A DNA stretch of 64,000 nt from an uncultured Alphaproteobacteria bacterium. Its GTDB lineage: Bacteria; Pseudomonadota; Alphaproteobacteria; RF32; CAG-239. Positions 1 through 64,000 of this stretch are shown here, piece after piece; positions within the stretch are counted from its first letter, which is position 1, and each line of letters opens with the position of its first letter. The stretch is taken from NCBI GenBank assembly GCA_934276635.1, contig CAKQTH010000002.1, positions 11,822 through 75,821 on the forward strand, written 5' to 3'. Below the pieces are notes generated by a model. That model had not been told where the DNA came from, searched no databases, and worked only from the letters and a program-made list of their open reading frames with translations. Both the position numbers and the translations under genes were made by a program.

Positions 1-453
1 GCCACACCTGCAGCCGATGACTGGTCCTGGGATCAGCTTGATACAGATACTGCCGCAGAAAAACCGGCGACAGCTTCCAAAGAAGTTGAAACCGCTACCC
101 AGAATTCGGATAATGATGACGATTTTGCAGAAAGAGACAACAGCGAGCCTGAACCGACAAGTCTGGAAGAAACAGAAGATAACAGCTGGGGATACGGCGA
201 AAGTGAAGAAGAGCCGGCTCAAAATGATCAATCCGGCGAAGATGATCAGGACTGGGAATGGGAGTATGAAGAAACCCCGACTGAGGGCGCTTCCGAACAA
301 GCCGAACAGACTGACGAAAATTCCGGCGGCCAGGACTGGGAGTGGGAATATGAAGAGGTTCCGGAAAGTCAATCTGCAGAACAATCCGACGGAAACTCCG
401 ATGATCAGGATTGGGAGTGGGAATATGAAGAAGACAACGGCGAGAACAAATAA
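1..453 (+). CDS. C-terminal part of an acidic Trp-repeat protein (5' end lies outside the window)
   Basis: Frame 1 is open from base 1 to a TAA at 451-453. It encodes three copies of the motif DQDWEWEYEE. The copies differ at synonymous third-codon positions (gac/gat, gaa/gag), which indicates purifying selection in this frame. The ORF-track call 17..463 is in frame 2 and gives a basic low-complexity product, so it is probably the wrong frame. Confidence 0.6.
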   Translation, partial: ATPAADDWSWDQLDTDTAAEKPATASKEVETATQNSDNDDDFAERDNSEPEPTSLEETEDNSWGYGESEEEPAQNDQSGEDDQDWEWEYEETPTEGASEQAEQTDENSGGQDWEWEYEEVPESQSAEQSDGNSDDQDWEWEYEEDNGENK

Positions 454-477
454 TCTTTCATAAAAAAGGATACGCAT

Positions 478-1038
478 ATGGAAAATCAAAATAATCAGCA
501 GAATTTCAACGATACGCAGCTAAATGCCGCCGATGAAAATTCCAAACTTGCTCAGACACCGGCTCCAGCGCAGCAAAATACCGCTGCGGCAACTACCGAT
601 GATTTGTGGTATCTTGACAACTACATTATGCTTAAAGATTATTATGACCGCACGGTTTCGCGAATTGCGGCAAGATGCATCAGAATGGGCAATATTGCGA
701 TTGAGGAATATCCTTTTTACAGCTATATCCTTGATGTCTTAGACGAAATCAGCAACACCGGCGATTACATCTTAAAAACTCCGGCGCTTTATCCTTATGT
801 TGAAAAAAGAATCAAAGGCGGAATGAACTCTTTTCGCAACAATCTGCTGCAATATAAACAGGAGCTTGAAAACAACTCTTCTCCCGAGATGATAAAAGAA
901 GACCCGACGGAAGTAAATCGCGCACGACAGATTTTGGGTACGGTTGACAAGTCTGTCGACCCGACCGTCGGCGCCGGCATGAACGCCGATGAGCTGATTG
1001 AAAAGCTTATGGCAGAACAACTGAAGAAAAACCAATAG
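478..1038 (+). CDS. hypothetical cytoplasmic protein, 186 aa
   Basis: ATG preceded by an AAAAAGGA ribosome-binding site. Uniform coding-like composition. I recognise no family. Confidence 0.5.
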   Translation: MENQNNQQNFNDTQLNAADENSKLAQTPAPAQQNTAAATTDDLWYLDNYIMLKDYYDRTVSRIAARCIRMGNIAIEEYPFYSYILDVLDEISNTGDYILKTPALYPYVEKRIKGGMNSFRNNLLQYKQELENNSSPEMIKEDPTEVNRARQILGTVDKSVDPTVGAGMNADELIEKLMAEQLKKNQ

Positions 1039-1050
1039 AGGCATATAGCG

Positions 1051-2319
1051 ATGAAACTTAACAACAAAAAAATATTTCTTTGCATAACCTTCTTTGCCGC
1101 AACAATCGCGCTCAGCGGCTGCAAAATGATCTCAAGACAAAAGCCGCAGGAAACGACTGTCCCGAACGATTATTTTGCTGAAGCGCAAGAGCCGCAAGCC
1201 CCGATTTTGCGTACCTTAAACGGCGCCAATGAGCTAGATTTGGAAACTCCTCTGCGCTGCAATGTAAACTGGAAAACTCAGGAGATGGTTCTCACCCTGC
1301 CCTACAACAACTCGTTTTTTAAATTTGAACGCAACGGCTTGAACAACAAGCTACCCCGTTTTGAGGTTGTAAACTTTTCTTTCGATGAAATGCCGGCCGA
1401 ACAAGCTTTGTTAAAACTGACAAAAGAAGCAGGAATTACCCTGACGGCAAAAGATGCGCCGTATACCAAAATTTCCGGAACCGGAATCAGCGGCGAATTT
1501 TCGGCCGTTGTTGATATGATTGCGGAAAAAGCCGAATTTTATTACTCTTACGATTCGTCAAAAAAGGTTATGACACTCTCCCGCAAAACAAACTTTACGC
1601 TGTATGCCCCGCATTCCCGCACAATTTTGCTCAGTCTGCTTGATGTAATCAGAGGTTCCGGCATTACCGACATCACTACCGACTGGTCTGATTATTCGCT
1701 GACTTTTGATGCCGATTTCGAGTTGCAGCAAAAGATGGAAAATCTGGTACAAACTTTTGAAGATAATCCGACGATGATTGCTTATGATGTCAATGTATTC
1801 CGCATCTATCCGAACAACGACTGCAAAGAAATTGAGTGGAAAAAGATGCTGAAAGAATTTGACTTCGGCACAATCACAACCGCAAAAACCAGCGTTATCG
1901 GCCGAGTTTTGACTACAACAGACGAGCTGAATATTGAAACTCTGCGCGCGTTTTTGGGCGGCCAGGCCAGCGTTGTTCAAATTTCCGAAGGAAAATTTGT
2001 GGTTCCGAGCGAATGGTTTGCCCGCTTTGATGTCGGCAAATGCACCGACAAAGACATAAAAGAAGCCGATTTGTCAATCCTCGGCAGAGCTACTTTGCAA
2101 AAAGACAATCGAATCTTTTCCGAGATTACGCTTGAATCGTCTCAGGGACAGATTTCTCAATTTAATGTCAGAAGCCGTTTGGGCGACAACTTTGTGATTA
2201 TCGGTATTCCGAACGCAATTTTCGGCGAAAACGCTCCGAAATCGGAAACCGTGATATTTATGGTACCAAGAATTATTCGTACTTTGAAGACTTCCGAACC
2301 TATTAAAAATAAATTGTAA
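1051..2319 (+). CDS. lipoprotein with secretin-like N-domain and C-terminal secretin-like domain
   Basis: Signal peptide plus lipobox (MKLNNKKIFLCITFFAATIALSGC). The segment VNFSFDEMPAEQALLKLTKEAGITLTA resembles a secretin N0/STN domain. The C-terminal RLGDNFVIIGIPNAIFGEN...SETVIFMVPRIIR resembles the secretin motif (vPlLGdIPllGxLF ... ELlIFItPriv). Confidence 0.45.
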   Translation: MKLNNKKIFLCITFFAATIALSGCKMISRQKPQETTVPNDYFAEAQEPQAPILRTLNGANELDLETPLRCNVNWKTQEMVLTLPYNNSFFKFERNGLNNKLPRFEVVNFSFDEMPAEQALLKLTKEAGITLTAKDAPYTKISGTGISGEFSAVVDMIAEKAEFYYSYDSSKKVMTLSRKTNFTLYAPHSRTILLSLLDVIRGSGITDITTDWSDYSLTFDADFELQQKMENLVQTFEDNPTMIAYDVNVFRIYPNNDCKEIEWKKMLKEFDFGTITTAKTSVIGRVLTTTDELNIETLRAFLGGQASVVQISEGKFVVPSEWFARFDVGKCTDKDIKEADLSILGRATLQKDNRIFSEITLESSQGQISQFNVRSRLGDNFVIIGIPNAIFGENAPKSETVIFMVPRIIRTLKTSEPIKNKL

Positions 2320-2332
2320 GGACAAAATTGTT

Positions 2333-3007
2333 ATGAGTGAAGATATTAATAAAACGGGAAATAACGGGCAGGAAAACCCTAACCGCCCGAAAATGATAAA
2401 GGTAAAAAGGCTGAAGCCGAAAAATCCGAATGCGCCGCGTCCGGCATATCCGTCTTCCGCTCAACCTCAGGCCGAAAGACAGCCGGTTCAACAGAATCTG
2501 ACTGTTTCAAACGGTATTTCCGATTTTATTCCTGACGACCCGTTTGCGAATCGCGACAGCATTACAAATTCGCCACAATATGTTGAGCCTCAGTATGATC
2601 CGGCCGATGATTATGACACCGATAACGCCGTGATGCATATGTTGCACGCTCAGCCGGTAAAAGTTATTGTTTTGGCATCAATGTTGTTCTTTGCCTTCGG
2701 ATTCGGCATTGCAAAAATGCTTTCTCCGGCCGAAACCGCGGTCAGAGAAGGATTGCAGGGCGTTGTTGTAAATCCGGAAGTCCCGCGCGGGAGAGCCCGT
2801 TGCGGTTTGGTTGACAAGACGCAAGGCTGTGTACTTTATATTATGAATCCGCAAAGGCAAGACCTTAATGCCCGCGATTTTTATGATTTGGCCTCACAGT
2901 TGACCGGGAGACAGCGGTTTGTGATTGATACCGGAAATATGAGGTATTCGAATGTGAAAATCAAACCGGGAGCAATTGCTCAGATTAATATCCCGCCGTT
3001 GCAATAA
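2333..3007 (+). CDS. bitopic membrane protein, 224 aa (Pro/Gln-rich cytoplasmic N-terminus, one TM, periplasmic C-domain)
   Basis: ORF with a ribosome-binding site. Central hydrophobic helix VKVIVLASMLFFAFGFGIA. Lies 14 nt downstream of the secretin-like gene. Confidence 0.5.
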   Translation: MSEDINKTGNNGQENPNRPKMIKVKRLKPKNPNAPRPAYPSSAQPQAERQPVQQNLTVSNGISDFIPDDPFANRDSITNSPQYVEPQYDPADDYDTDNAVMHMLHAQPVKVIVLASMLFFAFGFGIAKMLSPAETAVREGLQGVVVNPEVPRGRARCGLVDKTQGCVLYIMNPQRQDLNARDFYDLASQLTGRQRFVIDTGNMRYSNVKIKPGAIAQINIPPLQ

Positions 3008-3010
3008 CAC

Positions 3011-3042
3011 AAAAAACTCCGATTTTATATCGGAGTTTTTTA
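3011..3042. terminator. bidirectional rho-independent terminator between convergent genes
   Basis: Hairpin ACTCCGAT-tttat-ATCGGAGT flanked by an A-run and a T-run. It lies just 3' of both the 2333-3007 (+) and 3043-4809 (-) CDS. Confidence 0.6.
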
Positions 3043-4809
3043 TTATTCTTTGTTGCCGACAACCGTACTTCGGTTTTTGTCCACAATCATTTTTGCCGGC
3101 AGCCCATTTTCTATTTTTTCTCTGATTTTCGCATAATCAACTTCTGACGCGTCTTCTTTCAGCACAAGGGAGTGATTCCACTGAAAACGCGCTTCGTTTT
3201 TGCGTCCGGCATACCAATATGCATCACCCAGATGGTCGCATATAAGAGCATTCCCCGGCTTCATATTCGCAGCTTTTTCAAGCAGTTGCACTGCGTTTTT
3301 ATAATCACCTTTTTTATAATACGCCCAGCCCATACTGTCTATAATATGAGCATCATACGAGGCCTGTTCATATGCTTTTGATATAATCGAAAAGGCTTCA
3401 TCAATATTCATATCGCGGTCAATCATCGCATAGCCGAGATAATTTTCCACCATATAATTATTGTTGCTGAGGACGAGGGCTTTTCTGAGATATTTTTCTG
3501 CATTAGTCCAATCATTTTCGCGCTCGCTCACAATTCCCAAAGCATAATACACACCCCAATTTTTGGCATATATCATCGGTGATTCTTCAAGCAAAGTCTT
3601 ATAATATTTCAGCGCGTCTTTGTTGTTTCCGCTCATTCTCAAAGCTTCTCCGAGATCAAAGTACAGGTCTGTATTATTCGGATATTTTTTTATCAGATGG
3701 CGGATAAGTTTTTCGGCCTCGGCGTATTTTTCTTGCATCATACGAGCGCGAAAGATTTTGATTTGCGCCGTATAATATTCCACACTGGACGGGCTGATTG
3801 TCTCGTATATTTTAACCGCCTCATCATACATCGACGAATTTTCCAAAATTTCGCCCTGCATAATTCGGAAAAATGCATTATTTTCATCGGCAAAACCGGC
3901 CAGGCTGACAAACACATATTCTATCTCGGAGCCGAGATTCGCCGCCCGCATAAACGCCGCGCCGTTAACAATCGCATCTGCCGTTGCAAAGCGCGGATTT
4001 ACCGGACTTTTTTCTTTTCCTTCTTCTTCTGTGATAATTTTTTTCGCATACGATTTTTGCAAATTTTCAGCGATACCTTCATATTTATAGCGATTTGCCA
4101 AAGCTATTGCCTTAGCTTTTTGACCGGTACGCATATAAAAAGAAATAATAACGCGGAAATACCTGAAATTCAGCTCATAAGGTGTTTCGGCAATAATCTT
4201 TTCATAGAAGTCTTCGGCTTTTTTGTCGTCGCCGAAATATTCATTAAGCATACCGAGATTCATATTATATATGGAAGAAAGCCAGTCTTTGTCTTTTAAC
4301 TTTTCAATTTCGGCAAAAGCCTCTTTCTGCTTGCCCTCACCTGCATATGCCCAGCTCAAAAGAATCGGGCGCAAAAACGAATCGTACGGTTCGCCGTTCA
4401 TTTGCTTTATATACACATCTGCGGATGCATAATCATTTTTGACCACACTGTCAACCGCCAAAATTGTGAACAAAAGATTGTTATTTACGCCGTTGTCCAT
4501 TGCTTTGCGGGCATACTCAGCCGCCTCGGATATCTGTCCTTGAGCCGTCAAAATAACATAAACCTGTTCAAGAAGAGCCGGATTGTCTGGGTTTTTACTC
4601 AACACATTTGCATAATATGCCGAAGCTGTTGAAAAATCGCGGCGCGAAAGAGCAATTCTGCCCGCCAGATAGCTCCCGTATTGGCTGTCAAAAACGATGT
4701 GATTGCCGTAAAAATCAGCATCATCTTGATTTTCAAACACAAAATTTGAGCACGAATTGAAAAACAATACACTTGCGACAATAGCAAGTATACCACCCGT
4801 TTTTATCAT
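3043..4809 (-). CDS. large TPR-repeat protein with N-terminal signal peptide or lipoprotein signal (pilotin/PilF/TadD-like architecture but much larger)
   Basis: Multiple TPR-like repeats (AxxYYxxG, WAYAG, etc.). The ORF extends to 4953, but the likely start is an internal ATG at 4809 (MIKTGGILAIVASVLFFNSC) or 4830; upstream residues are basic low-complexity. Confidence 0.6.
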   Translation of the reverse strand: MIKTGGILAIVASVLFFNSCSNFVFENQDDADFYGNHIVFDSQYGSYLAGRIALSRRDFSTASAYYANVLSKNPDNPALLEQVYVILTAQGQISEAAEYARKAMDNGVNNNLLFTILAVDSVVKNDYASADVYIKQMNGEPYDSFLRPILLSWAYAGEGKQKEAFAEIEKLKDKDWLSSIYNMNLGMLNEYFGDDKKAEDFYEKIIAETPYELNFRYFRVIISFYMRTGQKAKAIALANRYKYEGIAENLQKSYAKKIITEEEGKEKSPVNPRFATADAIVNGAAFMRAANLGSEIEYVFVSLAGFADENNAFFRIMQGEILENSSMYDEAVKIYETISPSSVEYYTAQIKIFRARMMQEKYAEAEKLIRHLIKKYPNNTDLYFDLGEALRMSGNNKDALKYYKTLLEESPMIYAKNWGVYYALGIVSERENDWTNAEKYLRKALVLSNNNYMVENYLGYAMIDRDMNIDEAFSIISKAYEQASYDAHIIDSMGWAYYKKGDYKNAVQLLEKAANMKPGNALICDHLGDAYWYAGRKNEARFQWNHSLVLKEDASEVDYAKIREKIENGLPAKMIVDKNRSTVVGNKE

Positions 4810-4951
4810 AATTATCAGACCTTTTTCCATCTTTTTCACAATTCTTTTCTTTATTTTACACCGAAATCTTTTTTTTACAACATCTATCGTATATATGTGT
4901 AAATAATTGCTTTGTGTTGCAAATAAAGTATTTTTGTAATAATCTTTTGCC

Positions 4952-5710
4952 ATGACTGAAAATTATGACATAAAAAGCATTTTGGAATGGTATGTTTTGG
5001 CCGGAGTTGAAGAAACCTGCGGCGATTTGCCCGAACTTGCAAAAAAAGCGGAACCTGTCGCTTTGCCGACGCCGGAACCGTTGGCTCCTGCCGCTTCGGC
5101 CACACATCTGGCAAAGAAAAATGCCGCAATGCTTTGTGATAATATCAAAACGCTCGAGGAGCTCAAATCGGTTGTAGAGTCTTTTGAAGGTTGCGCTCTC
5201 AAGGCTCATGCCTCAAATACGGTTTTCGGCTGCGGCAATCCGTTGGCCAAAGTTATGTTTGTGGGCGAGGCTCCCGGCGCAGATGAAGATCGTCTGGGCG
5301 AACCTTTTGTCGGCCGTTGCGGCCAACTTTTGGACAAGATGATATCCGCCATCGGCTTAAACCGCAAAGACTGCTTCATCAGCAATATTTTGCCATGGCG
5401 CCCGCCCGGGAACAGGACCCCGACCGAAGGAGAAGTTGCAATCTGCCTTCCGTTTATCAAAAAACAAATAGAGCTTGTTTCGCCGGACTATATTGTTGCG
5501 TTGGGCGGCAGTGCTGCAAATGCTTTGCTTGATAATGCCGAGCCGATTTCCAAAATGCGCGGAAAATGGCTTGAATATACAACTGCGAACGGCAAAAAAG
5601 TTGAAATATTGGCAACATTTCACCCTGCGTATCTGCTGCGCAACAGCCTACAAAAAGCAAAATCGTGGAGCGATTTTTTAAGACTGGAGAAAAAATTATA
5701 CAATAATTAA
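4952..5710 (+). CDS. udg: uracil-DNA glycosylase, family 4 (Fe-S type)
   Basis: Motifs GEAPGADED and FHPAYLLR. The size of about 250 aa is typical. Confidence 0.8.
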
Positions 5711-5787
5711 CAATTTGTGTGTTAGATTTTATCAAAATTGAGTTATTATTTTGAAATACATGTATTTATCAACTATAATGAGGATTT

Positions 5788-6555
5788 ATGATGAGCAAAA
5801 AATTTTTATTGGGAACCCTTTTGTCGGCAATGGCCGTTTTTACAATGAACGCAGCAAACGCCGCCGATGAAACTGAAGCTCCGAAAGTCAAAGAAATTCT
5901 GTTTAAGATTCACGACATAAAACCAAACAAAAACAAAGACGGGCTGGTAAAAAGCTGTAACTTTTTCGTAACTTTTTATAATCGTACGGACTTTGTTTTT
6001 GACGGCGCGACTCTTGATTTGTCATGGAAAGATGATACCGGAAACTATATTATAGAGCAAAATAAAAAGGCTCTTGCCGAATCTGATGACGAATATGCTG
6101 AAGATAACACAAAAAAGACTCCGGTTACCGAAGACAATTCCACCATCAAGTCAGAAGTTAAAAATGTCAGCACTTTCGTTGAAATGCCGGCATTAACTCC
6201 GTATACTCAGGGCACAGTTGCCGCTCGCCTGAATTCCGAAAAATGTTTTCTGCTGTTTGAAGAAACAAACTTCAGAGTTACATCTTGCAACCTGAAAAAT
6301 CAGGAAAATTCCGGCAACAGAACTCTTTCTAACTCAACCAACGAAAGAAGTGTTGAATCCTGCTCCAGAATGTTCAGATATGTATCGCCGAAAGATCCGG
6401 AATATTATCGCGAATTTAAGGCCGTATCAGTTGCCGAACAACAAAAATTGCTTCAAGATGCAACTCAGGAAGAAGTTGACAAGATTGAAACAAAATATCA
6501 GGGCGTTATCGCCAATATGGATTCGGCCAACAACATTTTGAGCAACATCCGCTAA
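5788..6555 (+). CDS. secreted hypothetical protein, 255 aa
   Basis: Signal peptide MMSKKFLLGTLLSAMAVFTMNAANA. Shares Cys-containing motifs with the next gene (CNFFVTFY...LDLSWKD vs CDISFVLF...LRVQWPK), so it is one of a paralog pair. Confidence 0.55.
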   Translation: MMSKKFLLGTLLSAMAVFTMNAANAADETEAPKVKEILFKIHDIKPNKNKDGLVKSCNFFVTFYNRTDFVFDGATLDLSWKDDTGNYIIEQNKKALAESDDEYAEDNTKKTPVTEDNSTIKSEVKNVSTFVEMPALTPYTQGTVAARLNSEKCFLLFEETNFRVTSCNLKNQENSGNRTLSNSTNERSVESCSRMFRYVSPKDPEYYREFKAVSVAEQQKLLQDATQEEVDKIETKYQGVIANMDSANNILSNIR

Positions 6556-6572
6556 TCAAAGGTTTAAAACAA

Positions 6573-7295
6573 ATGAAAATTCGGGCGCATATTTATCTCT
6601 TGGCTCTATCTTTTGGATTATCCTGCAATGCGTCAGCCCAGATGTTCGGTGATGATTTTGCGCCCAAAATAAACAATTCATTTCAAACAGAGCAGTTGCA
6701 AACCGAAAAGGCCGTTTCAAAAACCCAACCGGCAAATGACGGTTTCAGAAATTTGAAAGCATATTCGCGTCCCGCAACCTCAAGCACCACGAATACGGCA
6801 ATTTCTCGGGCTCAGCAACGCACACAGCCGCAGAACACGACTGCTGCGCAAAAGAGCTCTTCTGTTTCAACAACTGCGACCACAAAGGCCAAAAAGCCCA
6901 AAACTCCGCTCACGGTCAGAAAATTTCATATTACCGAGGACGGCAAAATAAATTTTGAAGAAGAAGAAAACATCTATCTTTATTATACCAACTTTAAGAT
7001 TACGCAGTTGTTGTCAGGACAGCCGCGCTGCGATATCAGCTTTGTTCTATTTACCAGCCTCAGCACCACGCTTTCAGACATAAGTCTGCGCGTTCAGTGG
7101 CCGAAGATTAACACCGGACTGCAGTTTCAAAATGTAAAACCGGGAGAGAAAAACTTTTACGACTATGCTTTTTACGGCGACGGGTGCTATTCGATGGACA
7201 AGCTTCCTAACATCGTGATTAACAGATGCCGAATCAAAGGGCGCACCCAAAAAGAATGCGCATCGTTATTCCGACTGCTCAGAAAAGGACAATAA
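6573..7295 (+). CDS. secreted hypothetical protein, 240 aa, paralogous to the preceding gene
   Basis: Signal peptide MKIRAHIYLLALSFGLSCNASA. Ser/Thr-rich linker. C-terminal domain similar to that of 5788-6555. Confidence 0.55.
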   Translation: MKIRAHIYLLALSFGLSCNASAQMFGDDFAPKINNSFQTEQLQTEKAVSKTQPANDGFRNLKAYSRPATSSTTNTAISRAQQRTQPQNTTAAQKSSSVSTTATTKAKKPKTPLTVRKFHITEDGKINFEEEENIYLYYTNFKITQLLSGQPRCDISFVLFTSLSTTLSDISLRVQWPKINTGLQFQNVKPGEKNFYDYAFYGDGCYSMDKLPNIVINRCRIKGRTQKECASLFRLLRKGQ

Positions 7296-7306
7296 TCTTT
7301 TGAATT

Positions 7307-7332
7307 AAGGAGGAAATTTTCCTCCTTTTTGT
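7307..7332 (+). terminator. rho-independent terminator
   Basis: AAGGAGG-aaatttt-CCTCCTT followed by a T-run, 12 nt after the stop at 7295. Confidence 0.65.
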
Positions 7333-7361
7333 TTGTCTGTGTTATCCGTAACACACGGCAT

Positions 7362-7396
7362 TAAACCACAAAAAAAGGCGCCATAGCGGCACCTTT
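7362..7396 (-). terminator. rho-independent terminator for rpsU
   Basis: On the minus-strand RNA, GGUGCC-gcuau-GGCGCC followed by a U7 run, immediately 3' of rpsU. Confidence 0.55.
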
Positions 7397-7416
7397 TTTA
7401 TAAATTCGAAACCAGA

Positions 7417-7623
7417 CTAGAATCCTTCTGTATCTAAGCGTTTGCGAAGTTGTTTTCTGGCGCGTCTGACAGCTTCTGCCTGACGACGAGCTTTCTTTTC
7501 GGAATTCTTTTCGTGACAACGACGAAGTTTCATCTCACGGAAAATACCTTCTCTCTGCATTTTCTTCTTCAGAATCTTCAACGACTGTGCAACATCATTT
7601 CCGATAACAGTAACTTGAACCAC
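7417..7623 (-). CDS. rpsU: 30S ribosomal protein S21
   Basis: 68 aa, very basic, with the typical S21 layout (MVQVTV...[16 protein letters not shown]...ARRQA). Confidence 0.85.
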
Positions 7624-7713
7624 TTAAATCACCTCTTTTCAAAAATTTTATCTGGTTATTAACAAAAACTGAGTGTTTGTAGCATACAAAATACATTTAT
7701 GCAACAAAAATTT

Positions 7714-7926
7714 TTATGCAATGATATTCGGCATAATTTTAGCTTCAACACTCTGAATTTCTTTCTTAATCGAGTTTTTATCAGAGTTGAGTTTGCGTGC
7801 GGTGGCAAAGTCAATCAAACGACTCGCAGCAGCCAGCATTTTCATATCATGATTAACCCTGCGTTCTGCCAACTTTAATTCACACAAATGTTGTTGCAAT
7901 TTCATCAAATCTTTATTATTAAACAT
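7714..7926 (-). CDS. small hypothetical protein, 70 aa (possibly a DUF465-like coiled coil)
   Basis: ORF between rpsU and pfk with coiled-coil-like composition. The family assignment is uncertain. Confidence 0.35.
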   Translation of the reverse strand: MFNNKDLMKLQQHLCELKLAERRVNHDMKMLAAASRLIDFATARKLNSDKNSIKKEIQSVEAKIMPNIIA

Positions 7927-8064
7927 ATAGTTACTCTTCGTCCGATTAAAAAAATTGTAAAAATGAATCTTTTTACTGGAAATTTTATATCAAAATATGT
8001 ATGAGAGTATAAAACAATTTATATCAGATTTCAACAGAGATTTTTTTGCAGGAGACTTTTTATT

Positions 8065-9150
8065 ATGACGCAAAATAAAAAAATCGGCATTTTAACCAGC
8101 GGCGGCGACTGTGCTGGCCTTAATGCCGTAATTCGTTCGGTTGTTAATTGCGCAACTTCACTCGGCTGGACCGTATACGGAATTTGTGACGGGACAGAGG
8201 GTCTTACCGACAATCCGATGAGATACGAGATTTTAACGCCGCAAAACTTTTCGGATATGCCATGGCCGCGAGTCGCAGGTTCTTATTTGGGCTCGTTGAA
8301 CAAAGGCGTAAAAGTCGAAGACAAAGAAATCATCTCCAAAAAATTCGGCGAAGGAGCACGCAAGCTCGGCCTCAGCGCCGTAGTGGTTGTCGGCGGCGAC
8401 GGCAGTATGAACATTTTGAGCAACTATTGCAAAATTGCCGGCGTTAATATGATCGGTATTCCGAAGACTATGGATAACGACACTCCAATTACCGAATTGT
8501 CGGTCGGTTTTATAAGCTCTTTCCAAACCTGCACCGATGCGGTCGATTCGCTCAATAACACAGCTCGTTCGCACCATAGAGCGATGATTCTTGAAGTTAT
8601 GGGCCGCGATGCCGGACACCTTGCTATACGCACCGCTCTGGCCGGTTTTGCCGATGTATGCTTGGTTCCGGAAATTCCGTATACGATTGACGGAATTATC
8701 AACAAGCTCAAAGAAATTAAGGCTACCGGCCGTACACACTCAGTTATTGTTGTTTCCGAGGGCGTAAAGACCGAAACCGGCGAGCTTACGGATAGCGGTA
8801 CCACCAACCTTTTGGGTGAAAGAGTAAATGGAGGAATCGGCGATTATCTCACTCATGCGATTTCCGAAAGATACAAAGATTTTCAAATCAGATCAACCAA
8901 ACTCGGACATGTTCAAAGAGGTACCGATCCGATTGCCGAAGACCGCCTTTTGGCAACACTTTTCGGGGCAAAAGCCGTAGAATTGCTGCAAGAAGGACAA
9001 AGCAACTGCATGGTATCTTGGAACAACGGAAAAGTTATTTCCGTGCCGTTGGAAGAAGTTGTAAAAGTCGGCACCGCAACTTTGGATATTAACAGCGATT
9101 ATGTATCCGCAGCCAGAGCTTTGGGTATGTATATCGGAGATTTTAAATAA
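8065..9150 (+). CDS. pfkA: 6-phosphofructokinase, PFK-A family; ATP versus PPi specificity is ambiguous
   Basis: GGDGS motif (ATP-type Gly) together with GIPKTMDNDT (the Lys usually seen in PPi-PFK), plus MGRDAGHLA. 361 aa. Confidence 0.8.
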   Translation: MTQNKKIGILTSGGDCAGLNAVIRSVVNCATSLGWTVYGICDGTEGLTDNPMRYEILTPQNFSDMPWPRVAGSYLGSLNKGVKVEDKEIISKKFGEGARKLGLSAVVVVGGDGSMNILSNYCKIAGVNMIGIPKTMDNDTPITELSVGFISSFQTCTDAVDSLNNTARSHHRAMILEVMGRDAGHLAIRTALAGFADVCLVPEIPYTIDGIINKLKEIKATGRTHSVIVVSEGVKTETGELTDSGTTNLLGERVNGGIGDYLTHAISERYKDFQIRSTKLGHVQRGTDPIAEDRLLATLFGAKAVELLQEGQSNCMVSWNNGKVISVPLEEVVKVGTATLDINSDYVSAARALGMYIGDFK

Positions 9151-9227
9151 TTTGGAAAAATGTGCTTGACATAATGCTCAAAAGTATGTATTTAACAAGC
9201 AACAAACTATGAATAAAGGAAAAAGAA

Positions 9228-9512
9228 ATGGCTAGAAGATGTGATATCAGCGGTACAGGCGTTATGAGCGGCAATAATGTAAGCCACGCAAATAATAGAA
9301 CTCGTCGTCGTTTTTTGCCGAATCTGCAGATTGTTTCTTTGTTGAGCGAATCTTTGAATAAGATTTTCAAATTGAAAGTTTGCTCCAAAACTTTGAGAAC
9401 AATTGAGCACAACGGCGGTCTCGATGCTTATTTGGAAAAAACACCTGACGCAAAACTTAGCGACGAAGCTAAAAGAATCAAAAAGTCAGTTGCTAAAAAG
9501 AAGAATGCTTAG
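9228..9512 (+). CDS. rpmB: 50S ribosomal protein L28
   Basis: MARRCDISGTGVMSGNNVSHANNRTRRRFLPNLQ is a canonical L28 N-terminus. Confidence 0.85.
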   Translation: MARRCDISGTGVMSGNNVSHANNRTRRRFLPNLQIVSLLSESLNKIFKLKVCSKTLRTIEHNGGLDAYLEKTPDAKLSDEAKRIKKSVAKKKNA

Positions 9513-9530
9513 TTATTCGCTGGACTAACA

Positions 9531-9560
9531 AAAAAACTCCGTTTTTACGGAGTTTTTTTG
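9531..9560 (+). terminator. rho-independent terminator after rpmB
   Basis: CTCCG-tttta-CGGAG followed by a T7 run. Confidence 0.65.
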
Positions 9561-9715
9561 CGTCTGTCACAATTTTTTTCTGTATTTTTTATAATCAACA
9601 TACATTTCTTTATCTGTTTCATATATTTTTATCTCTTCTTTTTTAATCATTTCGGCATTCCGTTTTGAAAAAATAAAAAAAGGCAGCACATTAGCACCGC
9701 CCTCTTTTTTATTGC

Positions 9716-11809
9716 TTATTGATCTAAGAAACTGCGCAACTTACGCGATCTGCTTGGGTGTTTAAGTTTGCGCAAAGCTTTCGCCTCAATCTGACGAATG
9801 CGCTCACGCGTAACATTAAACTGTTGTCCGACTTCTTCAAGCGTGTGATCGGTATTCATTCCGATACCGAAACGCATACGCAAAACGCGTTCTTCACGCG
9901 GCGTCAGCGATGACAAAATCTTAGTGCAGGTTTCTCGCAGATTTTTGTGAATAGCCGAATCCAGCGGCTGCAAAGCGCTCTCGTCCGCAATAAAATCGCC
10001 CAAAGAAGAATCGTCTTCATCTCCGACCGGAGCCTCCAAAGACACCGGCTCTTTGGCAATTTTCATCACTTTTCTGACCTTTTCAAGCGGCATAGACAAC
10101 CGTTTTGCCAATTCTTCCGGCACCGGCTCACGCCCCATTTCCGCAAGCATCTGACGCGATGTTCTGACCAATTTATTGATTGTTTCAATCATATGAACAG
10201 GGATGCGAATCGTTCTTGCCTGGTCGGCAATCGAGCGTGTAATCGCCTGACGAATCCACCATGTTGCATATGTCGAAAACTTATAACCGCGGCGATACTC
10301 AAATTTATCAACCGCCTTCATCAAACCGATATTGCCTTCCTGAATCAAATCAAGAAACTGCAATCCGCGGTTTGTGTATTTTTTCGCGATAGAAATAACC
10401 AGACGCAAGTTTGCCTCAATCATTTCTTTTTTCGCTCTTTCGGCTTCTCTTTCGCCCTTTTTAACTGTATCTACCATCTTGCGGTATTCAGAAATAGGCA
10501 GGCCGCATTCTTGCGCCATTTGAGCAATTTCTTCACGCAAAAGGACAACTTCGGCGCCGTATTTTTCAACAAAAGCCTGCCAATGCTTGTCTTTTTTGGC
10601 TGAAATCTGCTTTATCCAATCCGGTGCAAGTTCAGATTGTTGATAAGCCTCAAGAAAATCTTCACGCTTAATTTTGCAAGATGTTGCATATCTGAGGAGC
10701 TTTCCTTCAAGCCCCATCAAACGCTTATTAAGCTCATTGAGTTGTTCAACCAGCTGTTCGATTCTGATGGCATTAAGGTGAATTGAGCTCATCAACTCAA
10801 CCAATTCTTTTTTGAGGTCGCGATATTTTTTCTCGGTTGCGGACGAAACTTTTTTGCCGTGCAAAATTGCGTCCATACGCAGATTTTGAATCTTGCACAA
10901 ATTGTCATAATTTCCCGCAATCTGGTTCAAAATTTCGAGCACCGGTTCAAGCAGCGCCGTTTCCATTGCCGAAACCGAGGTAGACGAATGACCGCCGTTT
11001 TCATCATCGGGATTGTCGCCGTCTTCACCGTCAATGTGGTTTTCCGAATCATCGGATTCGACATCACTTTCAGCATCGTTCATTTCATCATCGACCGTAT
11101 CGTCCAAATCGATATCGTTTTCCAAATCGTCATCAATATCGTCCAGATTCTTTTTTTCGAGCTCTTCGGCAACTTTCGAAAGGTCGTCAACCGGTGCGGT
11201 GTCCTCATCATCATATACCATCGCCTCGGTATCATCGCCGTACATCATTTCCAAATCAATGATATCGCGCAGCTGCATTGTTCCATTTACAAGTTCATCG
11301 CGCCAATTTGCAATAGCTTTAATCGTCATCGGGCTTTGGCACAAACCATCTATCATAACGGTTTTGCCAGCCTCTATTCTTTTGGCAATTGCGATTTCGC
11401 CTTCGCGCGACAACAGCTCGACAGTGCCCATTTCTTTAAGGTACATTCTGACCGGATCGTCTGAGCGGCCTAAGTCTTTTTCGTCAAAGTTTCCGGCATC
11501 GTTATCATCATCTTCATCAACATCTTCATCAACGGCATCTGATTCTCCGTCATAAGAATCGACTTCGGATTCTGAAATAATGTTTATCCCCATATCTGAT
11601 ATGGAAGACATAATATCTTCTATTTTTTCGGAAGATTCTTTTTCGAGCGGAAGAGCCTTGTTTAGTTCTTCTACCGTGATATATCCGCGTTCCTTGCCCT
11701 TTTCGACCAGCCGCTTTACGGTTGCGCCGAGTGAATCGACAAGAACGCTTCCTACTGAATCTTCTTCATAGAAATCCTGATTTTCTTTATCTGACATAAT
11801 TTTTCCCAA
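9716..11809 (-). CDS. rpoD: RNA polymerase sigma-70 factor RpoD
   Basis: 697 aa with an acidic region-1.1 insertion. Conserved regions 2-4 are present ([53 protein letters not shown]). Confidence 0.95.
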
Positions 11810-11952
11810 AAAACCGGTTTAGTTCTCCGCAAGCTTGTGCGGAAAAAAATTTGCTAGCGCGCTTTTTATACTTATTTTTCTCGTATTTGTCAATAGTTGC
11901 AAGCAATATAATTGCAATTTTGGCGAATTTAAATGCCTGCTTTTTGATATTA

Positions 11953-13719
11953 TTATAAATCTTTGAGTTCCAACAGAGCCCGTTGTTCGTTTTTCAGCGT
12001 TTGAAAACGGGTATATATTTCGTCGGAAAATTCCCGCGCCAGAGCGTTTGCACACTCCCTGATATCTCTTTCGAGCTGTTCGAGCTGAACTTCCGTAATT
12101 TTGTCATCAAGCTCCGCTTTAAGCTTTTGCGGCATAAAGTTTTGTTTTTTTATCATATCGATTTCCCAGAGTTTGGAAACAACTTCTTCCTTTCCGTTTT
12201 CCGCCAAAAAATCGCAGATATTTTTGTCTTCTCCGTTTTCATAATATGAAAGCACCGCATCAAGAAGATTTTTAAGCTCTCCGTCTTTGATGTCAAACAT
12301 CATAATTTTTTCTTCATAATCGCCGATAAGCTTAGGCTCGCAAATCAGCGCCGCCAGAATAAACCGCAACACGACATCGTTTACGACTTTGCTGCTGGCC
12401 TTTTGTTTTTGAGGCCTTTGCGCAAATTTTTCTTTTTTCTGCCACGATATCTGCCCGAATTTTTCATACAGCCTTTTTTTCATCTCCTGCTGATAATATC
12501 CGCGGACTTTTTCGTCTTTTATTGCGGCAATTTCTTCCATAATGTTTTTTTCGAGCAGAGCTTTTTCTTCAGGCGTATTAACATTTACAGCATCAAGATT
12601 TTTCTTCCACAACAAATCAACAAGCGGAACCGGTGCGTCCAATATTTTTTCAAACGCATCGGCGCCTTTTGCTTTCAAAAATTCGTCCGGATCCATTTTG
12701 TCCGGCAAAAAGATATATTGCAGAGAATATCCGGCCTTCAAAATCGGCAATGCTCTGTCAATTGAACGAATCGCCGCCTTAATCCCCGCTCCGTCGCCGT
12801 CAAAGCACAACAGAGGCTGCGGATTAACCTTCCAAGCCTCAATAATCTGATTTTCGGTCAACGCGGTTCCGAGCGGCGCAACGGCATAATTAAAGCCGTA
12901 TTTGTTCATTGCAATCACATCCATATAGCCTTCGCTGACAATCAGCCTTTTTGCGGCATATGCATTGTCGCGCGCAAAGTTCATATTATACAAAACCCTG
13001 CGTTTATTAAATATCGGCGTTTCCGGAGAATTCAGATATTTCGGCTGCAAATCGCTCATAACGCGGCCGCCGAACGCAATCACCCTGCCCTGCCTGTCCA
13101 TAATCGGAATCATTACCCTGTCGCGGAAAAAATCGTGCGGACTGCGGGTTTTGTCTTCCGGAATTGTGACCAACCCGAGCTCAACAAGTTCATTAAGCTC
13201 AATACCTTTGCCCGAAAGATATGCTTTCAAAGCATTGTTTGACGGGGCATACCCCATTCGGAATTTTTTGATAATTTTTTCATCAAAACCGCGGCCGTAA
13301 AGATAATTGAGCGCATTTTGCCCTTCCGGCAAATACAGTGTTCGCTCAAAAAACTTTGCCGCAAATTCCATAATGTCATATAACGACGCCCGTTTTTGCG
13401 CTTCAGCCGCATTTTCTTTCGAAAGTTTCGGAAGCTCCATACCGACTTTTGAGGCAAGCTTGCGCACTGCCTCAATAAACGGAAGATTGTTGGCATCCAT
13501 TTCAAACTTTACGATATCTCCGTGCGCGCCGCAGCCGAAACAGTGATAAAATCCTTTTGCCTCATTGACCGTAAAAGACGGTGTTTTTTCATGATGAAAC
13601 GGGCACAGACCGAGCCACTCACGCCCTTTGTGCGTAAGTTTTACCTTAGATGAAACAACATCAACAATCGAGATGCGAGCCCTGAGCTCCTCCAAAAACT
13701 TTTGCAGATCCGTTTCCAT
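11953..13719 (-). CDS. dnaG: DNA primase
   Basis: Zinc-finger CPFHHEKTPSF...CFGCGAHGD, a TOPRIM domain (EGYMDVIA), and the dnaG-rpoD arrangement. Confidence 0.9.
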   Translation of the reverse strand: METDLQKFLEELRARISIVDVVSSKVKLTHKGREWLGLCPFHHEKTPSFTVNEAKGFYHCFGCGAHGDIVKFEMDANNLPFIEAVRKLASKVGMELPKLSKENAAEAQKRASLYDIMEFAAKFFERTLYLPEGQNALNYLYGRGFDEKIIKKFRMGYAPSNNALKAYLSGKGIELNELVELGLVTIPEDKTRSPHDFFRDRVMIPIMDRQGRVIAFGGRVMSDLQPKYLNSPETPIFNKRRVLYNMNFARDNAYAAKRLIVSEGYMDVIAMNKYGFNYAVAPLGTALTENQIIEAWKVNPQPLLCFDGDGAGIKAAIRSIDRALPILKAGYSLQYIFLPDKMDPDEFLKAKGADAFEKILDAPVPLVDLLWKKNLDAVNVNTPEEKALLEKNIMEEIAAIKDEKVRGYYQQEMKKRLYEKFGQISWQKKEKFAQRPQKQKASSKVVNDVVLRFILAALICEPKLIGDYEEKIMMFDIKDGELKNLLDAVLSYYENGEDKNICDFLAENGKEEVVSKLWEIDMIKKQNFMPQKLKAELDDKITEVQLEQLERDIRECANALAREFSDEIYTRFQTLKNEQRALLELKDL

Positions 13720-13752
13720 AATATCCTCAGTCTGAGCCTGTTATCTTTCAGC

Positions 13753-14205
13753 TTATGACAACAAAGCTTTGATTTGTCCCGATGCTTTGCCGAAATCCAT
13801 CTGACCGGCATATTTTTCACGCAGAGCGGACATAACTTTACCCATATCTTTCATTGAAGCAGCGCCGGTTTGCGCAATAATTTCCTTAATTGCGGCAACG
13901 GTTTCTTCTTCATTGAGCTGACGCGGCAAAAAGCGCTCGATAACCTCTATTTCAGACTTTTCTTTAGCCGCAAGCTCTTCTCTTCCGGCCTGTTCATAAA
14001 TCGCTATCGATTCGTTTCTTTGCTTAATCATCGACTGCATCATTGCCATCAAGTCGGCATCAGAAGCCTGTGCCTGGCCTTTTCCTCTGGCCTCAACATC
14101 TTTTTCTTTTTGACCTGCGATAATCAGGCGGACGGCCGAGACCGTCGCCATATCGCGTGACTTCATAGCCTCTTTCAAGGCATTTTGCAAATTTTCTCTT
14201 AACAT
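13753..14205 (-). CDS. GatB/YqeY domain protein
   Basis: 150 aa with a typical YqeY N-terminus (MLRENLQNALKEAMKSRD...). It lies upstream of dnaG, as is common. Confidence 0.7.
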   Translation of the reverse strand: MLRENLQNALKEAMKSRDMATVSAVRLIIAGQKEKDVEARGKGQAQASDADLMAMMQSMIKQRNESIAIYEQAGREELAAKEKSEIEVIERFLPRQLNEEETVAAIKEIIAQTGAASMKDMGKVMSALREKYAGQMDFGKASGQIKALLS

Positions 14206-14223
14206 AACAAATTCCTCTCTATA

Positions 14224-16122
14224 CTAATCTTGCAAGCCCATCAAACGATATTTTACGCGAACATCATAATCGCGGGCAAAATCATTCATAATGCGATTTG
14301 CCATATCCGCCGAATATGCGTATGCGGCATTGCTTTCAATCATTGCCATTTCATTGGCCGAAAGCTTCGGAGCCTCTGTTTTCGAGCTTGAGGCCTGAAC
14401 GATTGTCTGAGCCTTTCCGTTGGTCAAAACTTTCGGAGACATCAGCTGTTCATGAAACAGTTCCATTACATTTGCAACCGTCAAATCACCGGATTGTTCG
14501 CCGCGTGACAAAGGCTTTGTCTGAACATATTTCAAATTAAAGCGGGCTGCAATATCTTTAAGATTGTCACCGTTTTCCAAATCATGCATAACATCGTTTA
14601 CGATTTCCTGCGCAATAACGGCTCTTTCGTTTTCTGCCCACATTTTTTCAATCTGTCCGCGGACTTCATCAACCGTTTTCGGGCGGGAATCCTCGATATT
14701 CTTTACCGAGACAATAACAAATCCCTGCTCGGTTTCAAGCGCCTGCGAAACTTCGCCGATATTATACGAAAACATTGTGTCGATAAAATCAGGCGATTTT
14801 ACGATTTCATCGGTCGTTTTTGCGGTTTTTGCATATGTGCCGTCTTCTGCCAATCCTTTGACTTCATACAGTTTGTAGCCCATTTGTTTTGCCACATTTT
14901 CAAGGCTTTCGCCGGCACCGAATTTATCCTCAATATTTGCAACAAATGCATACATATTGTCATACAGTTTGTCTTCTTTGATTTTTGCAACAATATCACG
15001 GCGCGCCTGCTGCCGATCCATTTTGTGCATCGGAACGATTTTTGCGACCTTCACGATATGCCAGCCGTTTTCCGAGAATATCGGCTTAGAAAATCCGCCG
15101 GACGGAAGCGCAAAAACTTCATCTTTGAGCTCATCAATCAGCATATCTTTGCTGACCTTGCCGAAATCGGTATCTTCTTTGCTTTGCGAAAGCATATCTT
15201 TTGCAACCGCATAAAAATCTTTGCCGGATTTCAGCTCAAAATATGCCTTGTTTGCGGACTGTTCGTCATCAAACATCATCTGCAAAACCTCTCTGGTTTC
15301 CGGCGTTTCATAATCTGCAATATTATCCTGATAATATGTTTCAATCTCATCATCATCAACCGTAATGCTCTTCATCACATCATCGTTTGAAATAATGATA
15401 AAGTCGGCGTCTCTGCGTTCCGGTTCAACAAAATCGGGCGCAAAGTCGGAATAATATTGCTCAACTTCGTCATCAGAAATTTTGCGTTCAATCGGAAGTT
15501 TTTGTTCGTCGATTGTAACATATTCAAAAACTCTCTTTTGTCCGGTCATTTTTGCCAGATATTGACTCAAAATTTTCGGCGGATAAAAATTGTTCAAAGC
15601 AGCGCCGAGCAAAATCTGGCGTTCTATATCTCTTCTGATGGAGCGAATATATTCCGCATCACTCACACCCGATTTTGAAAGAAATGTTTTCATCAACTGT
15701 GGAGAATATTTTCCGTCAATCTGAAACTGCGGCAGCGAAAAAATAACACTTTGCACGATTGCGTCGCTGATGCTGATATCATACTTTTTTGCGGTCCTGT
15801 CCACAATCAGAGCCATAACTTCGCGGTTTGCAATTCTCTGAATCATTTCGGCGCGTACGCTGTCGTCCTCGTCAAAATCATCGCCAAAAAGGCCGCGCAC
15901 CGCGTTTTGCTCTCTTTGTAACAGATATTGAAATTCGCCTTGCGAAAGTTCCATATTATCAACCTTAATCACAGGGCGGTTTTTGCCCGCGCTGCTCAAA
16001 TATCCGGACACGCCGAACAATGACATAAAACTCAAAGCCGTCAAAGTTAAAATCGCTTTTGCCGCCCAACTCTTCTGAGCCTTTGCTAACATATTTATCA
16101 TTTTACAAACTTTCCACTTCAA
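14224..16122 (-). CDS. ppiD: periplasmic chaperone/peptidyl-prolyl isomerase PpiD (SurA-N plus parvulin domain)
   Basis: N-terminal membrane anchor, a SurA-like N-domain, and a PPIC rotamase motif (SGGFSKPIFSENGWHIVKV). 632 aa. The true start is probably an internal Met (MINM or MLAKAQ). Confidence 0.75.
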   Translation of the reverse strand: MKWKVCKMINMLAKAQKSWAAKAILTLTALSFMSLFGVSGYLSSAGKNRPVIKVDNMELSQGEFQYLLQREQNAVRGLFGDDFDEDDSVRAEMIQRIANREVMALIVDRTAKKYDISISDAIVQSVIFSLPQFQIDGKYSPQLMKTFLSKSGVSDAEYIRSIRRDIERQILLGAALNNFYPPKILSQYLAKMTGQKRVFEYVTIDEQKLPIERKISDDEVEQYYSDFAPDFVEPERRDADFIIISNDDVMKSITVDDDEIETYYQDNIADYETPETREVLQMMFDDEQSANKAYFELKSGKDFYAVAKDMLSQSKEDTDFGKVSKDMLIDELKDEVFALPSGGFSKPIFSENGWHIVKVAKIVPMHKMDRQQARRDIVAKIKEDKLYDNMYAFVANIEDKFGAGESLENVAKQMGYKLYEVKGLAEDGTYAKTAKTTDEIVKSPDFIDTMFSYNIGEVSQALETEQGFVIVSVKNIEDSRPKTVDEVRGQIEKMWAENERAVIAQEIVNDVMHDLENGDNLKDIAARFNLKYVQTKPLSRGEQSGDLTVANVMELFHEQLMSPKVLTNGKAQTIVQASSSKTEAPKLSANEMAMIESNAAYAYSADMANRIMNDFARDYDVRVKYRLMGLQD

Positions 16123-16254
16123 TTCGTTATAATAAAAAATTCTCCCTGCATTATAATTTGTTAAATAATTTATGCAATCTCTAAATATTGATGTTGAAAA
16201 GTTTTTTTCTATATGCTAAAAAGTGCGCATTACATTAACTTAGAGGAAACAATT

Positions 16255-17010
16255 ATGAGCAGAAAATTGTTGATTGCCGGAAACTGGAAAATGAACGGTC
16301 TTTCAAAAGACGGCGTTTTACTGGCAAAAAGCATTGCACAAGACAGCAAAAAAATCGCTGATTGCGACTTTTTGGTTTGTCCTCCGTTTACGCTTTTAAC
16401 ATTGATTAAAAAATCTTTGCGTGGTTCAAAGGTCGCTCTCGGCGCGCAAGATGTACATTTTGAGACCAAAGGCGCCCACACTGGGGATATCAGCCCGCTG
16501 ATGCTTAAAGACGCTGGCTGCAAATTTGTTATTGTCGGCCATTCCGAAAGAAGGGCCGATCATTTTGAAAGCAACGAACTTGTATGCAAAAAAGCAAAAG
16601 CAGCACAAGACGCGGGTTTGACCGCGATTGTCTGCATCGGCGAAACCGCAGCACAGAGAGAAGAAAGCAAAACCATTGAAGTTTGTACAACTCAGATTAT
16701 GAATTCCGTACCGGAAAAATCAACATACAGAAATATTGTGATTGCATATGAGCCGGTTTGGGCAATCGGTTCCGGAAAGACTCCGACTCCGGCCGAAGTT
16801 GAAGCCGTACACACTGCTGTCCGCAAGGCTTTGGCAAAAAGGCTCTCAAAGGCTCAGGCCGCAAAAATCCGCATTCTTTACGGCGGTTCCGTAAAGCCGA
16901 ACAACGCGAAAGACTTTTTGTCGCTTGAAGATGTTGACGGCGCGCTTGTCGGCGGTGCCAGCCTGAAAGCGGAAGATTTTCTTGCTATTGCGGCTAATGC
17001 TTGTTGTTAA
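16255..17010 (+). CDS. tpiA: triosephosphate isomerase
   Basis: AGNWKMNG, HSERR and GGASLK motifs. The start was moved to the ATG at 16255 (ribosome-binding site GAGGAAA); the upstream ORF-track extension is not conserved. Confidence 0.9.
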   Translation: MSRKLLIAGNWKMNGLSKDGVLLAKSIAQDSKKIADCDFLVCPPFTLLTLIKKSLRGSKVALGAQDVHFETKGAHTGDISPLMLKDAGCKFVIVGHSERRADHFESNELVCKKAKAAQDAGLTAIVCIGETAAQREESKTIEVCTTQIMNSVPEKSTYRNIVIAYEPVWAIGSGKTPTPAEVEAVHTAVRKALAKRLSKAQAAKIRILYGGSVKPNNAKDFLSLEDVDGALVGGASLKAEDFLAIAANACC

Positions 17011-17033
17011 ACATATATAATAAGGAAAATATC

Positions 17034-17441
17034 ATGGGAACAGTTTTGTTAGTACTTCACCTTTTGGCAGCTATCTTTTTGGTAGTTTTGATTTTGATGC
17101 AGCGTTCGGGCGGCGGCGCTTTGAGCGGACTCGGCGGCGGCAACGGCGCGAGCAGCTTTTTGAGCGCACGCGGCAAAGGCAACCTTTTGACCAGATTGAC
17201 CGCGATTTTTGCCGTAATTTTCTTTGCGACGAGTATTGCATTGTCAATTTATCACAAAGGTTCTGACACAAAGTCGGTTTCGCTTTTGGACACGGCTCCG
17301 GTTGCGGCCACAATTCCGGCTGCGGATATCAATGTTCCGGCTGAGGCTGAGGCTCCGGCCGAAGAAACAACTGCCGCCGAGGCTCCTGCCGCACCTGAGG
17401 CACCGGTTGCTGAAGCACCGGAAGTTCCGGCTGCCGAATAG
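17034..17441 (+). CDS. secG: preprotein translocase subunit SecG with an Ala/Pro/Glu-rich C-terminal tail
   Basis: MGTVLLVLHLLAAIFLVVLILMQRSGGG...LTRLTAIFAVIFF is typical SecG. The tpiA-secG adjacency is classic. Confidence 0.8.
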   Translation: MGTVLLVLHLLAAIFLVVLILMQRSGGGALSGLGGGNGASSFLSARGKGNLLTRLTAIFAVIFFATSIALSIYHKGSDTKSVSLLDTAPVAATIPAADINVPAEAEAPAEETTAAEAPAAPEAPVAEAPEVPAAE

Positions 17442-17443
17442 CG

Positions 17444-17980
17444 ATGTCAAACGACGCAAAATTTTTGTTATTGTCTTGCTGCGCACCCTGTTCGTGCGCA
17501 GTAATTCGTTGTTTGGCCGAACAAAACAAAGGTTTTGCTGTTGTTTTTTACAATCCGAACATCAGACCGCTGGCCGAATATGAAAAAAGACGCGACGAAA
17601 ATTTGCGCCTGTGTAAAATGTACGGCGTTCCGTTTATTGAGCTGGAATATGACAACAACCGCTGGTGCGAATTAACCAAGGGTCTTGAAAACGAGCCGGA
17701 GCGCGGAAAAAGGTGCAGTGTGTGCTTTTATATGCGGCTGAAAAGAGTTATGGAATACGCCAAGGAGAACGGATTTTGCGCGGTTGCGTCGGTTTTGGGC
17801 GTTTCAAGGTATAAAGATTTGAATCAGGTAAACGAGGCGGCGTTCAAAGCGTCTGCCGAAACCGGAATGCCCTATTTGGAGATTGAGGGGCGCAAAAACG
17901 GAATGCAGGATTTGCGCAACCGGCTAATCAAAGATCTGAACCTGTACAGCCAAACCTATTGCGGCTGTAAACCGAGATAA
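17444..17980 (+). CDS. queH: epoxyqueuosine reductase QueH (DUF208)
   Basis: LLLSCCAPCS motif near the N-terminus and a CxxC cluster. 178 aa. Confidence 0.7.
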   Translation: MSNDAKFLLLSCCAPCSCAVIRCLAEQNKGFAVVFYNPNIRPLAEYEKRRDENLRLCKMYGVPFIELEYDNNRWCELTKGLENEPERGKRCSVCFYMRLKRVMEYAKENGFCAVASVLGVSRYKDLNQVNEAAFKASAETGMPYLEIEGRKNGMQDLRNRLIKDLNLYSQTYCGCKPR

Positions 17981-18458
17981 CAAAACAGAGGCGAAAACCT
18001 CCGTCTTTTCTGCGGTGCATAAATCAGACAAACGACATCAGCATATATATAATAAAGAATCTGCCCCATTTATTCAGCCTTCCGAATTTTTTAATTTTTG
18101 CGGTCAGCGGCGTTAAGAAATAAGCAACAAAAAAAAAGCACTTTGGACACAAACAAATCTTCTCTGTAATCTCTTTCATTATCTATCCAGCCGATAATTG
18201 TTAATATCAATGGTGGTACAACCATTATCAACAAGAGAAACAGCATTGCTTCTTTTATAAAATATCCAGTTTTTTTTCAAATCCATTTTTTCTCCTTAAT
18301 ATTATCTTAGCCAAATAAGAATAAAAATCAATGAATCATTCTCCCTCAGCTCAAGGATTTTATTCATATTTTTCACTCAGAATCAGATGGTTTGGTAAAT
18401 TTTGTCGAAAAATCAATGTTTTGTCGAATAAAAATCTTAACGAAAGGTTAAAAAATCG

Positions 18459-18489
18459 TTGACAACACCTCACCGGGGGGGGGTAGAAT
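18459..18489 (+). promoter_or_regulatory. sigma-70-like promoter with a G9 homopolymer in the -35/-10 spacer (candidate phase-variable promoter)
   Basis: TTGACA (18459-18464), a 19-nt spacer that contains GGGGGGGGG (18475-18483), then TAGAAT (18484-18489). This lies 95 nt upstream of the autotransporter ATG. Confidence 0.55.
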
Positions 18490-18584
18490 ATATGTGTAAA
18501 TGGAATCGTAAAGGCCGTGTAACACATTGTTTTTATGCATTTATGATTCGGGGATAATTTTTAAGAGATTACAGGGGACGGAAT

Positions 18585-21500
18585 ATGAAAAATTATGTTT
18601 TCAAGAGAATTCTGTTAACAACAAGCGTGGCTTGCGGCGCGCTTTTTGTCTCGGGGAATGTAAATGCGGCAACCGTGTCTACATGGGAAGAATTTAAGGC
18701 GGCGATTGCGGCCGGAGAAAGCGAGATTGTGCTTGCGGACAACCTGACGGCGACCGATATAATCACAATTACAAGTCCGCTCAGCATCAAGAGCGCGGAC
18801 GGACAGGTTTATAAAATTTCTGCGGCTGACGGGCTGAAATTTTCCGACTCCTTTATCAAATATACCGGCACATCGTCTTCTCCGCTGCTTAATTTGAGCA
18901 ATGTGCAGATTTCAAACATTTACCGTTTTAACAACACCAACGCCGGAACATACGCTGGCGGCGTAATCAACAACTCGGGCAAAATCGGCACGATTGACGG
19001 TGTGTTTTCTGACAACAAAATGGAATATAATCTAGACAGCGGTGGGCATACCAGAGTGTACGGCGGTATAATCTATAACAGTTCGTCCGGCTCCATAGAT
19101 AAAATCGGCGGCACATTTTCCAGCAACGACTTTGTCAGCCGCGTTCCGTGGAGCAGCCTCAACTCCTGGGGCGGCATAATCAGCAACCAGGGCACTATCA
19201 ACGAAATTGATGCAAACTTTATCGGAAACACTATGTCGACAGAAGATTATAGAGATAACTATACTTATGGCGGAATAATACAATCGAGCGGAAAAATCGG
19301 CACAATCAGAGGATTGTTCAAAGACAATATATTAAAATATTACAACTACACCAGCTACTGGAATGAGCAAAGGGGTAGTTTGATGTATATACAAAACGGG
19401 GTAGACAATATCTATGCCGACTTTATAAACAACTCCCTATATAATGAAGCCAATGACACTCTGACACGTGTCCACGCATCTTTAAACTTAGGTTTTATAA
19501 CCTTGCAATATAACAATATAAACGATTTTGTATCGTCTTTTGCTGAAAATAAGATGAATGTAACACTTACCGGAAACGGTAACGGATTTGTCAGAATAAA
19601 TGATATATACCAGACAACCGCAAAAAATATTGTGTTTGATATGCATAACAACAAAGTTGATGCAACAGCTGAAGGTTATATATATTATGAAAGCTTCAAC
19701 ATGGAAGGGGATTCAACTGATGTTACATTTAATAATTCCAAATTCTATGAAAATGAAACAACATTAGAATCCACCACAAAAAACATTTATGCCTCCGGCT
19801 TAATGACTGTATCCAGCAGCGGTGCGAAAGCAACATTTAACAATGTGCTGTTTAAGGACAATATTACTACCGCAGTCGGGAATTCGACCATCAGCGGCGG
19901 CGGTATCAAAAACAACGGTACATTAAACATTAACACCGCGCTTTTTGAAAACAACCTGATTAATTCCACAAATGCGGCAAACGGCGGAGCAATTTCCAAC
20001 GCAAAAACCGCCTCGATTATTGCTGATTTTGTCGGCAACAAAGCTTTCGCCGGAACGGATACTTCCACCGACACCAACGCCGTGGCCAGAGGTGGCGCGG
20101 TTTACAACTCCGCAGCCGGAACAATCGAAAAGCTCAGCGGCGTATTCTCTGACAACAAAGCGTATGCGATCGGCAAAACAAAATCTTCCGCTCTCGGCGG
20201 CGCGGTCTATAACAAAGGAAACCTCACTCTTTCTAATATCGTGATGGCCGACAACAACGCGGTTGCCGAAACCGGAACAGCCGACGAAACAAACAAGCCG
20301 GAAGCGCTCGGCGGTGCGGTTTATAACCTCGGAGATTTGCATATCAACGGTTCTGACGGCTTTGAAAACATTATCTCCGGCAACAAGGCGACTACCAAAA
20401 TCGGCGAGACCGAAAACACCGTGCAAAACGGAATATACACCGCCGCGGCCGACAAGAATGTATTTGTTAATATGACGACCGATTCAAAACTGTTCGTCTA
20501 TGACACCATCGACGGCGTTGAGGCCGGATACAACCTAAAATTTGACGGCGATGAAACCGGCCAGGCGTTTATTTATAACAATATTATCAACGCCAACATC
20601 TTTTTGGACAATATGTATCTGAACATTGCTCAAGAAGAATATCTCGACAATGCGAAAACTCTGACGCTTTCTTCCGGTCATTTGGATTTGATGAACGGAA
20701 AAGTCGGAACAATCCGCCCGGCAATGACTTTGACCGGCAATGTTCTGCTCTCCGTTGATGTCGATTTGTCCAACAAAATTATGGACCGCTTTGCCGATGG
20801 CGCAACCGCTACGGCCGGAAAACTCACAATCTCGCAGATAAATCTTCTTTCTGACGCTCTGCAAGATGTTGTGTATGTTCCGTTTGCCGAAGACAGCTGG
20901 CGCGACAAAGTTGATACCACCGTTACCGACGCCGTATATTCGAGCATCTATAAATATACGGTTTCGTACGAGGCTGACGGCGACGAAAACGGCGAAAATC
21001 GCGGCTCGTTCAAATTTGTCCGCACTTCGGTCATAAACCCGAATATTGAGGCGTCTTCAATCGCGGGAATCATCAACGGGGCAATGACGCAAGGCTTGAT
21101 TTATCAAAAAGCCCTGCAAGGCACCGATAACGCCGCACTCATCGGCCTCGGTATGTCTTCCGGCGATGAAAAGAGCGAATACGCTATCGGACAAATGTGG
21201 ATAAGACCGTTCTTGAGCAAAGAAAATGTTGATCTCAAATATTCCAACACCGTCCGTGCACAGGCTCGTGGTATGGTCTTTGGTATCGACAGCAACGACA
21301 TTCATCTTGACAACGGCGGAGAGCTCACAATCAGCCTCTATGGCGCAGTCGTCGACTCCGACCAAAAGTTTGAGCAAAACAAAGTTAAACAAACCGGAGG
21401 CAACCTCGGCGGATCTATCGTGGCAACATACGGCGACTTCTTTGCCGCAGTCACCGCCAATATCGGTATGAGCGATAATGAAGTCAACACCGTCACCGGC

Positions 21501-21974
21501 AAAGACAACTTTAATATCTATCTCGGCGGTGCGGCGTTCAAAACCGGCTACAATATCAGCCTTAACGAAAGCAAAGACCTGGTTATTCAGCCGAACTTCC
21601 TGACTTCGTACACCGCGCTGAAAACCGAAAATTATCACACTTCGGCCGGCGTTCATGTAAAGTCTGATATGCTGCATGTGGTAGAAATCGCTCCGGGCTT
21701 TAAGCTCATCAAAGAATACGACCACGGATTTAAGGCATATGCTACCATGACGGCGGTTTGGAATGTTATAATCGACGGCGAGGTTCGCGCAAACAATGTG
21801 GTTCTGCCTGACTTGAGCGTCAAACCATACATTGAATACGGATTCGGTTTTGAAAAAGACTGGAGCCAAGAAGAATGGAACCCGGTTGACCTCACAACAT
21901 TCGCGCAAATCGTCAGACGCGACGGCGGACGCGAAGGTTGGGCAGGAACCGCGGGTATCAAATGGAGCTTCTGA
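18585..21974 (+). CDS. autotransporter adhesin with Pmp-type (GGA[IV]xN / FxxN) passenger repeats and a C-terminal beta-barrel
   Basis: Signal peptide MKNYVFKRILLTTSVACGALFVSGNVNA. Repeated GGAIYN/GGAVYN...F.GN motifs. The C-terminus ends in GIKWSF (aromatic terminal residue). 1129 aa. Confidence 0.8.
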   Translation: MKNYVFKRILLTTSVACGALFVSGNVNAATVSTWEEFKAAIAAGESEIVLADNLTATDIITITSPLSIKSADGQVYKISAADGLKFSDSFIKYTGTSSSPLLNLSNVQISNIYRFNNTNAGTYAGGVINNSGKIGTIDGVFSDNKMEYNLDSGGHTRVYGGIIYNSSSGSIDKIGGTFSSNDFVSRVPWSSLNSWGGIISNQGTINEIDANFIGNTMSTEDYRDNYTYGGIIQSSGKIGTIRGLFKDNILKYYNYTSYWNEQRGSLMYIQNGVDNIYADFINNSLYNEANDTLTRVHASLNLGFITLQYNNINDFVSSFAENKMNVTLTGNGNGFVRINDIYQTTAKNIVFDMHNNKVDATAEGYIYYESFNMEGDSTDVTFNNSKFYENETTLESTTKNIYASGLMTVSSSGAKATFNNVLFKDNITTAVGNSTISGGGIKNNGTLNINTALFENNLINSTNAANGGAISNAKTASIIADFVGNKAFAGTDTSTDTNAVARGGAVYNSAAGTIEKLSGVFSDNKAYAIGKTKSSALGGAVYNKGNLTLSNIVMADNNAVAETGTADETNKPEALGGAVYNLGDLHINGSDGFENIISGNKATTKIGETENTVQNGIYTAAADKNVFVNMTTDSKLFVYDTIDGVEAGYNLKFDGDETGQAFIYNNIINANIFLDNMYLNIAQEEYLDNAKTLTLSSGHLDLMNGKVGTIRPAMTLTGNVLLSVDVDLSNKIMDRFADGATATAGKLTISQINLLSDALQDVVYVPFAEDSWRDKVDTTVTDAVYSSIYKYTVSYEADGDENGENRGSFKFVRTSVINPNIEASSIAGIINGAMTQGLIYQKALQGTDNAALIGLGMSSGDEKSEYAIGQMWIRPFLSKENVDLKYSNTVRAQARGMVFGIDSNDIHLDNGGELTISLYGAVVDSDQKFEQNKVKQTGGNLGGSIVATYGDFFAAVTANIGMSDNEVNTVTGKDNFNIYLGGAAFKTGYNISLNESKDLVIQPNFLTSYTALKTENYHTSAGVHVKSDMLHVVEIAPGFKLIKEYDHGFKAYATMTAVWNVIIDGEVRANNVVLPDLSVKPYIEYGFGFEKDWSQEEWNPVDLTTFAQIVRRDGGREGWAGTAGIKWSF

Positions 21975-22017
21975 TAAGCTGTTAGTCCGGTGTAATTTTC
22001 CCCTGACACCGACAAAA

Positions 22018-22050
22018 AAGAGGTTGTTTTTCAGGCAACCTCTTTTCTTT
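22018..22050. terminator. bidirectional rho-independent terminator
   Basis: AAGAGGTTG-9 nt loop-CAACCTCTT, flanked by an A-run and a T-run, between convergent genes. Confidence 0.6.
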
Positions 22051-22067
22051 TTTCTGCTTTTTTTATT

Positions 22068-22550
22068 TTACACTACAAAAATTTTTGCAACGATATATGT
22101 GCAAACAGCGGCAAACAATCCAGCAAACACATCGTCGAGCATAACTCCGAGCGCGGAATGAAGCTTGCTGTCGGCCCATTTTACAGGTCCCATTTTTTTG
22201 ATATCAAACAAACGGAAAAAAGCAAATCCGACAAGGTATATATACCAATGCGACAAATTTGCGTACAAAAGCGGAGAAACCAGCACAAAGCTTAATGTCT
22301 GCCCCACAACTTCATCAACCACAACCCAGCCGGGGTCCTCTACCTTTTGATGTGTGACAACATAGTGCGTTGCCGGCCAGCCCAATACAAAAGCCGCCGC
22401 CGCAACCGCCAAAATTCCCCACAAGCCGAAAAAATACGCCGCCGCCGCGACCAACGGCAAGGTCATAAATGATCCCGCCGTCCCCGGTGCAAACGGAGCA
22501 AACCCGACCCCGAAATATGAGGCAATCGAATATGCAAGATTATGTTTCAT
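22068..22550 (-). CDS. pgpA: phosphatidylglycerophosphatase A
   Basis: 160 aa membrane protein with a PgpA-like sequence (FGVGFAPFAPGTAGS...). Confidence 0.7.
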   Translation of the reverse strand: MKHNLAYSIASYFGVGFAPFAPGTAGSFMTLPLVAAAAYFFGLWGILAVAAAAFVLGWPATHYVVTHQKVEDPGWVVVDEVVGQTLSFVLVSPLLYANLSHWYIYLVGFAFFRLFDIKKMGPVKWADSKLHSALGVMLDDVFAGLFAAVCTYIVAKIFVV

Positions 22551-22562
22551 CGCACTTATCCT

Positions 22563-25175
22563 TTACAATTTGAAATCAATAACGCCGTCATACGCATAGC
22601 GATATAACTTTTCGATTTCTTCAATCAGCGGATAGCGTGGGTTGGCCGAAGTGCATTGATCGTCAAACGCCAGCGTCGGCAATGTTTCCATCGCTTTTTC
22701 AAACGCATCTTTGTCAATGCCCCACTCCTTAATCGAAGCCGGAATATTAAGCTCTTTTTTGAGCTCCTCAACCTTTTGAATCAGGCTTTCTACCAGCTCG
22801 TCATCGGTCTTTCCTTTAAGCCCCATCGCCTCGGCAAAACTGGCATACGCGGCCTTTGCGTGCGGAAAACGATATTGCGGGAATACGCCCTGTTTTACCG
22901 GACAATCGGTTGCGTTATAGCGAATAACCTGGCAAATCAGCAACGCATTCGCAATTCCGTGCGGAACATGGAACGCGGCGCCAAGCTTGTGAGCCATCGA
23001 GTGGCAAACGCCCAAAAACGCATTGGCAAACGCCATACCGGCAATCGTCGCAGCGTGATGAACCCTCTCACGAGACAGAGCATCGGCGTTTTTATATGAC
23101 GATGGCAGATATTCCAAAATCAACTTGCCGGACTCGGTCGAAAGCCCGCGGGTGTATTCGGTAGACATTACCGAAACATAAGATTCCAACGCATGCGTCA
23201 AAACATCGATACCCGATGCGGCACACAGCCCGCGCGGCATTGTCAAAACCAAATCGGCATCAACAATCGCCATATTCGGGGTCAACGCATAGTCCGCAAT
23301 AGCATATTTAATTCCTGTCGTATCGTCGGTAATAATCGAGAACGGCGTAACTTCGGAACCAGTACCGGAAGTTGTCGGAATCGCAACCATTTCAGCCTTT
23401 TTGCCGAGCGGCGGAAATTCAAAAATTCTCTTTCTGATATCCATAAAGCGCATTGCCAAATCTTCAAATTTGAGCTCAGGATGCTCATACATCAGCCACA
23501 AAATTTTGGACGCATCAATCGGAGAACCGCCGCCCAAAGCAATAATCACATCAGGCTCAAAGCTGTTAAGCTGCTTGATTGCCACATTGATGGTGCTCAA
23601 ATCCGGATCCGGCTTAACATCAGAGAAAATGCGGTGTGCAATACCCATCTCGTCCAAAATATCCGTAATCTTTTTGGTATATCCCAAATCAAACAACGGC
23701 TTGTCGGTCACAATAAACGCCTTTTTCTTTCCGGCCAGTTCTTTCAGGGCAAATCCGAGCGAACCCGGTTTGAAATAAATTTTTGACGGGACTTTGAACC
23801 ACAACATATTTTCCTCTCTTTTTGCAACGGTTTTAGTATTAAGCAAGTGTTTTACGCCGACATTTTCACTGACGGAGTTTCCGCCCCACGAGCCGCAGCC
23901 CAAAGTCAGCGAAGGTTCAAGCCTGAAGTTATAAATATCGCCGATTGCGCCTTGCGATGACGGACAGTTAATCATAATTCTGCCGGTGTGCATTGTTGCG
24001 CCGAAAGTCTTGATTCTGTCTTCATTTGCCTGATTTGTATACAGAACTGAAGTGTGTCCGTTGCCGCCGAATGTTACCAAAGCTTTTGCTTTTGCAACTG
24101 CGGATTCAAAATCTTTTTCCTTATACATTGCCAAAACCGGAGAAAGCTTTTCAGCCGAGAAAGGCTCTTCTTTGCCGACTTTTTCGCACAGAGCAATCAA
24201 AACCTTTGTCTGCGGTGCAACTTCTATTCCGGCCATTTTGGCGATAGTCGCGGCTTTTTGCCCCACAATCGCGGAATTGAGCTTGCCGTCCGGCATAATC
24301 ACCTTGCCGAGAGCCTCTTTTTCTTTTGCGCTCAAAATATATGCGCCGCGTTTCAAAAATTCCGCCTTGACGGCATCATAAACCGCATCAACCACAACGA
24401 CCGACTGCTCAGAAGCACAAATCATACCATTATCAAAGGTTTTTGACATCAAAATTGAGCTGACGGCCATTTGCAAATCCGCAGTTTCATCAATCACTGC
24501 CGGAGTATTGCCAGCGCCGACGCCGAGAGCTGGATTTCCGGAAGAATAAGCCGATTTAACCATTCCCGGACCGCCGGTAGCCAAAATCAAATTGGTCTTT
24601 TCGTGCTGCATAAGGTATTGTGTTTGGAAGATTGACGGATTTTCAATCCAGCTGATGATATTTTCCGGAGCGCCGGCCTTTACTGCCTCTTCCAAAATGA
24701 TTTTTGCGGTTTCCACCGTGCATTTTTTGGCGCGCGGATGCGGAGAAAATACAATAGCATTTCTGGTTTTCAGCGCAATCAAGCTTTTGAAAATCACCGT
24801 AGAAGTCGGGTTTGTGGTCGGAATAACGCCGGCAATCACGCCTATCGGATCAGCAATTTTAATCACGCCGTTTTCTTTATCTTCGGCGACAATTCCGCAA
24901 GTTTTTGCGTTTTTATATTTGTTATAGATATATTCCGAGGCGAAATGGTTTTTAATCACCTTATCTTCAACAACGCCCATACCTGTTTCTTCTACCGCCA
25001 TTTTTGCGAGCGGAATACGCAGGGAGCTCATTTTGAGCGCAACGCGGCGAAAGATATGGTCAACTCGTTCCTGCGAATAGGTTGCATAAATTTTCTGAGC
25101 CGCCGAAACTTTTTCAAGCAAATTATCGATGTATTGTTTTTCTTTTTCCATAACATCTTGATTTTCTTCAGCCAT
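22563..25175 (-). CDS. adhE: bifunctional acetaldehyde-CoA/alcohol dehydrogenase
   Basis: N-terminal ALDH domain and a C-terminal Fe-ADH domain (GGGSPIDASK ...). About 870 aa. The start was moved to the ATG at 25175, which has a GGAGAA ribosome-binding site. Confidence 0.9.
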   Translation of the reverse strand: MAEENQDVMEKEKQYIDNLLEKVSAAQKIYATYSQERVDHIFRRVALKMSSLRIPLAKMAVEETGMGVVEDKVIKNHFASEYIYNKYKNAKTCGIVAEDKENGVIKIADPIGVIAGVIPTTNPTSTVIFKSLIALKTRNAIVFSPHPRAKKCTVETAKIILEEAVKAGAPENIISWIENPSIFQTQYLMQHEKTNLILATGGPGMVKSAYSSGNPALGVGAGNTPAVIDETADLQMAVSSILMSKTFDNGMICASEQSVVVVDAVYDAVKAEFLKRGAYILSAKEKEALGKVIMPDGKLNSAIVGQKAATIAKMAGIEVAPQTKVLIALCEKVGKEEPFSAEKLSPVLAMYKEKDFESAVAKAKALVTFGGNGHTSVLYTNQANEDRIKTFGATMHTGRIMINCPSSQGAIGDIYNFRLEPSLTLGCGSWGGNSVSENVGVKHLLNTKTVAKREENMLWFKVPSKIYFKPGSLGFALKELAGKKKAFIVTDKPLFDLGYTKKITDILDEMGIAHRIFSDVKPDPDLSTINVAIKQLNSFEPDVIIALGGGSPIDASKILWLMYEHPELKFEDLAMRFMDIRKRIFEFPPLGKKAEMVAIPTTSGTGSEVTPFSIITDDTTGIKYAIADYALTPNMAIVDADLVLTMPRGLCAASGIDVLTHALESYVSVMSTEYTRGLSTESGKLILEYLPSSYKNADALSRERVHHAATIAGMAFANAFLGVCHSMAHKLGAAFHVPHGIANALLICQVIRYNATDCPVKQGVFPQYRFPHAKAAYASFAEAMGLKGKTDDELVESLIQKVEELKKELNIPASIKEWGIDKDAFEKAMETLPTLAFDDQCTSANPRYPLIEEIEKLYRYAYDGVIDFKL

Positions 25176-25341
25176 AGTTTTCTCCATTATAAAAATTATT
25201 CGATGATAATATCGGGCGATTTTGCGCAAAATTCAAGCGTTTTATCAAAATATCAAATCAATATTTGTTACCATATATTTTAATTGCAATCTGCAAAATT
25301 TTTGCTAGAATTTACAGCAGGATAAATTATTGGAGTTTTTT

Positions 25342-25635
25342 ATGATGAAAAAAACATATTTGGCACTTTTTGCTGCGGCGTTTTTGCTCGGCGGCTGCTC
25401 TGAGCGAAACGAATTTTTACTGACTTGCAACACATTGGGTTTCAACGATTTACGCGATTTGACTTTTCAGGAATGCCGCTGCGTTGCCGACGAACTTGAG
25501 CAAAATCTTGCGGTTGAAGACTTTTCTGAGCTTAATAAGATATTGAAAAATCGCGAGCAGCCACAGATAAATTCAACTTCCGACATTGTTCTGCGCGATG
25601 CCGGACGCAAGTGCGTAAATCCCCTGAAACAATAG
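25342..25635 (+). CDS. small lipoprotein (4 Cys in the mature part)
   Basis: MMKKTYLALFAAAFLLGGCSE lipobox. A GGAG ribosome-binding site lies 5 nt upstream. Confidence 0.55.
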   Translation: MMKKTYLALFAAAFLLGGCSERNEFLLTCNTLGFNDLRDLTFQECRCVADELEQNLAVEDFSELNKILKNREQPQINSTSDIVLRDAGRKCVNPLKQ

Positions 25636-25725
25636 AAAAATCAACTGCGGCATAATTAATATTAGACAAATATTTTTTTTGTGCTAATATTATATCAGTA
25701 TTGTTTATCCGCAAAGGAAAAAATT

Positions 25726-27015
25726 ATGAATCAGGAAAATCTCGAAGTTGTGAAAAAGTTGATGCGATTTGCCAAAGGAAAGCTCGTAAGCGCCTACAAT
25801 TCCGAGCTTTTTCAAAACTTTAAGGCCGAATACACCGGCGCAAAACTGGTTGAAAAGCTGCGTGCCGGAAAGGTCGGCTTTGTCAATGGCGTAAATCAGG
25901 CAAAAGTGGTTTTCCGTCCTCGCTATAAATTGGCTAAAGCGCGTGCTATTGCGGCCGGTCAGCGATTTTTGAGCTTTACGAAAGAAAATCTGCAAGCAGC
26001 GAAAAATTCTGATTTATACAAAGATTTTCAAAATTCAAAATTGGTGCAAAATTGCCGAAAATACGGGCGAAAAGCGGTGCTTGCGGCGTCGATTTCGGGC
26101 GTGTTGCTCGGCGGCGGATATATCTTTAAGAAAAATTCCAACAACAAGAGAACTGCCGAATACAGGCAGGAGATTGTCACTCATACCCCGACCGTGGACG
26201 AGGCCATCAAACATAACGAAAATCTGCTGTTTGCCACCATCGTTCATTCCGAAAATTTCAGCAATGAGCCATACCGCGATTCCGCCGGAGTTCCGACCAT
26301 CGGCTATGGCACGACCGTTTATCCGAACGGAAAAAGAGTTACGATGGGCGACAATCCGATAAGCCGCACTCTTTCGCCGGAAATGGTGCAAAAAAACAAC
26401 GGCAGCTACAAAGACGCGATGTATGACAAGGCGCAGGGATATGTTATATCTCACCTTGAAAAAGAGGTGTATCCGGCGCTCAGAGAGATTAAAGACTTCA
26501 ACAAGCTCACGCAAAATCAACAGGTTGCGCTCGGGCTGTTTGTTTATAATATCGGAAAGTCGGGCTTTGAAAACTCGTCTGTTTTGCAAGAGCTTAATGC
26601 CGGAAATACCTTAGCCGCGTTTGATAACATACTCAAATATAACAAAGTGAAAGGCAAACGGGGAGGATTGGTATTTTCGAGAGGCCTGCAAAAGCGCCGC
26701 GCGTACGAATATATGATTGCGCAGGGCAATGTTTCTTTGGCCGATGTGATAAAAATGCCGATCGGAAGCTTGTATGTCGACTCAGCTTATGAGCTTATGT
26801 ATGGTGGGAAAACAGCGAAAGACTTTGCCGGCGAAAACATTGTAAAGCCGGATTCTTCCAAAGCGGCAGGATATGTTACCGCGCTGATGAGCGCGGCCGG
26901 CAATAAGGTTGAGCATTGCGTCACCAGCGCCTGCCGGCAGGATATCAAAGCAAAAACGGCGTCCGATGCCCAAAAAATTGAAGTTGCGATGCTTGACCGC
27001 GGCAACAGGCGTTGA
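25726..27015 (+). CDS. inner-membrane-anchored glycoside hydrolase family 24 (phage-type lysozyme) protein
   Basis: About 125 aa cytoplasmic N-domain, one TM (AVLAASISGVLLGGGYIF), then a GH24 signature: HSENFSNEPYRDSAGVPTIGYGTT ... LTQNQQVALGLFVYNIGKSGF ... KRGGLVFSRGLQKRRAYEYM. Confidence 0.65.
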   Translation: MNQENLEVVKKLMRFAKGKLVSAYNSELFQNFKAEYTGAKLVEKLRAGKVGFVNGVNQAKVVFRPRYKLAKARAIAAGQRFLSFTKENLQAAKNSDLYKDFQNSKLVQNCRKYGRKAVLAASISGVLLGGGYIFKKNSNNKRTAEYRQEIVTHTPTVDEAIKHNENLLFATIVHSENFSNEPYRDSAGVPTIGYGTTVYPNGKRVTMGDNPISRTLSPEMVQKNNGSYKDAMYDKAQGYVISHLEKEVYPALREIKDFNKLTQNQQVALGLFVYNIGKSGFENSSVLQELNAGNTLAAFDNILKYNKVKGKRGGLVFSRGLQKRRAYEYMIAQGNVSLADVIKMPIGSLYVDSAYELMYGGKTAKDFAGENIVKPDSSKAAGYVTALMSAAGNKVEHCVTSACRQDIKAKTASDAQKIEVAMLDRGNRR

Positions 27016-27063
27016 CATTTCGACCTATTGATACTTATATAATCAGCAGAAAGGGATTTTGTG

Positions 27064-27318
27064 ATGAATTACAAGATTAGCGATTTTTTGATTTGGTTGT
27101 CGGTATTGGTCGCAATGGGGCTGATAATGGCGTTTTCGTTTTATTTGTTTATATTTTTGCTGCCGATAATTTTGCTCGGGATTGTGGGCTATATGTGTTT
27201 TTATCTGTATTGTTACTATGTTGCGAAGCATTCAAAACGCGGGTGCGGAGTAAAAAAATCTGAAAAAAGTGAAAAAATTATCGATGTTGAGTATGAAATA
27301 CTGGACAATAAAAAATAA
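27064..27318 (+). CDS. small two-TM membrane protein with a charged C-terminal tail (holin-like topology)
   Basis: 84 aa with two hydrophobic helices and a KHSKRGCGVKKSEKSEK tail. Lies directly after the lysozyme gene. Confidence 0.4.
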   Translation: MNYKISDFLIWLSVLVAMGLIMAFSFYLFIFLLPIILLGIVGYMCFYLYCYYVAKHSKRGCGVKKSEKSEKIIDVEYEILDNKK

Positions 27319-27404
27319 TTGTATATAATAGGCGATGTTACGTGATGAGAGCGGCAGGGTGATATCTGCCGTTCGCTTTTCAAATAACAGTATATTTCAA
27401 AAAC

Positions 27405-27446
27405 AAAAAAGCCGCGGATGGGGTTTCCCGCCGCGGCTTTTTTGCC
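27405..27446. terminator. bidirectional rho-independent terminator
   Basis: GC-rich hairpin GCCGCGG-atggggtttcc-CCGCGGC flanked by A6 and T6 runs, between the convergent 27064-27318 (+) and 27457-30864 (-) genes. Confidence 0.7.
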
Positions 27447-27456
27447 TTGACTAAGC

Positions 27457-30400
27457 CTACCATTCCTGAGTATATTTCAACTTAGGATTGTTCAAACGCT
27501 TTATATAATTAGGGTTACTTCTTTCTACTCCTTGTTCTACTGTTCTAAGGCTTGAATATTGATTATATTCTGTATCAACCATATTTTCATTGAAATAACT
27601 ATTACTGTTGTTTGTCAAACCATTTCTATCGAAATAACAATATACAGTCGCATAACCTTCTATACTCCATTTATCAACCGGGAACAAATTCCAATATATT
27701 TTGTTATCTCCTTGTCCAAGCTGCGGTGCTTCTGATCCACCCATTCCCGGTGTTTTGCTTGAATCAAACAAGTGGCTCCACAACACTGACGGATAGATAA
27801 ATCCCATATAGGTATTCCAACCTACAAATTGTCCGCCTGTTGAATATTCATTTCCTTTGTTATTATTTTCTCCTACATTTCCTCCCAAATTAAGCTTAAT
27901 TGCCGACTTCAACCATGTATTTTGTTGGAATATTCTCGGAATTGTTATAGAACCTCCTCCTGCCGGAATCTCTTTTATATCACCTTTTATCAATCCTTTA
28001 CTGGTCATATCATAAATCTTTTTATCTGGAGATTTGGCACTAGTGTTTCCATACATTGGTGTCGATTCGTTCAAATATAATCTATTACCTGCATCTGCAC
28101 TGCTATCTTCTACCAGAGTACCGATTTGAGCCATACGCCAGCCGGCAGGAGTCAAAGTAATAACTTTTGCATACCCCGGAGGACACTGCGGCGCCGGGAC
28201 AACTCCTAAAAATGCTGATGCAAATATAGCATTTACTTCCTTCACTGAATTGTTCATACTAGTTATGTCTTTTTCTTTAGGTGTCGTTCCCTCACCATAG
28301 CTGTTATCCGTAACATAAATACCTTTATTAATAAAGTCAGGCAAAATATCGCTCAAACGAGCTCCACCGCGGGAGGTCAGCTTGATATCGTGCATAACCG
28401 AAGTATATGCCGGATCTACCATATAGTGGTCATAACGCACACCATGACCTATTGTTTTGTCTTTATATACTTCATTTGGATTTCTCTCATAAGATACTCC
28501 GTTTTTTACATCCTGGACATTATCTACAACAAACCTGTCCGCTTTAACATACCCCGTCCCCGCATCAGCAGCATTTTTACCGGTTGAATCAGCAGCATTT
28601 TTACCGGTTGAAGAGGCTATCTTGTCTAAATCATCAAATTGCTGTACATCTATTGAACCTCTGCGGATATATACACCAGCTTTGATAGTATTATTTGCTC
28701 TATCTTGTACATTAAAATTATCATCACCTTTTGAAACATCATCTGAGCCGCTTACCGCCAACACATTATTTTGCAAGACAACTTTTCCGCCATATGCATT
28801 ATCACCAGACTTATGATGAACAGTTTGAATATGTATATATTGATCACCCTGCAATTGAATATTATTCGATGCATTAAATTGCAAGAAACTACCTTTATCA
28901 TATTTAGGAGTGACATCTATGCCATTATTTGCTTCTACACTATCTCTAGACAATGTTATTGTTCCATCTACTCCCTTTGTTGAATCTGACGGGGAAACAT
29001 TCATTACAATATCTCCACCCTTTACCGTTGTATTAACATTACCAGCAGTAACTTTGTTTTCTATGTTAGCATCAGAAACAGTCATAGCTATACCGCCGAC
29101 ATTCTTAACCGCTTTGCCATCGTCTTTATAAATTCGACCTATATCCAATTGAGAGAGTGGTTTTTTTACTGTTGATCCTGACGATGATTGTCCTAACGTC
29201 CTCATTTGAATAGTACCTTGTAGCAAGTCGCCTACACTTTCTTGGTCATTGCCATAACCTTTTATTTGTCTGGCTTCTTCAAGCTTTCCGCTGGACGCCA
29301 CATTTATATATGCATACTGCGCCGGTAATTCTCCCGCTTTACTTTCACCTTTTCTTTTATACCCGATTTTAACACCGTTTTTATCTACATCTAAATTCCA
29401 GGTTTCTTGGCTATTGTCTAGATCGTTTCTGCCTGCGCGCAATGATTTTGTATCAAAATTATCAGATTTCAAATATCCTGTTTCCAGCTGTGTCGCAATT
29501 GTTCTACCTGATAAAATATTTGCATTTTTTGCATTATTTGCGGCAACTATATATGATGTATAAGCAGCATTGCCATCACTATCTTTTTTTCCTATACGAG
29601 CATATTTGTCTTTAAATCCGGACCCATCGTATGTGGCTTTATTATCTTGTGTACCGACATAATTTTTTGGATTCATTGCCACAAGTTGATTTTTAATAGT
29701 CGTTCCATCTTCTTTGATACTAACCTTAGCATCGTCACTATTGCCAAAGAAACGAACAGCTCTTGCATCACCAGATTCTTCTGCGCCTATATTTGCAGAA
29801 ATTAAATTATTAGCATATGTCAAAGTATTACTATTTACGGCAAACTTATCCTTACTATCGCCGGTTCTGCTGAATGTCATGCCACTGTTATCAACAACCA
29901 GTCCGGCTCCGGCAACCGCTGTAGTATTTCCTTCTCCTGTAGTAGAGGTATACGGATTGTATTTAAATTCTGTTTCATCGACACTCAGTTTTTTCCGAGC
30001 GGCTTCCAATGATCCGCCTAACCAAGTATTTTTAACAGCGCCTTTACTGCTGACATACAAAGCATAACCTTCTGCATCGGCAGTTATATCATCATCTTGA
30101 TTATCTTTTTTATTTCCATCTCTTCCTTCTTGATGGCCAATCAAAAGTTGGCGAACGCCTTCGATGCTTTTTGCGCCATCATCACCCCACATATACAAGT
30201 TTGTCTGCATGGTGTTGTTTTCAACATCATCTTCAACGCGATATAAAAACTTGCTGGTATCAATCTGTGCCGACGCCCCGACCGCATTCTGCGATGCCAC
30301 AACAACCGAGTTATCAGAAATACCATTTAGCTCTATATCTGCAGGATCTGTCTGCCATGTACCCTGAACGCCGAGCACTTCACCGTTGTCAACAATTGCT

Positions 30401-30864
30401 CCGTTCCCGCCAATCATTGTCGCAATTCTTGATGTGCGTTGCGCCGTAATCTTGTCATCTGTAACATTTGCGCCAACATATCCGGTAATAACAGGGGCTT
30501 TCGGGTTATCCGTTTCTTTTACGACATAAGAAAATTTATATTCTTCCCCAAGCGGGCCATAAACTTTTTCCCCTTCAACAGCTCCTTCAGGCAAATATTT
30601 TGCCAATTTGTCCGCCGTTAAAGTGTATTTGCCATCATGTCCATCGCCTTTCAAGGTATCATAATTATCGCTGATATAGGCATCAAGCGCGGAGCTGAGC
30701 ATTCTCATATGGCTCGCCGCGTTGATATCTTGCAGCTCGGTCATTCTTTCCGCTGATTTTTTATAAACAACAGGAGTAACCAGCGAAATTAACCCCAACA
30801 TTGCTATCGCCTCAATCATCAAGCTACCAGCCTGATTTATCTTTTTCATATCAAAGTTTTTCAT
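27457..30864 (-). CDS. giant (1135 aa) protein with a type IV prepilin-type N-terminal cleavage/methylation signal; modular pilin-like adhesin candidate
   Basis: N-terminus MKNFDMKKINQAG|SLMIEAIAMLGLISLVTPVVY: a basic leader, Gly at -1, Glu at +5, a hydrophobic stretch of about 20 aa, then an amphipathic helix, as in pilin alpha-1. The rest is G/N/D/K/T-rich predicted beta-rich sequence containing a perfect 8-aa tandem repeat. Confidence 0.6.
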   Translation of the reverse strand: MKNFDMKKINQAGSLMIEAIAMLGLISLVTPVVYKKSAERMTELQDINAASHMRMLSSALDAYISDNYDTLKGDGHDGKYTLTADKLAKYLPEGAVEGEKVYGPLGEEYKFSYVVKETDNPKAPVITGYVGANVTDDKITAQRTSRIATMIGGNGAIVDNGEVLGVQGTWQTDPADIELNGISDNSVVVASQNAVGASAQIDTSKFLYRVEDDVENNTMQTNLYMWGDDGAKSIEGVRQLLIGHQEGRDGNKKDNQDDDITADAEGYALYVSSKGAVKNTWLGGSLEAARKKLSVDETEFKYNPYTSTTGEGNTTAVAGAGLVVDNSGMTFSRTGDSKDKFAVNSNTLTYANNLISANIGAEESGDARAVRFFGNSDDAKVSIKEDGTTIKNQLVAMNPKNYVGTQDNKATYDGSGFKDKYARIGKKDSDGNAAYTSYIVAANNAKNANILSGRTIATQLETGYLKSDNFDTKSLRAGRNDLDNSQETWNLDVDKNGVKIGYKRKGESKAGELPAQYAYINVASSGKLEEARQIKGYGNDQESVGDLLQGTIQMRTLGQSSSGSTVKKPLSQLDIGRIYKDDGKAVKNVGGIAMTVSDANIENKVTAGNVNTTVKGGDIVMNVSPSDSTKGVDGTITLSRDSVEANNGIDVTPKYDKGSFLQFNASNNIQLQGDQYIHIQTVHHKSGDNAYGGKVVLQNNVLAVSGSDDVSKGDDNFNVQDRANNTIKAGVYIRRGSIDVQQFDDLDKIASSTGKNAADSTGKNAADAGTGYVKADRFVVDNVQDVKNGVSYERNPNEVYKDKTIGHGVRYDHYMVDPAYTSVMHDIKLTSRGGARLSDILPDFINKGIYVTDNSYGEGTTPKEKDITSMNNSVKEVNAIFASAFLGVVPAPQCPPGYAKVITLTPAGWRMAQIGTLVEDSSADAGNRLYLNESTPMYGNTSAKSPDKKIYDMTSKGLIKGDIKEIPAGGGSITIPRIFQQNTWLKSAIKLNLGGNVGENNNKGNEYSTGGQFVGWNTYMGFIYPSVLWSHLFDSSKTPGMGGSEAPQLGQGDNKIYWNLFPVDKWSIEGYATVYCYFDRNGLTNNSNSYFNENMVDTEYNQYSSLRTVEQGVERSNPNYIKRLNNPKLKYTQEW
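28564..28611 (-). repeat. perfect 24-bp tandem duplication inside the giant pilin-like CDS (encodes STGKNAAD x2)
   Basis: atcagcagcatttttaccggttga occurs twice back to back, at 28564-28587 and 28588-28611. Confidence 0.9.
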
Positions 30865-30875
30865 CGCTTTTCTCC

Positions 30876-31745
30876 TTATCTTACAACACTCATAACAATT
30901 AAACAGTTACTGGAATCTTTGTGGCAGTTGCTATCAGACGCGAACAATCCATTTTGGGAAATCGCCTTCGGAATCGGCACAAGTTTGTCTTGAAACCCGC
31001 TGATAAAATACTCAAAATTGTTAACCATCAACGAGTTACCTGCTGAATCTTTATATAATTTTTCATCAATCACTTGATCTTTATATTTGCCGGCAGGAAC
31101 CACATACCCCATCTTTACGCCCTGAGTCGAAGTTTTTTTGATGGCTTTTATCAAATCTTCATTCGGAGCCTCTAAGGTAGAGCCTTCAGCTCCTCTGGCT
31201 CTCCAACGCACAGGAATCGGCATTGTGGTCACAACATACAGCCTTGCATAGTTTTTGTTCGGAATAGGGTTCCCGTTTTCATCAACTTTGATTGAACCGT
31301 CTTCATTTTTCTGAGTTGCTCCTTCAGAACCCTGACAAAGCTTTATATCCGCGGTCAATTCAAGCCGATTAAAAACCGTAGGGTCATGCATATCGCGGCT
31401 TTTGATGCAATATAGCTTTGAAACTTCGCCGACCTCAGGCCTAAATCCTTCCAAAACGGTTTCAGATAAAATTCCACCTTCTGGTTTACCTGTATCTGGA
31501 TTCTCTTTAGGATTAAGTTCCGCCTTTGTTATCGTCCCCAAATACATTGTCCCGTCTTGCCCATTTTTCGCCAGCTTGTATTGCTTCTTAGTATATTTTG
31601 TGACTGCCTCATGCTGAATCAAAAGCTTTGAAATGACAGCCTGCGCCTGCGGCGTTACATACAAATCGCGCGAATCGGATCGCACGCTCAAATTATATGA
31701 AAACAGCGCCACAACAAATGTTGCCAATATTACCCAGATATACAT
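30876..31745 (-). CDS. membrane-anchored 289-aa protein co-operonic with the giant pilin-like gene (possible minor pilin or assembly partner without a canonical leader)
   Basis: The ATG has a GGGGGAAGAG ribosome-binding site and in-frame stops upstream. N-terminal hydrophobic helix MYIWVILATFVVALFSY followed by a helical segment. The stop lies 9 nt before the GGAGA ribosome-binding site and ATG of the downstream gene. Confidence 0.5.
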   Translation of the reverse strand: MYIWVILATFVVALFSYNLSVRSDSRDLYVTPQAQAVISKLLIQHEAVTKYTKKQYKLAKNGQDGTMYLGTITKAELNPKENPDTGKPEGGILSETVLEGFRPEVGEVSKLYCIKSRDMHDPTVFNRLELTADIKLCQGSEGATQKNEDGSIKVDENGNPIPNKNYARLYVVTTMPIPVRWRARGAEGSTLEAPNEDLIKAIKKTSTQGVKMGYVVPAGKYKDQVIDEKLYKDSAGNSLMVNNFEYFISGFQDKLVPIPKAISQNGLFASDSNCHKDSSNCLIVMSVVR

Positions 31746-31911
31746 ACTCTTCCCCCTATTTGTAACCTATTACAAATCCTATCATATTTTTTTTGAGCTT
31801 GCAAATTTTTAAGCCGATTTCAGGCAAAAATTCACATTTCTGTAACAATGTACAAAATTTACTGTCTTTTATTGAAAAAATGGTTAAATATATGTGCAAA
31901 AGGATAATGTT

Positions 31912-33894
31912 ATGGATAAAAAATTTCAAATTGTCAGCCCGTTTGAACCCGCCGGAGACCAAATCGAGGCAATTGAAGAACTATCCGCCGGCGTCGAAAA
32001 AGGCCTGAAAAATCAGGTGTTGCTCGGCGTTACCGGCTCCGGCAAAACCTTTACCATGGCAAAAATTATCGAAAAGTGCCAAAGACCCGCGCTGATTATG
32101 GCTCCGAACAAAATTCTGGCCGCTCAGCTGTACGCCGAAATGAAAGAATTTTTCCCTTATAACAAGGTGGAATATTTTGTTTCGTATTACGACTATTATC
32201 AGCCGGAAGCCTATATTCCCAAAACCGACACATATATCGAAAAAGACTCGGCCATAAACGAACAAATCGATATGATGCGCCACGGGGCGACCCGCAATGT
32301 TTTGGAAGAAAACGATGTGATTATCGTTGCCTCGGTCTCGTGCATTTACGGTTTGGGCAGTATGGAATCGTATTCATCGATGACTTTGCCGCTAAAAGTT
32401 GGCGATTGCGTTGAAATTTCAGAGATTGCCAAAAGGCTCGCAGAACTGCAATACGCCCGCAACCAGCTGAATTTTGCCCGCTCGACTTTCCGCATCAACG
32501 GCGATGTTTTGGATATTTTTCCGGCGCACTATGAAGACCGAGCCTGGCGAATTTCCTTTTTTGGCGATGAAATTGAAAGCATTTGCGAATTTGACTCTCT
32601 GAGCGGAAAAAAGACCGCGGACTTGAACGAAGTCGTCGTTTATCCTGCCAATCACTATGTTACGCCGCGCCCTGCCCTTTCGCAGGCTATGGAACACATC
32701 AAGCAAGATTTGGACGAGCGGCTGACCTTTTTCAAAGAGCACGGAAAACTGCTCGAGGCTCAACGGCTTGAACAGCGCACCAGATTTGATTTAGAGATGA
32801 TGGAAGCGACCGGACATTGCAAAGGAATCGAAAATTATTCGCGATATCTGACCGGCCGCAGCGAGGGCGAACCTCCTCCGACTCTATTTGAATATTTTCC
32901 GAAAAATTCGCTTGTTTTTATTGATGAAAGCCATATTTCCATACCGCAAATCGGGGCGATGTACCGCGGCGACCAAAACCGCAAGTCCACGCTTTCGGAA
33001 TACGGATTCCGCCTGCCGTCGTGTCGCGACAACCGCCCGCTCAAGTTTGAAGAGTGGAACGCCATGCGCGGACAAACAATTTTTGTTTCGGCGACTCCGG
33101 GACCGTGGGAGATGGAACAAACCAAAGGCGAGTTTGTCGAACAGGTTATTCGTCCGACCGGACTGACCGACCCGCTTTGCATCGTTAAAGGCGCGCAAAA
33201 TCAGATTGACGACCTTATGGAAGAATGCCGAAAAACCATTGCCAAAGGCGAACGCGTTTTGGTAACGACACTGACAAAAAAAATGGCGGAAGACCTGACC
33301 GAATACCTGTCCGAAAACGGCATCAAAGTCCGCTATATGCACTCTGATATCGACACTTTGGAGCGCATTGAAATTATCCGCGACCTGCGCCTCGGTGTGT
33401 TTGATGTTTTGGTCGGAATCAACCTGTTGCGTGAGGGTTTGGATATTCCGGAATGCTCTCTTGTCGCAATTTTGGACGCCGACAAAGAGGGTTTTCTGCG
33501 GTCTACACGCTCGCTTATTCAGACTATCGGACGAGCCGCGCGAAACGCTCAAGGACGCGTGATTATGTATGCCGACAAAATCACCGATTCGATTGATGCC
33601 GCGCTCAAAGAAACCGCCCGCCGCCGAGAAAAGCAACAAAAATATAATATTGAGCACAATATCACGCCGCAAACCATCAAAAAGAGCATTTCTTCAACCC
33701 TAAAGGCGATGAGCGAAACCGATTTTGTTAAAGACGACGCACCGAAAGATGTTGATTTGCGCAATGTTGACAAGCAGATTAAGGACCTGACGAAAAAGAT
33801 GAAGGCCGCCGCTGAAGAGCTTGATTTTGAAAATGCCGTAAAATATCGCGACAAAATTAAAAAACTTGAAGAATTTCGCTTGAAAAATTCTTGA
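31912..33894 (+). CDS. uvrB: excinuclease ABC subunit B
   Basis: GVTGSGKTF Walker A, helicase motifs and a C-terminal UvrB/UvrC interaction helix. The start was moved to the ATG at 31912 ([17 protein letters not shown]), which has an AAGGA ribosome-binding site. Confidence 0.95.
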
Positions 33895-33913
33895 TAAACG
33901 GAGCAAAAAAACT

Positions 33914-34354
33914 ATGAAAATCACTATTATTGCAATCGGAAAATGCAAAAAAAATTCGCCGGAATACGCCTTGATTGAAGAATATAAAAAGCGCTCAAAT
34001 TGGGAAATTATCATCAAAGAAAAAGACAATTCAAACCAAAAAGACGAGGCGGAATTTTTGCAATCATCAATCCCGTCCGGCGCAAAAGTCGTGGTGCTTG
34101 ACGAACGCGGAGAAAACATAAAATCGCTTGATTTTGCCGCAAAACTCGAGGCGTGGGAAAATTCCGGCTGCCAAAATATCTGCTTTTTAATCGGCGGGGC
34201 GGACGGACATCTTGAATCCACCCGCAAACGCGCTGATTTGCTGCTTTCGTTCGGAAAAATGACCCTGCCGCATATGTTGATGCGTGCGGTTTTGAGCGAA
34301 CAAATTTATCGGGCGCAGACGATTATTCATCACCACCCGTACCACCGCGAATAA
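33914..34354 (+). CDS. rlmH: 23S rRNA (pseudouridine1915-N3)-methyltransferase RlmH
   Basis: 146 aa SPOUT-family protein (MKITIIAIGK...GGADGH). Confidence 0.8.
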   Translation: MKITIIAIGKCKKNSPEYALIEEYKKRSNWEIIIKEKDNSNQKDEAEFLQSSIPSGAKVVVLDERGENIKSLDFAAKLEAWENSGCQNICFLIGGADGHLESTRKRADLLLSFGKMTLPHMLMRAVLSEQIYRAQTIIHHHPYHRE

Positions 34355-34383
34355 GCAGATATCTTACCAAAATTTTCAAACAA

Positions 34384-34414
34384 AAACCACCGAGGGGAGT
34401 CGGTGGTTTTTTTG
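34384..34414 (+). terminator. rho-independent terminator after rlmH
   Basis: ACCACCG-aggggag-TCGGTGGT followed by a T7 run. Confidence 0.7.
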
Positions 34415-34448
34415 TGTTTTTCTCCGGTGAACGAAAAGAGAAAAACAG

Positions 34449-34944
34449 CTAGAAAGAAATGATAATGGTGTTATCTTTTTCTTCATGAACATCAGCGACG
34501 GCTTCTGCCAGGGCATAAAATGTTCGGTGTCCGGTCGGCATGGTTGTCATTCCGATGGTCGATGAGCCGGAGTCTGAAGTTGAGCCAGACCCGTTGCCGG
34601 TTGAAGAACCCGTACAGGAATTTGAACCTGTATCAGGTTTTGTCTCTTCCCCGCCGCTTGAACTCTGGTTGCCGTTGTTTGAATCAGAACCGCCGTTGTC
34701 AGGGGTCTTACCTAAAGTTGTTCCAGCTTTGCCAGTCCTCAGAAAAAGGATTGAATTTAGCATTTTTAAGAAAAGTTGATAAATCGAGTTCTACATTTTC
34801 TCCGGTATCTTCACCAAAATAAGAAACAGAGTTAATCTTATTGGAGTCTTACCAAGATGATGTCCCTATCAATATAGCCGCGTTCGCGTTGACGCAGATG
34901 GCAAGAGCGGTGGAAAGGGAGAGGAAAAAGGGTTTACTTTTCAT
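34449..34944 (-). pseudogene. fragmented small secreted/lipoprotein-like gene: a signal-peptide ORF (34849-34944), then a stop, an 85-nt gap and a +1-frame Gly/Ser-rich ORF (34449-34763)
   Basis: [22 protein letters not shown] is a signal peptide ending in a stop after 31 codons. The downstream 104-aa ORF is low-complexity G/S/T/N-rich and ends in ...IIISF. A G9 tract lies 39 nt upstream of the ATG. Confidence 0.3.
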
Positions 34945-34982
34945 AATACATATTCCTTTATAAAAATATTTAAAAACATCTA

Positions 34983-34991
34983 CCCCCCCCC
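34983..34991 (-). repeat. G9 homopolymer (C9 on the plus strand) followed by TAGA, upstream of the fragmented lipoprotein-like ORF
   Basis: Read directly from the sequence: the minus strand reads ...ctctcGGGGGGGGGtagatgttttt... Confidence 0.9.
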
Positions 34992-35164
34992 GAGAGTTTT
35001 CTCGGAGAGGGGTACATATTTTGCCGAACACATCACTGTTTCGACATTGCCTTATATTATGACTTTCTCGCAAAAGTCAACGATAAGCCACGCAAACCGC
35101 AGGTTTTTACAAAAAAGAGGCGGGTTTTCACCTGCCTCTGAAAACATATTTACGGATATGTCCT

Positions 35165-36523
35165 CTATAAGGGAATAGAAATGAGTACCCTCAAGCCTCC
35201 CATAGAACTATCGGAAAGCTCAATCTTTCCGCCGTGTGATGTAATAATGTCCTTAGCAATCGCAAGTCCGAGCCCGACGCCGCCGGTTTCTTTGTTGCGG
35301 GAGCCTTCAATGCGATAAAACGCCTTGAAAACATCTTCGCGTTTGTCTGCCGGAATTCCCGGCCCGTCATCTTCAATCGCAACCTCAAGTTTGTTATTGT
35401 TGCTCTCAAGCGATACGGCGATTGTTTTGCCATAATTAAACGCATTTGAAATGACATTCGTCAGCGCGCGTTTCAAAGCCTGTTCACGCCCCTGAATAGC
35501 GCTGACCTGATCGTTGGTCGAATATCTTATCATCGCCTTGGTGTTTCTGAACTTGTTGATAATGCTCAAAATCAGTTCGTTCATATCAACAAAGGTTGCC
35601 TTTTCGCCGCCTTCACCGCTGACAAACGACAGATACCCGTCAAGCATCTTTTCCATTTCGGAAATATCATTCAAAAACTCTTCTTTTTCTTCCATTTTCG
35701 GCATCATTGCAATCTGAAGTTTCATTCTGGTCAGCGGAGTGCGCAAATCGTGCGAAACACCGGCAAGCATCTGCGTTCTTTCACTGATTTGGCGCTGAAT
35801 ACGCTCTTTCATTTTGATAAACGCATATCCGGCGCGGCGAACCTCAATCGAGCCGTACGGCTTGAACTTTTTGTTGTCGATTCCTTTACCGAAATCCTCT
35901 GCGGCCTGAGCCAACTGAGCAATGGAACGAACCTGAATCCTCAGGAAAAGCGCAGCCACAATAAACAGCAGCAGCGATGTTCCAATCATCCATGCCACAA
36001 ACCCGAAAATCGAGGTGCTGAAGATGTTTTTCGGAGAAGTCAAAAACTCAAACAATCCGTCTTTTGTATCCAAATATACAAACAACTCCGTGCGGTCTTC
36101 ATTCAAATAAATCGTGCTGATTGCGTCCGGAAATTCTTTTTTGAGCGAATTTTCCAAAAATCCGGTAACCATCTTGCTGTTTTTGTTTTGGCGGTTCAAA
36201 ACCGAATGACGCGCATCGTTGTCATAAAATTTTACCTGCATATCATACAGTTTATCCGACAATTTTGCAATTTTATCAAAATTTTCGGGACTGTTTTCGG
36301 CCAGTTCAACCACAAATGCCATATTGGAAGTTAGGTTGTTCGAAAGCTTTCTGCCGACTTTGCCCCAGCTGCCGTCAAAAAATGCGACAATGGACACAAT
36401 TTGAACCACAATCAGCGGAATAAATATCAAAAGCATTGTTCTGAAAAACAATGTTTTCGGCATAAATTTCAATTTGAGATATCTCAAAGCATTTTCTGCT
36501 TTTTCGGGCATTTTAAAATGCAT
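35165..36523 (-). CDS. sensor histidine kinase (EnvZ-like; HAMP plus HisKA plus HATPase)
   Basis: Two TMs, an H-box (SHDLRTPLTRM) and G-boxes (DDGPGIP, GGVGLGLAI). Lies downstream of an OmpR-family regulator. Confidence 0.85.
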   Translation of the reverse strand: MHFKMPEKAENALRYLKLKFMPKTLFFRTMLLIFIPLIVVQIVSIVAFFDGSWGKVGRKLSNNLTSNMAFVVELAENSPENFDKIAKLSDKLYDMQVKFYDNDARHSVLNRQNKNSKMVTGFLENSLKKEFPDAISTIYLNEDRTELFVYLDTKDGLFEFLTSPKNIFSTSIFGFVAWMIGTSLLLFIVAALFLRIQVRSIAQLAQAAEDFGKGIDNKKFKPYGSIEVRRAGYAFIKMKERIQRQISERTQMLAGVSHDLRTPLTRMKLQIAMMPKMEEKEEFLNDISEMEKMLDGYLSFVSGEGGEKATFVDMNELILSIINKFRNTKAMIRYSTNDQVSAIQGREQALKRALTNVISNAFNYGKTIAVSLESNNNKLEVAIEDDGPGIPADKREDVFKAFYRIEGSRNKETGGVGLGLAIAKDIITSHGGKIELSDSSMGGLRVLISIPL

Positions 36524-36545
36524 TTATATTCTCCTTTAACAAAAA

Positions 36546-37238
36546 TTAATCAGGCAAAAGCATATAACCTTTGCCTCGTACGGTTTGCAAATAGCGCGGA
36601 TTTTTCGAATCTGCCTCAATTTTGCGGCGCAAGCGCGTAATCTGCACATCAATAGACCGCGGGCTTTGATTTCCACCCAAAATTTCCGCCAGCTTTTCGC
36701 GCGAAAAAATCCGGCCGGAAGTCTGTCCCAAAGTACACAAAAGAGCCTGTTCGACTGGCGTGATATGAACAACATTGCCGTCAGAATCCAAAAGCTCTTT
36801 TTTTGACATATTATACGAACATCTGCCCAAACTAATTTTTTCCGACTGCTGCGGTTTTTCACCTTTCGGAGCACGACGCAGAATATTTTTAATGCGCAAA
36901 ATCAGCTCCTTAGGCTCAAACGGTTTCGGAATATAGTCATCAGCGCCGCATTCCAGCCCGCTGATACGATCCGCGGTTTCGCCCATTGCCGTAAGCATAA
37001 TCGCCGGGACATCACTTTCTTTGCGCAGTTTGGTCAAAAACTCTATTCCGCTTTCATTCGGCATCATAACATCGACAATCAGCAAATCAAAGCTGTATTC
37101 CTTGAGCATATCGCGTGCCGACTGGGCATCTTTTGCGCTTGAGGCAAAAAAACCTTCGTCCCGCAAAAATCTTTGCAGGAGCGAGCGCAGCCTTGTATCA
37201 TCATCAACTACAAGAATATGAGCTTTTGAATCCGGCAT
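36546..37238 (-). CDS. OmpR-family response regulator
   Basis: Receiver domain (VVDDD...DLLIVDVMMP) and a winged-helix domain (LTAMGETADRISGLECGADDYIPKPFEPKEL). Confidence 0.9.
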   Translation of the reverse strand: MPDSKAHILVVDDDTRLRSLLQRFLRDEGFFASSAKDAQSARDMLKEYSFDLLIVDVMMPNESGIEFLTKLRKESDVPAIMLTAMGETADRISGLECGADDYIPKPFEPKELILRIKNILRRAPKGEKPQQSEKISLGRCSYNMSKKELLDSDGNVVHITPVEQALLCTLGQTSGRIFSREKLAEILGGNQSPRSIDVQITRLRRKIEADSKNPRYLQTVRGKGYMLLPD

Positions 37239-37246
37239 TTCTTCAC

Positions 37247-37972
37247 CTATTTTGCAGATGCTTTCTTAGTTGTTGATTTTTTTGCCGCAGGCTTCTTTGC
37301 AGCCTTTTTAGCGGAAGCGCTCTTTTTTGCCGGAGTTTTCTTTGCTGCCGCTTTTGCAGTTTTCTTTACGGTCTTTTTTGCAACAGCTTCGGCTGTTGTT
37401 TTTTTCTCGGCCTTTTTCTTTTTTTCCAGACTCTTAATATATTCAAGGCTCTTTTCAAAATATTGATATCCGGTAATAAATGTCAGCACGCCGGCAACCC
37501 AAAGCAAAATCTCTCCGACCCCGCCCCAATACCAAAATCCGCGGAGCAGCATCATTGCCAAAGCCGTCATCTGAAATCCGGTCTTCCACTTTGCAAGGCG
37601 GGTAACCGGCATTCCGACATTAACCTCGCGCAAAAATTCGCGCAGTCCGGAAACCAATATCTCGCGGCAAAGAATTACAAACACCGGAACATAGCTGAGT
37701 TTGCATGTAATCATATCCGGCTTAATCAAAATAACCACCAAAGCGGAGGCCACCAAAAGTTTGTCGGCAATCGGGTCAAGCAAGCGTCCGAAAGCGGAAG
37801 TTTGATTATACAAACGGGCAAGATACCCGTCAAAATAATCGGTTATGGAAGCGGCAATAAAAAGAATTGCGGCAAAATAGCCGTACCACGGCCAGCTGCA
37901 ATACACCGACAAGAAAATAAGCGGAATTACGGCAATTCTTGAAATTGTCAATATATTAGGAAGATTATACAC
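37247..37972 (-). CDS. pgsA: CDP-alcohol phosphatidyltransferase (PgsA-like) with a roughly 55-aa Lys/Ala-rich histone H1-like C-terminal tail
   Basis: DGYLAR...G...D..AD motif. The uvrC-pgsA adjacency is conserved. The tail reads KKKKAEKKTTAEAVAKKTVKKTAKAAAKKTPAKKSASAKKAAKKPAAKK. Confidence 0.75.
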   Translation of the reverse strand: MYNLPNILTISRIAVIPLIFLSVYCSWPWYGYFAAILFIAASITDYFDGYLARLYNQTSAFGRLLDPIADKLLVASALVVILIKPDMITCKLSYVPVFVILCREILVSGLREFLREVNVGMPVTRLAKWKTGFQMTALAMMLLRGFWYWGGVGEILLWVAGVLTFITGYQYFEKSLEYIKSLEKKKKAEKKTTAEAVAKKTVKKTAKAAAKKTPAKKSASAKKAAKKPAAKKSTTKKASAK

Positions 37973-38033
37973 GACAGACTCCTTTGGTTGTTAGCTGTTT
38001 ATTTCAAATATGGCTCATATTATGACATTTTTT

Positions 38034-39836
38034 TTATTTATTAAAGTAGTTATGTATTTTTTCCGCTGTTTTTTTGCTGATGCCTTCAACTTTTTGCAAA
38101 TCTTTTACATCGGCCGAGGCAATTTGTTCGACCGAGCCGAAATAATTGAGCAGGTCTTTTTTGCGTTTTGCGCCTATTCCCTCAATTTCATCAATTTTGG
38201 ATTTATATACCGAATGAGCCCTTCTGCGGCGATGAGAACCGATTGCAAACCTGTGCGCCTCGTCCCGAAGATTTTGCATATAAAACGCGGCCGCTGAACG
38301 ATAAGGCAATGAAAATTCTTCTTTTCCTTTGATATAATAGTGTTCTTTTCCTGCGTTTCTGTCCGGTCCTTTGGCGATTGCCACAATCACAATCTGTGAC
38401 AAGTCATAATCTTTCAGTGCCTCGTGCACGGCATCAAGCTGTCCTCTTCCGCCGTCAAGCACGATTAAATCAGGTCTGTTTTGCGGCGTCATTTTTTCAA
38501 ATCTGCGCAACAAAACTTCTTTCATCATCGCAAAGTCGTCATTTGTAATTTTTTCATTTTTGATATTAAAAACCCGATACTGCGACTTGTTAAACCCGTT
38601 TTTGTCGGCCACAACCATCGCCCCGACCGCATACGAGCCCTGAAAATGAGAGTTGTCATAAATCTCTATTCTGTTCGGAATATCTTTTAGTCCGAATTTT
38701 TCTTTTATCTCTTGCAAAATCGTCAGATTTGAGGCATTTTCGGCAATTTTCTTTTCAAGCGATGACAGTGCGTTTTCTTTCGAGCGCATCAAAAGGTTAA
38801 ATTTCTTTCCTTTGGTATATGTGCAGATTTTTGTTCCCAATGCCTCGCTCAAAAAATCAGCCGACGGCAGCTCGCTCGGAACGACAATCTCTTGCGGAGT
38901 ATCGTTGTCGGCATAAAAACGGCTGATAAACGCTTCCAAAATTTCATCATCGGACATATCTTCCGTTTGTTTCGGAAAATACGGCAGATTTCCCATATTT
39001 TGCCCGCTGCGCACAAAAAATATCTGTATGCAAACCTGCGAGCCCAGCCGCGCGATACCGATAAAATCAGCCGATTTAATATCCGCATAGTCGACCGCGT
39101 TGCCCTGCTGAACAGAGGTCAGCGCGCGGATTCTGTCGCGCAGAACCATCGCCGTTTCAAAATCCAGATTTTCACTGGCAATTTCCATTTTCTGCGCCAA
39201 ATCTTTTTGCAAATTCGTACTTTTTCCTTCAATAAAATTGATGGCGTCATGCACCAGTTTTGCATAGTCTTTTTCAGATATATCTCCGCAGCACGGTGCG
39301 CTACATCTTTTTATCTGATAAAGCAGACAAGGTCTGCTCCTCGTTTTGAAATTTGCATCGCTGCACGAGCGCAGCAAAAACGACTTTTGCATAATTTTTA
39401 GGGTTTCATTCAGCGCTCTTGCGTCGGCAAATGGCCCGAAATATTTGTTGTGCGGATTTCTTTTTCCTCTGAATTTTCGCAGCATCGGAAAATCTGTCTG
39501 TAAATCCAGCTCAAGCGACGGAAAACTCTTGTCGTCTTTTAGCAAGATATTGTATTTCGGCTCAAATTTTTTGATATATTCATTTTCGAGCAAAAGCGCC
39601 TGAGCTTCGTTTTCAACAACCACAAACTCCATTTTGCAAATTTGCGCGACCATCTGCTGCAAACGAACCGGAAGTTTATTCAAACGGGAATATGCAACGA
39701 TTCTTTTTTTGATATTTTTTGCTTTGCCGACATAAAGAACTACCTCGTTTTCATCAATCATTCGATAAACGCCGGGTCGTTCGGGAGCGTTTTTGATATT
39801 TTGGCGCAAAACTTCAAGTCCGAGCCGAATATTCAT
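38034..39836 (-). CDS. uvrC: excinuclease ABC subunit C
   Basis: GIY-YIG N-terminus (GVYRMIDENEVVLYVGKAKNIKKR), a UvrBC-interaction region and a C-terminal HhH. 600 aa. Confidence 0.95.
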   Translation of the reverse strand: MNIRLGLEVLRQNIKNAPERPGVYRMIDENEVVLYVGKAKNIKKRIVAYSRLNKLPVRLQQMVAQICKMEFVVVENEAQALLLENEYIKKFEPKYNILLKDDKSFPSLELDLQTDFPMLRKFRGKRNPHNKYFGPFADARALNETLKIMQKSFLLRSCSDANFKTRSRPCLLYQIKRCSAPCCGDISEKDYAKLVHDAINFIEGKSTNLQKDLAQKMEIASENLDFETAMVLRDRIRALTSVQQGNAVDYADIKSADFIGIARLGSQVCIQIFFVRSGQNMGNLPYFPKQTEDMSDDEILEAFISRFYADNDTPQEIVVPSELPSADFLSEALGTKICTYTKGKKFNLLMRSKENALSSLEKKIAENASNLTILQEIKEKFGLKDIPNRIEIYDNSHFQGSYAVGAMVVADKNGFNKSQYRVFNIKNEKITNDDFAMMKEVLLRRFEKMTPQNRPDLIVLDGGRGQLDAVHEALKDYDLSQIVIVAIAKGPDRNAGKEHYYIKGKEEFSLPYRSAAAFYMQNLRDEAHRFAIGSHRRRRAHSVYKSKIDEIEGIGAKRKKDLLNYFGSVEQIASADVKDLQKVEGISKKTAEKIHNYFNK

Positions 39837-39839
39837 ATT

Positions 39840-40160
39840 TTATCCCACAGCAAGCATATAAATAAATGAAATAGCCAGAATATTGGCCACAAAAAACATT
39901 GCGCTGTATCCGAGAACTCTGAGCAAATTGTCCTGCCAGTCGATATCATCGCTGTTTTCTTTGTATGTCCGCTTAAACGAAAATACATATATGGCAACCA
40001 GTGCAAACACCATTGTATAAAAATGATAATTGCAATATATGGCCTTTATCTGTTCCGGCTTAAGCTCAGCGCCGAAATACAGGCCGAGTACAATCCCGAC
40101 CAAAACCTGCGGTGCCAAAATCAATCCTGAAGAAAAAAGTGCAATTATGCCTTTTATCAT
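39840..40160 (-). CDS. small membrane protein, 106 aa
   Basis: Three hydrophobic helices. The stop overlaps the upstream gene by 4 nt, which suggests an operon. Confidence 0.45.
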   Translation of the reverse strand: MIKGIIALFSSGLILAPQVLVGIVLGLYFGAELKPEQIKAIYCNYHFYTMVFALVAIYVFSFKRTYKENSDDIDWQDNLLRVLGYSAMFFVANILAISFIYMLAVG

Positions 40161-41155
40161 TGCTGTTCCGCCTTTCTCTTATATTTCCAATGTTTTTTCA
40201 AAATATTGCGATAGTGTATACCGAGCGCGGCTTCATATGTAAACAGCATAATTGACGACACCAACAGCGGCAACAGATAATATATCACACGATAAGCTAT
40301 AAGCGCGCCGAAAACCTGAACAGTGGAGGTCTGTCCGGCCGGAAGAATATACAAAAACAATCCTTCAAAAATTCCGAGTCCGCCCGGAACCTGGCTAAAA
40401 ACGCCAAGAACCTGCGCAATAATAAACACGCCGATAAATGTATCAAACGGAATGTCAACAAATCCGGTCAACGAAAAATAAAGCACCAACGACGCCATCA
40501 GAATATCGGCCGCCCCGACAAACACCTGCTCCAGCGCCATTTTGATATTCGGCATCGTAAAATCTATCCCTTTTATCATAATCGGCTTTTTATAAAAAAT
40601 ACTGGCACCGAGATAAAGCGTCAAACCGATGGCAGAGCAAATTGTGGTAATGGTTGTCGCCACCTTGGAAACTCCGCCTTCGCCGAACGCATGATCAGGG
40701 GTCAGAATATATCCAACCACAATCAAAAAGAAACAGGCGACAAGATATGTAAAACCAGAAAATGTAACCATTCTGACAATTTCGGTAGCATGAAAGCGCC
40801 ATCTGGTATAAAGCCGATAGCGGATTGCCCCGCCGGAAACAATGGCGTGTCCGGCATTATTGCTGACCGAAAATCCTATAAATCCGGCAAAAATCCACTT
40901 CCACGGCGCGAGCTTTTTGCCGATATAACGGATTGCCAAAAAGTCATACGACGACAAAGCGACATATCCGCAAAACGAGGCTATGCATGCATACATCAGG
41001 TTTTTGTGCGGAATGCTGAACAAAGCTTGTTTAATTTCGGCAAACTGATATTTTGAAAGTTGATGATACAGGGCATATGCCGCCACTGCAAAAAAGAACA
41101 CTCCCGCCCACGATACCAATTTCTTAAAAAAACGCTTTACTTTCACTTTTTTCAC
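40157..41155 (-). CDS. MprF-like flippase-domain membrane protein (UPF0104 / lysyl-phosphatidylglycerol synthase TM region family)
   Basis: 332 aa with about 8 TMs. The N-terminus KKLVSWAGVFFFAVAAYALYHQL...IASFCGYVALSSYDFLAIRYIGKKL is typical of this family. Confidence 0.55.
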   Translation of the reverse strand: MKKVKVKRFFKKLVSWAGVFFFAVAAYALYHQLSKYQFAEIKQALFSIPHKNLMYACIASFCGYVALSSYDFLAIRYIGKKLAPWKWIFAGFIGFSVSNNAGHAIVSGGAIRYRLYTRWRFHATEIVRMVTFSGFTYLVACFFLIVVGYILTPDHAFGEGGVSKVATTITTICSAIGLTLYLGASIFYKKPIMIKGIDFTMPNIKMALEQVFVGAADILMASLVLYFSLTGFVDIPFDTFIGVFIIAQVLGVFSQVPGGLGIFEGLFLYILPAGQTSTVQVFGALIAYRVIYYLLPLLVSSIMLFTYEAALGIHYRNILKKHWKYKRKAEQQ

Positions 41156-41212
41156 CTATTTTAATTGCAACATTTTCGACTTTCGCCACCATATCGGCAA
41201 AAGCTTAATATT

Positions 41213-42400
41213 TTATTTCTTTTTCATATTATCGTCCACATAGCGGCGAATATTATTGCTGAAGGTTTTGCGGGCATATTGCGTCAGCTCAGACGGCGTC
41301 GGCTTAAAGTTTTCAGCCTGCGGCTGAGCCTGCATAATTTCTTCGGGTTTCAGCTTGGATTCCAGCTCATCGCGGCGGGAAGACGCTGTTTTGTCACCCA
41401 TCACCGATGCCACGCTGTACATTACATACGCCGTATACTGGTCGGTCAGAATAGATCTTTCCTGCGCCAAAAGATCGGCCGTCAGCATAATTGCGGAAAG
41501 ATTTCCCTGATTTGCCGACCACATCAGATATTTTCGGGCATTGGCATAGTTTTTCGCAATCCCGATGCCGTGCAGATACATATATCCCATAATATATTGC
41601 GCCTCATCAAAATCTTTGTCGGCAACTTCTTTTATCAGGACTGCGGCCTTATTTTCGTCTTTTTTGATACCGAATCCTCTGTAATACGCATACCCGAGCA
41701 TATATTTTGCAATCGGGCTGCCTGCTTCCGCCGCCTGTTTGAACAGTTGCACCGCGTGAGGCGCGTTTGATGAGGCGTTTCTGCCTGAAAGATATATAAA
41801 TCCGAGATTGAGCGCCGCTTCCGAATTTCCGACCGCCGCAGCTTTTTCAAACAGTTCTATTGCTTTTTGATAATTTACTGGAACGCCGATTCCGTTAAAA
41901 TAAAGGCTGCCGAGATTATTCAGGGCAATCGGGTCGTTTTGCGTCGCCGCCATCTGATAATATTTGAACGCTTTGTCATAATCGACTTCAACGCCTTTTT
42001 TGCCGTAAAGATACATATATCCGAGAGCTTTTTGGGTTTTCAAATCTCCAGCTTCGGCTTTTTTCGACAATCTGTCAACAAAACTTTCTTGAGTTTCTTC
42101 AGTCTCTTTTTTTACATCGGCAACTTCTTCGGCCGGCGCTTCGTCGCTTGACCAAAATCCGAAATTAAAGAAAGAAAAAAAGCCTTTTTTATCCTTATTT
42201 TCATCAACTTTTTCTTCTTCCTGCTCCGTTGTTTCTTCTCCCAAAAGAGCAGACGCCGCATTTGTATTTTCGTCGGTCGGGCGCCTGCCGATATCCTGTC
42301 CGATATCAAGCACGACCTGAGCGTTGGCATATCCGGCTCCGAGCATTATCACAGCTGCAAGAATAAGCAAATTTTTCATTTTTTTCGTCCCATATTTCAT
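41213..42400 (-). CDS. secreted Sel1-like repeat (SLR/TPR) protein
   Basis: Signal peptide. Repeated motifs A.LG..Y..G.GV..D...A...F.KAA (e.g. ALNNLGSLYFNGIGVPVNYQKAIELFEKAA). Confidence 0.75.
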   Translation of the reverse strand: MKYGTKKMKNLLILAAVIMLGAGYANAQVVLDIGQDIGRRPTDENTNAASALLGEETTEQEEEKVDENKDKKGFFSFFNFGFWSSDEAPAEEVADVKKETEETQESFVDRLSKKAEAGDLKTQKALGYMYLYGKKGVEVDYDKAFKYYQMAATQNDPIALNNLGSLYFNGIGVPVNYQKAIELFEKAAAVGNSEAALNLGFIYLSGRNASSNAPHAVQLFKQAAEAGSPIAKYMLGYAYYRGFGIKKDENKAAVLIKEVADKDFDEAQYIMGYMYLHGIGIAKNYANARKYLMWSANQGNLSAIMLTADLLAQERSILTDQYTAYVMYSVASVMGDKTASSRRDELESKLKPEEIMQAQPQAENFKPTPSELTQYARKTFSNNIRRYVDDNMKKK

Positions 42401-42503
42401 ATTTTTATGTTTTGCGTGATAATATTATAAAAAAATATTGCTTGCAAGATTAAAATATCTAAATAGTATAAGCGCGAAACAAGATTTTTTTAAGGGGTGA
42501 AAA

Positions 42504-44315
42504 ATGGCAGAGGCGCCGATTTTTACAATCAAAAATGCAAGCGTTACTTTCGGCATAAAGCAGTTGTTTTGCAATATTGAAATGTATATCAACCGAGGCG
42601 ACAAAATTGCGCTTGTCGGGCGCAACGGCTCGGGAAAGTCCACTCTGCTCAAAGTTATCGCCCGCAAGATAGAAGCCGATGATGCCGTATATTTTGTTCA
42701 GCCGGCAACCAAAATTTCTTATATGCCGCAGGAACAGGATTTTTCGCAATACGCAACTTTACGCGATGTGGTGATCTCGGGACTCAAAGACAAAAATCCC
42801 GAAAATGAATATAAGGCGGATATTCTGATTGAACAGCTTGAAATTCTGCAAAAGCAATCTCCGAAAACCGCATCGGGCGGAGAGCTCAAAAAAGCTGCTT
42901 TGGCAAAGGCTCTTATCAGCGAGCCGGATATTCTGCTGCTTGACGAGCCGACAAACCATTTGGATATCAAAACTATTGAAAAACTTGAAAAATTTATTAT
43001 CGATTTTCCGGGAGCCGTAATTCTTATAAGCCACGACCGCACATTTTTGGAACATACTTCAAAAACGACCATTTGGCTTGACCGCGGAACTCTGCGCCGC
43101 AACAATAAAGGCTTTGCATTTTTTGAACAATGGCAGGAACAGGTAATCGAACAAGAAATTATCGAGCAAAAATACCTTAATAAAAAACTTGAAGAAGAAA
43201 CCGAATGGCTACACAAAGGCGTTACTGCGCGCCGCAAGCGCAATCAGGGAAGACTGCGCCGTTTGATTGCCCTGCGTGCCGAAAGAAAAGAGCAAATCAA
43301 GCAAATCGGCTCGGTTAATCTGGAAGTTCAGGAAGGAGCTCTGCGCTCCAAAATGGTGGTTGAGGCAAAACACATTTCAAAAGCTTTCGGCAACCGCGAT
43401 ATTGTCAAAGATTTTTCGATTCGCATCATTAAAGGAAACAAAATCGGCATTGTCGGCCCGAACGGAGCCGGCAAAACAACTTTGGTCAAAATGCTCTGCA
43501 AAAAACTTGAACCGGACAGCGGTTCGGTCAGAATGGCAAAAAATCTGGAAGAAGCATATTTTGAACAAAACAGAATCTCTCTCGACCCGAAAAAAACTTT
43601 GTGGAAAACGCTTTGCGCCGAAGGAGACCACATTTGGGTACGCGGGCATTTCCGCCATGTCGTCGCTTATCTGAAAGACTTTTTGTTTAAGCCGGAACAG
43701 GCACAGTGTCCAGTTTCGGCACTTTCGGGCGGAGAAAAGAATCGGCTAATGCTGGCATTGATTTTGGCTCGTCCGTCAAACTTTTTGGTTTTGGACGAAC
43801 CGACCAACGATTTGGATATGGACACTCTCGACCTTTTGCAAGAGGTTTTGAGCGAATATGAAGGAACCGTGCTGATTGTCAGCCACGACCGCGATTTTTT
43901 GGACAAGGTCACAACCTCGCTGATTTATATGTCGGGCAACGGCATAACCGAAGAATTTGTCGGCTCATATTCCGAACTTTTGGCAAAGCAACAGGAAAAA
44001 GAGGAACGACAGGCCCTGTCGCAAAAAAGCAAACCTGCGCCAAAAAAAGAATCAACGGAACAACCGCAAAAGAAAAAAACAAAACTTTCTTATAACGAAC
44101 AGCGGCTGCTTGAAGTTTTGCCAAAGCAAATCAGCGATGCCGAAGGAAAAATCAAAAAAATCGAATCGGAACTTTCGGACCCGATGCTGTATACAAACGA
44201 TCCGGCAAAATTCAGCGCGCTGACAGATGAGCTTTCATCGCTCAAAGACAAGGTTGACGAATACGAAACAAAATGGCTCGAAATCAATATGATAGCCGAG
44301 CAGATAAACAGTTAA
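42504..44315 (+). CDS. ABC-F family ATPase (Uup-like; two ABC domains plus a C-terminal coiled coil)
   Basis: Two Walker A sites (GRNGSGKST, GPNGAGKTT) and two LSGGE signature motifs, with no TMs. 603 aa. Confidence 0.85.
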   Translation: MAEAPIFTIKNASVTFGIKQLFCNIEMYINRGDKIALVGRNGSGKSTLLKVIARKIEADDAVYFVQPATKISYMPQEQDFSQYATLRDVVISGLKDKNPENEYKADILIEQLEILQKQSPKTASGGELKKAALAKALISEPDILLLDEPTNHLDIKTIEKLEKFIIDFPGAVILISHDRTFLEHTSKTTIWLDRGTLRRNNKGFAFFEQWQEQVIEQEIIEQKYLNKKLEEETEWLHKGVTARRKRNQGRLRRLIALRAERKEQIKQIGSVNLEVQEGALRSKMVVEAKHISKAFGNRDIVKDFSIRIIKGNKIGIVGPNGAGKTTLVKMLCKKLEPDSGSVRMAKNLEEAYFEQNRISLDPKKTLWKTLCAEGDHIWVRGHFRHVVAYLKDFLFKPEQAQCPVSALSGGEKNRLMLALILARPSNFLVLDEPTNDLDMDTLDLLQEVLSEYEGTVLIVSHDRDFLDKVTTSLIYMSGNGITEEFVGSYSELLAKQQEKEERQALSQKSKPAPKKESTEQPQKKKTKLSYNEQRLLEVLPKQISDAEGKIKKIESELSDPMLYTNDPAKFSALTDELSSLKDKVDEYETKWLEINMIAEQINS

Positions 44316-44387
44316 TATTTTTAATAACATTTTAACTTATTTGCGTTATTCAATATACGATTCGAATAAAATCCTAGGAGAATATTT

Positions 44388-44975
44388 ATGAACAAAAAAT
44401 TTTTAGCTACTGCTTCAGCCTTAGCTTTGATTTTGGGTTTTTCATCGGTTGCCAATGCAGGTTGTGACGGAATTTATCTGGCAGGCCGCGGCGGTGTCGT
44501 AAAACACAAAATTGATGCAAGTATTTTGAACGCAGGGAAAAAGATGGACGACAACCAGTTGATGCTTTCAGGCGCGCTCGGTTATCGTTACGGCTATTTC
44601 CGTACAGAACTCGAATATGTATGGCGCGATTCTTCTTCTGTCAGAGTTGATGAGGCTCGTGATGAATTTGAAAGCTCGTCATATATGTGGAATGTATATT
44701 GGGATTTGTCTCCGTACACATGGTTCACTCCGTATTTTTCTGCCGGTATCGGATTTTCAAAACTTGAATTTTCGGCACACTCCGGCGGCTTGGCTCCGTT
44801 CACAAAATCATGGGATACAACAAAATTCACATGGTCTTTGGGCGGCGGTATTTCAGCTCAGGTTACAAACCGCTTTAATATTGATGTCGGGTACAGATAT
44901 TATAACCTCGGCAGCATCAAAGGCGCTGATATCGATGCATATGAAATCTACGGCGGTCTCCGCTATGTATTTTAG
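44388..44975 (+). CDS. small outer-membrane beta-barrel protein (OmpA-like / Omp25-type)
   Basis: Signal peptide MNKKFLATASALALILGFSSVANA. Alternating hydrophobic beta pattern. C-terminal ...YGGLRYVF. Confidence 0.65.
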   Translation: MNKKFLATASALALILGFSSVANAGCDGIYLAGRGGVVKHKIDASILNAGKKMDDNQLMLSGALGYRYGYFRTELEYVWRDSSSVRVDEARDEFESSSYMWNVYWDLSPYTWFTPYFSAGIGFSKLEFSAHSGGLAPFTKSWDTTKFTWSLGGGISAQVTNRFNIDVGYRYYNLGSIKGADIDAYEIYGGLRYVF

Positions 44976-45000
44976 GCATTTTTCTTTCGAGGAAGAGAAA

Positions 45001-45028
45001 GGGTCTGCATTTTGCAGACTCTTTTTTT
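45001..45028 (+). terminator. rho-independent terminator
   Basis: GGTCTGCA-ttt-TGCAGACT followed by a T7 run. Confidence 0.65.
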
Positions 45029-45117
45029 GTTTATAACAGACGGTTTAATTTTTGTTGACATAAAAGGCAAATTGTGCAATACTGACAATGTTATTAAATT
45101 ATTGTTTTTATTAAAAT

Positions 45118-45423
45118 TTGTCTATTATGTTGAATTTTTTGTTTGGCTTTTTCGCCATTTGTTTTTTATACGGTGTACTTAAAGTCATTCTCCATACTTC
45201 TTTGATATCTTCTATCCTCGGTTTTCTGGGTGATATTATCGGAAGTTTGGTTTGCGGCGGTTTTGTATTGGGCTCGATTTGTTGGGGAATTATAGCATTC
45301 TTTCAGCACACTTGGGTTCCTATGCTTTTCGGCCACAATGCATTTCTTATCGGTGCACTTTGCGGAATGGCCATTGTGATAATATTTTCGACAGTTAATT
45401 TTGTTAAAAATGTTTTCGCTTGA
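45118..45423 (+). CDS. small hydrophobic membrane protein, 101 aa
   Basis: Three predicted TM helices. No family recognised. Confidence 0.35.
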   Translation: MSIMLNFLFGFFAICFLYGVLKVILHTSLISSILGFLGDIIGSLVCGGFVLGSICWGIIAFFQHTWVPMLFGHNAFLIGALCGMAIVIIFSTVNFVKNVFA

Positions 45424-45535
45424 GAGTTAGATTTTCAAATCTAACTCTTTTTTTGTAAATCTTAATCGAATATTTAATATTGTGTGGTATCACAAGGTCA
45501 AAACTGTGTAACAAATCTTTTTAAGAGGAATCGTA

Positions 45536-46273
45536 ATGGAAACTCAAGCTTTGGCAGATGCCGCAAATCAACTTTCAATGTGGGATATGGTCTGGGATTC
45601 GGATATGGTCACCAAAGTGGTGATGATCGGGCTTATCGCCGCCTCTCTTTGGTCTTGGGCAATCATATTCGAAAAAATTTCCATACTTCGTCAGGTTAAA
45701 AATCTTTCCAAAAATTTTGAAGAAAAATTTTGGTCAGGCGGCTCGCTCGACAGACTGTTCGAAACAATCGGCAACCACCCGCGCGACCCGATGTCTTCTA
45801 TGTTTGTGGCCGCAATGAAAGAGTGGAAACGCACAAATATCATGAAGTCTAAAACAGACCGCGGACTGCGCGGAGTTTCGCTCCAACAGCGCATAGAAAA
45901 AGCAATGATGGTTTCTATGGATAAGGAACTTGACGAGCTTGATACCCGTTTGGGATTTTTGGCTTCCACCGGCTCGATTGCTCCGCTGGTAGGCCTGTTC
46001 GGAACGGTTTGGGGCATCATCAACAGCTTTAATGCCATCGCCGTTTCGCAAAGCAACTCGCTGGCCGCCATGGCTCCGGGTATTGCCGAGGCTCTGTTTA
46101 CGACCGCATTCGGATTAATTGCCGCGATTCCGGCCGTTGTCGCCTACAATATGTTCACCAGCGACATTGACCGTTATGCCAAAAAGCTCGAAAACTTTAT
46201 GGCAGAATTTTCAAGCATTCTGTCGCGCGAAATTGACGACACAACCATAAAGGCCGAAATGGCGGGAGAATAG
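45536..46273 (+). CDS. tolQ: MotA/TolQ/ExbB family proton channel
   Basis: Three TMs and the conserved LGLLGTVWGI-type motif (GLFGTVWGIINSF). Confidence 0.8.
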   Translation: METQALADAANQLSMWDMVWDSDMVTKVVMIGLIAASLWSWAIIFEKISILRQVKNLSKNFEEKFWSGGSLDRLFETIGNHPRDPMSSMFVAAMKEWKRTNIMKSKTDRGLRGVSLQQRIEKAMMVSMDKELDELDTRLGFLASTGSIAPLVGLFGTVWGIINSFNAIAVSQSNSLAAMAPGIAEALFTTAFGLIAAIPAVVAYNMFTSDIDRYAKKLENFMAEFSSILSREIDDTTIKAEMAGE

Positions 46274-46276
46274 CCG

Positions 46277-46702
46277 ATGCTGCAAAGAATAAACCGCCGT
46301 GCATATCGCCGCAAAGCAGATATCAACATCACAAATCTGATGGATATTATGATGGTTCTGCTGGTGGTGTTTATGGTCGCCGCGCCGCTGATGACCTCCG
46401 GCATTGCGCTGAATCTGCCGAAAGTCGGCGGAAAAGCCATTGAGGGGGGAGAAACCTCAATTAATGTCAGTGTTGACAAAGAAGGTTATTATTACATCGG
46501 CGAAACGCAAATTCCGCAAGAAAAAATCGTGGCAAAATTACAGGCCATCAGAGGCGAAAATTCTGAGCTCAGCGTTACGATTTCCGGCGATACCGGCGCT
46601 GAATACGGCAGGGTTATCGGCCTTATGGCTTTGCTTAAAGAAGCAGGATTCGAAAAAGTCGGGCTGAAAACTTTGAGCCGCCCCGCAACAAGGAAAAAAT
46701 AG
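46277..46702 (+). CDS. tolR: TolR/ExbD family protein
   Basis: N-terminal TM (INITNLMDIMMVLLVVFMV) and a conserved periplasmic domain. Confidence 0.8.
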   Translation: MLQRINRRAYRRKADINITNLMDIMMVLLVVFMVAAPLMTSGIALNLPKVGGKAIEGGETSINVSVDKEGYYYIGETQIPQEKIVAKLQAIRGENSELSVTISGDTGAEYGRVIGLMALLKEAGFEKVGLKTLSRPATRKK

Positions 46703-46707
46703 CCGCT

Positions 46708-47697
46708 ATGAAACGCTCATATCTGTACAGATCAATCGCTCTTCATCTGGCCGCCCTCTTGGTGGTTCTGATTGATTTGCCCGATTTCGGTAGGCACAAG
46801 CTTGAAATTGGACAGACTCCGATTATTGTCGATTTGAGCAAAGTAAAAATTTCAGAGATGACCAACCTGCCGCCAAAGGCAGAAATCGGCGAAAAAACAC
46901 AAAAAGCGACTGCTGTAAAACCGGTTGAAAGATACACTACAGAAGAAAAGCATGAGCCGGCTCCTTCTGTTGAAGAAAAACCGCAAAAACTTGCCGGCGA
47001 CAATTTGATTGAAGACGCAAAAGAGCCGCAAAAAAAGCCTGCCGCTCCGACTAAAAAGCCGGTGCAAAAGCCTCTGCCGCCAAAGCCTTCACGCAAGCCG
47101 ACGCCGCCATCGCAGCCGAAACCGAAGCCGACTCCGGCACCGAAACCACAAGCTAAGCCTGAGCTCTCAAAAGACAGGACCCCGCCCGTAAAAGCGGCCG
47201 AAAGCAAAACACCGCAGCCGAACACCATTACCAATCCGCTGAAAAGCCTGATGGATTCGGTTGATGCTCTCAAGGCTCAAGCCGGAGAAGAGAATCGCTC
47301 GGCGACCATTGCCAAAGGCGAAAATGTGGCTAATATGGGCATTGAAGGCGGCACCGACGGCTCTTATTATTCTGAACTTTCAATTTCTGAAACCGACGCG
47401 ATTGCAAGCCGTTTACGCCAATGCTGGAATTTTGATGCCGGAACTCTCGGCATTAAGGAAATGATTGTGGAAATCAGGGCATATCTCAATCAGGATGGCA
47501 GCGTGCGCGATGTCAAAATTTTGGATACTTCGCGTTATAACAGCGATTCGCACTTCAGAGCCGTTGCCGAAAGCGCCCGCCGCGCCGTATATACCTGCCA
47601 ACCATATACGATTTTTGCCGAAAAATATGCCAATCATTATGATTCGTGGAAAACGATGAAACTCCGCTTTAATCCGCTGAGCGGAAATATCAACTAA
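46708..47697 (+). CDS. TolA/TonB-family protein (N-terminal TM, Pro/Lys-rich spacer, C-terminal TolA/TonB-like domain)
   Basis: TM at the N-terminus, (K/P)-rich repeats PKPSRKPTPPSQPKPKPTPAPKPQAKP, and a globular C-domain. No tolB or pal follows it. Confidence 0.6.
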   Translation: MKRSYLYRSIALHLAALLVVLIDLPDFGRHKLEIGQTPIIVDLSKVKISEMTNLPPKAEIGEKTQKATAVKPVERYTTEEKHEPAPSVEEKPQKLAGDNLIEDAKEPQKKPAAPTKKPVQKPLPPKPSRKPTPPSQPKPKPTPAPKPQAKPELSKDRTPPVKAAESKTPQPNTITNPLKSLMDSVDALKAQAGEENRSATIAKGENVANMGIEGGTDGSYYSELSISETDAIASRLRQCWNFDAGTLGIKEMIVEIRAYLNQDGSVRDVKILDTSRYNSDSHFRAVAESARRAVYTCQPYTIFAEKYANHYDSWKTMKLRFNPLSGNIN

Positions 47698-48491
47698 ATC
47701 TTTATCTGCTCAATTTTTGTTGCCAGTCCGGTTTTGTCGTCCGTTTCAACAAAAATTGCAAACAATGTGCCGTTTCCGTTGGCCGGAGCAAGCCTGTCGC
47801 CGTTGAATTTTCTGAGCAGGCGGCTTATCGGGGCTTTGGTGTCAAAACCAAGTACCGAATTATAATCCCCGCACATTCCGACATCAGTAATATATGCCGT
47901 TCCGTTCGGCAAAATCCGTGCATCTGCAGTCGGGACATGCGTGTGCGTTCCGGCCACAACCGAAACTCGGCCGTCAAGATAATATCCGACAGAAAGTTTT
48001 TCGGAAGTCGCCTCGGCGTGTATATCAACCAAAATGGCGCTGATATTGCCTCCGAGCCGATATTGAGCCAGCAGTTTGTCGGCTGCTGCCGCCGGACAAT
48101 CAACCGCCTCCATAAACAAGCGGCCCAAAAGCTGCATAATCAGAATTTTTTTGCCGTTCGGGAGCTCGATTTCACAAGAGCCGCGGCCGGGAAGCCCCGC
48201 CGGATAATTCAGCGGGCGGACAATAACTTTACACTCGTCAAGATACGGAACAATTTCGCGTTTGTCCCATGTATGATTTCCCATCACCAGCGCATCTGCC
48301 CCGTGGTCAAGCATTTCTCTGCAAATTTGCGGTGTTGCGCCAAAACCATGCGCCGCGTTTTCCACATTGACCGCAATCACATCGGCTTTATATTCAGAAC
48401 GCAAAAAATTAAGATTTTTAAGAACGGCATCTCTGCCAGCGCGTCCGACGACATCTCCGCAATATATAATTTTCAAAGCTTTTTCCTTCAC
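47694..48491 (-). CDS. YmdB-family metallophosphoesterase (TIGR00282)
   Basis: The N-terminus IIYCGDVVGRAGRDAV...VIAVNVENAAHGFG is typical of this family. Confidence 0.75.
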   Translation of the reverse strand: MKEKALKIIYCGDVVGRAGRDAVLKNLNFLRSEYKADVIAVNVENAAHGFGATPQICREMLDHGADALVMGNHTWDKREIVPYLDECKVIVRPLNYPAGLPGRGSCEIELPNGKKILIMQLLGRLFMEAVDCPAAAADKLLAQYRLGGNISAILVDIHAEATSEKLSVGYYLDGRVSVVAGTHTHVPTADARILPNGTAYITDVGMCGDYNSVLGFDTKAPISRLLRKFNGDRLAPANGNGTLFAIFVETDDKTGLATKIEQIKI

Positions 48492-48496
48492 AAAAA

Positions 48497-48692
48497 ATCC
48501 CGATATCTCAGATGTCGGGGTTTATAAGGAGGAGCCGTCCGGCCGTATTATTCGATTATACTTCGAACCGCTGTGTCAAGGTGGGCATCATATAACAAGA
48601 CCACGATCTTGTCAGAGACAATTCCCTAAATAATAAATGTTGGCTCGGAAGACTTGCGGAAACACGAACCGGACAGCCTATCCTCCATATAT
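48497..48692 (-). ncRNA. ssrS: 6S RNA (SsrS) candidate with intrinsic terminator, immediately downstream of zapA
   Basis: Conserved zapA-ssrS synteny. Minus-strand terminal arms GGAGGAUAGGCUGUCCGG ... CCGGACGGCUCCUCC can form a closing stem. Internal segments CCGCAAGUCUUCCGAGCCAACAUUUAUUAU and CACCUUGACAC resemble E. coli 6S (CGCAAG...CCUGAGCCGAUAUUUCAUA; CACCUUGAAC). A terminator hairpin CCCGA...UCGGG followed by a U6 run is at 48497-48527. Confidence 0.55.
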
Positions 48693-48699
48693 ACTTATA

Positions 48700-49068
48700 T
48701 TATAACATTTCCAGTTGTTTTGCAAGCAAATTCAACCGTTCTTCAAATTTTTCCAATTTTACGGAAATTTCAGCATCAAGCGGCGCCAAATCGGGCTTTT
48801 TCTCTACGATTTTTTCAACAACTTTCGGTTCTTGCGGGGCTGTTTGTTCGGCACCTTGCGGGTGTTTGCGCAGCTCCGAAATTTCGTCGGCGAGCAAAAG
48901 ACCTATCATCGCCAGCAGCATATTTTCATTGATATGTCCGCCGCCAGCCGTCAGCATCTTAGCTTTTTCATCTAAGATACGCGAAAGCTGGATAATACGC
49001 ACTTCATCGCCGGCATCGCAGGCAATGGCATATTCTCTTGAATTAATCGTTATCGTTACCTGAGCCAT
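48700..49068 (-). CDS. zapA: cell division protein ZapA
   Basis: MAQVTITINSREYAIACDAGDEVRIIQLSRILDEKAK is a typical ZapA N-terminus. Confidence 0.8.
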   Translation of the reverse strand: MAQVTITINSREYAIACDAGDEVRIIQLSRILDEKAKMLTAGGGHINENMLLAMIGLLLADEISELRKHPQGAEQTAPQEPKVVEKIVEKKPDLAPLDAEISVKLEKFEERLNLLAKQLEML

Positions 49069-49303
49069 TTTCCACCAAAATCTTGTTTAAGCGATTGACA
49101 ATTTTTTCCATTCCGTCAGATGCAAAATCAGACGCTTCTTTAAGCTTTTTCACTTTTTTTGAAAGTTCGGCAATCCGCTGATCGGAAGTCGACTGCCGTT
49201 GTTTCATCTGTTCTTTTTTATGATTCATCAGCCGCTCGAGATTCGCCATTGAGCTTTCAATTTTGGCAAACGAGGCCTTGGTATTTACAAATTCATCATC
49301 CAT
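49043..49303 (-). CDS. small coiled-coil protein, DUF4164/ZauP-like (ZapA-upstream protein of alphaproteobacteria)
   Basis: 86 aa coiled coil whose 3' end overlaps the zapA start by 26 nt. This arrangement is conserved in alphaproteobacteria. Confidence 0.5.
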   Translation of the reverse strand: MDDEFVNTKASFAKIESSMANLERLMNHKKEQMKQRQSTSDQRIAELSKKVKKLKEASDFASDGMEKIVNRLNKILVENGSGNDND

Positions 49304-49375
49304 TGCAAAAAATTCTTTCTTTTTAAAGATATTGCTCTATATTTGACATTATAAAAAGATATAACATTTTTACAA

Positions 49376-49936
49376 GTGAAAAAACATAATATGCAAAAAA
49401 TTATCATACAAATAAACAATTCCGATTTTAATATTTGCGAATACGAAGATATTGAATGCTTTGTTTTGGGGCAAAATCTTTCAACCGAGCAAAAAAGAGA
49501 CCTCGCGTCTGCTCTGCAAAAAAAAGAAAAAATCGTTCTTTCGGAGGGGAAAAACGCCACGGAAGAATGCAAACTTTTGAAAACCGACGGCATAATTCTT
49601 GACCTGAGCGATTCCGAACATATCAAAAAAGATTTTGACGCGGCAAAAAAAATTGTCGGCAATCAGGCCGTTATCGGAACTATTGTCCGCTGTCGCCGGC
49701 ACGAGGCAATGATTGCGGCAGAATGCGAGCCCGATTTTGTGGCATTTAAGGTTTGGGAAAACATAAGCGAAAAACAGGCGGAAGTTTTTGACTGGTATCA
49801 GGAGTTTTTTCTTATCCAAAGCGCCGCCGTTTTATGCTCCGAAGAATTATGCAAACAAAAAATCAATACCGATATCCTGATTATTAATGAAAAAAAATAT
49901 AAGATTTTGGTTGCAATAAACAAAAAAGCAGAGTAA
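49376..49936 (+). CDS. hypothetical protein, 186 aa; weak resemblance to the thiamine-phosphate synthase (ThiE/TenI) fold
   Basis: TDGIILDLSD and AVIGTIVRCRRHEAMIAAECEPDFVAFK loosely match ThiE motifs (ADGVHLGQ.D; IGvS.H...A...GADYi.fGP). The match is weak. Confidence 0.35.
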   Translation: MKKHNMQKIIIQINNSDFNICEYEDIECFVLGQNLSTEQKRDLASALQKKEKIVLSEGKNATEECKLLKTDGIILDLSDSEHIKKDFDAAKKIVGNQAVIGTIVRCRRHEAMIAAECEPDFVAFKVWENISEKQAEVFDWYQEFFLIQSAAVLCSEELCKQKINTDILIINEKKYKILVAINKKAE

Positions 49937-49985
49937 AAAATTCTAAAATAATCTGTTTTAACATTGTGAATATGGAGAAATACAA

Positions 49986-50549
49986 ATGAAACAATTAGCT
50001 GGTTCTATCCGTATCGGATGGGTAATCGAATACAAGGGAAAACCGTGGACGGTTGTTAAAGCTCAACATATTAAACCGGGTAAAGGCGGCGCTTTTATGC
50101 AGGTTGAACTCAAAGCCGTTGAAGAAGGGACAAAAACGAACGAAAGATTCAGAACTGAAGACAGTGTTGAAAAATTGATGGTAGAATCCAAAGACTGCCA
50201 GTTTTTGTTTGAAGACAGCACCGGTCTGACCTTTATGGAAAGCGAAACTTTTGAACAGTTTACAATGCCTTCCGATATCCTGGGCGACTCTCGTCCGTTT
50301 TTGACCGACGGTATGGAAGTTAAGATTGACTATATCGACGGCAAACCGATTTCGGTAGAACTTCCGCTTCAGGTTGTTTGCGAAGTTGTTGAAACAGAAC
50401 CTGTCGTTAAGGGCCAGACTGTTTCTTCGTCTTATAAACCGGCAATTATCGACAACGGTATGCGCATTATGGTTCCGCCGTTTGTAGGCGTCGGCGACAA
50501 AATCGTGGTCGGAACAGCAGAATCCAACTATGTTGAAAGAGCAAAATAA
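49986..50549 (+). CDS. efp: elongation factor P
   Basis: 187 aa with the KPGKGGAF loop motif. Confidence 0.9.
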   Translation: MKQLAGSIRIGWVIEYKGKPWTVVKAQHIKPGKGGAFMQVELKAVEEGTKTNERFRTEDSVEKLMVESKDCQFLFEDSTGLTFMESETFEQFTMPSDILGDSRPFLTDGMEVKIDYIDGKPISVELPLQVVCEVVETEPVVKGQTVSSSYKPAIIDNGMRIMVPPFVGVGDKIVVGTAESNYVERAK

Positions 50550-51337
50550 TGGCTTATCTTTCCCCTGCGTTGACCAATTTGGTTAATCTTGTCAAAAAGT
50601 CCGCTTCCGGAATCGGCCGCGACTTTAACGAGATTGAACAGTTGCAGTCATCAATAAGAGACTATCGCAGATTTATTGCAACCTCTTATAACAAAATAGA
50701 GAGCTCTCTGCGTGCGGATATTCAGGCTCTTTACCCGAGCTATCCGGTTTTGGGATATCAGGACAGAGCACAAACCGACACCTATCTTTGCATCTCGCCT
50801 ATTGAAGGGCTGACAAACTTTTCTCACGGCAATCCAAATTTTGCAATTTGTGTTGCCGCGGTAGAAAAAGGCGTTCCGGTTATGGGAATTGTCTATAACC
50901 CGATTTCTGACGAGTTGTTTTTTGCCGAAAAAGGCAAAGGCGCGTTCAAAGAAGGTTTCCGCAATCATGAGCGTTTGCGCGTTTCTTCCCGCAAAGACTT
51001 TACTCACGCCGTTGTCGCGGTCACCCACCAGACTCCGGCGATTATGGAGGTTTTGAGCGAAGAATTTACGCATATCCGCATCAGCGGTTCGGCCGCGCTT
51101 GATATGGCATATCTTGCTGCCGGAAAATTTGATGCGATTATTTGCGACAAAGCGGAATTTAATGATATTGCAGCAGGCCTTTTGCTGGTGAAAGAAGCCG
51201 GCGGTTCGGTTCTTGACGCACATCAAAAAGACCCCCGCTCCGAAGACATAACCAAAACGCTCAAAGCCGAGACCATTATTGCGACCAACTTTGAGCTCAG
51301 CCAAAAATTCTTTGCCCTGATGAAAAAGGCCGTATAA
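50549..51337 (+). CDS. suhB: inositol monophosphatase family protein (SuhB-like)
   Basis: About 262 aa, IMPase family. The start overlaps the efp stop. Confidence 0.7.
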   Translation: MAYLSPALTNLVNLVKKSASGIGRDFNEIEQLQSSIRDYRRFIATSYNKIESSLRADIQALYPSYPVLGYQDRAQTDTYLCISPIEGLTNFSHGNPNFAICVAAVEKGVPVMGIVYNPISDELFFAEKGKGAFKEGFRNHERLRVSSRKDFTHAVVAVTHQTPAIMEVLSEEFTHIRISGSAALDMAYLAAGKFDAIICDKAEFNDIAAGLLLVKEAGGSVLDAHQKDPRSEDITKTLKAETIIATNFELSQKFFALMKKAV

Positions 51338-51431
51338 AGAATTTTTAAAAAATATAAAATAATGCTTGCTTAATTTTTTACTATTTGTTATAAGGGTGAA
51401 AAATTTTGTGAAGTTTGTTTGGAGAAAAGAA

Positions 51432-51662
51432 ATGAAAAAAGGTATTCACCCTGATTATCACGAGATTACATATGTGATGACAGATGGTACAGAAGTTAAA
51501 ACCAGATCCACTTGGGGCAAAGAAGGCTCTAAGATGAATTTGGAAATTGATCCGAAATCTCATCCGGCTTGGACAGGCATCCATCGTATGGTAGATTCCG
51601 GCGGTCAGGTTTCTAAATTTAACAACAAGTTTGCCGCATTTGGAATTAAGTCCGGCAACTAG
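51432..51662 (+). CDS. rpmE: 50S ribosomal protein L31
   Basis: [22 protein letters not shown]... The start was moved to the ATG at 51432, which has a GGAGAAAAG ribosome-binding site. The ORF-track N-extension is spurious. Confidence 0.85.
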
Positions 51663-51684
51663 TATTCGGGATTTTATTTAAAAA

Positions 51685-51717
51685 CCTGCAATTATTATTA
51701 AAATTGCGGGTTTTTTT
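51685..51717 (+). terminator. rho-independent terminator after rpmE
   Basis: CCTGCAATT-8 nt-AATTGCGGG followed by a T7 run. Confidence 0.65.
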
Positions 51718-51810
51718 GTTTTTTACATGCAAATAGTTCTTGTATAATCTGCAAACATTTTCTATTGTAGATGCATTAAAGATTTTAATTTTTTAAGGAA
51801 GGATAAAAAT

Positions 51811-52680
51811 ATGACTGCTCCTTTGATGCCAAAAGCAACCGCTGTATGGCTTGTTGAAAACACTACTCTGACATTTCGTCAAATCGCAACTTTTTGCGAA
51901 CTGCACGAGCTTGAAATTCAGGCGATTGCGGACGGCGATGTCGCATACAACATTATCGGTATCAGCCCGATTGCAAACAATCAGCTGACTGCTGAAGAGA
52001 TTCGCCGCTGTGAAGCCGACGAAGCCTCCGATTTGGTTGCCAATGAGCAAGAAAACAATGTTAAAATCAGAAACTTTAAGACCAAAAAGCTTTTGTCGCC
52101 GACTCAAAGAAACGACAAACCGAGCGCCATTTTGTGGATTATCAGAAATTGTCCTGAAATTATGGATTCGCAAATCTGTAAACTCATCGGCACCACAAAA
52201 CCGACCATTACGGCTATCCGCAACGGCTCTCACCGCAATATGGCAGAAATTAAGCCGAAGAACCCGATTGCCATCGGACTTTGCAACGAAAAAGATTTGG
52301 ACAGCGCTTTGACGATTTCAAAATCCCGTCTGAATCCGAAAGTCAAGAAAACCACAAAGAAAAAGAAATCTGCTGCGAAAAAGACCGCAGCAAAAAAGAG
52401 TGTTGTAAAAGCAGCGAAAAAAGTTTCTGCAAAGAAAACTGCCGTAAAGAAAACAACAGCGAAAAAGGCCGAAAAGAAAGCTCCGAAAAAAGCAGCCAAA
52501 AAATCGGCTAAAAAAGCTCCTGCAAAGAAGGTCTCAGTAAAGAAAGCTACAAAACCGGCCGCTAAAAAGGCACCGGCAAAGAAAGCTACAAAGAAGACCT
52601 CGGCAAAGAAGGTTGCAAAAAAGACCTCGGCAAAAAAATCAAGCGCTAAAAAAACAACTGCAAAAAAAGCTGCAAAATAG
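51811..52680 (+). CDS. DUF1013-like alphaproteobacterial protein fused to a roughly 120-aa Lys/Ala-rich histone H1-like C-terminal tail
   Basis: The N-terminus MTAPLMPKATAVWLVENTTLTFRQIATFCELHELEIQAIADGDVA matches the conserved DUF1013 start as I recall it. The C-terminus is made of AKKxxAKK repeats. Confidence 0.45.
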   Translation: MTAPLMPKATAVWLVENTTLTFRQIATFCELHELEIQAIADGDVAYNIIGISPIANNQLTAEEIRRCEADEASDLVANEQENNVKIRNFKTKKLLSPTQRNDKPSAILWIIRNCPEIMDSQICKLIGTTKPTITAIRNGSHRNMAEIKPKNPIAIGLCNEKDLDSALTISKSRLNPKVKKTTKKKKSAAKKTAAKKSVVKAAKKVSAKKTAVKKTTAKKAEKKAPKKAAKKSAKKAPAKKVSVKKATKPAAKKAPAKKATKKTSAKKVAKKTSAKKSSAKKTTAKKAAK

Positions 52681-52705
52681 CCGCCTGAGCACAAAAAACA
52701 AAAAA

Positions 52706-52733
52706 GAATCGGATTATCTCCGATTCTTTTTTT
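52706..52733. terminator. bidirectional rho-independent terminator
   Basis: AGAATCGGA-ttatc-TCCGATTCT flanked by an A-run and a T-run, between convergent genes. Confidence 0.7.
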
Positions 52734-52744
52734 ATGCCTCTTGC

Positions 52745-53995
52745 CTAGTCTTTCAGCTCAATCACCCGGCATTGCTGATATAACACATGCCCGATGGTCG
52801 AAACTTTGCTGCCGTATGAAATTAGGTCAATCACCCGCGAATCGTTATCATACTGCGTATGCGCCGCAACCGGATTGACAACGCTGACCCCGAACGCGGA
52901 AATCGGATTTTCGATATTAAGGCTGACATTCGTCACATTCACGCACATTCTCGAATCGATATAATTGTCCACAAAATCTTGCGGAATGTCATAACTCAGA
53001 ATATCGTTCGGGTCAGAAAATGCAACAATATCAATACTCTTGAAAACGCGATTGTTATAATATTTTCCTCCCTTTGTGCAATATTGTTTATACTGATTTA
53101 CAATTTTCGGCGTTTTTCGTCCGATTTGAAGCATCGGAAGCTGGTTCGCCAACATATAAACCGTCAGTTCCTTGTTTTTCATCGAATTAATGATTTTCTG
53201 ACTGTCTGCACTTTTGACTATTTTAGCGTCGGCTTTGGAAACGGAATCTACCACATCTGCCAAAGTATCAATCAAAATCCGGCTGCCCAGACTGTGGGTT
53301 ATAAACACCATATCATTGTCGGCAAAATCTTTGATTTGATTATAGGCGGAAACATTGCAAACCTTTTTTTCGCTGAACGGAAGCTCGTCAAACTCCGAGC
53401 TCAGCATCCAGCAAATTGCCTGTTTGCTTGAGTCCAAAATATAGTCGCCGTTGTCAACCAGATACATCATCGGGTCAGGCACCGTATCATCAAAAAACTT
53501 TTTGATTCCGTTATTAAATCCGGCGCGTTTATAGCTGTATAAGCCGGAATAATCATAGGCTAAAATTTGTTTTTCGGGTGAAGTGATTATCGACCAGGTC
53601 AGCTCATAAAACAGCAAAGTTTTCTTTCTGTCCGCCGTTTGCATTTGCGTAACCCGCAAATTTCCGATATCGGTTTTGCGGTCTTTCGGGCTGATAAGCG
53701 TAATATTTTTAGAGCGTCTGGAAAACACCGTCAGGTTCAAATCTTTTGCCAGATTTTCTTGGATTCGTCCGGAATAGCCGGCATAATGCGTTCCGACACC
53801 ATGAATCATCAAAACTTTGACGATTTTATCCTGCTCAAGATATGTGGCAATGCCTTCAAACGACCGGCCTCTGATTTCGCACTGTTTCAGGCTTTTTTCT
53901 TCTTCACTGCGATCAAGCAGAGCCTCGACCATACCTCTTCCGAACGAACTGCACGCCGCCAAAAAAAAGACCGTCAAAAGCAATATTTTTTTCAT
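52745..53995 (-). CDS. lipoprotein, putative alpha/beta-hydrolase (lipase/esterase-like)
   Basis: Lipobox MKKILLLTVFFLAACSS. Nucleophile-elbow-like FITHSLGSRIL. 416 aa. Confidence 0.5.
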   Translation of the reverse strand: MKKILLLTVFFLAACSSFGRGMVEALLDRSEEEKSLKQCEIRGRSFEGIATYLEQDKIVKVLMIHGVGTHYAGYSGRIQENLAKDLNLTVFSRRSKNITLISPKDRKTDIGNLRVTQMQTADRKKTLLFYELTWSIITSPEKQILAYDYSGLYSYKRAGFNNGIKKFFDDTVPDPMMYLVDNGDYILDSSKQAICWMLSSEFDELPFSEKKVCNVSAYNQIKDFADNDMVFITHSLGSRILIDTLADVVDSVSKADAKIVKSADSQKIINSMKNKELTVYMLANQLPMLQIGRKTPKIVNQYKQYCTKGGKYYNNRVFKSIDIVAFSDPNDILSYDIPQDFVDNYIDSRMCVNVTNVSLNIENPISAFGVSVVNPVAAHTQYDNDSRVIDLISYGSKVSTIGHVLYQQCRVIELKD

Positions 53996-54002
53996 ATTAT
54001 CC

Positions 54003-54923
54003 TCATTTTGTTATTGCGGCAGGCTTTGCGCTCAGCTTTGCCTTTTGCATATTTTCCAATTTTGCAAGCATCAGCCGGCCCGATTTTGCAAACATATTTT
54101 TGAGCAGATTTTGAGCCTCTTTTTGTTCGCTTTGCGAATTGTCAAAAACCGTAACTCTGCTCTGCCCGTCTTTAAATATTTCCATTTCATCGGCAGATTT
54201 CAACACAAACGAGACCTCAAGCTGCAAACGGCTGGAATCTTTTCCGACTTTTTCGATTTTTGCCTTAGATACTTTCGGATAAATCAGATAATCGGCAATG
54301 CTTTTGTCGTCCGTAATGAAAAAATATGCGCTTTTACCGAGCTGATGCTTTATCAGTCTGGAATGATTTTCGGACATTGCTCCGTTATAAAACTCTGTCG
54401 GCGCAATATACACAAGCCCCATATCCTCGGCCGAGACCTTCGGTGCTTCCGGCTCTTTTTCATCAGCCTTGAGCTGAGATTGCATATTGTTTTCATCAAT
54501 AACGGTTTCTATCACCGCATCGGTCGGATTTTCTTCTTTTCTGTCCTTCAAAAAGTTTGCGATTCCGTCTTCCAGATTATACGATTTTATGTTGCCGCTG
54601 ACCGAAACACAAATTTTTCCGTCATCTTCCGAGATTGTCTGCACCGATATTTCTTCCAAAAACTCATCAATCAGGCTGTATACCATCACATTAAAATCGT
54701 GCTGATTGAGGTTATTTTTATATTTTACGACCTGAGGCAGACTTTCTACCCCGACAAAACTTGCTTTGTCGGTCACTCTTGCTCTGAGCGACGCTTTTGT
54801 CTCGTTATTTTTTTGCTCTTCGCAAGCGTTTCCTTCAACTTTTATATCACTATCCGTTCTGCTTTGCGCCAACACCGAAGTTGAGAGCAAAATCAGAGCC
54901 ATACATAAACCGATATTTTTCAT
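54003..54923 (-). CDS. secreted hypothetical protein, 306 aa
   Basis: Signal peptide MKNIGLCMALILLSTSVLAQS. An 8-nt gap to the downstream lipoprotein gene suggests an operon. The antisense 355-aa ORF (53817-54884) has non-protein-like composition. Confidence 0.55.
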   Translation of the reverse strand: MKNIGLCMALILLSTSVLAQSRTDSDIKVEGNACEEQKNNETKASLRARVTDKASFVGVESLPQVVKYKNNLNQHDFNVMVYSLIDEFLEEISVQTISEDDGKICVSVSGNIKSYNLEDGIANFLKDRKEENPTDAVIETVIDENNMQSQLKADEKEPEAPKVSAEDMGLVYIAPTEFYNGAMSENHSRLIKHQLGKSAYFFITDDKSIADYLIYPKVSKAKIEKVGKDSSRLQLEVSFVLKSADEMEIFKDGQSRVTVFDNSQSEQKEAQNLLKNMFAKSGRLMLAKLENMQKAKLSAKPAAITK

Positions 54924-55057
54924 CTGACTAACTCTTATTATTGTTTTTGTTTATCCTATATAATTATTTATATAATTGCAAACCTTATTTATCAATTGAT
55001 TTCAATTTGCTTTTTGTTATAATTGCCCGCAGACGCAACAAATGATGAGGACTTTCG

Positions 55058-55495
55058 ATGCTTTTGACTTTTTCGGCTGTTTTACTTGTTTTTTTGGCGA
55101 TTATACCGCCGCTTCAGCGCAACCCGTTTTATCTGATAAATTCCGCCGTCGTAATCGGCATTGCTTGGTTTTTGGAAACATATTGTTTCAGGGCAACTCC
55201 GTTTGCTCCGAAAACTTTTATGCTTTTGGTCGTTGTTCAGTTTGTCACCATCAACATCACGACTTTTGTTGCATATTATATCGACAAGCGGGCGGCAATC
55301 CGCGGTTCATACCGAATTTCGGAAAAAAATCTGCATATGCTTGAGTTTTTGGGAGGTTCCTTCGGCGCCCTGCTCGGACAGAAATTTTTGCGCCACAAAA
55401 GCAAAAAGCGATCATATCAATTTATGTTTCATCTGATTGTTATTGCACAATTTGCCGCCGTATTTGCAATTTTAAGATTCTTGCATTTTATTTAA
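55058..55495 (+). CDS. DUF1294 family membrane protein
   Basis: 145 aa with three TMs and the GGSFGALLGQKFLRHKSKK motif. Confidence 0.6.
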   Translation: MLLTFSAVLLVFLAIIPPLQRNPFYLINSAVVIGIAWFLETYCFRATPFAPKTFMLLVVVQFVTINITTFVAYYIDKRAAIRGSYRISEKNLHMLEFLGGSFGALLGQKFLRHKSKKRSYQFMFHLIVIAQFAAVFAILRFLHFI

Positions 55496-55562
55496 ATTTA
55501 TCTTGCATACACGCAATTTATCTGTATTATGCGGATATGCGTTTTTTATATGGAATATTTGA

Positions 55563-57341
55563 ATGACTAAAGAAAAAAATTCTAAACTTAATTCTCCGGA
55601 AATGAGCTTTCATAAACACTATCAAATTATGTGGCCGTATGTCAAACCGTACACAATCCGCGCCTTGCTCGCTATCTTGATTTGTATCCCTATCGGCGCG
55701 CTCGACTCGGTGGTCGCTCTTTCGCTCAAACCTTATATGGATGTTGTTTTGGTTAACAAAAGCGAAGGCTCCCCGGCCTATATTCCGTTGCTTATTGTCG
55801 GATTTACCAGCGTACAGGGATTTTTGAATTATCTGGCAACATATCTGAACACATGGGTCGGCACAAAAATCAATCACGATTTGAAACGCGCGATGTATAA
55901 AAAGCTGCTGTTTTTGGAAACCAGATTTTTTGACACATGTGATTCCGGAACAATTTTGCAAAGATTTTCGTCGGATACGGATATTGCCTGCTCCGGTCTG
56001 CTTGACAACCTGAAACTTTTTGTTTCGCGCCTGTTTTCGTCTTTGTCGCTGATTTGCGTTTTGATATACAACTCGTGGCAGCTGTCGATTATCGCGATTG
56101 TGGTGCTGCTGTTTGCACTGCTCCCGCTTTCAACAGTCAAAAGACGGATAAAAAATGTGGTGCTGCGCAATGTTGAAGAAGCCAGCAAAATCTCCACAAA
56201 TTATAACGAAACTTTCGGCGGAAACAAAACAATTTCGGCATATAACCTGCAAAAACACATGTACAATCAGTTTAACGATACTCTCAATCAAATTTTCAAA
56301 TTAATAATGAAAGTTGTACAAAGAACTGGCTGGATGACACCATTGATGCACATCATTGTTTCTATCGGTATCGGTGCGGTTATCGGTTACGGCAGCTATC
56401 TTATCGTAAACGGAACCATAACCAGCGGCAGCTTTGTTTCGTTTATCACCGCGCTGATTTTGCTGTATACCCCGATTAAGGGCATCGGCAAAAACTTCAA
56501 CAATGTTCAGGTTTCTTTTTTGGCTATCGAGCGCGTGGCCGAAATTCTGGCGATTGAACCGTCAATCAAAGACATTGCCAATCCGCAAAAAATGAACGGC
56601 GTAAACAAAGATATCGTATTTGACAATGTTTGGTTTGAATATAACGAAAATTGTCCGGTATTAAAAGGAATCTCGTTTACGGCAAAAGCCGGACAGACAA
56701 CTGCTTTGGTCGGGAACTCCGGCGGCGGAAAATCTACTATTGTAAATCTTCTGCCTCGTTTTTATGACACCAAAAGCGGCGAGATTTATATCGACGGCAC
56801 GGATATCAAAAGCTTTTCGCTGGAAGATTTGCGCAACAATATCGCTGTTGTTTTTCAGGATAACTTTTTGTTTTCGGGCACAATTCGCCAAAACCTTTTG
56901 TTCGGCAAAGAAAATGCTACCGATGAAGAGCTGCATCATGCCCTGAAAATGGCATATTTAGATGAATTTGTGAGCGAACTAGAACACGGAATCGACACCC
57001 AAATCGGCGAACGCGGAACATTGCTTTCAGGCGGTCAGCGCCAAAGATTGGCTATCGCACGCGCTTTTTTGAAAGACTCTCCGATTGTGATTTTGGACGA
57101 AGCAACCTCGGCGCTTGACAACAAAACGGAAGCCCTTGTTCAAAAGGCCATCGACAATCTGATGAAAAACAAGACCGTATTTGTGATTGCACACCGCCTG
57201 TCAACCATTCAAAACGCGGACAACATTCTTGTTTTGAACGATGGACAAATCGTTGAACAGGGAACGCATGAAGACTTGTTGAAAGTTGAAAACGGAATTT
57301 ATCGCTCGCTTTATAACGCACAATTCAAAAACGCGGCATAA
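55563..57341 (+). CDS. ABC transporter, fused permease/ATPase (MsbA-like exporter)
   Basis: Six N-terminal TMs, Walker A GNSGGGKST, signature LSGGQRQRLAIARA, Walker B ILDEATSALD. Confidence 0.9.
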   Translation: MTKEKNSKLNSPEMSFHKHYQIMWPYVKPYTIRALLAILICIPIGALDSVVALSLKPYMDVVLVNKSEGSPAYIPLLIVGFTSVQGFLNYLATYLNTWVGTKINHDLKRAMYKKLLFLETRFFDTCDSGTILQRFSSDTDIACSGLLDNLKLFVSRLFSSLSLICVLIYNSWQLSIIAIVVLLFALLPLSTVKRRIKNVVLRNVEEASKISTNYNETFGGNKTISAYNLQKHMYNQFNDTLNQIFKLIMKVVQRTGWMTPLMHIIVSIGIGAVIGYGSYLIVNGTITSGSFVSFITALILLYTPIKGIGKNFNNVQVSFLAIERVAEILAIEPSIKDIANPQKMNGVNKDIVFDNVWFEYNENCPVLKGISFTAKAGQTTALVGNSGGGKSTIVNLLPRFYDTKSGEIYIDGTDIKSFSLEDLRNNIAVVFQDNFLFSGTIRQNLLFGKENATDEELHHALKMAYLDEFVSELEHGIDTQIGERGTLLSGGQRQRLAIARAFLKDSPIVILDEATSALDNKTEALVQKAIDNLMKNKTVFVIAHRLSTIQNADNILVLNDGQIVEQGTHEDLLKVENGIYRSLYNAQFKNAA

Positions 57342-57986
57342 TCAACCTATTAACGAATTTATTTCTGCGCGAACCAGCTCCAGACCGATACCTTTTTCGG
57401 AGCTGGTAGCCAGAATTTTCGGATACGCCGCCGCGTGTTTTGAAAGCTCAAGCTTTGTTTTTTGCATAACCTCATCAAGTGCTTTTTTGCTGATTTTATC
57501 AATTTTTGTAAGCACAATCTGATATATTACCGCGGCCTTGTCCAACATCTCCATAATTTGCTCATCAACTTTTTTCAGCCCGTGGCGTGAATCAATCAGC
57601 AGAAAAACTCTTTTAAGGCTTGCTCTGCCCTGAAGATAGGCCATAATCAGCTTTTGCCACTGTTTTACAACACTGTCCGGAGCCTGTGCAAAACCGTATC
57701 CCGGAAGATCCACCAGATAAATCTGTTTGTTCAGCAAAAAATAGTTCAGTTGCTGAGTTCTCCCCGGAGTATTCGAAGTTTTTGCCAGTTTTTTCTGATA
57801 GAATATCGCATTGATAATGCTTGATTTTCCGACATTTGAGCGGCCGGCAAAGGCCACTTCGGCAAATTCATCGCCCGGCAGTTGCTCAAGTTTTGCTACC
57901 CCGAGCACAAACTCACAGTTTTTGCGAAAAAGAGCATTTGCTTCATCTATCTGCACCGGCAAAAATTCTTCGGTTTCAAACTCCAT
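57342..57986 (-). CDS. engB: ribosome biogenesis GTP-binding protein YihA/EngB
   Basis: G1 motif GRSNVGKSS and DLPGYGFA. Part of the conserved yidC-engB arrangement. Confidence 0.85.
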   Translation of the reverse strand: MEFETEEFLPVQIDEANALFRKNCEFVLGVAKLEQLPGDEFAEVAFAGRSNVGKSSIINAIFYQKKLAKTSNTPGRTQQLNYFLLNKQIYLVDLPGYGFAQAPDSVVKQWQKLIMAYLQGRASLKRVFLLIDSRHGLKKVDEQIMEMLDKAAVIYQIVLTKIDKISKKALDEVMQKTKLELSKHAAAYPKILATSSEKGIGLELVRAEINSLIG

Positions 57987-59692
57987 TAATCAACTCCGTT
58001 TTTATACATAATCGCCTTTTGCTGGATAATCCCGAGCAGATTGCTCAGCGTCCAATAAATCACCAATCCGGACGCAAAATGCCCGAGCATAAAGGTAAAG
58101 ATTATCGGCATCAAAACAAACATTCTGGCCTGATCTTTGTTTGTCGGAGCAGGATTCAGCTTTTGTTGAATAAACATCGTGATACCCATAAAAATCGGCC
58201 ATAATCCGATGTTGAAAAACGACGGAATATAAATATGCAACAACTCTGAAAGAACCAACGGATCCGGCGCGGACAAGTCTTTTATCCAGCCGATAAACGG
58301 AGCGTGGCGGATTTCAATCGAAATATTGAGCACCTTATACAGCGAAAAGAACACCGGAATTTGAATAAACATCGGCAGACAGCCGGAAGCCGGATTAATC
58401 TTTTCTTTTTTATAAAGAGCCATTGTTTCCTGTTGCAGGCGGATTTTGTCGTCTTTGTATCTTTCTTGCAGAGCCTGAATTTTCGGCTGAAACTTGCGCA
58501 TTTTCGACATACTTTCAAACGACTTGTTCGCCACCGGAAACATACACAACCTGAGCAACGCCGCAAACAGCAAAATCGCCCAACCCATATTGCCGATAAG
58601 GTGATACAAAAAGTCAAGAATATAGAAAAACGGCTTGGTCAGAAAATAATACCAACCGAAATCAACCGCCAGATCAAACTTTTCAATGCCGTTGTCTTCA
58701 ACATATTTATCCAAAAGTTTGATTTCTTTGGCTCCGGCAAACAGCGAAAATGTGTTCATTGCCGACGAACCGGCCGCAATTTTTTGCCCGTTTCCGCGAT
58801 AATCGGCCTGATATACATTTTCCGAAACTCTGCGGAAAGATGCGGTACTCTTCAAATTTCTGTCCGCAATCAGCGCGCTGAACCAATAGTGGTCGCTAAA
58901 GCCTGCCCAGCTTCTTTTCCCTTCATAAACCTTGCTTTTGTCGCCTTCTTTTAAGTCGGCATATTTAATTTCTTCAAGCTTGTCTTCAAAAACGCCGATC
59001 ATACCTTCATGCACAACTCTGGCTGTTGAAACAATGTCTTTGTTGTTTTTTGTAATCAGCGCGTACGGATAAAGCTCAATCTCCCGTTCCGTATTATTTT
59101 CAACCATTTGCTCAATGCGGAACATATAATTTTCATCTAAATAAACCTTGTTGACAAACCGCAGTCCTTGTTCGTTATTCCACTCAAAAGCAATCGGCGT
59201 TTGCGGAGTCAGTTTGTCGCCTTTTGCCGTCCATACGGAATTTTCATCAGGAGTTTTGATGTTTTTGTCGGCAGAAAGCCAGCCGAATTGCGCATAGTAC
59301 GGATTTTTTGTTCCGGACGGCGCAAACAGCTCGACCAACGGACTGTTTTCTTCAATTGTCTGCTTATATTTTGCCAGATACAAATTGTCAAAACGCATAC
59401 CTTTAAGACGAACGGAACCGGTCAAATCGGCATTTTCTATTGCGATACGGCTGTCATTAATCAAAATTTCATCAGTATTTTTCGGCTCAACGGAAGCAAC
59501 CTGTGCTGTTTTTTTGTCTTCAGCAGATGTTGCTTCCTGCATTGCCTCATTATTTTCCCCATTCGGCGCCTCTACTGTCGGAACCGTCGATGATTGCTCC
59601 GGCAGGCTGTTGCCGAAATATCTTCCGGCAAAAAAGATTACCATCGCGGACAAAAAAACCGCAATATACAAATTTTTCAATTCACTTTTCAT
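57986..59692 (-). CDS. yidC: membrane protein insertase YidC
   Basis: 568 aa with a large periplasmic domain and the conserved C-terminal five-TM core (PLQQKMNPAPTNKDQARMF-type motif). Confidence 0.9.
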   Translation of the reverse strand: MKSELKNLYIAVFLSAMVIFFAGRYFGNSLPEQSSTVPTVEAPNGENNEAMQEATSAEDKKTAQVASVEPKNTDEILINDSRIAIENADLTGSVRLKGMRFDNLYLAKYKQTIEENSPLVELFAPSGTKNPYYAQFGWLSADKNIKTPDENSVWTAKGDKLTPQTPIAFEWNNEQGLRFVNKVYLDENYMFRIEQMVENNTEREIELYPYALITKNNKDIVSTARVVHEGMIGVFEDKLEEIKYADLKEGDKSKVYEGKRSWAGFSDHYWFSALIADRNLKSTASFRRVSENVYQADYRGNGQKIAAGSSAMNTFSLFAGAKEIKLLDKYVEDNGIEKFDLAVDFGWYYFLTKPFFYILDFLYHLIGNMGWAILLFAALLRLCMFPVANKSFESMSKMRKFQPKIQALQERYKDDKIRLQQETMALYKKEKINPASGCLPMFIQIPVFFSLYKVLNISIEIRHAPFIGWIKDLSAPDPLVLSELLHIYIPSFFNIGLWPIFMGITMFIQQKLNPAPTNKDQARMFVLMPIIFTFMLGHFASGLVIYWTLSNLLGIIQQKAIMYKNGVD

Positions 59693-59746
59693 TTTTCAAA
59701 CTCCGTTTTTTCTTTTTTAATCGAAAAAATAAACTTGTGCAAGCAT

Positions 59747-59995
59747 TTATGCAGATTTTTTCCGTTCTGTTTTCGGTGGTACCGGATCATATCCGGAGCC
59801 TCCCCACGGGTGGCACCGTAAAAGTCTTTTTGTCCCGAGATATATTCCCTTAAAAATTCCGTGAATTTCAATCGCCTCAAGCATATATTGCGAACAAGTC
59901 GGGCGATATCGGCAGACTCCGCCAAACATCGGCGATATAAACTTTTGATATCCTCTGATAAGGATAAAAAGAAAGGTTTTACAAGGGTTTTGCAT
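59747..59995 (-). CDS. yidD: membrane protein insertion efficiency factor YidD
   Basis: [26 protein letters not shown] motif. The start was set at the internal ATG (MQNPCK...), which overlaps the 3' end of rnpA by 17 nt. Confidence 0.75.
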
Positions 59996-60344
59996 TATTT
60001 TGAAACTCTTTTTTCGCAGCCTTGAGCCCGCGGATAAGATTTTGTTTAAGCGTGTCAAACGGGCAATACGATGTGTTATATCTTCCGACCAAAACATATT
60101 CAAAATTGTCCATTGCGTATTTTGAAAAAACTTCTGCCACGGCGGCGCGCATTCTGCGGCGGGCTTTGTTTCTGATATGAGCCTTGCCGATTTTTTTGCT
60201 TGTGGTATAGCCGACTTTCGGAGCAGAATTTTCCGCGCATAAACTTTGAGCCGCCTGCAGGATAACGGTAGGCATTACCGCTGTAAATCCTTTGGCGACT
60301 CTAACAAAATCTTTTCTTTTTTTAAGAATCTCGATTTTAGTCAT
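59979..60344 (-). CDS. rnpA: ribonuclease P protein component
   Basis: 121 aa basic protein ([17 protein letters not shown]), between rpmH and yidD. Confidence 0.85.
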
Positions 60345-60357
60345 GAAATTTCAGCAA

Positions 60358-60492
60358 TTATGCAGAAATGTTTTTACGACCTCTGGCACGACGAGCAGAC
60401 AAAACTTTGCGTCCGCCTGCGGTAGCCATACGAGCGCGGAATCCGTGACGACGAGCTCTTACCAGTTTAGAAGGTTGATATGTGCGTTTCAT
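60358..60492 (-). CDS. rpmH: 50S ribosomal protein L34
   Basis: Hand-translated from the minus strand: [44 protein letters not shown]. It is absent from the ORF track because it is under 60 aa. Confidence 0.9.
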
Positions 60493-60648
60493 TTGTTTTC
60501 TCCGGTTAATTATTATTATTTAAAACCCCGAATATCACACAGGGTTCTCGGTTATTACACTGAGCTTATATAAGTTTTTTTTCGCTTCGTCAACTGTTTT
60601 TTACGAAAAAAAGCTCCCTGATTTTTCAGGGAGCAGAAACTTGCGGTT

Positions 60649-61380
60649 TTATTTGCGGTCGCCGAACAGGCGCAGCAAATATAAGAACAGGTTTACAAAA
60701 TCAAGATACAATTCCAGAGCGCCTGAAATTGCGGCTTTGTGAGCGAGTTCTTCATCGCCGGCAACATACATCTGGCGAATTTTTTGCGTATCATAAGCGG
60801 TCAGTCCGACAAAAATCGCAACACCGATAACCGAAATTGCAAAGTACACTGCCGAGCCGCCCCAAAAGATGTTTACGATGCTGGCAATAATCAGTCCCCA
60901 CAAGCCCATATAAAGAAATGTGCCCATTCCGGTCAAATCGCGTTTGGTTGTATATCCGTATATGCTGAGCGAGCCGAACATTGCGGCAGAAATCAAGAAC
61001 ACGCGGGTGATGCTTGCGCCGGTGTACAAAAGCATAGCCGGAGCGATAGATGCGCCCATCAAAACCGAAAACAGCCAGAAGCATGTCTGGACGGCAAAAA
61101 TCGAGCCGCTGCGCAGATATCTTCCGAAAACAAAGACCATAACCAGCGGAGAAAGCAGCACAATCCAGCCCAAAGGCGAAAGCGATGCGCCATATTCTGA
61201 AATATTAAAAAACGCTGCGATTAAGCCGGTTGAAATCAAAGTATAAACCGTAAGAGCAGAAGCAATCAATCCGCCGGCCATATAGTTATAAACTTTGAGC
61301 ATATATTTGCGCAATCCCTCATCAATCACGGGTTTTGCATCAGCAGTAACAATTTGTTCTTTTAACATTTTATTCTCCAT
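60649..61380 (-). CDS. Bax inhibitor-1/YccA family membrane protein
   Basis: Seven TMs and a typical BI-1 sequence (KYMLKVYNYMAGGLIASAL...). The ORF-track start at 61428 is a TTG; the ATG at 61380 (MENKM) or 61368 is more likely the real start. Confidence 0.7.
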   Translation of the reverse strand: MENKMLKEQIVTADAKPVIDEGLRKYMLKVYNYMAGGLIASALTVYTLISTGLIAAFFNISEYGASLSPLGWIVLLSPLVMVFVFGRYLRSGSIFAVQTCFWLFSVLMGASIAPAMLLYTGASITRVFLISAAMFGSLSIYGYTTKRDLTGMGTFLYMGLWGLIIASIVNIFWGGSAVYFAISVIGVAIFVGLTAYDTQKIRQMYVAGDEELAHKAAISGALELYLDFVNLFLYLLRLFGDRK

Positions 61381-61733
61381 AAAAATAGTACCTGTAAAAA
61401 ATATAGGGTATTTTTTTTGCGAAATCAAGTCGTATTTAGGATTTGCATAAGATTTTGCGCAGTGCGGACGCTTGCAAACAAAAATCGACCGGAGGGGAAG
61501 ACGCAGGAATTGTAATTATATGTGTATTAGGAGAACGTAATTATTTTTCCCTGCGCCCGCCTCTCCGGCCGACTATGTTTTTTTAATGTTTTATTTTAGC
61601 GTTTTTCCTTTCTTTTTTGTCTTTTCAAACAATAGGATTTTCACCCTCATACCTTTCGGAAGTTCCACCCGGCAGTCGGATATCTCACCCCTCCCCGCCG
61701 GGCGGAACTTCTTTTCTAAGCATCATATTTTAT

Positions 61734-63794
61734 TTAAAATGATTGTCCAAATGTTTTCTTCCCTTTACGATATCTTTGCAGGCCATTCTTCATAAAGTAT
61801 ATCGACCTGATTTTGCATGTTGTTCCGCTGCTATTTTCGTTTACATCAGAAACTTGCCATTTTCCGTTATAGTAATACAGTTTATATCTTGTGTATTCAT
61901 CACCTTTGTTTGTTCCAACGCCCCAATAACAGTTAGTCGTCGTAAACTGGTCTCCTCCGGCTTTCTTCAGTGCTTCATTAATTGACGTAATATTTTCCGC
62001 AATTTTTTCCAGCATCTCTTTGGTCGGCAGAGCATGTAATGCAGTCGCGTTACAATCAGCTATCCTTTGGACAATTGAACATGCCGAATTGTTAATCTTT
62101 GCCTTATAACAGTTCCTATCATAATCTGTTTCTCCGGCACCATTTATATAATTTCCCTTGTTGCCGTTGCATTCCGGATCGTCTTTCAGCGACACCGCGT
62201 GGTCATAATAGCCGAAGCTTCCGCCATTTGTATAAGGACCGTTCAGCTTGACCCCGGCCATATTACCTCCCAAATCAACCTTGGATTGATTTGACGGCCA
62301 ATAGAAAATGAGGCCATTGTCATCAGTATGCGGGGAGTTCGTGCTGGTTCCATACATATAGTACCAAGTAGAAGATGAACCTTTACCCTTTTTTATACAC
62401 CTTACATATCCATAATCACCAGCTGTCTCAATATACCATAGGCCTCTGCTTGTGGTAATCTCCTTTACTCCTCCAATATTTGCTTCATGATAACTGCTAT
62501 TTATTTCTTTGCACTTTTTCGGACGATAGCAAACTGCTCCGTTTTTGTTTTCATCAACACAAATTGCGGCTTTGTGGTTGGGATTTCCGTCATATGAAGA
62601 ATTCTTACAATCGCCTTCCGCCACATAATATTCAGTCGGACAAGTTGCTTTCTCTTTATAACAAGTTTTTGAGGTATCGTTGGTGGCGGTTGTTGTGTCA
62701 CAGGTTTTTCCGCTCGGGCACGAACCAAGTATATATCCGGTCGGACATACCGCTTTTTCCTTCTTATAACAGGTTAATGTTCCCGTATCTTCCGTAACTT
62801 TTACACATACATTTTCCGCATCTCCGCAACTGCTGCTGAAAGTATAATTTGCATTATATCCGCTACATGTCTTAGAACATTTTACACTATATGTTGTATT
62901 TGTATCCGTTTCACAAAGCTTCGGCCTGCCTTTTATATTAAAACATGTATCTTTCGTCCAGCCGTTCAGACATTTATAATCATCATACAAATCTCCGCAC
63001 TGGTTGCCGTCAACCGCAAAATTTCCGGTAAGATTATTCGAAGCATATTTATATCTGGCCGGGCATTTACATGTTCTGCAGGTTAGCTCTTTTTGCTGTG
63101 AATGCGTATATGCTTTATCTTCAAGCAATGGTGCTTTACATTCACCTGCCTGATAACTGTTGCCGGTGTCACAGGTTACTGTTGTATACAGTGTTTCTCC
63201 CGCATTATCGCCGTATTTATATGTGCATGCTCCGGTATAAGTAAATCCCGGTGTTTCCTTTTTGTATTTATATGTGCTGTCGCAATCACAATCTTTATAC
63301 AAAACCTTATTTGCATTATTTGCATTTGCCCCATACAGCATCGTGCAGATTCCGCCGTCTGCAACCGGAGTTTGGCCAGCACTGCATACACTTGAATTTG
63401 TCTCTCCGTCTTCTCGTGTTATTTTGGATAAAGTATATTTATAATCACTTTTGCAAGTTGCGCGGTAGAGCTTTTTGCCGTCTATTTTTGTGCATTCTTC
63501 AATATCATACGCTGCCTCGTTTGTCGGTCTTTCTGTCAGCATATAATAGTTCGGATTACAGGTACATTTTACAAATTTCTCACCTTTTGAGACGCAGGTA
63601 TCGTATACGATTTCTTTAACTCCATCGCACGATTTTTCTTTGTATCCCAAACTATTGCAATCTTTTGTTTCGATGCTCGGTTTGTCGCACCCGCCGACGA
63701 TAAAACATACATCAGCGTTACTCGGCTCTACCCCCCCCCACCATGAGGCTACGAAAAGGGTTAGAAACCACACCGTCAGATTTGATTTTCTCAT
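61734..63794 (-). CDS. large secreted Cys/Tyr-rich protein (686 aa) with an in-frame G9 tract in its signal peptide; the C-terminal region resembles DUF1566 (Lcl C-terminal-like)
   Basis: Signal peptide MRKSNLTVWFLTLFVASWWGGVEPSNA|D with an AAAGGGAG ribosome-binding site. At least 50 Cys, many in CxC, CDCD or CKC motifs. The C-terminal LHALPTKEML...YWGVG...YYNGKWQV...CKIRSI is reminiscent of DUF1566. Confidence 0.65.
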   Translation of the reverse strand: MRKSNLTVWFLTLFVASWWGGVEPSNADVCFIVGGCDKPSIETKDCNSLGYKEKSCDGVKEIVYDTCVSKGEKFVKCTCNPNYYMLTERPTNEAAYDIEECTKIDGKKLYRATCKSDYKYTLSKITREDGETNSSVCSAGQTPVADGGICTMLYGANANNANKVLYKDCDCDSTYKYKKETPGFTYTGACTYKYGDNAGETLYTTVTCDTGNSYQAGECKAPLLEDKAYTHSQQKELTCRTCKCPARYKYASNNLTGNFAVDGNQCGDLYDDYKCLNGWTKDTCFNIKGRPKLCETDTNTTYSVKCSKTCSGYNANYTFSSSCGDAENVCVKVTEDTGTLTCYKKEKAVCPTGYILGSCPSGKTCDTTTATNDTSKTCYKEKATCPTEYYVAEGDCKNSSYDGNPNHKAAICVDENKNGAVCYRPKKCKEINSSYHEANIGGVKEITTSRGLWYIETAGDYGYVRCIKKGKGSSSTWYYMYGTSTNSPHTDDNGLIFYWPSNQSKVDLGGNMAGVKLNGPYTNGGSFGYYDHAVSLKDDPECNGNKGNYINGAGETDYDRNCYKAKINNSACSIVQRIADCNATALHALPTKEMLEKIAENITSINEALKKAGGDQFTTTNCYWGVGTNKGDEYTRYKLYYYNGKWQVSDVNENSSGTTCKIRSIYFMKNGLQRYRKGKKTFGQSF
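63731..63739 (-). repeat. G9 homopolymer (C9 on the plus strand) inside codons 18-21 of the Cys-rich protein's signal peptide, followed by TAGA
   Basis: The coding strand reads TGG TGG GGG GGG GTA GAG (W W G G V E). Confidence 0.9.
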
Positions 63795-63850
63795 ATCTAC
63801 GCTCCCTTTCTACGCATATAAATTATCAACCTCTCTTCTAAAAGGCTGTA

Positions 63851-64000
63851 TTCAGTTTACCTGATTTATTTTATTGTTTCAACTCTTTTTTCTTTTTGTT
63901 TTTGCGCTTTAATTTTCTTTATATATTGTTGCACATTTTTGTTGTGTTCATCAAGAGTTTTTGCAAAATTATGCCCGCCGCTGCCGGTCGCCACAAAATA
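63851..64000 (-). CDS. possible 3' end of a CDS running off the window edge (low confidence)
   Basis: The minus-strand frame is open from 64000 to a TGA at 63851-63853 and encodes ...YFVATGSGGHNFAKTLDEHNKNVQQYIKKIKAQKQKEKRVETIKINQVN. It is short, AT-rich and could equally be non-coding. Confidence 0.15.

Follow-up and report, generated by a model that had tools for sequence, protein, structure and literature searches.

Lipoprotein secretins such as PilN, BfpB and TcpC, together with MshL, carry a lipobox, proceed from an N0-type domain through a ring domain to a secretin core, and share a C-terminal E-x-V-I-F-x-x-P-R-I-I motif. A secretin that is itself a lipoprotein requires no pilotin (PMC4471445), and no S domain is needed. 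Bitopic connectors of the GspC/PilP type, which bind the N0 domain of secretins, have also been described (PMC4471445). In type IV secretion systems (T4SSs), DotD of the Legionella Dot/Icm system and VirB7 of Xanthomonas are outer-membrane lipoproteins with a secretin-type N0 domain (PMC2951367, PMC3093366). Furthermore, tandem VirB6 paralogues are a hallmark of the rvh system of Rickettsiales (PMC2653234).

The genes compared here with these systems lie at the start of a 64-kb stretch of DNA, referred to in its entirety as the window. Nucleotides 1–3007 form the distal end of a chromosomal locus that is conserved and vertically inherited in uncultured gut Alphaproteobacteria, with the following features in and beside it:

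1..450, plus strand: 3' end of the P1 gene (149 codons and a stop), from a frame-1 translation that is open throughout
478..1038, plus strand: P2, 186 aa, cytoplasmic, an ORF without transmembrane (TM) segment or signal peptide
1051..2319, plus strand: secretin-like lipoprotein, 422 aa, from its lipobox and from profile-profile and fold comparison
1051–1122, plus strand: signal peptide and lipobox LSGC of the 422-aa lipoprotein
1207–1320, plus strand: conserved N-terminal segment of the same protein, with invariant C70
about 1363–1581, plus strand: its N0-type domain
about 1588–1764, plus strand: its ring-type domain (beta-alpha-beta-beta-alpha)
about 1771–2292, plus strand: its secretin-like beta core, ending SETVIFMVPRIIR
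2333..3007, plus strand: bitopic inner-membrane protein, 224 aa, with one hydrophobic segment at aa 109–130
3011..3041, no strand: bidirectional terminator-like hairpin, its 13-bp stem set between A and T runs
3043–4953, convergent to the plus-strand genes: TPR gene, its TPR confirmed by a profile match

All features described from the sequence alone are found at their positions. The four plus-strand genes are separated by gaps of 27, 12 and 13 nt. The hairpin (AAAAAACTCCGAT-TTTAT-ATCGGAGTTTTTT) sits between two stop codons, that of the 224-aa gene (3007) and that of the convergent TPR gene (3043), and by its sequence is a predicted bidirectional terminator that closes the module operon. A related locus, L001, shares 12,319 nt with the window at 0 mismatches, and with this upstream sequence about 75 kb of the host genome was covered. 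Database records label the organisms bearing the module as 'Azospirillum sp.' or Ca. Scatocola MAGs.

The 422-aa lipoprotein and its secretin-like core

The 422-aa lipoprotein is unannotated. In searches of Pfam it matched none of Secretin, Secretin_N or STN even at E ≤ 0.1; in NCBIfam it failed all pilus-secretin models, TIGR02520 included, and the profile of its family found no secretin among PDB sequences. The sequence-only reading had named the lack of a significant secretin-domain match as a refutation, which for Pfam and NCBIfam formally applies, but profile-profile and fold comparisons overturn this result. Among 1.84 billion representative proteins, phmmer returned 162 matches, of which the distant ones (E 1e-12 to 1e-4) are secretins carrying Pfam PF00263. 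Alignment of the family with 31 Pfam-positive secretins by hhalign extended over the whole length (388 columns, probability 99.9, E 8.5e-35), and each part was significant alone, namely the N part at E 1.7e-21 and the core (residues 241–422) at E 3e-11; even residues 296–422 by themselves aligned in register (E 1e-5). When the predicted monomer structure was compared with the PDB by Foldseek, the top 49 matches were all secretins, led by VcPilQ (E 3e-10) and BfpB (5e-10), and the modelled beta core resembles solved secretin barrels. The sequence-only reading had described a lipoprotein with secretin-like segments at N0 and at the C-terminus, and profile-profile comparison, together with the structure prediction it proposed (a monomer model), bears this out.

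Domain by domain, the protein follows the plan of the PilN, BfpB, TcpC and MshL secretins. Its lipobox is L-S-G-C24, with C24 invariant across 78 homologues, although some distant members of the family have plain signal peptides without a lipobox. An N0 domain is followed by a ring-building domain of N1/N3 type, and SETVIFMVPRIIR at residues 398–410 supplies the terminal secretin-type motif. Its closest canonical relatives, themselves lipoprotein secretins, belong to type IVb pilus clusters of PilN type, in agreement with the earlier suggestion of a type IVb kinship, and score best against the MshL, GspD and PilN models of NCBIfam. In contrast to such secretins, the 422-aa family lacks the Pfam and TIGR02520 matches, is marked by an N-terminal segment of its own and by two invariant cysteines, C70 and C331, and has a core about 60 residues shorter in the profile alignment. 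The shortfall falls into three deletions: 19 residues are missing after GKCTD333, 20 after ESSQ365 and about 15 within IPNA..IFG. These sites are presumably the two gate hairpins (GATE1/GATE2) and the stretch before the amphipathic helical loop (AHL) in the Pfam consensus. The shortest canonical secretins, f1 pIV and RcpA/CpaC, differ in being non-lipoproteins that are Pfam-positive, keep both gates and belong to phage or Tad machinery. By its profile alignments and fold model, the 422-aa lipoprotein truly belongs to the secretin superfamily, though strongly diverged and shortened, and most likely descends from PilN/MshL-like lipoprotein secretins.

Since about 60 residues of the core are missing, the protein may form no pore. 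It could then be a secretin relic, either an outer-membrane-anchored periplasmic ring or scaffold resembling DotD, or the leftover of a lost pilus, degenerating and retained for some unrelated envelope role; that no curated secretin model matches the protein is consistent with this account. We nevertheless regard it as unlikely, because the core is still in register with secretins, its model is beta-rich with a pLDDT of 77–88, and 91 columns are invariant among 78 family sequences of 56–82% identity. Many of these columns are inside the core, in stretches such as EGKFVVP..W..RFD.GKC and ...GIPN...SET..F.VPR..R, and the pattern points to strong purifying selection on the family. Like DotD and Xanthomonas VirB7, the protein combines an N0 fold with a lipoprotein anchor in the outer membrane, and its gene lies at a putative T4SS locus. 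Those two, by their descriptions, have N0 only, whereas the 422-aa protein adds a ring domain and a secretin beta core and is homologous to real secretins over its full length.

Gene neighbourhood in related loci

About 160 related loci were compared; they are not phylogenetically independent, and the denominators of the counts below vary by gene. The conserved order is 2xHTH regulator, P1, P2, secretin-like protein and bitopic protein. The regulator, of Xre/CI type, is present in 83/84 loci and P1 in 81/85, while the secretin-like gene has P2 immediately upstream in 133 of 134 loci and the bitopic gene immediately downstream in 128 of 136. The core order also recurs in six further lineages (L090, L092, L093, L094, L099 and L100), at 24–40% secretin identity.

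Within 10 kb upstream, 73 of 78 loci carry VirB6/TrbL-like genes; in the host of the window these lie upstream of it and are seen in L001. The array comprises five tandem polytopic inner-membrane proteins, paralogues of each other, and begins after a gene for a 63-aa protein that has two TM segments. The VirB6 assignments are carried by sub-threshold or weak Pfam matches: PF04610 scores E 6.8e-5 and 23.2 bits on the 440-aa paralogue, below the 25.9 cut-off, and TrbL matches weakly in L089 and L100. PF04610 is recorded for six of nine homologues, and NCBI gives one the name 'type IV secretion system protein'. L090 has the module and no VirB6-like gene within 10 kb.

A second set of T4SS genes is found on the other side of the module. 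In L095, for instance, a convergent operon directly downstream encodes CagX/VirB9 with SPOR, a 1140-aa protein, TrbI/VirB10 and a VirB11-like ATPase. Such a VirB9-VirB10-VirB11 operon is convergent and directly downstream in 27/91 loci and absent from the other 64. In the distant L093, whose downstream sequence is too short to enter this count, the module is likewise followed by a VirB11-like gene; the adjacency is confined to one subclade plus L093. The best family of the ATPase is VirB11 (TIGR02788), with full-length alignments at 143–157 bits, below the equivalog cut-off of 250, and Brucella VirB11 is its best PDB match. No VirB4, VirB8-11 or VirD4 gene was found in the window, and no VirB3 or VirB4 gene was seen flanking the VirB6 array in the tables of related loci.

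These neighbours resemble the rvh system in their tandem VirB6-like paralogues with long hydrophilic extensions, in their alphaproteobacterial host and in the splitting of T4SS genes among chromosomal clusters, a B6 array and a B8-B11 operon (PMC2653234). They differ from it in that VirB3/VirB4 are not seen beside the array. In the description of rvh, 'secretin' occurs only in a reference title, and no equivalent of the module with its regulator, P1, P2, secretin-like and bitopic proteins is listed (PMC2653234).

The same neighbourhood bears on the proposal, made from the sequence alone, that the genes belong to a pilus apparatus. The 422-aa lipoprotein would then form the outer-membrane channel for a pilus of type IV (IVb/R64-like) or a similar fibre, a possible client being the 1135-aa pilin-like protein 25 kb away at 27457–30864, whose leader is class III-like (QAG|SLMIE..., Glu at +5); on this view the nearby T4SS genes would parallel IncI-type elements, where conjugation is helped by a thin pilus. 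Type IVb pili typically use lipoprotein secretins, and BfpB ranked second in Foldseek. In addition, the gene clusters of the canonical relatives encode PilQ/BfpD-type ATPases together with a T2SSF platform protein, and that of L098 also includes TrbI and CagX genes. However, no PilB/GspE-type ATPase, platform protein or prepilin peptidase is found in the window, nor any pilus ATPase, platform protein or prepilin peptidase within 10 kb across the about 160 loci, as read from the gene tables of representatives. Instead of the pilus genes expected upstream there are VirB6/TrbL-like paralogues, joined in a subclade by VirB9-11. The 1135-aa gene was not found in any related locus, these reaching only 10 kb; the 422-aa family is without the presumed gate-loop segments and fails every NCBIfam pilus-secretin model, and the bitopic partner resembles none of the proteins encoded beside canonical PilN-like secretins. 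A pilus channel is therefore considered improbable.

The regulator, which matches phage repressor PHROGs, raises a different reading: the module could be part of an integrated filamentous prophage, its secretin being of pIV type and its repressor CI-like. This is effectively refuted: the structural proteins of the module have no PHROG matches, no Zot/pI ATPase, coat or replication gene is present, the module keeps the same chromosomal position relative to the VirB6-like genes in more than 70 loci of many species, and there is no anomaly in composition.

The convergent TPR gene had been described as encoding a giant 636-aa protein. Its TPR and signal peptide are upheld, but gene callers on every contig carrying the whole gene place the start at M49, where the signal peptide begins (nt 4809), giving 588 aa, so that 'giant' was an overstatement. 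It adjoins the module only in the species of the window; it was otherwise found in the distant lineage L092, where it is paired with the UDG gene at a distance of about 8 kb from the module. The suggestion that it acts as the secretin pilotin is rejected, as the gene is not syntenic with the module and lies behind a terminator, and a lipoprotein secretin is self-sufficient (PMC4471445).

The bitopic protein, P1 and P2

The 224-aa protein, recognised as bitopic from the outset, has a Pro-rich cytoplasmic N-terminus, a single TM segment (aa 109–130, nt 2657–2722) and a highly conserved periplasmic domain of about 90 aa (nt 2735–3004) with two invariant Cys, C51 and C60 in the alignment of these domains. 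Across loci the domain is 29–73% identical to that of the window, where the secretin-like proteins reach only 27–40%. It is like GspC and PilP in its bitopic topology, its small periplasmic domain and the position of its gene next to a secretin gene (PMC4471445). Unlike them in sequence, it gave no match to PilP or GspC in Pfam, NCBIfam or profile comparison, and the likeness is one of possible functional analogy; a single-sequence AF2 model reached a pLDDT of only 46.

P1 is read in frame 1 over nt 1–450 and ends in ...DDQDWEWEYEEDNGENK before its stop. The remark that the ORF list gave this partial gene in the wrong frame is correct, because frame 1 is open over these positions and the list shows a 148-aa K/R-rich frame-2 ORF (17–463). 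The three acidic, Trp-rich repeats reported at its end are likewise present, as DQDWEWEYEE at nt 244–273 and 403–432 and GQDWEWEYEE at nt 328–357, and no tandem repeat was detected at the DNA level. The full-length protein (569 aa, L001 7694–9403) is cytoplasmic with a pI of 4.05, and its last 150 residues contain 37% D+E and 9 Trp. W[DE][WYF][DE] repeats are conserved in 45/60 distinct orthologues, typically as 3–4 copies of DWEWEYVDD/EWEYVDENGNP, and the motif is therefore not due to chance. An N-terminal domain of about 60 aa (AQRFLNIFRQ...LPGG) is common to proteins of 291–1397 aa from distant lineages.

P2, correctly taken as a 186-aa cytoplasmic neighbour, has a pI of 4.6 and a conserved helical core (WY.DNYI.L.DYYDRTISRIAARC.R.G). 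It is homologous to the C-terminal part of 349–694-aa proteins in distant lineages and has no match in Pfam, NCBIfam, PHROG or PDB.

From these proteins a self-contained export device can be conceived, apart from the classical VirB machine, in which a VirB6-like inner-membrane channel, a bitopic connector and a shortened secretin pore would move P1 as cargo with P2 as its chaperone. The linkage of the module to VirB6-like genes (73/78) is much tighter than that to VirB9-11 (27/91), the secretin-like gene always has those of P1 and P2 immediately before it, and the tails of P1 show the high variability, repetitiveness and acidity of many secreted or surface proteins. P2 also has a marginal profile match to the T3SS chaperone CesA/CesAB (E 0.045–0.066), but this is not significant. 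The device further has no energising ATPase among its parts, neither a signal peptide nor another secretion signal is recognised in P1, and VirB6 is not known to work without VirB3/4/8. Such a device appears doubtful.

A proposed accessory module of a type IV secretion system

We favour the reading that the module is an accessory envelope module of a Rickettsiales-like T4SS, to which we assign a probability of roughly 0.5. Among the points against it, the gene set of the module has no ATPase of its own, and it is not obvious why a T4SS whose VirB9 and VirB10 already supply an outer-membrane core would need a secretin ring. No description of a shortened secretin paired with type IV secretion genes was found.

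Under the accessory-module reading, the lipoprotein would reach the outer membrane by the Lol pathway, no pilotin being required, and would oligomerise there to a ring. The small, disulfide-bonded periplasmic domain of the bitopic protein may dock on its N0 domain, by analogy with GspC/PilP in type II secretion and the type IV pilus, and would thereby tie the ring to the inner membrane, the site of the VirB6-like proteins. P1 might be a substrate or a cytoplasmic adaptor, and P2 a partner or chaperone of P1, both roles being guesses. The whole assembly may thus serve as an accessory outer-membrane ring or conduit of an rvh-like, VirB6-expanded T4SS, whose VirB9-VirB10-VirB11 operon lies directly alongside the module in a subclade of these bacteria.

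A diverged lipoprotein secretin at the start of the window

The 422-aa lipoprotein encoded near the start of the window is a remote member of the secretin superfamily, diverged, shortened and lipidated. It belongs to a run of closely spaced genes, with intergenic gaps of 27, 12 and 13 nt from the partial gene at the window edge through the 224-aa gene. The start of the window is arranged as follows, the genes at 478-3007 being taken from the ORF list and frame translation.

Features at the start of the window
1-450, + strand: 3' end of the gene for P1, an acidic Trp-repeat protein, in frame 1; the gene continues beyond the window edge
478-1038, + strand: P2, 186 aa
1051-2319, + strand: secretin-like lipoprotein, 422 aa
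1258-1260 and 2041-2043, within the 422-aa gene: codons of C70 and C331
2333-3007, + strand: bitopic protein, 224 aa
3011-3041: hairpin with a 13-bp stem and A and T runs on its flanks, between the module and the convergent TPR gene
3043-4953, - strand: convergent TPR gene, 636-aa ORF

The secretin-like nature of the lipoprotein, first proposed in a sequence-only reading, is borne out by remote-homology methods only (phmmer, hhalign and Foldseek). Pfam and NCBIfam scans gave no Secretin, Secretin_N, STN or NCBIfam match for it, and the HMM check against these three families suggested in that reading thus formally fails; PDB searches by sequence, run with the protein alone and with the profile of its family, returned only noise (Wza, E 0.02; flavodoxin, 0.26). 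A phmmer search of 1.84 billion representative proteins found 162 relatives; PF00263 is present in every distant one (E 1e-12 to 1e-4; 450-860 aa), accompanied in some by STN or TcpQ. When the family alignment was compared with that of 31 Pfam-positive secretins by hhalign, the match reached a probability of 99.9 (E 8.5e-35, 388 columns), spanning the lipobox through SETVIFMVPRII, matched to SELVIFLKPRLI. Segments tested separately by hhalign always aligned in register (residues 95-240, E 1.7e-21; 241-422, E 3e-11; 296-422, E 1e-5). Since the core segments are significant alone and in register, the core is homologous itself, and not just by way of the N domains that recruited the 31 secretins. 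Furthermore, the AF2 model (overall pLDDT 73.7; N domains 85-91, most core strands 77-88) matched nothing other than secretins in the top 49 PDB entries of a Foldseek search, led by V. cholerae PilQ (E 3e-10) and BfpB (5e-10), then InvG, GspD, XcpQ and RcpA. The lipobox, LSGC24, is invariant across 78 homologues. All family members seen are named 'hypothetical protein' at source; almost all come from MAGs named '[Alphaproteobacteria bacterium]', and one bears the label Acetobacter sp. The literature searched describes no such protein.

In the hhalign alignment, three stretches of 19, 20 and ~15 residues are missing from the core relative to the nearest canonical relatives. From the secretin consensus, we take these gaps to fall at the two gate hairpins and in the segment that precedes the amphipathic helical loop. 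C70 and C331 are invariant family-wide, including in members at 25-40% identity, and are missing in canonical secretins; C70 is part of an N-terminal segment peculiar to the family, and the position of C331 coincides exactly with the first core deletion. A disulfide between the two may hold this segment at the putative site of the lost gate hairpin. That so shortened a protein serves as a scaffold without a pore is improbable in our estimate.

PilN-type secretins of thin pili travel with conjugative type IV secretion systems (T4SSs). The nearest canonical secretins of the family have lipoboxes and score highest against MshL, GspD and PilN models, and the genomic clusters of two of them (L097 and L098) were looked up. 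In L097, a 531-aa T2SSE ATPase gene lies just downstream of the canonical secretin, presumably the arrangement of R64 pilN-pilQ. In L098, the neighbourhood of the canonical PilN-like secretin combines T4SS with type IVb pilus genes, TrbI and CagX+TcpQ standing together with T2SSE, T2SSF and a secretin+TcpQ gene. Because its nearest relatives lie in PilN-like clusters, the family most likely descends, judging by sequence, from PilN-type secretins of thin pili. The TcpQ-bearing proteins of the L098 cluster (119-2672 and 10001-11851) are the CagX (VirB9)-TcpQ fusion, two others with a TcpQ domain, and a secretin that carries TcpQ at its C-terminus.

A conserved module in a probable type IV secretion locus

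Conservation of the module was assessed with a GTDB scan of one genome per species, which gave 265 relatives and 80 kept loci, and with a metagenome scan, which gave 72 more loci; neighbour counts take in only loci with sufficient flanking sequence. The 80 kept loci are nearly all labelled uncultured Alphaproteobacteria from human, ruminant or chicken gut ('Azospirillum sp.' MAGs, Ca. Scatocola), a few carrying Lachnospiraceae or Bacteroidaceae record titles; RF32 is the GTDB order name of the clade. The P2 family lies upstream of the secretin-like gene in 133/134 loci, a regulator with two helix-turn-helix (HTH) domains is found in 83/84, and the P1 N-domain in 81/85. The bitopic gene is a constant downstream neighbour (128/136 loci), in support of its proposed partnership with the secretin-like protein, and VirB6-like genes occur within 10 kb upstream in 73/78. 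The core order is kept in six more lineages (L090, L092, L093, L094, L099, L100), in which the secretin-like protein is 24-40% identical to that of the window; VirB6-like genes lie upstream in four of these and are absent in L090, and the upstream sequence of L099 is cut.

A contig found by exact look-up of the 422-aa protein (L001) equals the window over 12,319 nt with 0 mismatches and adds 8,950 nt upstream of it. There, and in the related locus L089, the upstream genes stand in the following order.

Upstream gene order in L001 and L089
(1) cytoplasmic protein, 281 aa
(2) 63-aa protein with two TM segments
(3) five tandem polytopic membrane proteins, ~700, 440, 240, 527 and 732 aa, with long hydrophilic tails
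(4) regulator, 314 aa, with two HTH_3 domains
(5) acidic protein P1, 569 aa

The five polytopic proteins are paralogues of one another. The 440-aa member has a sub-threshold TrbL/VirB6 match (E 6.8e-5), PF04610 is recorded for 6/9 of its homologues, and one homologue carries the NCBI name 'type IV secretion system protein'. In locus L087 (8109-11654), from one related species, the last VirB6-like paralogue has 1181 aa and an N-terminal Peptidase_M23 (murein DD-endopeptidase-like) domain; by this domain assignment, a VirB6-like membrane protein is here joined to a peptidoglycan hydrolase.

By tblastn, VirB9, VirB10 and VirB11 are all absent from the window. In 27/91 loci, belonging to one gut-group subclade, a convergent operon abuts the module and encodes CagX/VirB9+SPOR, a 1140-aa protein, TrbI/VirB10 (1441 aa) and a VirB11-like ATPase (322 aa); in the distant L093, too, the module is followed by a VirB11-like gene. 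The ATPase is matched along its entire length by the VirB11 model TIGR02788, at 143-157 bits and under the cut-off, and has Brucella VirB11 as its top PDB match; its sequence keeps 64-69% identity across lineages in which the secretin-like proteins share no more than ~30%. The linkage of the module is thus tight to VirB6-like arrays and looser to VirB9-11. An autonomous exporter of P1 is a further reading of the module, and one that we regard as unlikely.

The real context of the secretin-like lipoprotein is probably a type IV secretion locus, with VirB6-like genes upstream of the module, and the pilus apparatus envisaged in the sequence-only reading is not supported. No window ORF matched a pilus ATPase, platform protein or prepilin peptidase. 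A pilus secretin, possibly serving a 1135-aa pilin-like protein with a class III-like leader, is an unlikely rival reading. No assembly genes lie near the gene of the pilin-like protein, and no homologue of it occurs among the related loci retrieved. It is encoded at 27457-30864 (- strand), and lacks any Pfam domain; its type IV prepilin-like leader, MKNFDMKKINQAG, is followed by SLMIEAIAML..., with Glu at +5. Directly upstream, at 30876-31745 (- strand), lies the gene for a 289-aa protein with a hydrophobic N-terminus.

The TPR protein, once considered a pilotin, is likewise set aside on synteny and on the terminator. Gene callers start it at M49 (nt 4809; 588 aa), where the signal peptide begins, and the 636-aa ORF is likely too long. 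The gene (3043-4953, - strand) and that for a family-4 uracil-DNA glycosylase (UDG; 4952-5710, + strand) are divergent neighbours and follow the module here in place of the VirB9-11 operon. Apart from loci of the same species, L092 is the one related locus in which the pair recurs (27% and 51% identical), ~8 kb from the module. This recurrence in a distant lineage looks like that of a conserved housekeeping pair, which makes the TPR gene a housekeeping neighbour; lipoprotein secretins require no pilotin (PMC4471445). The remaining Pfam-annotated window ORFs are also housekeeping genes (rpoD, dnaG, tpiA, uvrB/C, yidC, efp, tolQ-like and others). Several ORFs lack a Pfam match, among them a 1129-aa protein with a signal peptide (18585-21974, + strand) and four more of 329, 416, 306 and 686 aa (46708-47697, + strand; 52745-54923, - strand; 61734-63794, - strand). 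A 444-aa protein with a phage-lysozyme domain is encoded at 25681-27015 (+ strand).

Partner proteins of the module

The partial gene at the window edge had been suspected of being called in the wrong frame, correctly so: frame 1 of nt 1-450 is its real 3' end, and the listed 148-aa ORF is wrong. Its three acidic Trp-rich repeats were confirmed (DQDWEWEYEE at 244-273 and 403-432, GQDWEWEYEE at 328-357), and Tandem Repeats Finder detected no DNA tandem repeat beneath them. P1, 291 to 1397 aa long depending on the lineage, opens with a conserved domain of ~60 aa and ends in an acidic aromatic tail; its middle part is variable and either coiled or of low complexity. In many orthologues (L018, L031, L057, L058, L068, L076 and others) the tail holds 3-6 evenly spaced copies of (D/E)WEYVDENGNP(I/V), of which the window's DQDWEWEYEE (244-432) looks like a diverged form. 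The regular repeat is reminiscent of W-Y-x-D-x-N-G, the core of the cell-wall/choline-binding repeats found in clostridia and streptococci. P2 lacks a signal peptide and is built around a conserved helical core, and longer versions bear an additional N-terminal domain. In the GC-rich, distant lineage L093, in which the regulator is absent, a 440-aa protein (6575-7897) joins the P1 N-terminal domain to that of long P2 proteins, a fusion that suggests that P1 and P2 act together.

The bitopic protein has a periplasmic domain of ~90 aa with two invariant Cys that is more conserved than the secretin-like protein; its single-sequence model (pLDDT 46.5) is too low for use, and hhalign detected no similarity between it and proteins encoded beside canonical PilN-like secretins. 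P1, P2 and the bitopic protein had no Pfam, NCBIfam, PHROG or PDB match, the Pfam and NCBIfam scans of module proteins yielding only TPR and HTH domains. PDB profile searches with the bitopic domain, P2 and the P1 N-domain gave no significant match, the best being a non-significant one of P2 to CesA/CesAB (E 0.045). The regulator (L001 6637-7581, upstream of the window) has a ~130-aa C-terminal domain, into which its alignment to phrog_4 repressors reaches. It is more conserved than all structural module proteins except the bitopic periplasmic domain, at 42-55% identity between lineages whose secretin-like proteins share 27-40%. A prophage origin was considered and rejected, the structural proteins being without phage signal in a PHROG scan.

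A possible secretin-T4SS hybrid and its implications

Secretins form the outer-membrane pores of the type II and type III secretion systems, of type IV and Tad pili, and of filamentous phages. T4SSs are thought to use a VirB7/9/10 core and to borrow at most the N0 domain, as in DotD and Xanthomonas VirB7. On present sequence evidence, the 422-aa protein is a secretin superfamily protein in an unusual association, that with a probable type IV secretion locus. T4SS lipoproteins with a secretin N0 domain are DotD (PMC2951367) and Xanthomonas VirB7 (PMC3093366). By their descriptions these have N0 only, whereas the 422-aa protein also keeps the secretin core. Literature on secretin and VirB6, judged mainly by titles and abstracts, describes no such module, and searches for RF32 and type IV secretion found nothing.

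In our preferred reading, which we hold about as likely as not, the lipoprotein would make an outer-membrane ring, the bitopic protein would anchor this ring in the inner membrane as GspC/PilP connectors do (PMC4471445), and the assembly would cooperate with a Rickettsiales-like, VirB6-expanded T4SS (PMC2653234). A bolder reading, to which we assign a probability of about 0.3, is a hybrid machine: the VirB6-expanded T4SS of the clade would have recruited a full, putatively gate-shortened secretin-family ring and a bitopic connector, the ring providing another conduit through the outer membrane or a docking platform there, and the acidic Trp-repeat protein being a dedicated cargo or adaptor. 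Such a T4SS would have a secretin core among its structural components, and not N0 alone as with DotD.

Homologous to secretins over its full length and missed by all curated models, the family is conserved in hundreds of gut alphaproteobacterial genomes, and names are now given to five 'hypothetical' gene families from a lineage common in human and animal gut metagenomes and so far uncultured. If the functional link is true, it would widen the repertoire of secretin-using machines, provide a natural and possibly gate-less secretin that could help to reveal the role of the gates and the amphipathic loop, and offer a handle on the unexplained VirB6 expansions that Rickettsiales share.

Follow-up and report, generated by a model that had tools for sequence, protein, structure and literature searches.

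An autotransporter gene among housekeeping genes

The window, by which we mean the whole 64-kb stretch of DNA analysed here (43% G+C), belongs to an uncultured gut bacterium. The genes neighbouring the locus of interest are ordinary Gram-negative housekeeping genes (rpoD, dnaG, tpiA, queH, pgpA, adhE, uvrB, uvrC, msbA, and yidC). Human gut metagenomes, Hadza samples among them, contain contigs that match parts of the window exactly, and the best UvrB matches are MAGs of uncultured gut-type Alphaproteobacteria, the highest identity to GTDB species genomes being 80-81% among the matches listed.

The open reading frame at 18585-21974 on the plus strand encodes a protein of 1129 aa which, from its motifs, its homologues, and an AlphaFold (AF2) model, is a classical (type Va) autotransporter composed of a candidate signal peptide, a passenger with Pmp-like repeats, and a C-terminal β-barrel. 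A candidate Sec signal peptide, read by eye, covers aa 1-28 (MKNYVFKRILLTTSVACGALFVSGNVNA followed by A). The protein contains eight GG[AIV][ILVM] and 14 FxxN motifs, the family consensus is made of GGAIYN...GDFI.N repeats, and many homologues at ~30% identity carry PF02415 (Chlam_PMP) and PF03797. The protein itself falls below every Pfam and NCBIfam threshold, PF02415 included, and a PDB sequence search with its C-terminus gave no match. Since these sequence-profile and PDB searches were empty, its identity was settled through structure prediction and fold search. The AF2 model of the last 329 residues, with a pLDDT of 81, comprises a linker helix and a barrel, in keeping with the 12-stranded translocator of type Va autotransporters, and Foldseek matches this modelled C-terminus to the translocators of AIDA-I, EspP, EstA, BrkA, NalP, and Hbp (E=5e-16 to 8e-13). 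In addition, residues 864-1129 align with the PF03797 domain of a homologue, P0117 (E=2e-49); alignment and model together place the β-barrel at about aa 864-1129 (nt 21174-21971, plus strand).

An earlier, sequence-only reading of this DNA had described the gene as encoding a Pmp-repeat autotransporter adhesin. An autotransporter with Pmp-type repeats is borne out by the motif counts, the P0117 alignment, and the AF2 and Foldseek results. It is the motifs and homologues that suggest the “Pmp-repeat” label, and the protein may function as an adhesin. A search for the autotransporter across GTDB species genomes found no relative.

A putative promoter with a G9 tract in its spacer

Immediately upstream of the autotransporter gene lies a putative sigma-70-type promoter, whose parts as first described (TTGACA, a 19-nt spacer with G9, and TAGAAT) are all exact on re-reading the sequence. 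The -35 hexamer TTGACA (6/6 match) occupies 18459-18464 on the plus strand. It is followed by a spacer of 19 nt (18465-18483), which consists of the non-G segment ACACCTCACC (18465-18474) and then the G9 homopolymer (18475-18483), and the -10 hexamer TAGAAT (18484-18489) stands directly 3' of the G9 run, all on the plus strand. The standard promoter scan missed this site because it permits only spacers of 16-18 nt. Between TAGAAT and the autotransporter ATG at 18585 there are 95 nt; transcription is predicted to start near 18496, and the predicted 5' leader (18490-18584, plus strand), which is highly conserved, includes a Shine-Dalgarno sequence, AGGGGA, at 18573-78. A riboswitch or structured leader was rejected, as the intergenic region matched no family in an Rfam scan and the predicted leader folds no better than shuffled sequences (z = -0.74).

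The host sigma factor is probably one that reads such boxes. In the alignment, RpoD and the Caulobacter sigma do not differ in two conserved blocks of 27 and 17 residues, which we take to be regions 2.3-2.4 and 4.2, with which E. coli sigma-70 recognises the -10 and -35 boxes; these DNA-recognition blocks presumably also match those of E. coli. Given this conservation, recognition of TTGACA/TATAAT-type boxes by the host sigma is a fair inference.

The region 5' of the -35 box contains further elements. A direct repeat, TTTTGTCGAA[A/T]AA, with copies at 18400-12 and 18419-31 (18400-18431, plus strand) and a period of 19 nt, shows almost no change among lineages A, C, D, and E, and is a candidate binding site for a regulator. 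It is followed by the palindrome TTAACGAAAGGTTAA (18437-18451, plus strand), which is kept in all lineages with one G>A change in lineage E, and which overlaps an A-rich UP-like AAAAAA (18450-55) just 5' of the -35 box. Repeats and palindrome together suggest that an additional, putative regulator acts at this promoter. An OmpR-type regulator is encoded in the window at 36546-37238.

How far such an arrangement could arise by chance was assessed within the window. The spectrum of G/C runs is bimodal, the counts by length being 103 (4 nt), 2 (5 nt), 1 (6 nt), 0 (7 nt and 8 nt), and 3 (9 nt), and all three runs of at least 7 nt are exactly 9 nt long. According to 200 first-order Markov simulations of the window, runs of at least 9 nt are expected 0.05 times per window, with a simulated maximum of 1; against this expectation, the three observed runs indicate that the G9 tract is not due to chance. 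Moreover, each of the three tracts sits at the 5' end of a secreted-protein gene. As for the hexamers, the window contains 10 pairs that match at 11/12 positions or better and are 15-21 nt apart, compared with 2.7 expected, hence one such pair is by itself unremarkable. By our own estimate, the chance that a pair of this quality encloses a given 9-nt tract wholly in its spacer is ~2e-4. A window-wide test for preferred spacing found hexamer pairs enriched at every spacer from 13 to 24 nt, with no clear peak. A perfect TTGACA-N20-TATAAT is present at 27012-27043 (plus strand), and 20-nt spacers occur in 4 of the 10 best hexamer pairs of the window; with such strong long-spacer pairs present, no one optimal spacing can be presumed for this organism.

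Tract length varies among gut metagenomes

The locus was collected from public gut-metagenome assemblies by exact-protein look-up of flanking and allelic proteins. Among ~21 assemblies, some of which (from ENA and Logan) may share samples and perhaps inflate the count of independent observations, the tract is G7 in one, G8 in one, G9 in 16, and G10 in three. The corresponding spacers are 17 nt in two assemblies, 18 nt in three, 19 nt in 15, and 20 nt in one; all tract lengths are those of consensus assemblies and represent between-sample differences only.

Five lineages can be told apart by the sequence flanking the tract. Lineage A, to which the window belongs, has ACACCTCACC and TAGAAT, with G9 in 11 samples (19 nt), G10 in L003 (20 nt), and G7 in L117 (17 nt). 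Lineage B combines ATACCTCAC and TAGAAT with G9 (18 nt), and lineage D combines ATACCTCGTC and TAGAAT with G9 (19 nt) in two samples. The other two have TAAAAT as their -10 box: lineage C, with ACACATCGC, carries G9 (18 nt) or, in L122, G8 (17 nt), and lineage E, with ATACTTTGC, carries G9 (18 nt) or, in two samples, G10 (19 nt).

These differences imply at least four independent changes in tract length, three of which are the sole difference over 5.4-7.2 kb: between L002 and L003 over 7.2 kb, between L117 and five other assemblies over 5.4 kb, and between L123 and L124/L125 over 5.4 kb. Among the underlying data sets, SRR14784664 carries G7, SRR17704072 G8, and ERR7745759 and ERZ28615262, from the same strain, G9 and G10; SRR29834447 and SRR29834421 likewise pair G9 with G10. 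No other site of the locus is as mutable as the G tract. The only other indel between near-identical loci is in an A9 run downstream of queH (18129-18137), which is A8 in L002-L005.

Errors of sequencing or assembly at a homopolymer are a very improbable source of the length differences. Within each sole-difference stretch, none of the 15-22 other homopolymers of at least 6 nt differs, which counts against platform error; in MEGAHIT, SPAdes, and Logan assemblies alike, many samples give an identical G9 tract; one variant (G7) is 2 nt shorter; and the G10 of lineage E is present in two assemblies. What speaks for error is that homopolymers are error-prone, that the data are all consensus assemblies, and that two contigs break at the tract, L005 ending 5 nt before it and L114 starting 2 nt after it. 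These breaks may also be a hint of heterogeneity at the tract, although they are suggestive only. A poly-G read artefact was rejected, since the tract is internal, is 7-10 nt long, and is reproduced by several assemblers.

One further assembly departs from the pattern. L126 (positions 1-45) has the same autotransporter allele as L123-L125 of lineage E and lacks the G-run, reading TTGACA-CTCCCTACCTTTTGTTCGG-TAAAAC. This tract-less spacer is found at the very start of a low-coverage contig, and it may represent a locked variant or else have arisen in assembly at the contig end.

The tract is kept within a species cluster

Comparison of the five flank types, whose autotransporters are 87-100% identical, shows that the -35 box is invariant (5/5), that the -10 box is TA[G/A]AAT with the third position alone varying, and that the G-run is uninterrupted (5/5). 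Most of the adjacent 9-10 non-G spacer positions, by contrast, differ among the flank types, 1-nt indels included. This is the pattern expected for a real promoter, in which the spacer sequence would be free to vary and the homopolymer would be kept by selection.

The same comparison bears on the possibility that the tract is a neutral, slippage-prone homopolymer, that the hexamers match by chance, and that the gene is transcribed from another promoter. We consider this improbable: the run remains unbroken in five lineages while neighbouring spacer bases diverge, the -35 box does not change, and in the window G/C runs of 5-8 nt are nearly absent while three G9 tracts stand at the 5' ends of secreted-protein genes. 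One may argue that a few hexamer pairs of this quality (~2.7 per window) are expected by chance, that the A9 run at 18129 varies too (A8/A9) and has no obvious function, and that there is a weak alternative promoter match, GTAACA-N17-TATGAT, at 18519-47. The GTAACA of this match, however, is GTAGTG in lineage C, and the match was rejected as a real promoter because its -35 box is not conserved.

Beyond these lineages the tract was not found. Relatives at ~80% UvrB identity have no G/C run of at least 8 nt in ~20 kb each, and none of 36 distant autotransporter homologue ORFs (787 kb of metagenome loci) has a tract near its start, which led us to reject the tract as a family-wide autotransporter feature. 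JGI metagenomes, scanned for the exact promoter pattern, likewise gave no match. As far as these comparisons extend, the tract appears specific to the species cluster, with no deep conservation.

Other G9 tracts and variable sites

The second G9 tract (C9 on the plus strand; 34983-34991, minus strand) is located 40 nt upstream of a 31-aa signal-peptide ORF (34849-34943). A separate S/G/T-rich ORF (34449-34763) lies 3' of this short ORF, and the two may be one broken gene. In strain L089 the tract is present as G9+AGAGAGATG in place of G9+TAGATG, and four contigs (L091-L094) end 10-60 nt before it.

The third tract (63731-63739, minus strand) is within a coding sequence, namely the signal-peptide coding part of a gene for a 686-aa Cys-rich secreted protein (61734-63794), where it occupies nt 56-64. 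G9 alone is in frame; at G7, G8, G10, or G11, translation stops after 21-25 residues. Judged from these frames, this is the classic layout of a translational contingency locus. The tract is G9 in L103 and L107 too. The 686-aa protein has no Pfam match, and exact look-up of it found nothing on record. The gene upstream of it differs between assemblies such as L103 and L107 (nrdD/nrdG or yceG), and of the contigs L105, L106, L109, and L110 several start just downstream of it, which suggests a rearranged or variable region.

On the G strand, all three tracts are followed by TAGA (18475-18487, 34979-34991, and 63727-63739), but in lineages C and E the sequence is TAAA, and L089 also departs from TAGA. 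That all three are 9 nt long and have TAGA on their 3' side could reflect a common origin or maintenance of the tracts. Lineage C also has a second tract, C10A9 or C9, ~130 nt 5' of the G tract (L100:1754-1772, L122:762-770). At this position, lineage E (L123) has a minus-strand TTGACA-N17-TATAAA that precedes a divergent 105-aa ORF, and the site in the two lineages may be a second tract-controlled promoter. Elsewhere in the window, the 1135-aa ORF at 27457-30864 (minus strand) begins with a hydrophobic N-terminal segment that is pilin-like by eye and has no Pfam match.

Proposed mechanism

Our preferred reading, to which we give a probability of roughly 0.7, is that a slippage-prone G tract in the spacer of a sigma-70-type promoter causes the autotransporter gene to be transcribed in a phase-variable manner. 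The A-rich upstream stretch, TTGACA, the spacer, and TAGAAT would together form the promoter that drives the surface autotransporter. Replication slippage would add or remove G residues and thereby change the distance and rotation between the two boxes, for which spacings of 17-20 nt are observed, and the level of transcription would be set heritably yet reversibly via spacer length. In the lineage of the window, G7 and G8 alleles (17-18 nt) would give strong transcription, and G9 and G10 alleles (19-20 nt) little or none. The lengths proposed to be ON are assigned by analogy to E. coli, to porA of N. meningitidis, and to tp0126 of T. pallidum, and by the same analogy the allele of the window, G9 with 19 nt, which is modal in gut samples, is predicted to be in a low or off state. 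The loss of 1-2 G that the sequence-only reading had predicted to shorten the spacer does exist in nature, as G7 in L117 and G8 in L122, both with a 17-nt spacer, and its proposal of phase variation draws support from the natural length variation and the conservation of the tract.

The predominance of the 19-nt spacer deserves attention. It is modal (15/21) and is reached in two ways, as 10+G9 or as 9+G10, and being modal across lineages it could be a selected, possibly active, state and not OFF. Its predominance thus fits host selection for low expression, and fits equally well with 19 nt being the preferred active spacing. Populations of T. pallidum are mostly G9 at tprL, with a minority of G7-G11 (PMC7864442). 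A dominant consensus length is therefore no argument against switching.

The modal 19-nt spacer would be odd if the promoter were tuned by spacing alone, and the direct repeat (18400-31) and palindrome (18437-51) conserved directly 5' of the -35 box also point to another possibility, namely that the tract is hypermutable and affects expression by a route other than -35/-10 spacing. It might act through the binding or phasing of a regulator, for which BvgA at the Bordetella fim promoters would be the analogue, or through promoter melting beside the -10 box. Such melting has been proposed for T. pallidum tprL, and poly-G promoters that act otherwise than by spacing do exist (PMC7864442). We nevertheless regard this possibility as unlikely. 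The tract is wholly between two near-consensus, conserved hexamers, so any change in its length must alter their spacing, whereas the putative regulator sites are 5' of the -35 box and stay equally far from it at every tract length.

Comparison with known systems

The primary work on porA of Neisseria meningitidis is reportedly that of van der Ende et al. from 1995. A poly-G tract between the -35 and -10 boxes of porA sets their spacing and hence the level of transcription (PMC7864442). The likeness lies in a poly-G tract between the boxes of a sigma-70-type promoter of a gene for an outer-membrane or surface protein. However, porA encodes a porin in a betaproteobacterial pathogen. In addition, the 17-nt optimum of porA is reached at about G11, whereas 17 nt here needs G7, or G8 with a 9-nt non-G segment. 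Treponema pallidum tp0126, which encodes an OmpW homologue, also has poly-G between the boxes, with the best transcription at 17 nt and with tract lengths that vary within and between isolates (PMC7864442). It shares with our case a poly-G tract in the promoter spacer, length variation, and an uncultivable or uncultured organism. The differences are that T. pallidum is a spirochaete pathogen and that tp0126 was studied by fragment-length analysis and E. coli reporters, while here the variation consists of between-sample assembly differences only.

In Bordetella pertussis, fim2 and fim3 are surface-structure genes with poly-C in their promoters and with conserved upstream repeats as possible activator sites. 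The length of the poly-C tract there determines how far the BvgA site is from the -10 box, and a good -35 box is lacking, whereas the promoter described here has a perfect -35 box and no known activator.

A poly-G tract is also present in a Pmp gene of C. pneumoniae, pmp10. For C. trachomatis pmpG, which encodes a Pmp autotransporter, the poly-G tract is thought to give on/off expression (PMC4488443). The protein is of the same kind as ours, but the Chlamydia pmp tract works by shifting the reading frame from within the coding sequence, whereas ours is in a promoter spacer; the third tract of the window (63731-39) is of the coding type found in Chlamydia pmp genes. In gut Bacteroidales, invertible promoters provide heritable, reversible on/off control of surface molecules in commensals. 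Their switch is site-specific inversion by recombinases, in contrast to slippage here, where there are no inverted repeats and no recombinase. The mechanism itself is known, being of the porA/tp0126 type. The novelty lies in the host, an uncultured alphaproteobacterial commensal of the gut, and in an allelic series that public metagenomes already display. A literature search found no published description of this promoter tract.

Implications for gut commensals

Phase variation by repeat slippage is textbook knowledge for mucosal pathogens such as Neisseria, Haemophilus, Campylobacter, Helicobacter, Bordetella, and Treponema, and the cases known from gut commensals are mainly invertible promoters. 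The present locus would place a porA-type arrangement before an autotransporter gene in a human-gut commensal, with an allelic series already visible in public metagenomes. It can be tested cheaply and without culture through tract-length distributions in existing reads, within hosts and over time. The autotransporter and the two other secreted proteins linked to G9 tracts are flagged as likely host-facing antigens.

More tentatively, and at somewhat less than even odds in our estimation, contingency loci of about G9 may be spread genome-wide, at a density of ~1 per 20 kb in the window, acting both transcriptionally and translationally to control several secreted or surface proteins, in which case the predominance of the 19-nt spacer would mean that the host, through IgA for instance, selects for low expression. 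If true, this would be the first “phasome” of simple-sequence repeats to be reported from a gut commensal, outside the classical pathogens.

Follow-up and report, generated by a model that had tools for sequence, protein, structure and literature searches.

Probable poly-G contingency tracts with a common TAGA flank in an uncultured human-gut alphaproteobacterium

Overview

Three runs of nine guanines, each followed by TAGA, stand out in a 64-kb stretch of DNA (the window, analysed at its full length) from an uncultured commensal alphaproteobacterium of the human gut. They are best read as independent simple-sequence contingency tracts, in which strand slippage during replication, the mechanism that we infer, would alter the number of G's, and the effect of each change would depend on the placement of the tract. 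The role of TAGA would be local as well: part of a -10 box at site 1, base of a hairpin stem and stop of an upstream ORF (uORF) at site 2, Val-Glu codons with an out-of-frame TAG at site 3. This reading, with independent tracts and a TAGA that is not one cis-regulatory element, has a probability of about 65% in our judgement; it builds on the observed rarity and positions of the tracts, their reading frames, their length polymorphism between assemblies and the identity of the gene families.

Rarity of the tracts and of their flank

Runs of G or C of at least 7 nt occur exactly three times in the window; every one is a G9 followed by TAGA, and in all three cases the G's lie on the sense strand of the adjoining gene. 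The site 1 tract (18475-18483, + strand) forms the 3' part of a putative 19-nt promoter spacer, that of site 2 (34983-34991, - strand) is the 3' arm of a predicted hairpin, where it pairs with CCCCUCUCC, and that of site 3 (63731-63739, - strand) is located within a coding sequence, at signal-peptide codons 19-22. The first-pass annotation had described the three as the only long G/C homopolymers of the window, each continuing into TAGA, and both statements hold, the former even at the 7-nt cut-off. Regarding the distribution of run lengths, there are 103 runs of 4 nt, two of 5 nt, one of 6 nt and three of 9 nt; the G9 runs are clear outliers, since the 5-6 nt classes are nearly empty and those of 7-8 nt are empty.

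Matches to G8 number six, against 0.48 expected from dinucleotide shuffles, and none of 100 shuffles reached six; the 13-mer G9-TAGA has three exact occurrences, against 0.32 expected from shuffles even when up to two mismatches are allowed. As for the flank, TAGA is uncommon as a word in this DNA (P = 0.0017 following a first base other than G), and the chance that all three flanks begin with one common 4-mer is 9.4e-5 per side; the earlier view that chance recurrence of the identical 13-mer is very unlikely is thus borne out by shuffles and flank statistics alike. The probability that the two non-promoter sites, 2 and 3, carry the rare 4-mer of the promoter tract by chance is ∼3e-6 for exact TAGA and, by our estimate from flank frequencies, ∼1e-4 for the looser TA[AG]A. 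In ∼170 kb of the lineage, TA[AG]A comes after every G run of at least 7 nt in most assemblies; these runs make up four independent classes at about eight loci. GTDB representatives yielded no relatives with the autotransporter of site 1 as query, and with UvrB as query only relatives of ∼80% identity, which have no G tract of at least 8 nt at the syntenic locus.

The three G9 runs are both over-represented and above the length, ∼7 nt or more, at which such tracts become hypermutable, as contingency loci are. Surface or secreted products belong to them as well: a Pmp-repeat autotransporter, the Cys-rich protein, which has a signal peptide, and, among relatives, a type IVb pilin; the site 2 ORF is only a stub. 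The change of a single nucleotide would alter transcription at site 1, through the promoter spacer, and alters the reading frame at site 3, where the frames were checked. Tract length differs at the same locus between strains or samples at site 1 and in the site 3 family, and not at site 2.

Site 1: a promoter-spacer tract before a Pmp-type autotransporter gene

At site 1 a -35 hexamer of perfect consensus, TTGACA (18459..18464, + strand), lies 19 nt upstream of a -10 hexamer, TAGAAT (18484..18489, + strand), whose first four bases are the TAGA in question; the layout is TTGACA-N10-G9-TAGAAT. An A-rich stretch lies 5' of the -35 box. The proposal of a promoter element common to the three loci stands in this narrow sense at site 1 and fails at sites 2 and 3: promoter scans and inspection give a -35/-10 pair only at site 1, and at the other two the -35 box is absent and the hexamers (TAGATG and TAGAGC) lack the essential final T, by which their tracts were rejected as promoter elements.

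The 19-nt spacer formed with G9 is predicted to allow little transcription or none; it would shrink to 18 nt with G8 and, two units below the present length, to the optimal 17 nt with G7. Tract length would thereby set the transcription of a Pmp-type autotransporter adhesin, with ON and OFF lengths that are predicted from the spacer. The window shares G9 with assemblies L011 and L012, and L013 has G10; two further contigs, L014 and L016, end at the tract itself or 5 nt short of it. All the lengths found are on the side predicted to be weak or OFF, and no G7 or G8 allele was seen among these assemblies.

The gene behind this promoter (18585..21974, + strand) encodes a secreted autotransporter-like protein of 1129 aa with Pmp repeats and a signal peptide, ending in ...KWSF. 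It has no direct Pfam match; it shares 31% identity (E 2e-70) with a 778-aa protein of L117, which contains Chlam_PMP repeats and the autotransporter beta-domain PF03797 (E 6.6e-19). The same promoter layout occurs in relatives as TTGACA-N9-G9-TAGACT (L117), TTGACA-N6-G9-TAGAAT (L115) and TTGACA-N6-G9-TAAACT (L117), upstream of a paralogous autotransporter and of a type IVb pilin gene; L115 has TAGAAT after the tract of the pilin promoter, and L117 has TAAACT there.

Outside the lineage, TTGACA-Nx-poly-G-(-10) was found at 114 distinct, unrelated metagenomic loci, with strongly promoter-like -10 boxes (TATAAT 19, TAGAAT 15, TAAAAT 15), and of eight loci encountered twice, four vary in the number of G's; TAGAAT or TAGACT follows the tract in 16% of these promoters. 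Such a distribution suggests that promoters of this design are widespread in uncultured bacteria.

Site 3: an in-frame tract in the signal peptide of a Cys-rich family

The gene at site 3 (61734..63794, - strand) encodes a secreted Cys-rich protein of 686 aa with a signal peptide and with no Pfam or NCBIfam family. Its G9 encodes ...ASWWGGVEP... and is in frame, or ON, at this length; TAGA (63727..63730, - strand) is then part of GTA-GAG (Val-Glu), and with one G fewer it provides a TAG stop, while the other OFF frame reaches a TAA four codons further on. Placed among signal-peptide codons, the tract would act as a translational switch, with one length class in frame and the other two stopping within 0 to 4 codons. 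The locus was reached in other assemblies through the neighbouring RNase P protein gene, and the tract is G9 in L105, L108 and L110 as well.

The rest of the family is more variable. By translation, members are ON with G9 on the allele with WW, with G8 on the allele with SM and with G9 in L118; they are OFF with G7, and with G9 on the SM allele. The G7 alleles (L115, L116) end at a stop after ...SMGG, and those with G9 on SM (L117, L242, L243) at a stop after ...SMGGGRAE. Considered per locus, the copies adjacent to rpoBC have G7 or G9, those adjacent to enolase have G7 or G9, and those adjacent to yceG have G8 or G9, the latter two lengths on different alleles. In one sample, ERZ26858495, three paralogues with G7, G8 and G9 lie on contigs of similar coverage, with one ON and two OFF, a pattern that is taken here to indicate independent switching.

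The family is multigene and restricted to the lineage, with only 13 homologues among 5.8 billion proteins; P0004 is a chimera of two members. Among the database gene calls in it are truncated ones and ones with spurious upstream starts, as OFF alleles would produce. No relatives of the family were found in the metagenome collection, and exact-protein look-ups of the site 3 protein and of the neighbouring Bax1-I returned nothing. A conserved mRNA hairpin, formed by the G tract and the pyrimidines upstream of it, was also considered; its consensus fold has one compensatory pair only and is not convincing, and the pyrimidine run simply reflects hydrophobic signal-peptide codons.

Site 2: a leader hairpin before a truncated ORF

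The first-pass annotation had put each tract at the 5' end of a gene for a surface or secreted protein, correctly for the other two sites; that of site 2 precedes a signal-peptide-like ORF of 31 codons (34849..34944, - strand) that ends at a TAA, with the same stops in L002 and L010, and that is probably a decayed or fragmented gene. TTGACT...TAATAT/TATAAG (35051..35080, - strand) is a candidate promoter of the G9-containing leader; L010 has a spacer 4 nt longer, which creates a perfect TTGACT-N17-TATAAT, and homology between strains starts just upstream of the candidate -35 box.

The leader can fold into a terminator-like RNA hairpin, UACCCCUCUCCGAGA / AAAC / UCUCGGGGGGGGGUA (34981..35014, - strand), with 15 pairs, 9 of them GC, and a U-rich tail, GATGTTTTTA; it has the form of an intrinsic terminator, and termination itself is a prediction. 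The 51-nt segment folds at -32.8 kcal/mol (z = -7.4), and two G·U pairs make the hairpin strand-specific as an RNA. The fold is most stable at G9, although G8 or G10 costs only ∼4 kcal/mol. A known RNA family was rejected, as Rfam gave no match at gathering or permissive thresholds. Within the leader, the TAG closes a uORF of 17 codons, which has no clear Shine-Dalgarno sequence 5' of its start; a second uORF begins at the overlapping ATG (TAGATG), and its TGA overlaps the main ATG.

On the preferred reading, the 5' leader of a vestigial ORF for a signal peptide forms a strong hairpin like that of a terminator, to which the G9 of site 2 contributes the 3' arm; instead of being an active switch, the tract may have become a fossil or be held by structural constraint, phase variation at this site is unproven, and any function would be a putative one. 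That site 2 is no contingency locus at all, in which case an intrinsic terminator, or a small RNA or attenuator of ∼80 nt, would have the G9 as its 3' arm and the likeness to the other tracts would be a coincidence, is an alternative to which we give a little less than even odds. It would account for the invariance of the tract, which is G9 in 7/7 assemblies (the window, L001, L002, L005, L006, L009 and L010), for the exact pairing of the nine G's with a 9-nt pyrimidine run in what is the most stable fold, for the U-rich tail and for an ORF that is only a stub of 31 codons; with the upstream promoter and a 5' hairpin, the region would yield a compact two-hairpin RNA. However, the locus hardly differs among the seven assemblies, which makes the invariance weak evidence, and a G9 is itself unusual in a terminator stem here, G runs of more than 4 nt being otherwise avoided in the genome; moreover, AGAUG separates the GC stem from the U tract, and the hairpin lacks a counterpart in Rfam.

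The common TAGA flank

The position of the motif is not consistent across the three sites, either relative to the promoter or to the start codon: it occupies the -10 position at site 1, falls at about +55 to +65 in the leader hairpin of site 2, ∼35 nt ahead of the ATG, and covers nt +56 to +68 of the site 3 coding sequence. Neither is TAGA conserved in relatives: L002 has G9-AGAGAGATG at site 2 where the window has TAGATG, leaving AGAG as the flank, the pilin promoter of L117 has TAAACT and the Cys-rich homologue of L118 has TAAAGCC, and only TA-R-A is loosely kept. Flank drift and differences in position argue, at the level of sequence comparison, against a single recognition element or regulon. 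A recognition site common to the loci, as put forward in the first-pass annotation, is accordingly not supported, since its position differs by site and TAGA changes in relatives while the G tract stays; as for the regulon of contingency loci proposed along with it, the contingency type is retained (G9/G10 at site 1; G7/G8/G9 with ON and OFF states in the site 3 family) and the single regulon is not. An enrichment of GGTAGA (23 against 6 to 9 expected) was discarded as a sign of a motif, the inspected sites being mostly in-frame Val-Asp/Glu codons (G GTA GAN), and a literature search for the motif string gave unrelated papers only.

The preferred reading asks for three unrelated local causes of one common motif, which is not parsimonious, and the TAGA oddity is real and only partly explained. 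One account of it would make G(n)-TAGA a composite cis element, bound by a lineage-specific DNA- or RNA-binding factor or serving a slippage-targeting or repair-evading activity, that co-regulates surface genes. The flank on all three tracts of the window, the TAGA or TAAA beside the tracts of relatives (the second autotransporter promoter, the pilin promoter and the Cys-rich family), the G's always on the sense strand, the rarity of TAGA in the genome and the very low joint probability of a common flank all speak for it, and a repressor bound at a -10 box, a leader or an early coding sequence could block transcription each time. We consider it quite unlikely nonetheless: placement relative to the transcription or translation start is wholly different between the sites, the motif is lost (AGAG in L002) or altered (TAAACT, TAAAGCC) in close relatives in which the G tract persists, conservation is absent 5' of the tracts and stops 4 nt past them on the 3' side, no factor emerged as a candidate, and in promoters TAGA needs no cause other than the -10 box, as its frequency in unrelated metagenomic promoters illustrates. 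Also unlikely is the idea that G(n)-TA[G/A]A is in this lineage a true composite module for switching and no set of three coincidences, with the 3' TAGA co-selected with every poly-G tract; here a factor, or a rigid G tract joined to a flexible TA step, could promote or stabilise slippage, or TAG/AGA after a slippery G run could give a programmed OFF state, clean or leaky. If it were true, essentially every tract of a complete genome should have a flank of the TAGA type, in promoters, leaders and coding sequences alike.

Selection on translation could instead have acted on the coding and leader copies, where TAGA reads as a TAG stop or, in a different frame, contains the rare Arg codon AGA, for immediate termination of OFF products and possibly for low-level ribosomal frameshifting at a shifty stop or hungry codon with leaky OFF states. 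The OFF alleles of the site 3 family do stop exactly at the TAG or at the TAA four codons later, and the TAG of site 2 lies at the junction of its chain of uORFs; but the promoter tracts are beyond the reach of this explanation because they are untranscribed, translation of the site 2 uORFs is unsupported given the start of the first one, L118 with TAAA keeps a stop and removes the AGA codon, and there is no evidence of recoding, which together leave it very unlikely. Duplication or mobility of a cassette, of which the three sites would be copies, and artefacts of sequencing or assembly are next to untenable as explanations. Synteny between strains does break ∼80-95 bp upstream of sites 2 and 3, as a cassette might suggest; recombination among paralogues whose 5' ends are near-identical, of the kind seen in the chimeric P0004, is the better explanation of these breaks, and alignment of 200 bp around the three sites found no homology beyond the 13-mer, which rules out the copied cassette or duplicated segment suggested earlier. 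As for artefacts, the tracts lie within contigs, and assemblies made independently, in several studies and with different assemblers, contain them too.

Significance

Poly-G phase variation, best known in pathogens (Neisseria, Campylobacter, Treponema, Chlamydia), is extended by the independent tracts proposed here to an uncultured human-gut commensal alphaproteobacterium. The bacterium has been seen in Hadza and in other human cohorts. Its variable surface repertoire likely includes Pmp-type autotransporters, a type IVb pilin and the lineage-specific family of Cys-rich secreted proteins, with one paralogue ON and others OFF. There is also a warning for annotation, as gene calls at such loci are unreliable and OFF alleles are present in databases with spurious N-termini. 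The common TAGA flank is a small, unexplained statistical oddity, which matters only if it is genome-wide.

Comparison with known systems

Poly-G tracts between the -35 and -10 boxes, with an optimum of 17 nt, are known from tp0126 of Treponema pallidum and porA of Neisseria meningitidis, and in T. pallidum tprL, G9 is found in most molecules and is the commonest length in vivo (PMC7864442). Site 1 is like these genes, and like tpr, in having poly-G in the -35/-10 spacer of a surface-protein gene, and the autotransporter and pilin promoters of its relatives have exactly the layout of porA and tp0126. It differs in its host, an uncultured commensal of the gut, and in a tract that directly abuts the -10 box; only the predicted-weak spacers of 19 and 20 nt were observed at it. 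As for site 2, its 15-bp GC-rich stem, 4-nt loop and U-rich tail on the transcribed strand, placed between promoter and ORF, resemble intrinsic terminators and 5'-leader attenuators, whereas one arm is a pure G9 identical to contingency tracts, stem and U run are 5 nt apart, and no described RNA family matches it.

Finally, the "phasome" of Campylobacter jejuni and Neisseria consists of contingency genes with intragenic poly-G, turned ON and OFF by frameshift (PMC6321876, PMC5084427). As in these genes and in the poly-G tracts of Chlamydia pmp, G7-G9 lies near the 5' end of surface-protein genes; site 3 and its paralogues share with the phasome the frameshift ON/OFF states and a multigene family whose members would switch independently, and the gene family of site 1 carries the Chlamydia type of Pmp repeats. 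Differently from the phasome, the Cys-rich family is without known domains and lineage-restricted, its tract lies inside the signal peptide, and both OFF frames of site 3 stop within 0 to 4 codons. The switches are of a well-known kind, of which these loci are new instances.

Rarity of the G9 Tracts and Their Common Flank

Just three G/C homopolymers in the window reach a length of 7 nt; all of them are G9, with TAGA directly after each: site 1 (18475–18483, forward strand), site 2 (34983–34991, reverse strand) and site 3 (63731–63739, reverse strand); at all three, the G's lie on the sense strand of the adjoining gene. The run census and the position checks agree on this point with the first-pass annotation. 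The three runs are sharp outliers in the run-length distribution of the window (103 runs of 4 nt, two of 5 nt, one of 6 nt and three of 9 nt), and G8 has 6 matches against 0.48 expected from shuffles of the window. The recurrence of the 13-mer G9-TAGA, which had been judged unlikely by chance, holds up as such, with three exact matches versus 0.32 near-matches expected from shuffles; the 4-mer TAGA is itself infrequent in this DNA (P = 0.0017 after a non-G first base), and the chance of any single 4-mer being common to the three flanks is 9.4e-5 per side. The tracts are real and non-random, and alignment of the 200 bp around each site found no homology between them beyond the 13-mer.

Regarding the comparative material, UvrB places the window among uncultured Alphaproteobacteria, and the best GTDB representatives by this protein are gut MAGs with only about 80% identity, which have no G tract of 8 nt or longer at the syntenic uvrB-rlmH locus; the species was found neither among the GTDB representatives nor in the scanned metagenome collection. 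Exact-protein look-ups gave many same-species assemblies from human gut (Hadza and other cohorts), with all three sites covered, and the homologue search with the site 3 protein gave 13 lineage-restricted relatives, whose contigs contributed about 100 kb of sister-species sequence.

Site 1: A Tract in a Promoter Spacer

Site 1 reads aaaaaatcg-TTGACA-acacctcacc-GGGGGGGGG-TAGAAT, in which a perfect −35 box and a good −10 box stand 19 nt apart and the tract supplies the final nine bases of the spacer; the promoter scanner permits spacers of 16–18 nt only, and for this reason it missed the promoter. The canonical 17-nt spacer would need G7. Elsewhere the tract is G9 (contigs L011 and L012) or G10 (L013), and two further contigs break off there, L014 on the base just before the tract and L016 5 nt short of it, as assemblies do where tract length is heterogeneous. 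The product of the gene (18585–21974, forward strand) is 1129 aa long, has a signal peptide and ends in ...KWSF; it shares 31% identity (E 2e-70) with a 778-aa protein of contig L117, in which Chlam_PMP repeats and a PF03797 autotransporter beta-domain were found. In L117 the gene is preceded by a promoter of its own, TTGACA-N9-G9-TAGACT, and its 5'UTR aligns with that of site 1; the type IVb pilin gene of the sister species has TTGACA-N6-G9-TAGAAT in contig L115 and TTGACA-N6-G9-TAAACT in L117. From these layouts it follows that TAGA at promoter-type tracts is the start of the −10 hexamer.

As for other bacteria, the pattern TTGACA-N5-11-G(9 or more)-TAnnnT matched at least 120 metagenome contigs; the matches listed comprise 114 distinct loci from organisms of 25–66% GC, none of them a relative of the window lineage. 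Among these, the −10 boxes included TATAAT (19), TAGAAT (15), TAAAAT (15) and TATACT (9), and the three free positions were far from random, which indicates that the loci are real promoters. Boxes starting with TAGA made up 18 of the 114 (16%), and the number of G's differed in four of the eight loci sampled twice. The layout thus occurs widely, with TAGAAT among its ordinary −10 variants. The spacers of the listed loci (L119–L238) measured 14 nt (4), 15 (14), 16 (19), 17 (7), 18 (34), 19 (23) and 20 (13), and the canonical 17 nt is conspicuously underrepresented; in the majority population, most of these switches may be one or two steps from the optimal length, or G-tract spacers may favour 18 nt.

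Site 3: A Coding Tract in a Cys-Rich Family

At site 3 the tract lies within codons 19–22 of the gene for a Cys-rich secreted protein of 686 aa (MRKSNLTVWFLTLFVASWWGGVEPSNA|DV...), which matches no Pfam or NCBIfam family. With every family member translated from its signal-peptide ATG, the frame is open (ON) for G9 in the ...SWWGGVEP allele (window, L105, L108, L110), for G8 in the ...SMGGVEP allele (L239, L240, L241) and for G9 followed by TAAAGCC (L118); it is OFF for G7, stopping at the TAG of TAGA (L115, L116), and for G9 on the SM allele, stopping at a TAA four codons later (L117, L242, L243). OFF alleles appear in the protein database with spurious upstream starts (P0007, P0009) or as truncated "MCFIVGGC..." calls (P0010, P0011). 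Sample ERZ26858495 holds three paralogues on contigs of similar coverage: the rpoBC-adjacent one is G7 OFF, the yceG-adjacent one G8 ON, and the enolase-adjacent one G9 OFF. By their reading frames, these paralogues appear to be a classical case of independent switching in a multigene family.

The homologue P0004 is a chimeric protein made of two Cys-rich family members: roughly the first 210 residues match P0001, and the remainder differs. The upstream neighbourhood of the site 3 gene also varies between strains, with a breakpoint 27 nt before the ATG; both are consistent with recombination among paralogues. Comparison of the window with same-species L009, L010, L105 and L108 showed that gene order differs and that the breakpoints, at about 35084 and about 63821, lie a short way upstream of sites 2 and 3 respectively: a BOF-domain gene precedes site 2 in L010 versus a histidine kinase in the window, and nrdD/nrdG precede site 3 in L105 versus yceG in the window and L108. 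Together with P0004, the breakpoints suggest recombination among paralogous 5' ends.

Site 2: An Invariant Tract in a Predicted Leader Hairpin

The predicted fold of the site 2 leader consists of two hairpins, one at the 5' end followed by one of 15 bp, UACCCCUCUCCGAGA-AAAC-UCUCGGGGGGGGGUA, with G9 as the 3' arm of the latter and a U-rich stretch after it (−32.8 kcal/mol, z = −7.4); because of two G·U pairs, the structure is strand-specific as RNA. G9, which matches a 9-nt pyrimidine run exactly, gives the most stable fold (−45.8 kcal/mol versus about −42 for G8 or G10), and it occurs in 7 of 7 assemblies. The diverged strain L002 has G9-AGAGAGATG in place of G9-TAGATG, so TAGA is dispensable for tract retention here. 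The tract is structurally embedded and invariant. The claim that each tract lies at the 5' end of a surface or secreted-protein gene stands for sites 1 and 3 and fails for site 2, where a signal-peptide-like ORF ends after 31 codons and the rest is fragmented in every strain. The element matches no Rfam family; we read it as a small RNA or as something resembling a terminator or attenuator, placed ahead of a secreted-protein gene that has decayed.

A candidate promoter, TTGACT...TAATAT/TATAAG, lies at 35080–35051 (reverse strand), and its L010 counterpart is a perfect TTGACT-N17-TATAAT. The spacers differ by 4 nt, that of the window being shorter and more poorly spaced, which would let expression of the locus vary by a second route that involves no homopolymer. 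The leader also holds a chain of overlapping small ORFs (34941–35033, reverse strand): uORF1 (35033–34980, MCSAKYVPLSEKTLGGG) stops at the TAG directly after G9, and uORF2 (34979–34941, MFLNIFIKEYVL) begins at the ATG of TAGATG, its TGA overlapping the main ATG at 34944 (ATGA). The predicted uORFs may be translationally coupled, and G10 would put uORF1 straight into the main frame. Downstream (34355–34944, reverse strand), two in-frame stops fall in a repeated GGTAAGAC word (TGG TAA GAC, AGG TAA GAC), and past them a Ser/Gly/Thr-rich 104-codon ORF runs in another frame; the pattern is identical in the diverged strains L002 and L010, and the region would be a gene in decay or else one with an unconventional mode of reading.

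Other Features of the Window

Contigs L003, L004 and L007, from independent assemblies, all stop exactly 57 nt past rlmH, where the bidirectional terminator palindrome AAAAACCACCGAGGGGAGTCGGTGGTTTTT lies (34382–34411); this is probably an assembler break at the inverted repeat and not at the G tract. At 27457–31745 (reverse strand), a 1135-aa protein with no known domains and an upstream 289-aa gene are strongly diverged from L002 (3610–7832; products of 1100 and 302 aa), with 91% identity and an unalignable block of roughly 800 bp, versus 97% nearby; the pair may form a further variable surface locus that lacks a G tract. The 6S (SsrS) RNA gene (48528–48682, reverse strand; 75.3 bits versus a gathering score of 46.4) is the sole above-threshold Rfam family.

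Meaning of the Shared TAGA and Relation to Known Switches

TAGA reads differently in each setting: at promoter tracts, the −10 box; at site 3, Val-Glu codons (GTA-GAG) in the ON state and a TAG stop in the OFF state; and at site 2, the UA closing the stem, with TAG also ending a possible 17-codon uORF. Alternatively, G(n)-TAGA may be a true composite module, arising through a factor, through a structural preference for having a TA step beside the G tract, or through a translationally clean or leaky OFF state. All G runs of at least 7 nt in about 170 kb of the lineage are flanked by TA[G/A]A in most assemblies, across four independent tract classes, and the two non-promoter classes would match the promoter class by chance with a probability of about 3e-6 for exact TAGA and, by our estimate from flank frequencies, about 1e-4 for TA[AG]A. 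However, a single recognition element is at odds with the completely different position of the tract at each site, the unconserved bases beyond TAGA, and a flank that is changed or lost in relatives (TAAACT, TAAAGCC, AGAG); we regard a composite module as unlikely. The single shared module or regulon proposed by the first-pass annotation is unsupported. GGTAGA is enriched in the window (23 versus 6–9 expected), and most of the inspected occurrences fall in ordinary Val-Asp/Glu codons, so it was discarded as a sign of a motif.

The proposal of contingency loci for surface proteins was right: two of the three tracts (sites 1 and 3), and several in relatives, behave like standard poly-G contingency switches acting on genes for surface proteins. 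The layout of site 1 has known precedents in porA and in the tp0126 and tpr genes of T. pallidum; in tprL, where G9 is the commonest length, G8 gives activity and G10 falls close to background (PMC7864442). Switches of this kind are already known, and the tracts of the window add members to them, with the shared TAGA as one small unexplained regularity.

Follow-up and report, generated by a model that had tools for sequence, protein, structure and literature searches.

A cellular role is proposed for the phage-type lysozyme encoded in the 64,000-nucleotide stretch of DNA analyzed here (the window), which comes from an uncultured lineage of Alphaproteobacteria known only from metagenomes. The 429-aa protein is probably, at a modest level of confidence, a cellular, vertically inherited, membrane-tethered periplasmic muramidase of the phage-endolysin type (predicted activity). 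Because a GH24 lysozyme has been kept as a conserved chromosomal gene, with its product anchored in the inner membrane and furnished with an unusual cytoplasmic domain, we infer that the protein is most likely a cell-wall remodeling enzyme of the cell itself, as opposed to a vestige of a prophage or an adjunct of a pilus. The gene keeps stable positions in the chromosome, surrounded by housekeeping genes, and in the window it is the middle member of a three-gene cassette that also encodes a small lipoprotein and a small membrane protein.

All three cassette genes are on the + strand: the lipoprotein gene (97 aa; 25342..25635), the lysozyme gene (429 aa; 25726..27015, stop codon included), and the gene for the 84-aa membrane protein (27064..27318). 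Each is an open reading frame preceded by a plausible Shine-Dalgarno sequence, and orthologues were found for all three, confirming that the genes are real. The initial annotation had read the anatomy of the region correctly, as a lipoprotein, then a protein composed of an N-in domain, a transmembrane (TM) helix, a GH24 domain and a C-terminal extension, then a small two-TM protein, and finally a shared terminator. By fold analysis, a terminator-like hairpin followed by a U-run is situated directly 3' of the 84-aa gene (27349..27374, + strand), and a GC-rich hairpin (27404..27444, no strand assigned) stands between an A-run and a U-run; the terminator region has a fold z-score of -6.1, with 0 of 200 shuffles folding equally well. 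Having an A-run on one flank and a U-run on the other, the second hairpin could terminate transcription in both directions, and is thus a candidate bidirectional terminator common to the cassette and the converging gene for a 1135-aa protein. The 1135-aa open reading frame is real and contains the only prepilin-like motif (GSLMIE) in the 64-kb window. The cassette and this giant gene form two transcription units that run toward each other, and given this orientation they are not co-transcribed. Paralogy between two proteins of ~1130 aa was considered and rejected.

The window is otherwise housekeeping in content (rpoD, dnaG, tpiA, queH, pgpA, adhE, uvrB, uvrC, pgsA, tolQ-like, efp, yidC, and trcR). 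No phage, pilus-assembly, or T6SS genes were identified in its 64 kb, and no secretion, delivery, or phage genes were identified either there or in any related locus. The GC content of the cassette is the same as that of its flanks.

The GH24 domain of the 429-aa protein (residues 166–330; 26221..26715, + strand) has the T4/P22 lysozyme fold characteristic of phage endolysins, with the Glu/Asp/Thr triad intact. It is matched by the Pfam model Phage_lysozyme (PF00959) over residues 175–328 (E 1e-21; 78.1 bits vs. a cutoff of 22.3) and by the endolysin family PHROG 7 (E 1.5e-27), and structural matches include R21 and the DLP12 endolysin RrrD. The catalytic spacing (E176-x8-D185-x5-T191) is that of T4 lysozyme, E-x8-D-x5-T (E11, D20, T26). 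E176 (codon at 26251-26253) is the Glu of HSENFSNE, the conservation of which had been singled out for checking; neither this residue nor T191 varies, and 11 of the 12 aligned family members have D185. Relative to Acinetobacter phage lysozymes, the domain has an insertion of ~25 aa. It is followed by a helical C-terminal extension and then a variable basic tail (residues 331–429; 26716..27012, + strand), delimited by an AlphaFold2 (AF2) model and by conservation. This extension had been put at about 80 aa; it is present, although it comprises 99 aa, of which ~70–80 are confidently modeled (pLDDT ~78–93 over residues 331–410). An invariant tyrosine (Y350) lies within it, and it is kept in ~30–40 cluster representatives. 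No Pfam match to the extension was obtained even at E 10, and no solved structure aligns with the 429-aa protein beyond ~157 residues. The extension therefore appears, from such comparisons, to be a family-specific module without a known relative.

The GH24 domain is preceded by a basic, helical N-terminal domain (residues 1–116; 25726..26073, + strand), delimited by its charge and internal repeat and predicted to be cytoplasmic. A domain of about 125 aa had been expected at this position; the domain is indeed there, at a length of 116 aa. The first 117 residues of the protein contain 25 K+R vs. 8 D+E. The domain is an internal duplication of a ~40-aa unit with the pattern RFxxFTKxxLxSAxNSxLxxxF; the repeat score is 52, compared with a shuffle mean of 23.5 and maximum of 49 (0 of 2000 shuffles reach 52), and the same repeat is significant in two further family members (P0005 and P0027). 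The isolated domain has no Pfam match even at E 10, and its AF2 model is of low confidence (pLDDT ~50). A single TM helix follows (residues 117–135, AVLAASISGVLLGGGYIFK; 26074..26130, + strand), identified by hydropathy as a signal-anchor with a composition like that of signal-anchor-release (SAR) domains. The helix (AVLAASISGVLLGGGYIF) is weakly hydrophobic (Kyte–Doolittle 19-residue mean 1.5), and Gly/Ala/Ser/Thr make up 44–50% of it, with a similar composition in all clades of the family. The residues immediately past the helix are also basic, which counts against the predicted topology. Between the helix and the GH24 domain is a variable linker, predicted to be periplasmic (residues 136–165; 26131..26220, + strand). 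Conservation is distributed very unevenly over these parts: in relatives that are 87–93% identical overall, the linker is only ~50% identical, whereas the GH24 domain is 90–93% identical and the N-terminal domain and TM are 98–100% identical, making the latter two the most strongly conserved parts of the protein among close relatives. Most proteins of the distant clades have, in place of this linker, a low-complexity one of ~120 to 185 aa.

The 97-aa protein has a signal peptide and a lipobox, MMKKTYLALFAAAFLLGG-C19 (LLGG-C19), and is thus predicted to be a bacterial lipoprotein; its N-terminus gives weak matches to lipoprotein models in NCBIfam. The mature protein (~78 aa) is predicted to be helical. 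Cys19 and four further cysteines (C29, C45, C47, and C91) are invariant in the lipoprotein orthologues, and the G-C of the lipobox is invariant in four orthologues. The protein has no family match in Pfam, NCBIfam, PHROG, or PADLOC. An AF2 model built from two sequences is of low confidence (pLDDT 65) and shows four helices in the mature part; a Foldseek search of the PDB with this model returned nothing at E<7. Among lysozyme inhibitors (Ivy, MliC/PliC, PliI, PliG, and T4 Spackle), none is indicated by a Pfam or NCBIfam match for the lipoprotein, the fold comparison being that of a low-confidence model.

The 84-aa protein consists of ~45 hydrophobic residues, with room for two TM helices, followed by a charged tail (9 K+R, 6 D+E) that is predicted to be cytoplasmic and ends in the conserved acidic motif IDVEYEI. 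It had been described as holin-like. This description holds for topology alone: the arrangement of at least one TM helix and a charged, hydrophilic C-terminal tail fits that of holins, although this feature is non-specific, and the protein has no significant match in Pfam, PHROG, or PADLOC and belongs to no holin family. Comparison with the P21-type holin of APSE-2 by BLASTP likewise revealed no similarity (E 0.87).

When the 97-aa and 84-aa proteins were used as queries in word-index searches, only near-identical sequences were retrieved; more distant orthologues of both were located by synteny. In the window and in two related loci, L129 and L007, pgpA is the neighbor of the three-gene cassette; in a third (L131), it adjoins the lipoprotein and lysozyme genes, after which the contig ends. 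Lipoprotein orthologues are present in all three (52% identity in L007, E 6e-32), and the orthologue of the 84-aa protein in L007 is 31% identical, with the same C-terminal motif. L007, at 46% identity, retains the same cassette with gaps of 10–17 bp, followed downstream by SIR2, TrkA, and Dus; both partners are conserved with the enzyme at 46–53% divergence. Adjacency to the 1135-aa gene is confined to relatives that are at least 86% identical (L129). In three distant clades (26–31% identity), the lysozyme gene is located directly downstream of ppdK; in these, 44–59 residues precede the TM, compared with 116 in the clade represented by the window. Both the lipoprotein and the 84-aa protein are missing from the ppdK-linked clades; the enzyme family can thus do without these two partners. 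The lipoprotein is conserved as a partner in three lineages, and may modulate the enzyme. All three cassette genes are under purifying selection, with dN/dS values of 0.013 for the lipoprotein (vs. L129), 0.145 for the lysozyme, and 0.158 for the 84-aa protein.

The full architecture of the 429-aa protein is rare: among 1.84e9 cluster representatives, 31 match at E<1e-30, of which ~10 are full-length. Named genomes that match over the N-terminal domain or C-terminal extension are metagenome-assembled genomes labeled "Alphaproteobacteria bacterium". Neither the N-terminal domain nor the full-length protein was found in phage records or viral contigs, in accordance with the initial annotation, to which no endolysin of this layout was known, and a literature search found no description of the architecture. 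Certain viral contigs (L079 and similar) match residues 183–418; these are unrelated, and encode a GH24 domain with a different C-terminal membrane region in high-GC phage. A link to the Tol-Pal system was considered for another locus (L132) and rejected; Pal and CpoB are encoded there, but three genes that lack a TolQRA signature intervene between them and the lysozyme gene.

The comparative loci bear on several other explanations for the cassette. It had been suggested, by analogy with VirB1 or FlgJ, that the lysozyme is dedicated to a pilus, making a passage through the wall for the giant prepilin-like product or its fiber; EtgA would be a further enzyme of this kind. This proposal draws on the convergence of the cassette on the 1135-aa GSLMIE gene, with a common terminator, in the window and in L129. 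It is largely refuted by the loss of this adjacency in L007 and in all ppdK clades, and the convergent orientation also speaks against it. The window has no pilus assembly genes, and the lysozyme gene, unlike those of VirB1-, FlgJ-, or EtgA-type enzymes, has no conserved co-location with machine genes. The giant gene also evolves at a very different rate (dN/dS 0.46) from the lysozyme and lipoprotein genes. A pilus-dedicated enzyme is consequently very improbable, although the more general idea contained in that suggestion, of an enzyme by which the cell remodels its own peptidoglycan, survives. Less probable still is that the cassette pairs a muramidase toxin with an immunity lipoprotein, or is a decaying prophage lysis cassette, as had also been suggested. 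The small, conserved periplasmic lipoprotein encoded directly upstream and the phage-type GH24 domain are compatible with these two possibilities. However, the window and related loci have no secretion, delivery, or phage genes; in addition, the enzyme is anchored in the membrane of its own producer, and there is no match to PADLOC or immunity families. Decay is contradicted by intact reading frames, an intact triad, purifying selection, a GC content equal to that of the flanks, and a stable chromosomal position among housekeeping genes. Relatives had been expected, were the cassette a prophage remnant, to carry it apart from the giant gene and amid prophage genes; the former applies to L007, but the latter to none of the related loci. 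There is a likeness to phage lysis cassettes (holin, endolysin, and spanin; APSE-2 genes E, F, P14, and P16), in that the genes for a GH24 enzyme and two small proteins, one a lipoprotein and the other a membrane protein, are clustered; however, the gene order differs from that of APSE-2, an i-spanin is lacking, the 84-aa protein is unlike the P21-type holin, there are no phage neighbors, and the chromosomal position is stable over deep divergence.

A domesticated module for programmed lysis, serving, for example, the release of gene transfer agents (GTAs), vesicles, or public goods, deserves more weight, even though we regard it as improbable. The TM would then hold an inactive endolysin, with the 84-aa protein serving as trigger, like a pinholin or releasin, and the lipoprotein as an outer-membrane actor or antidote. 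The Gly/Ala/Ser-rich, weakly hydrophobic TM is like SAR domains in this respect (PMC9239132), and the gene directly downstream of this lysozyme with its SAR-like helix encodes a two-TM protein that ends in a charged tail, and is inherited together with it. The best NCBIfam match of the 429-aa protein is to the model for the Bartonella GTA endolysin BgtA (NF058676); because the score is 50.3 bits against a cutoff of 315, this match denotes generic GH24 similarity only. Among alphaproteobacterial GTAs, chromosomal lysis genes sited away from the structural genes are known. The 84-aa protein falls in no Pfam or PHROG holin family and does not resemble the P21-type holin, and its conserved tail motif is acidic; moreover, the ppdK clades carry the enzyme without such a two-TM partner. 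The N-terminal domain is the most conserved part of the protein, yet would not be needed by a lysis enzyme, and a strongly basic cytoplasmic domain of 116 aa would be hard to square with SAR-type release. There is a very slight chance, comparable to that of a pilus-dedicated enzyme, that the protein is instead a non-enzymatic or attenuated localization or scaffold factor, with a lysozyme fold that binds rather than cuts. The model for this is SpmX, a polar localization factor of Caulobacterales that is likewise a GH24 lysozyme co-opted from phage. In SpmX, an N-terminal muramidase domain is followed by an intermediate domain and C-terminal TMs. The 429-aa protein has the reverse architecture, in which the GH24 domain comes after a cytoplasmic repeat domain and the TM instead of preceding the TM, and has a unique C-terminal extension; it scores 20.5 bits against the NCBIfam SpmX model (NF051871 LysLocSpmX), for which the cutoff is 700. 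The cleft of SpmX is remodeled, with D20L/R and a variable, unconstrained T26 (10.1101/418723), unlike the full triad retained here, in which E176 and T191 are invariant and D185 is nearly so.

For the preferred reading, that of a tethered muramidase working for the cell, the closest parallels are partial. The GH24 domain behind a weakly hydrophobic, Gly/Ala/Ser-rich TM recalls the SAR endolysins (P21 R21, P1 Lyz, and Mu gp22). SAR domains are located at the extreme N-terminus, with a very short cytoplasmic segment, and belong to phage lysis cassettes (PMC9239132). In contrast, the helix of the 429-aa protein is preceded by a conserved basic segment of 116 residues, is outside any phage context, and has no sequence homology to a SAR domain; SAR-type release of the protein is therefore unlikely. 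A homology between the TM and a phage SAR domain was suggested by tblastn against APSE-2, from residue 115 on, and was rejected, as the BLASTP alignment with the APSE-2 endolysin starts at residue 160. Since this alignment starts only there, the case for SAR ancestry is one of composition.

Among cellular enzymes, MltG/MpgA are housekeeping proteins that cleave glycan strands and are bitopic, their N-terminal domain being in the cytoplasm. LpoA/B, NlpD, and NlpI are outer-membrane lipoprotein regulators of peptidoglycan enzymes, and MliC/PliC are lipoprotein inhibitors of lysozyme. By analogy, the 429-aa protein may be likened to MltG/MpgA in having an N-in, single-pass anchor and a periplasmic glycan-cleaving domain, and the lipoprotein encoded alongside it may be likened to these regulators. 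The catalytic folds are nevertheless unrelated (YceG or GH23 vs. GH24), and in the Pfam and NCBIfam searches and the PDB comparison of its low-confidence model, the 97-aa lipoprotein showed no similarity to LpoA/B, NlpD, NlpI, or MliC/PliC.

The following scheme would account for the tethered enzyme. The long, very basic N-terminal domain is predicted to stay in the cytoplasm, with the weak Gly/Ala/Ser-rich helix acting as a signal-anchor, and the linker, GH24 domain, and C-terminal extension would be on the periplasmic side, where the enzyme, never leaving its inner-membrane tether, would cut the peptidoglycan of its own cell. The 116-aa, highly basic domain should block release from the membrane, the step by which phage SAR endolysins are activated; for the SAR endolysin of phage Mu, two Lys residues located in its short cytoplasmic segment are already enough to block spontaneous release (PMC9239132). 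With a permanent tether, the reach of the linker would limit the lethal activity. Control might also be exerted via the duplicated cytoplasmic module, for example through localization or through a link to some partner in the cytoplasm or membrane. In the clade of the window, two partners are inherited together with the enzyme: a lipoprotein that would be disulfide-bonded and face the periplasm, and a two-TM protein that would point its acidic IDVEYEI tail into the cytoplasm; the two are clade-specific, and probably modulate the enzyme. The likely origin of the enzyme would be a co-opted phage GH24 endolysin, possibly of the SAR type, independent of SpmX. A bolder form of this scheme, which we consider speculative and on the whole unlikely, is that Alphaproteobacteria domesticated a phage GH24 endolysin a second time and independently, by locking a SAR-like anchor in the membrane with a duplicated basic cytoplasmic module; the outcome would be a fully active housekeeping muramidase, under a previously undescribed, three-part, envelope-spanning form of autolysin control via the N-terminal domain, the acidic two-TM tail, and the disulfide-bonded lipoprotein.

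Among the central questions still open in cell-wall biology is how bacteria keep peptidoglycan-cutting enzymes active yet harmless; phage lysins are potent and normally lethal. To our knowledge, SpmX is the only well-studied phage GH24 lysozyme to have been retained for cellular use, and it has been detoxified via damage to its active site. The family of the 429-aa protein appears to have taken a different route, by which an intact triad is combined with a permanent tether and a strongly conserved cytoplasmic domain, as well as with two small, dedicated partners in one clade. Because the hosts are uncultured bacteria known from metagenomes only, the practical impact is limited. If confirmed, the enzyme would be a new example of the taming of a lysin and of transmembrane autolysin control, and three uncharacterized modules (the N-terminal repeat, the C-terminal extension, and the 4-Cys lipoprotein) would gain a clear functional hypothesis.

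We consider it somewhat probable that the cassette encodes a vertically inherited periplasmic muramidase that would be tethered in the inner membrane and cut the cell's own wall; it would probably have originated as a phage GH24 endolysin and be accompanied by clade-specific accessory proteins. Three open reading frames (ORFs), each preceded by a plausible ribosome-binding site, lie on the + strand where the initial annotation had placed them: a 97-aa lipoprotein (25342–25635), which starts with the lipoprotein signal MMKKTYLALFAAAFLLGG-C and has four further Cys; a 429-aa protein (the lysozyme; 25726–27015) with a Pfam Phage_lysozyme (GH24) domain at residues 175–328; and an 84-aa two-transmembrane (two-TM) protein (27064–27318) with a charged tail after ~45 hydrophobic residues. 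The 138-bp gap between the cassette and a convergent gene encoding 1135 aa (27457–30864, − strand) contains two stable, stacked GC-rich hairpins (fold z-score −6.1). The first (27349–27374, +) would serve the cassette only; the second (27404–27444) has an A-run on one side and a U-run on the other and could work bidirectionally, consistent with the proposed terminator common to the cassette and the converging gene.

The 429-aa protein matches Pfam Phage_lysozyme with an E-value of 1e-21 (78 bits; cutoff 22), as well as PHROG endolysin family 7. E176, the suspected catalytic Glu, and T191 are invariant in an alignment of twelve family members, and D185 is nearly invariant; the spacing of the three residues is that of T4 lysozyme E11, D20, and T26. 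An AlphaFold2 model built from this alignment is confident across most of the GH24 domain (pLDDT ~85–96) and for ~80 residues of the C-terminal extension, and poor for the N-domain, TM helix, and linker. The order of parts is as initially annotated, but the lengths are not: the N-domain has 116 aa rather than ~125, and the C-extension 99 aa rather than ~80.

The N-terminal 117 residues contain 25 K+R vs. 8 D+E, and the only hydrophobic segment spans residues 117–135. The N-domain (25726–26073, +) is made of a tandemly duplicated ~40-aa unit (RFxxFTKxxLxSAxNSxLxxxF) that matched no known domain; its repeat score of 52 was reached by none of 2000 shuffles (mean 23.5), the repeat is significant in two orthologues as well, and clades linked to ppdK (pyruvate phosphate dikinase) apparently have a single copy, adjoining the TM helix. 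Among relatives, the N-domain and TM helix are 98–100% identical where the GH24 domain is 90–93% and the linker ~50% identical; because the presumed cytoplasmic part is the most constrained part of the lysozyme, this conservation argues for a functional N-domain. The TM helix is weakly hydrophobic, with about half Gly, Ala, Ser, or Thr in every clade, a composition described for the SAR domains of phage endolysins (PMC9239132). SAR domains are preceded by a very short cytoplasmic segment, and two Lys in that of Mu gp22 suffice to block spontaneous release (PMC9239132). Because the N-domain is conserved, 116 aa long, and strongly basic, SAR-type release should be impossible here and the protein would be permanently tethered to the membrane. 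Domain order and helix composition resemble those of a SAR endolysin; the position of the helix and the genomic context do not. An apparent TM homology to the APSE-2 SAR endolysin in tblastn was rejected, as the direct BLASTP alignment starts only at residue 160; composition is therefore the sole basis for SAR ancestry of the helix. The linker between TM helix and GH24 domain (26131–26220, +, and the equivalent in related proteins P0009–P0012) is hypervariable in sequence and ranges between clades from ~30 aa to ~185 aa of Lys/Glu/Pro-rich low-complexity sequence; its length may set the reach of the tethered enzyme into the wall.

Fifteen metagenomic contigs, all with the same order of genes, encode the exact 429-aa protein. 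Searching 5.8 billion clusters by word index recovered 24 relatives, and a profile search run exhaustively against 1.84 billion representatives gave 31 matches at E<1e-30, about ten of them covering the full length; thousands of other representatives matched in the GH24 domain only. Matches reaching beyond the GH24 domain in a species-representative genome collection were three MAGs titled Alphaproteobacteria, and GapR and TrcR genes in the neighborhoods are consistent with this class. Neither the N-domain nor the full architecture was present in 50,697 phage genomes or in the viral contigs searched (viral-contig matches to the C-extension were spurious), in line with the initial remark that no endolysin is known to have this layout; a literature search found no paper describing a cytoplasmic domain–TM–GH24–C-extension architecture.

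The window is ordinary chromosome of uniform GC content, with housekeeping genes (pfk, rpoD, dnaG, ppiD/surA-like, tpiA, queH, pgpA, adhE, uvrB, uvrC, pgsA, a TolQ-like gene, efp, trcR, yidC, and engB) and no phage, pilus-assembly, T6SS, or defense genes in its 64 kb. Among related metagenomic loci, L129 (86% identity to the 429-aa protein) has the same arrangement, including the giant 1135-aa gene. In L007 (46%), the cassette again sits next to pgpA, its three genes 10–17 bp apart and followed by SIR2, TrkA, and Dus; the giant gene is absent there, which answers in the negative the initial question of whether the cassette always adjoins the "pilin" operon. L131 (49%) reads gyrA, pgpA, lipoprotein, and lysozyme before the contig ends. 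In three distant clades (26–31%), the lysozyme gene is directly downstream of ppdK, among other neighbors and without a lipoprotein or two-TM partner. Judged by these loci, the association with the "pilin" gene is recent and local, and that with housekeeping loci is old. The ppdK-linked loci (L008, 10001–11353; L010, L014, and L015; L132, 3185–4234) include pal and cpoB ~2 kb downstream of the lysozyme gene (L132), and ddl and mreBCD-pbp2-rodA 2–10 kb downstream (L008), a loose envelope-biogenesis neighborhood, not an operon. A wider set from the profile search (P0015, P0028, and P0032–P0038) comprises GH24 proteins that are anchored by a TM helix and carry a related C-extension; in them, Cys replaces the catalytic Asp (PYFCGAxWTIGYG) and Glu and Thr are retained; the P0015 gene, the only one with its context seen, is also downstream of ppdK. 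In the window's species group only, adhE (22563–25229, −) separates pgpA from the lipoprotein gene; in the 46–49% relatives (L007, 9070–9983; L131, 4987–5910) these two genes are immediate, divergently oriented neighbors, which suggests that adhE moved in.

Between the window and L129, dN/dS (Nei–Gojobori) is 0.013 for the lipoprotein, 0.145 for the lysozyme, 0.158 for the two-TM protein, and 0.029 for adhE (AdhE 99% identical at the amino-acid level), vs. 0.46 for the 1135-aa gene (66% amino-acid identity) and 0.39 for the 289-aa gene upstream of it (30876–31745, −; 73%). The proteins of these last two genes evolve far faster than their neighbors, matched nothing in Pfam, NCBIfam, or PHROG, and resemble a pair of variable surface proteins. 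The 1135-aa N-terminus carries the only prepilin-like motif in the window (GSLMIE), and its first 50 residues, motif included, are identical to L129. A second giant ORF (1129 aa; 18585–21974, +), rejected as a paralogue of the 1135-aa gene, encodes a Sec-type signal peptide (MKNYVFKRILLTTSVACGALFVSGNVNAATV), matched no family, and is kept at the same place in related loci L001, L002, L004, and L129.

The lipoprotein and two-TM protein are present only in the pgpA-linked clade. The lipoprotein, with four invariant Cys, is predicted to be helical, and its low-confidence model gave no structural match; its L007 counterpart is 52% identical. For the two-TM protein, identity to L007 is 31%, and the C-terminal motif IDVEYEI is shared. 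The "holin-like" label holds for the hydrophobic stretch and charged tail of the 84-aa protein, but searches assigned it to no holin family, and it showed no similarity to the APSE-2 P21-type holin. Going by predicted location, the trio would bridge the cytoplasm and the inner membrane, the inner membrane and the periplasm, and the periplasm and perhaps the outer membrane; the two small proteins would probably modulate the enzyme, by activation or inhibition.

A programmed-lysis module would accommodate the SAR-like helix and the adjoining small membrane protein, but is unlikely given the long conserved N-domain, an 84-aa protein without any holin signature, and clades that have the enzyme without the partners. 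The comparative loci contradict the proposed pilus-wall remodeling, making a pilus-dedicated enzyme very improbable. Among known systems, SpmX, a GH24 protein co-opted in Caulobacterales, comes closest; a similar scaffold is just as improbable here, as the triad is intact and the architecture reversed, and the 429-aa protein fails each defining SpmX feature testable here. Genomic context and selection both contradict the other initial proposals, a muramidase effector with lipoprotein immunity and a degraded prophage lysis module, so that a toxin–immunity pair or prophage remnant is scarcely credible.

By analogy only, the overall logic of the 429-aa protein recalls that of MltG and other bitopic enzymes that cleave glycans, as well as that of lipoprotein-regulated peptidoglycan enzymes. 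We regard the 429-aa protein as probably a phage lysozyme co-opted by the cell. Its hosts are uncultured; its unusual architecture and pattern of conservation point to a testable route by which a lysin may be tamed.
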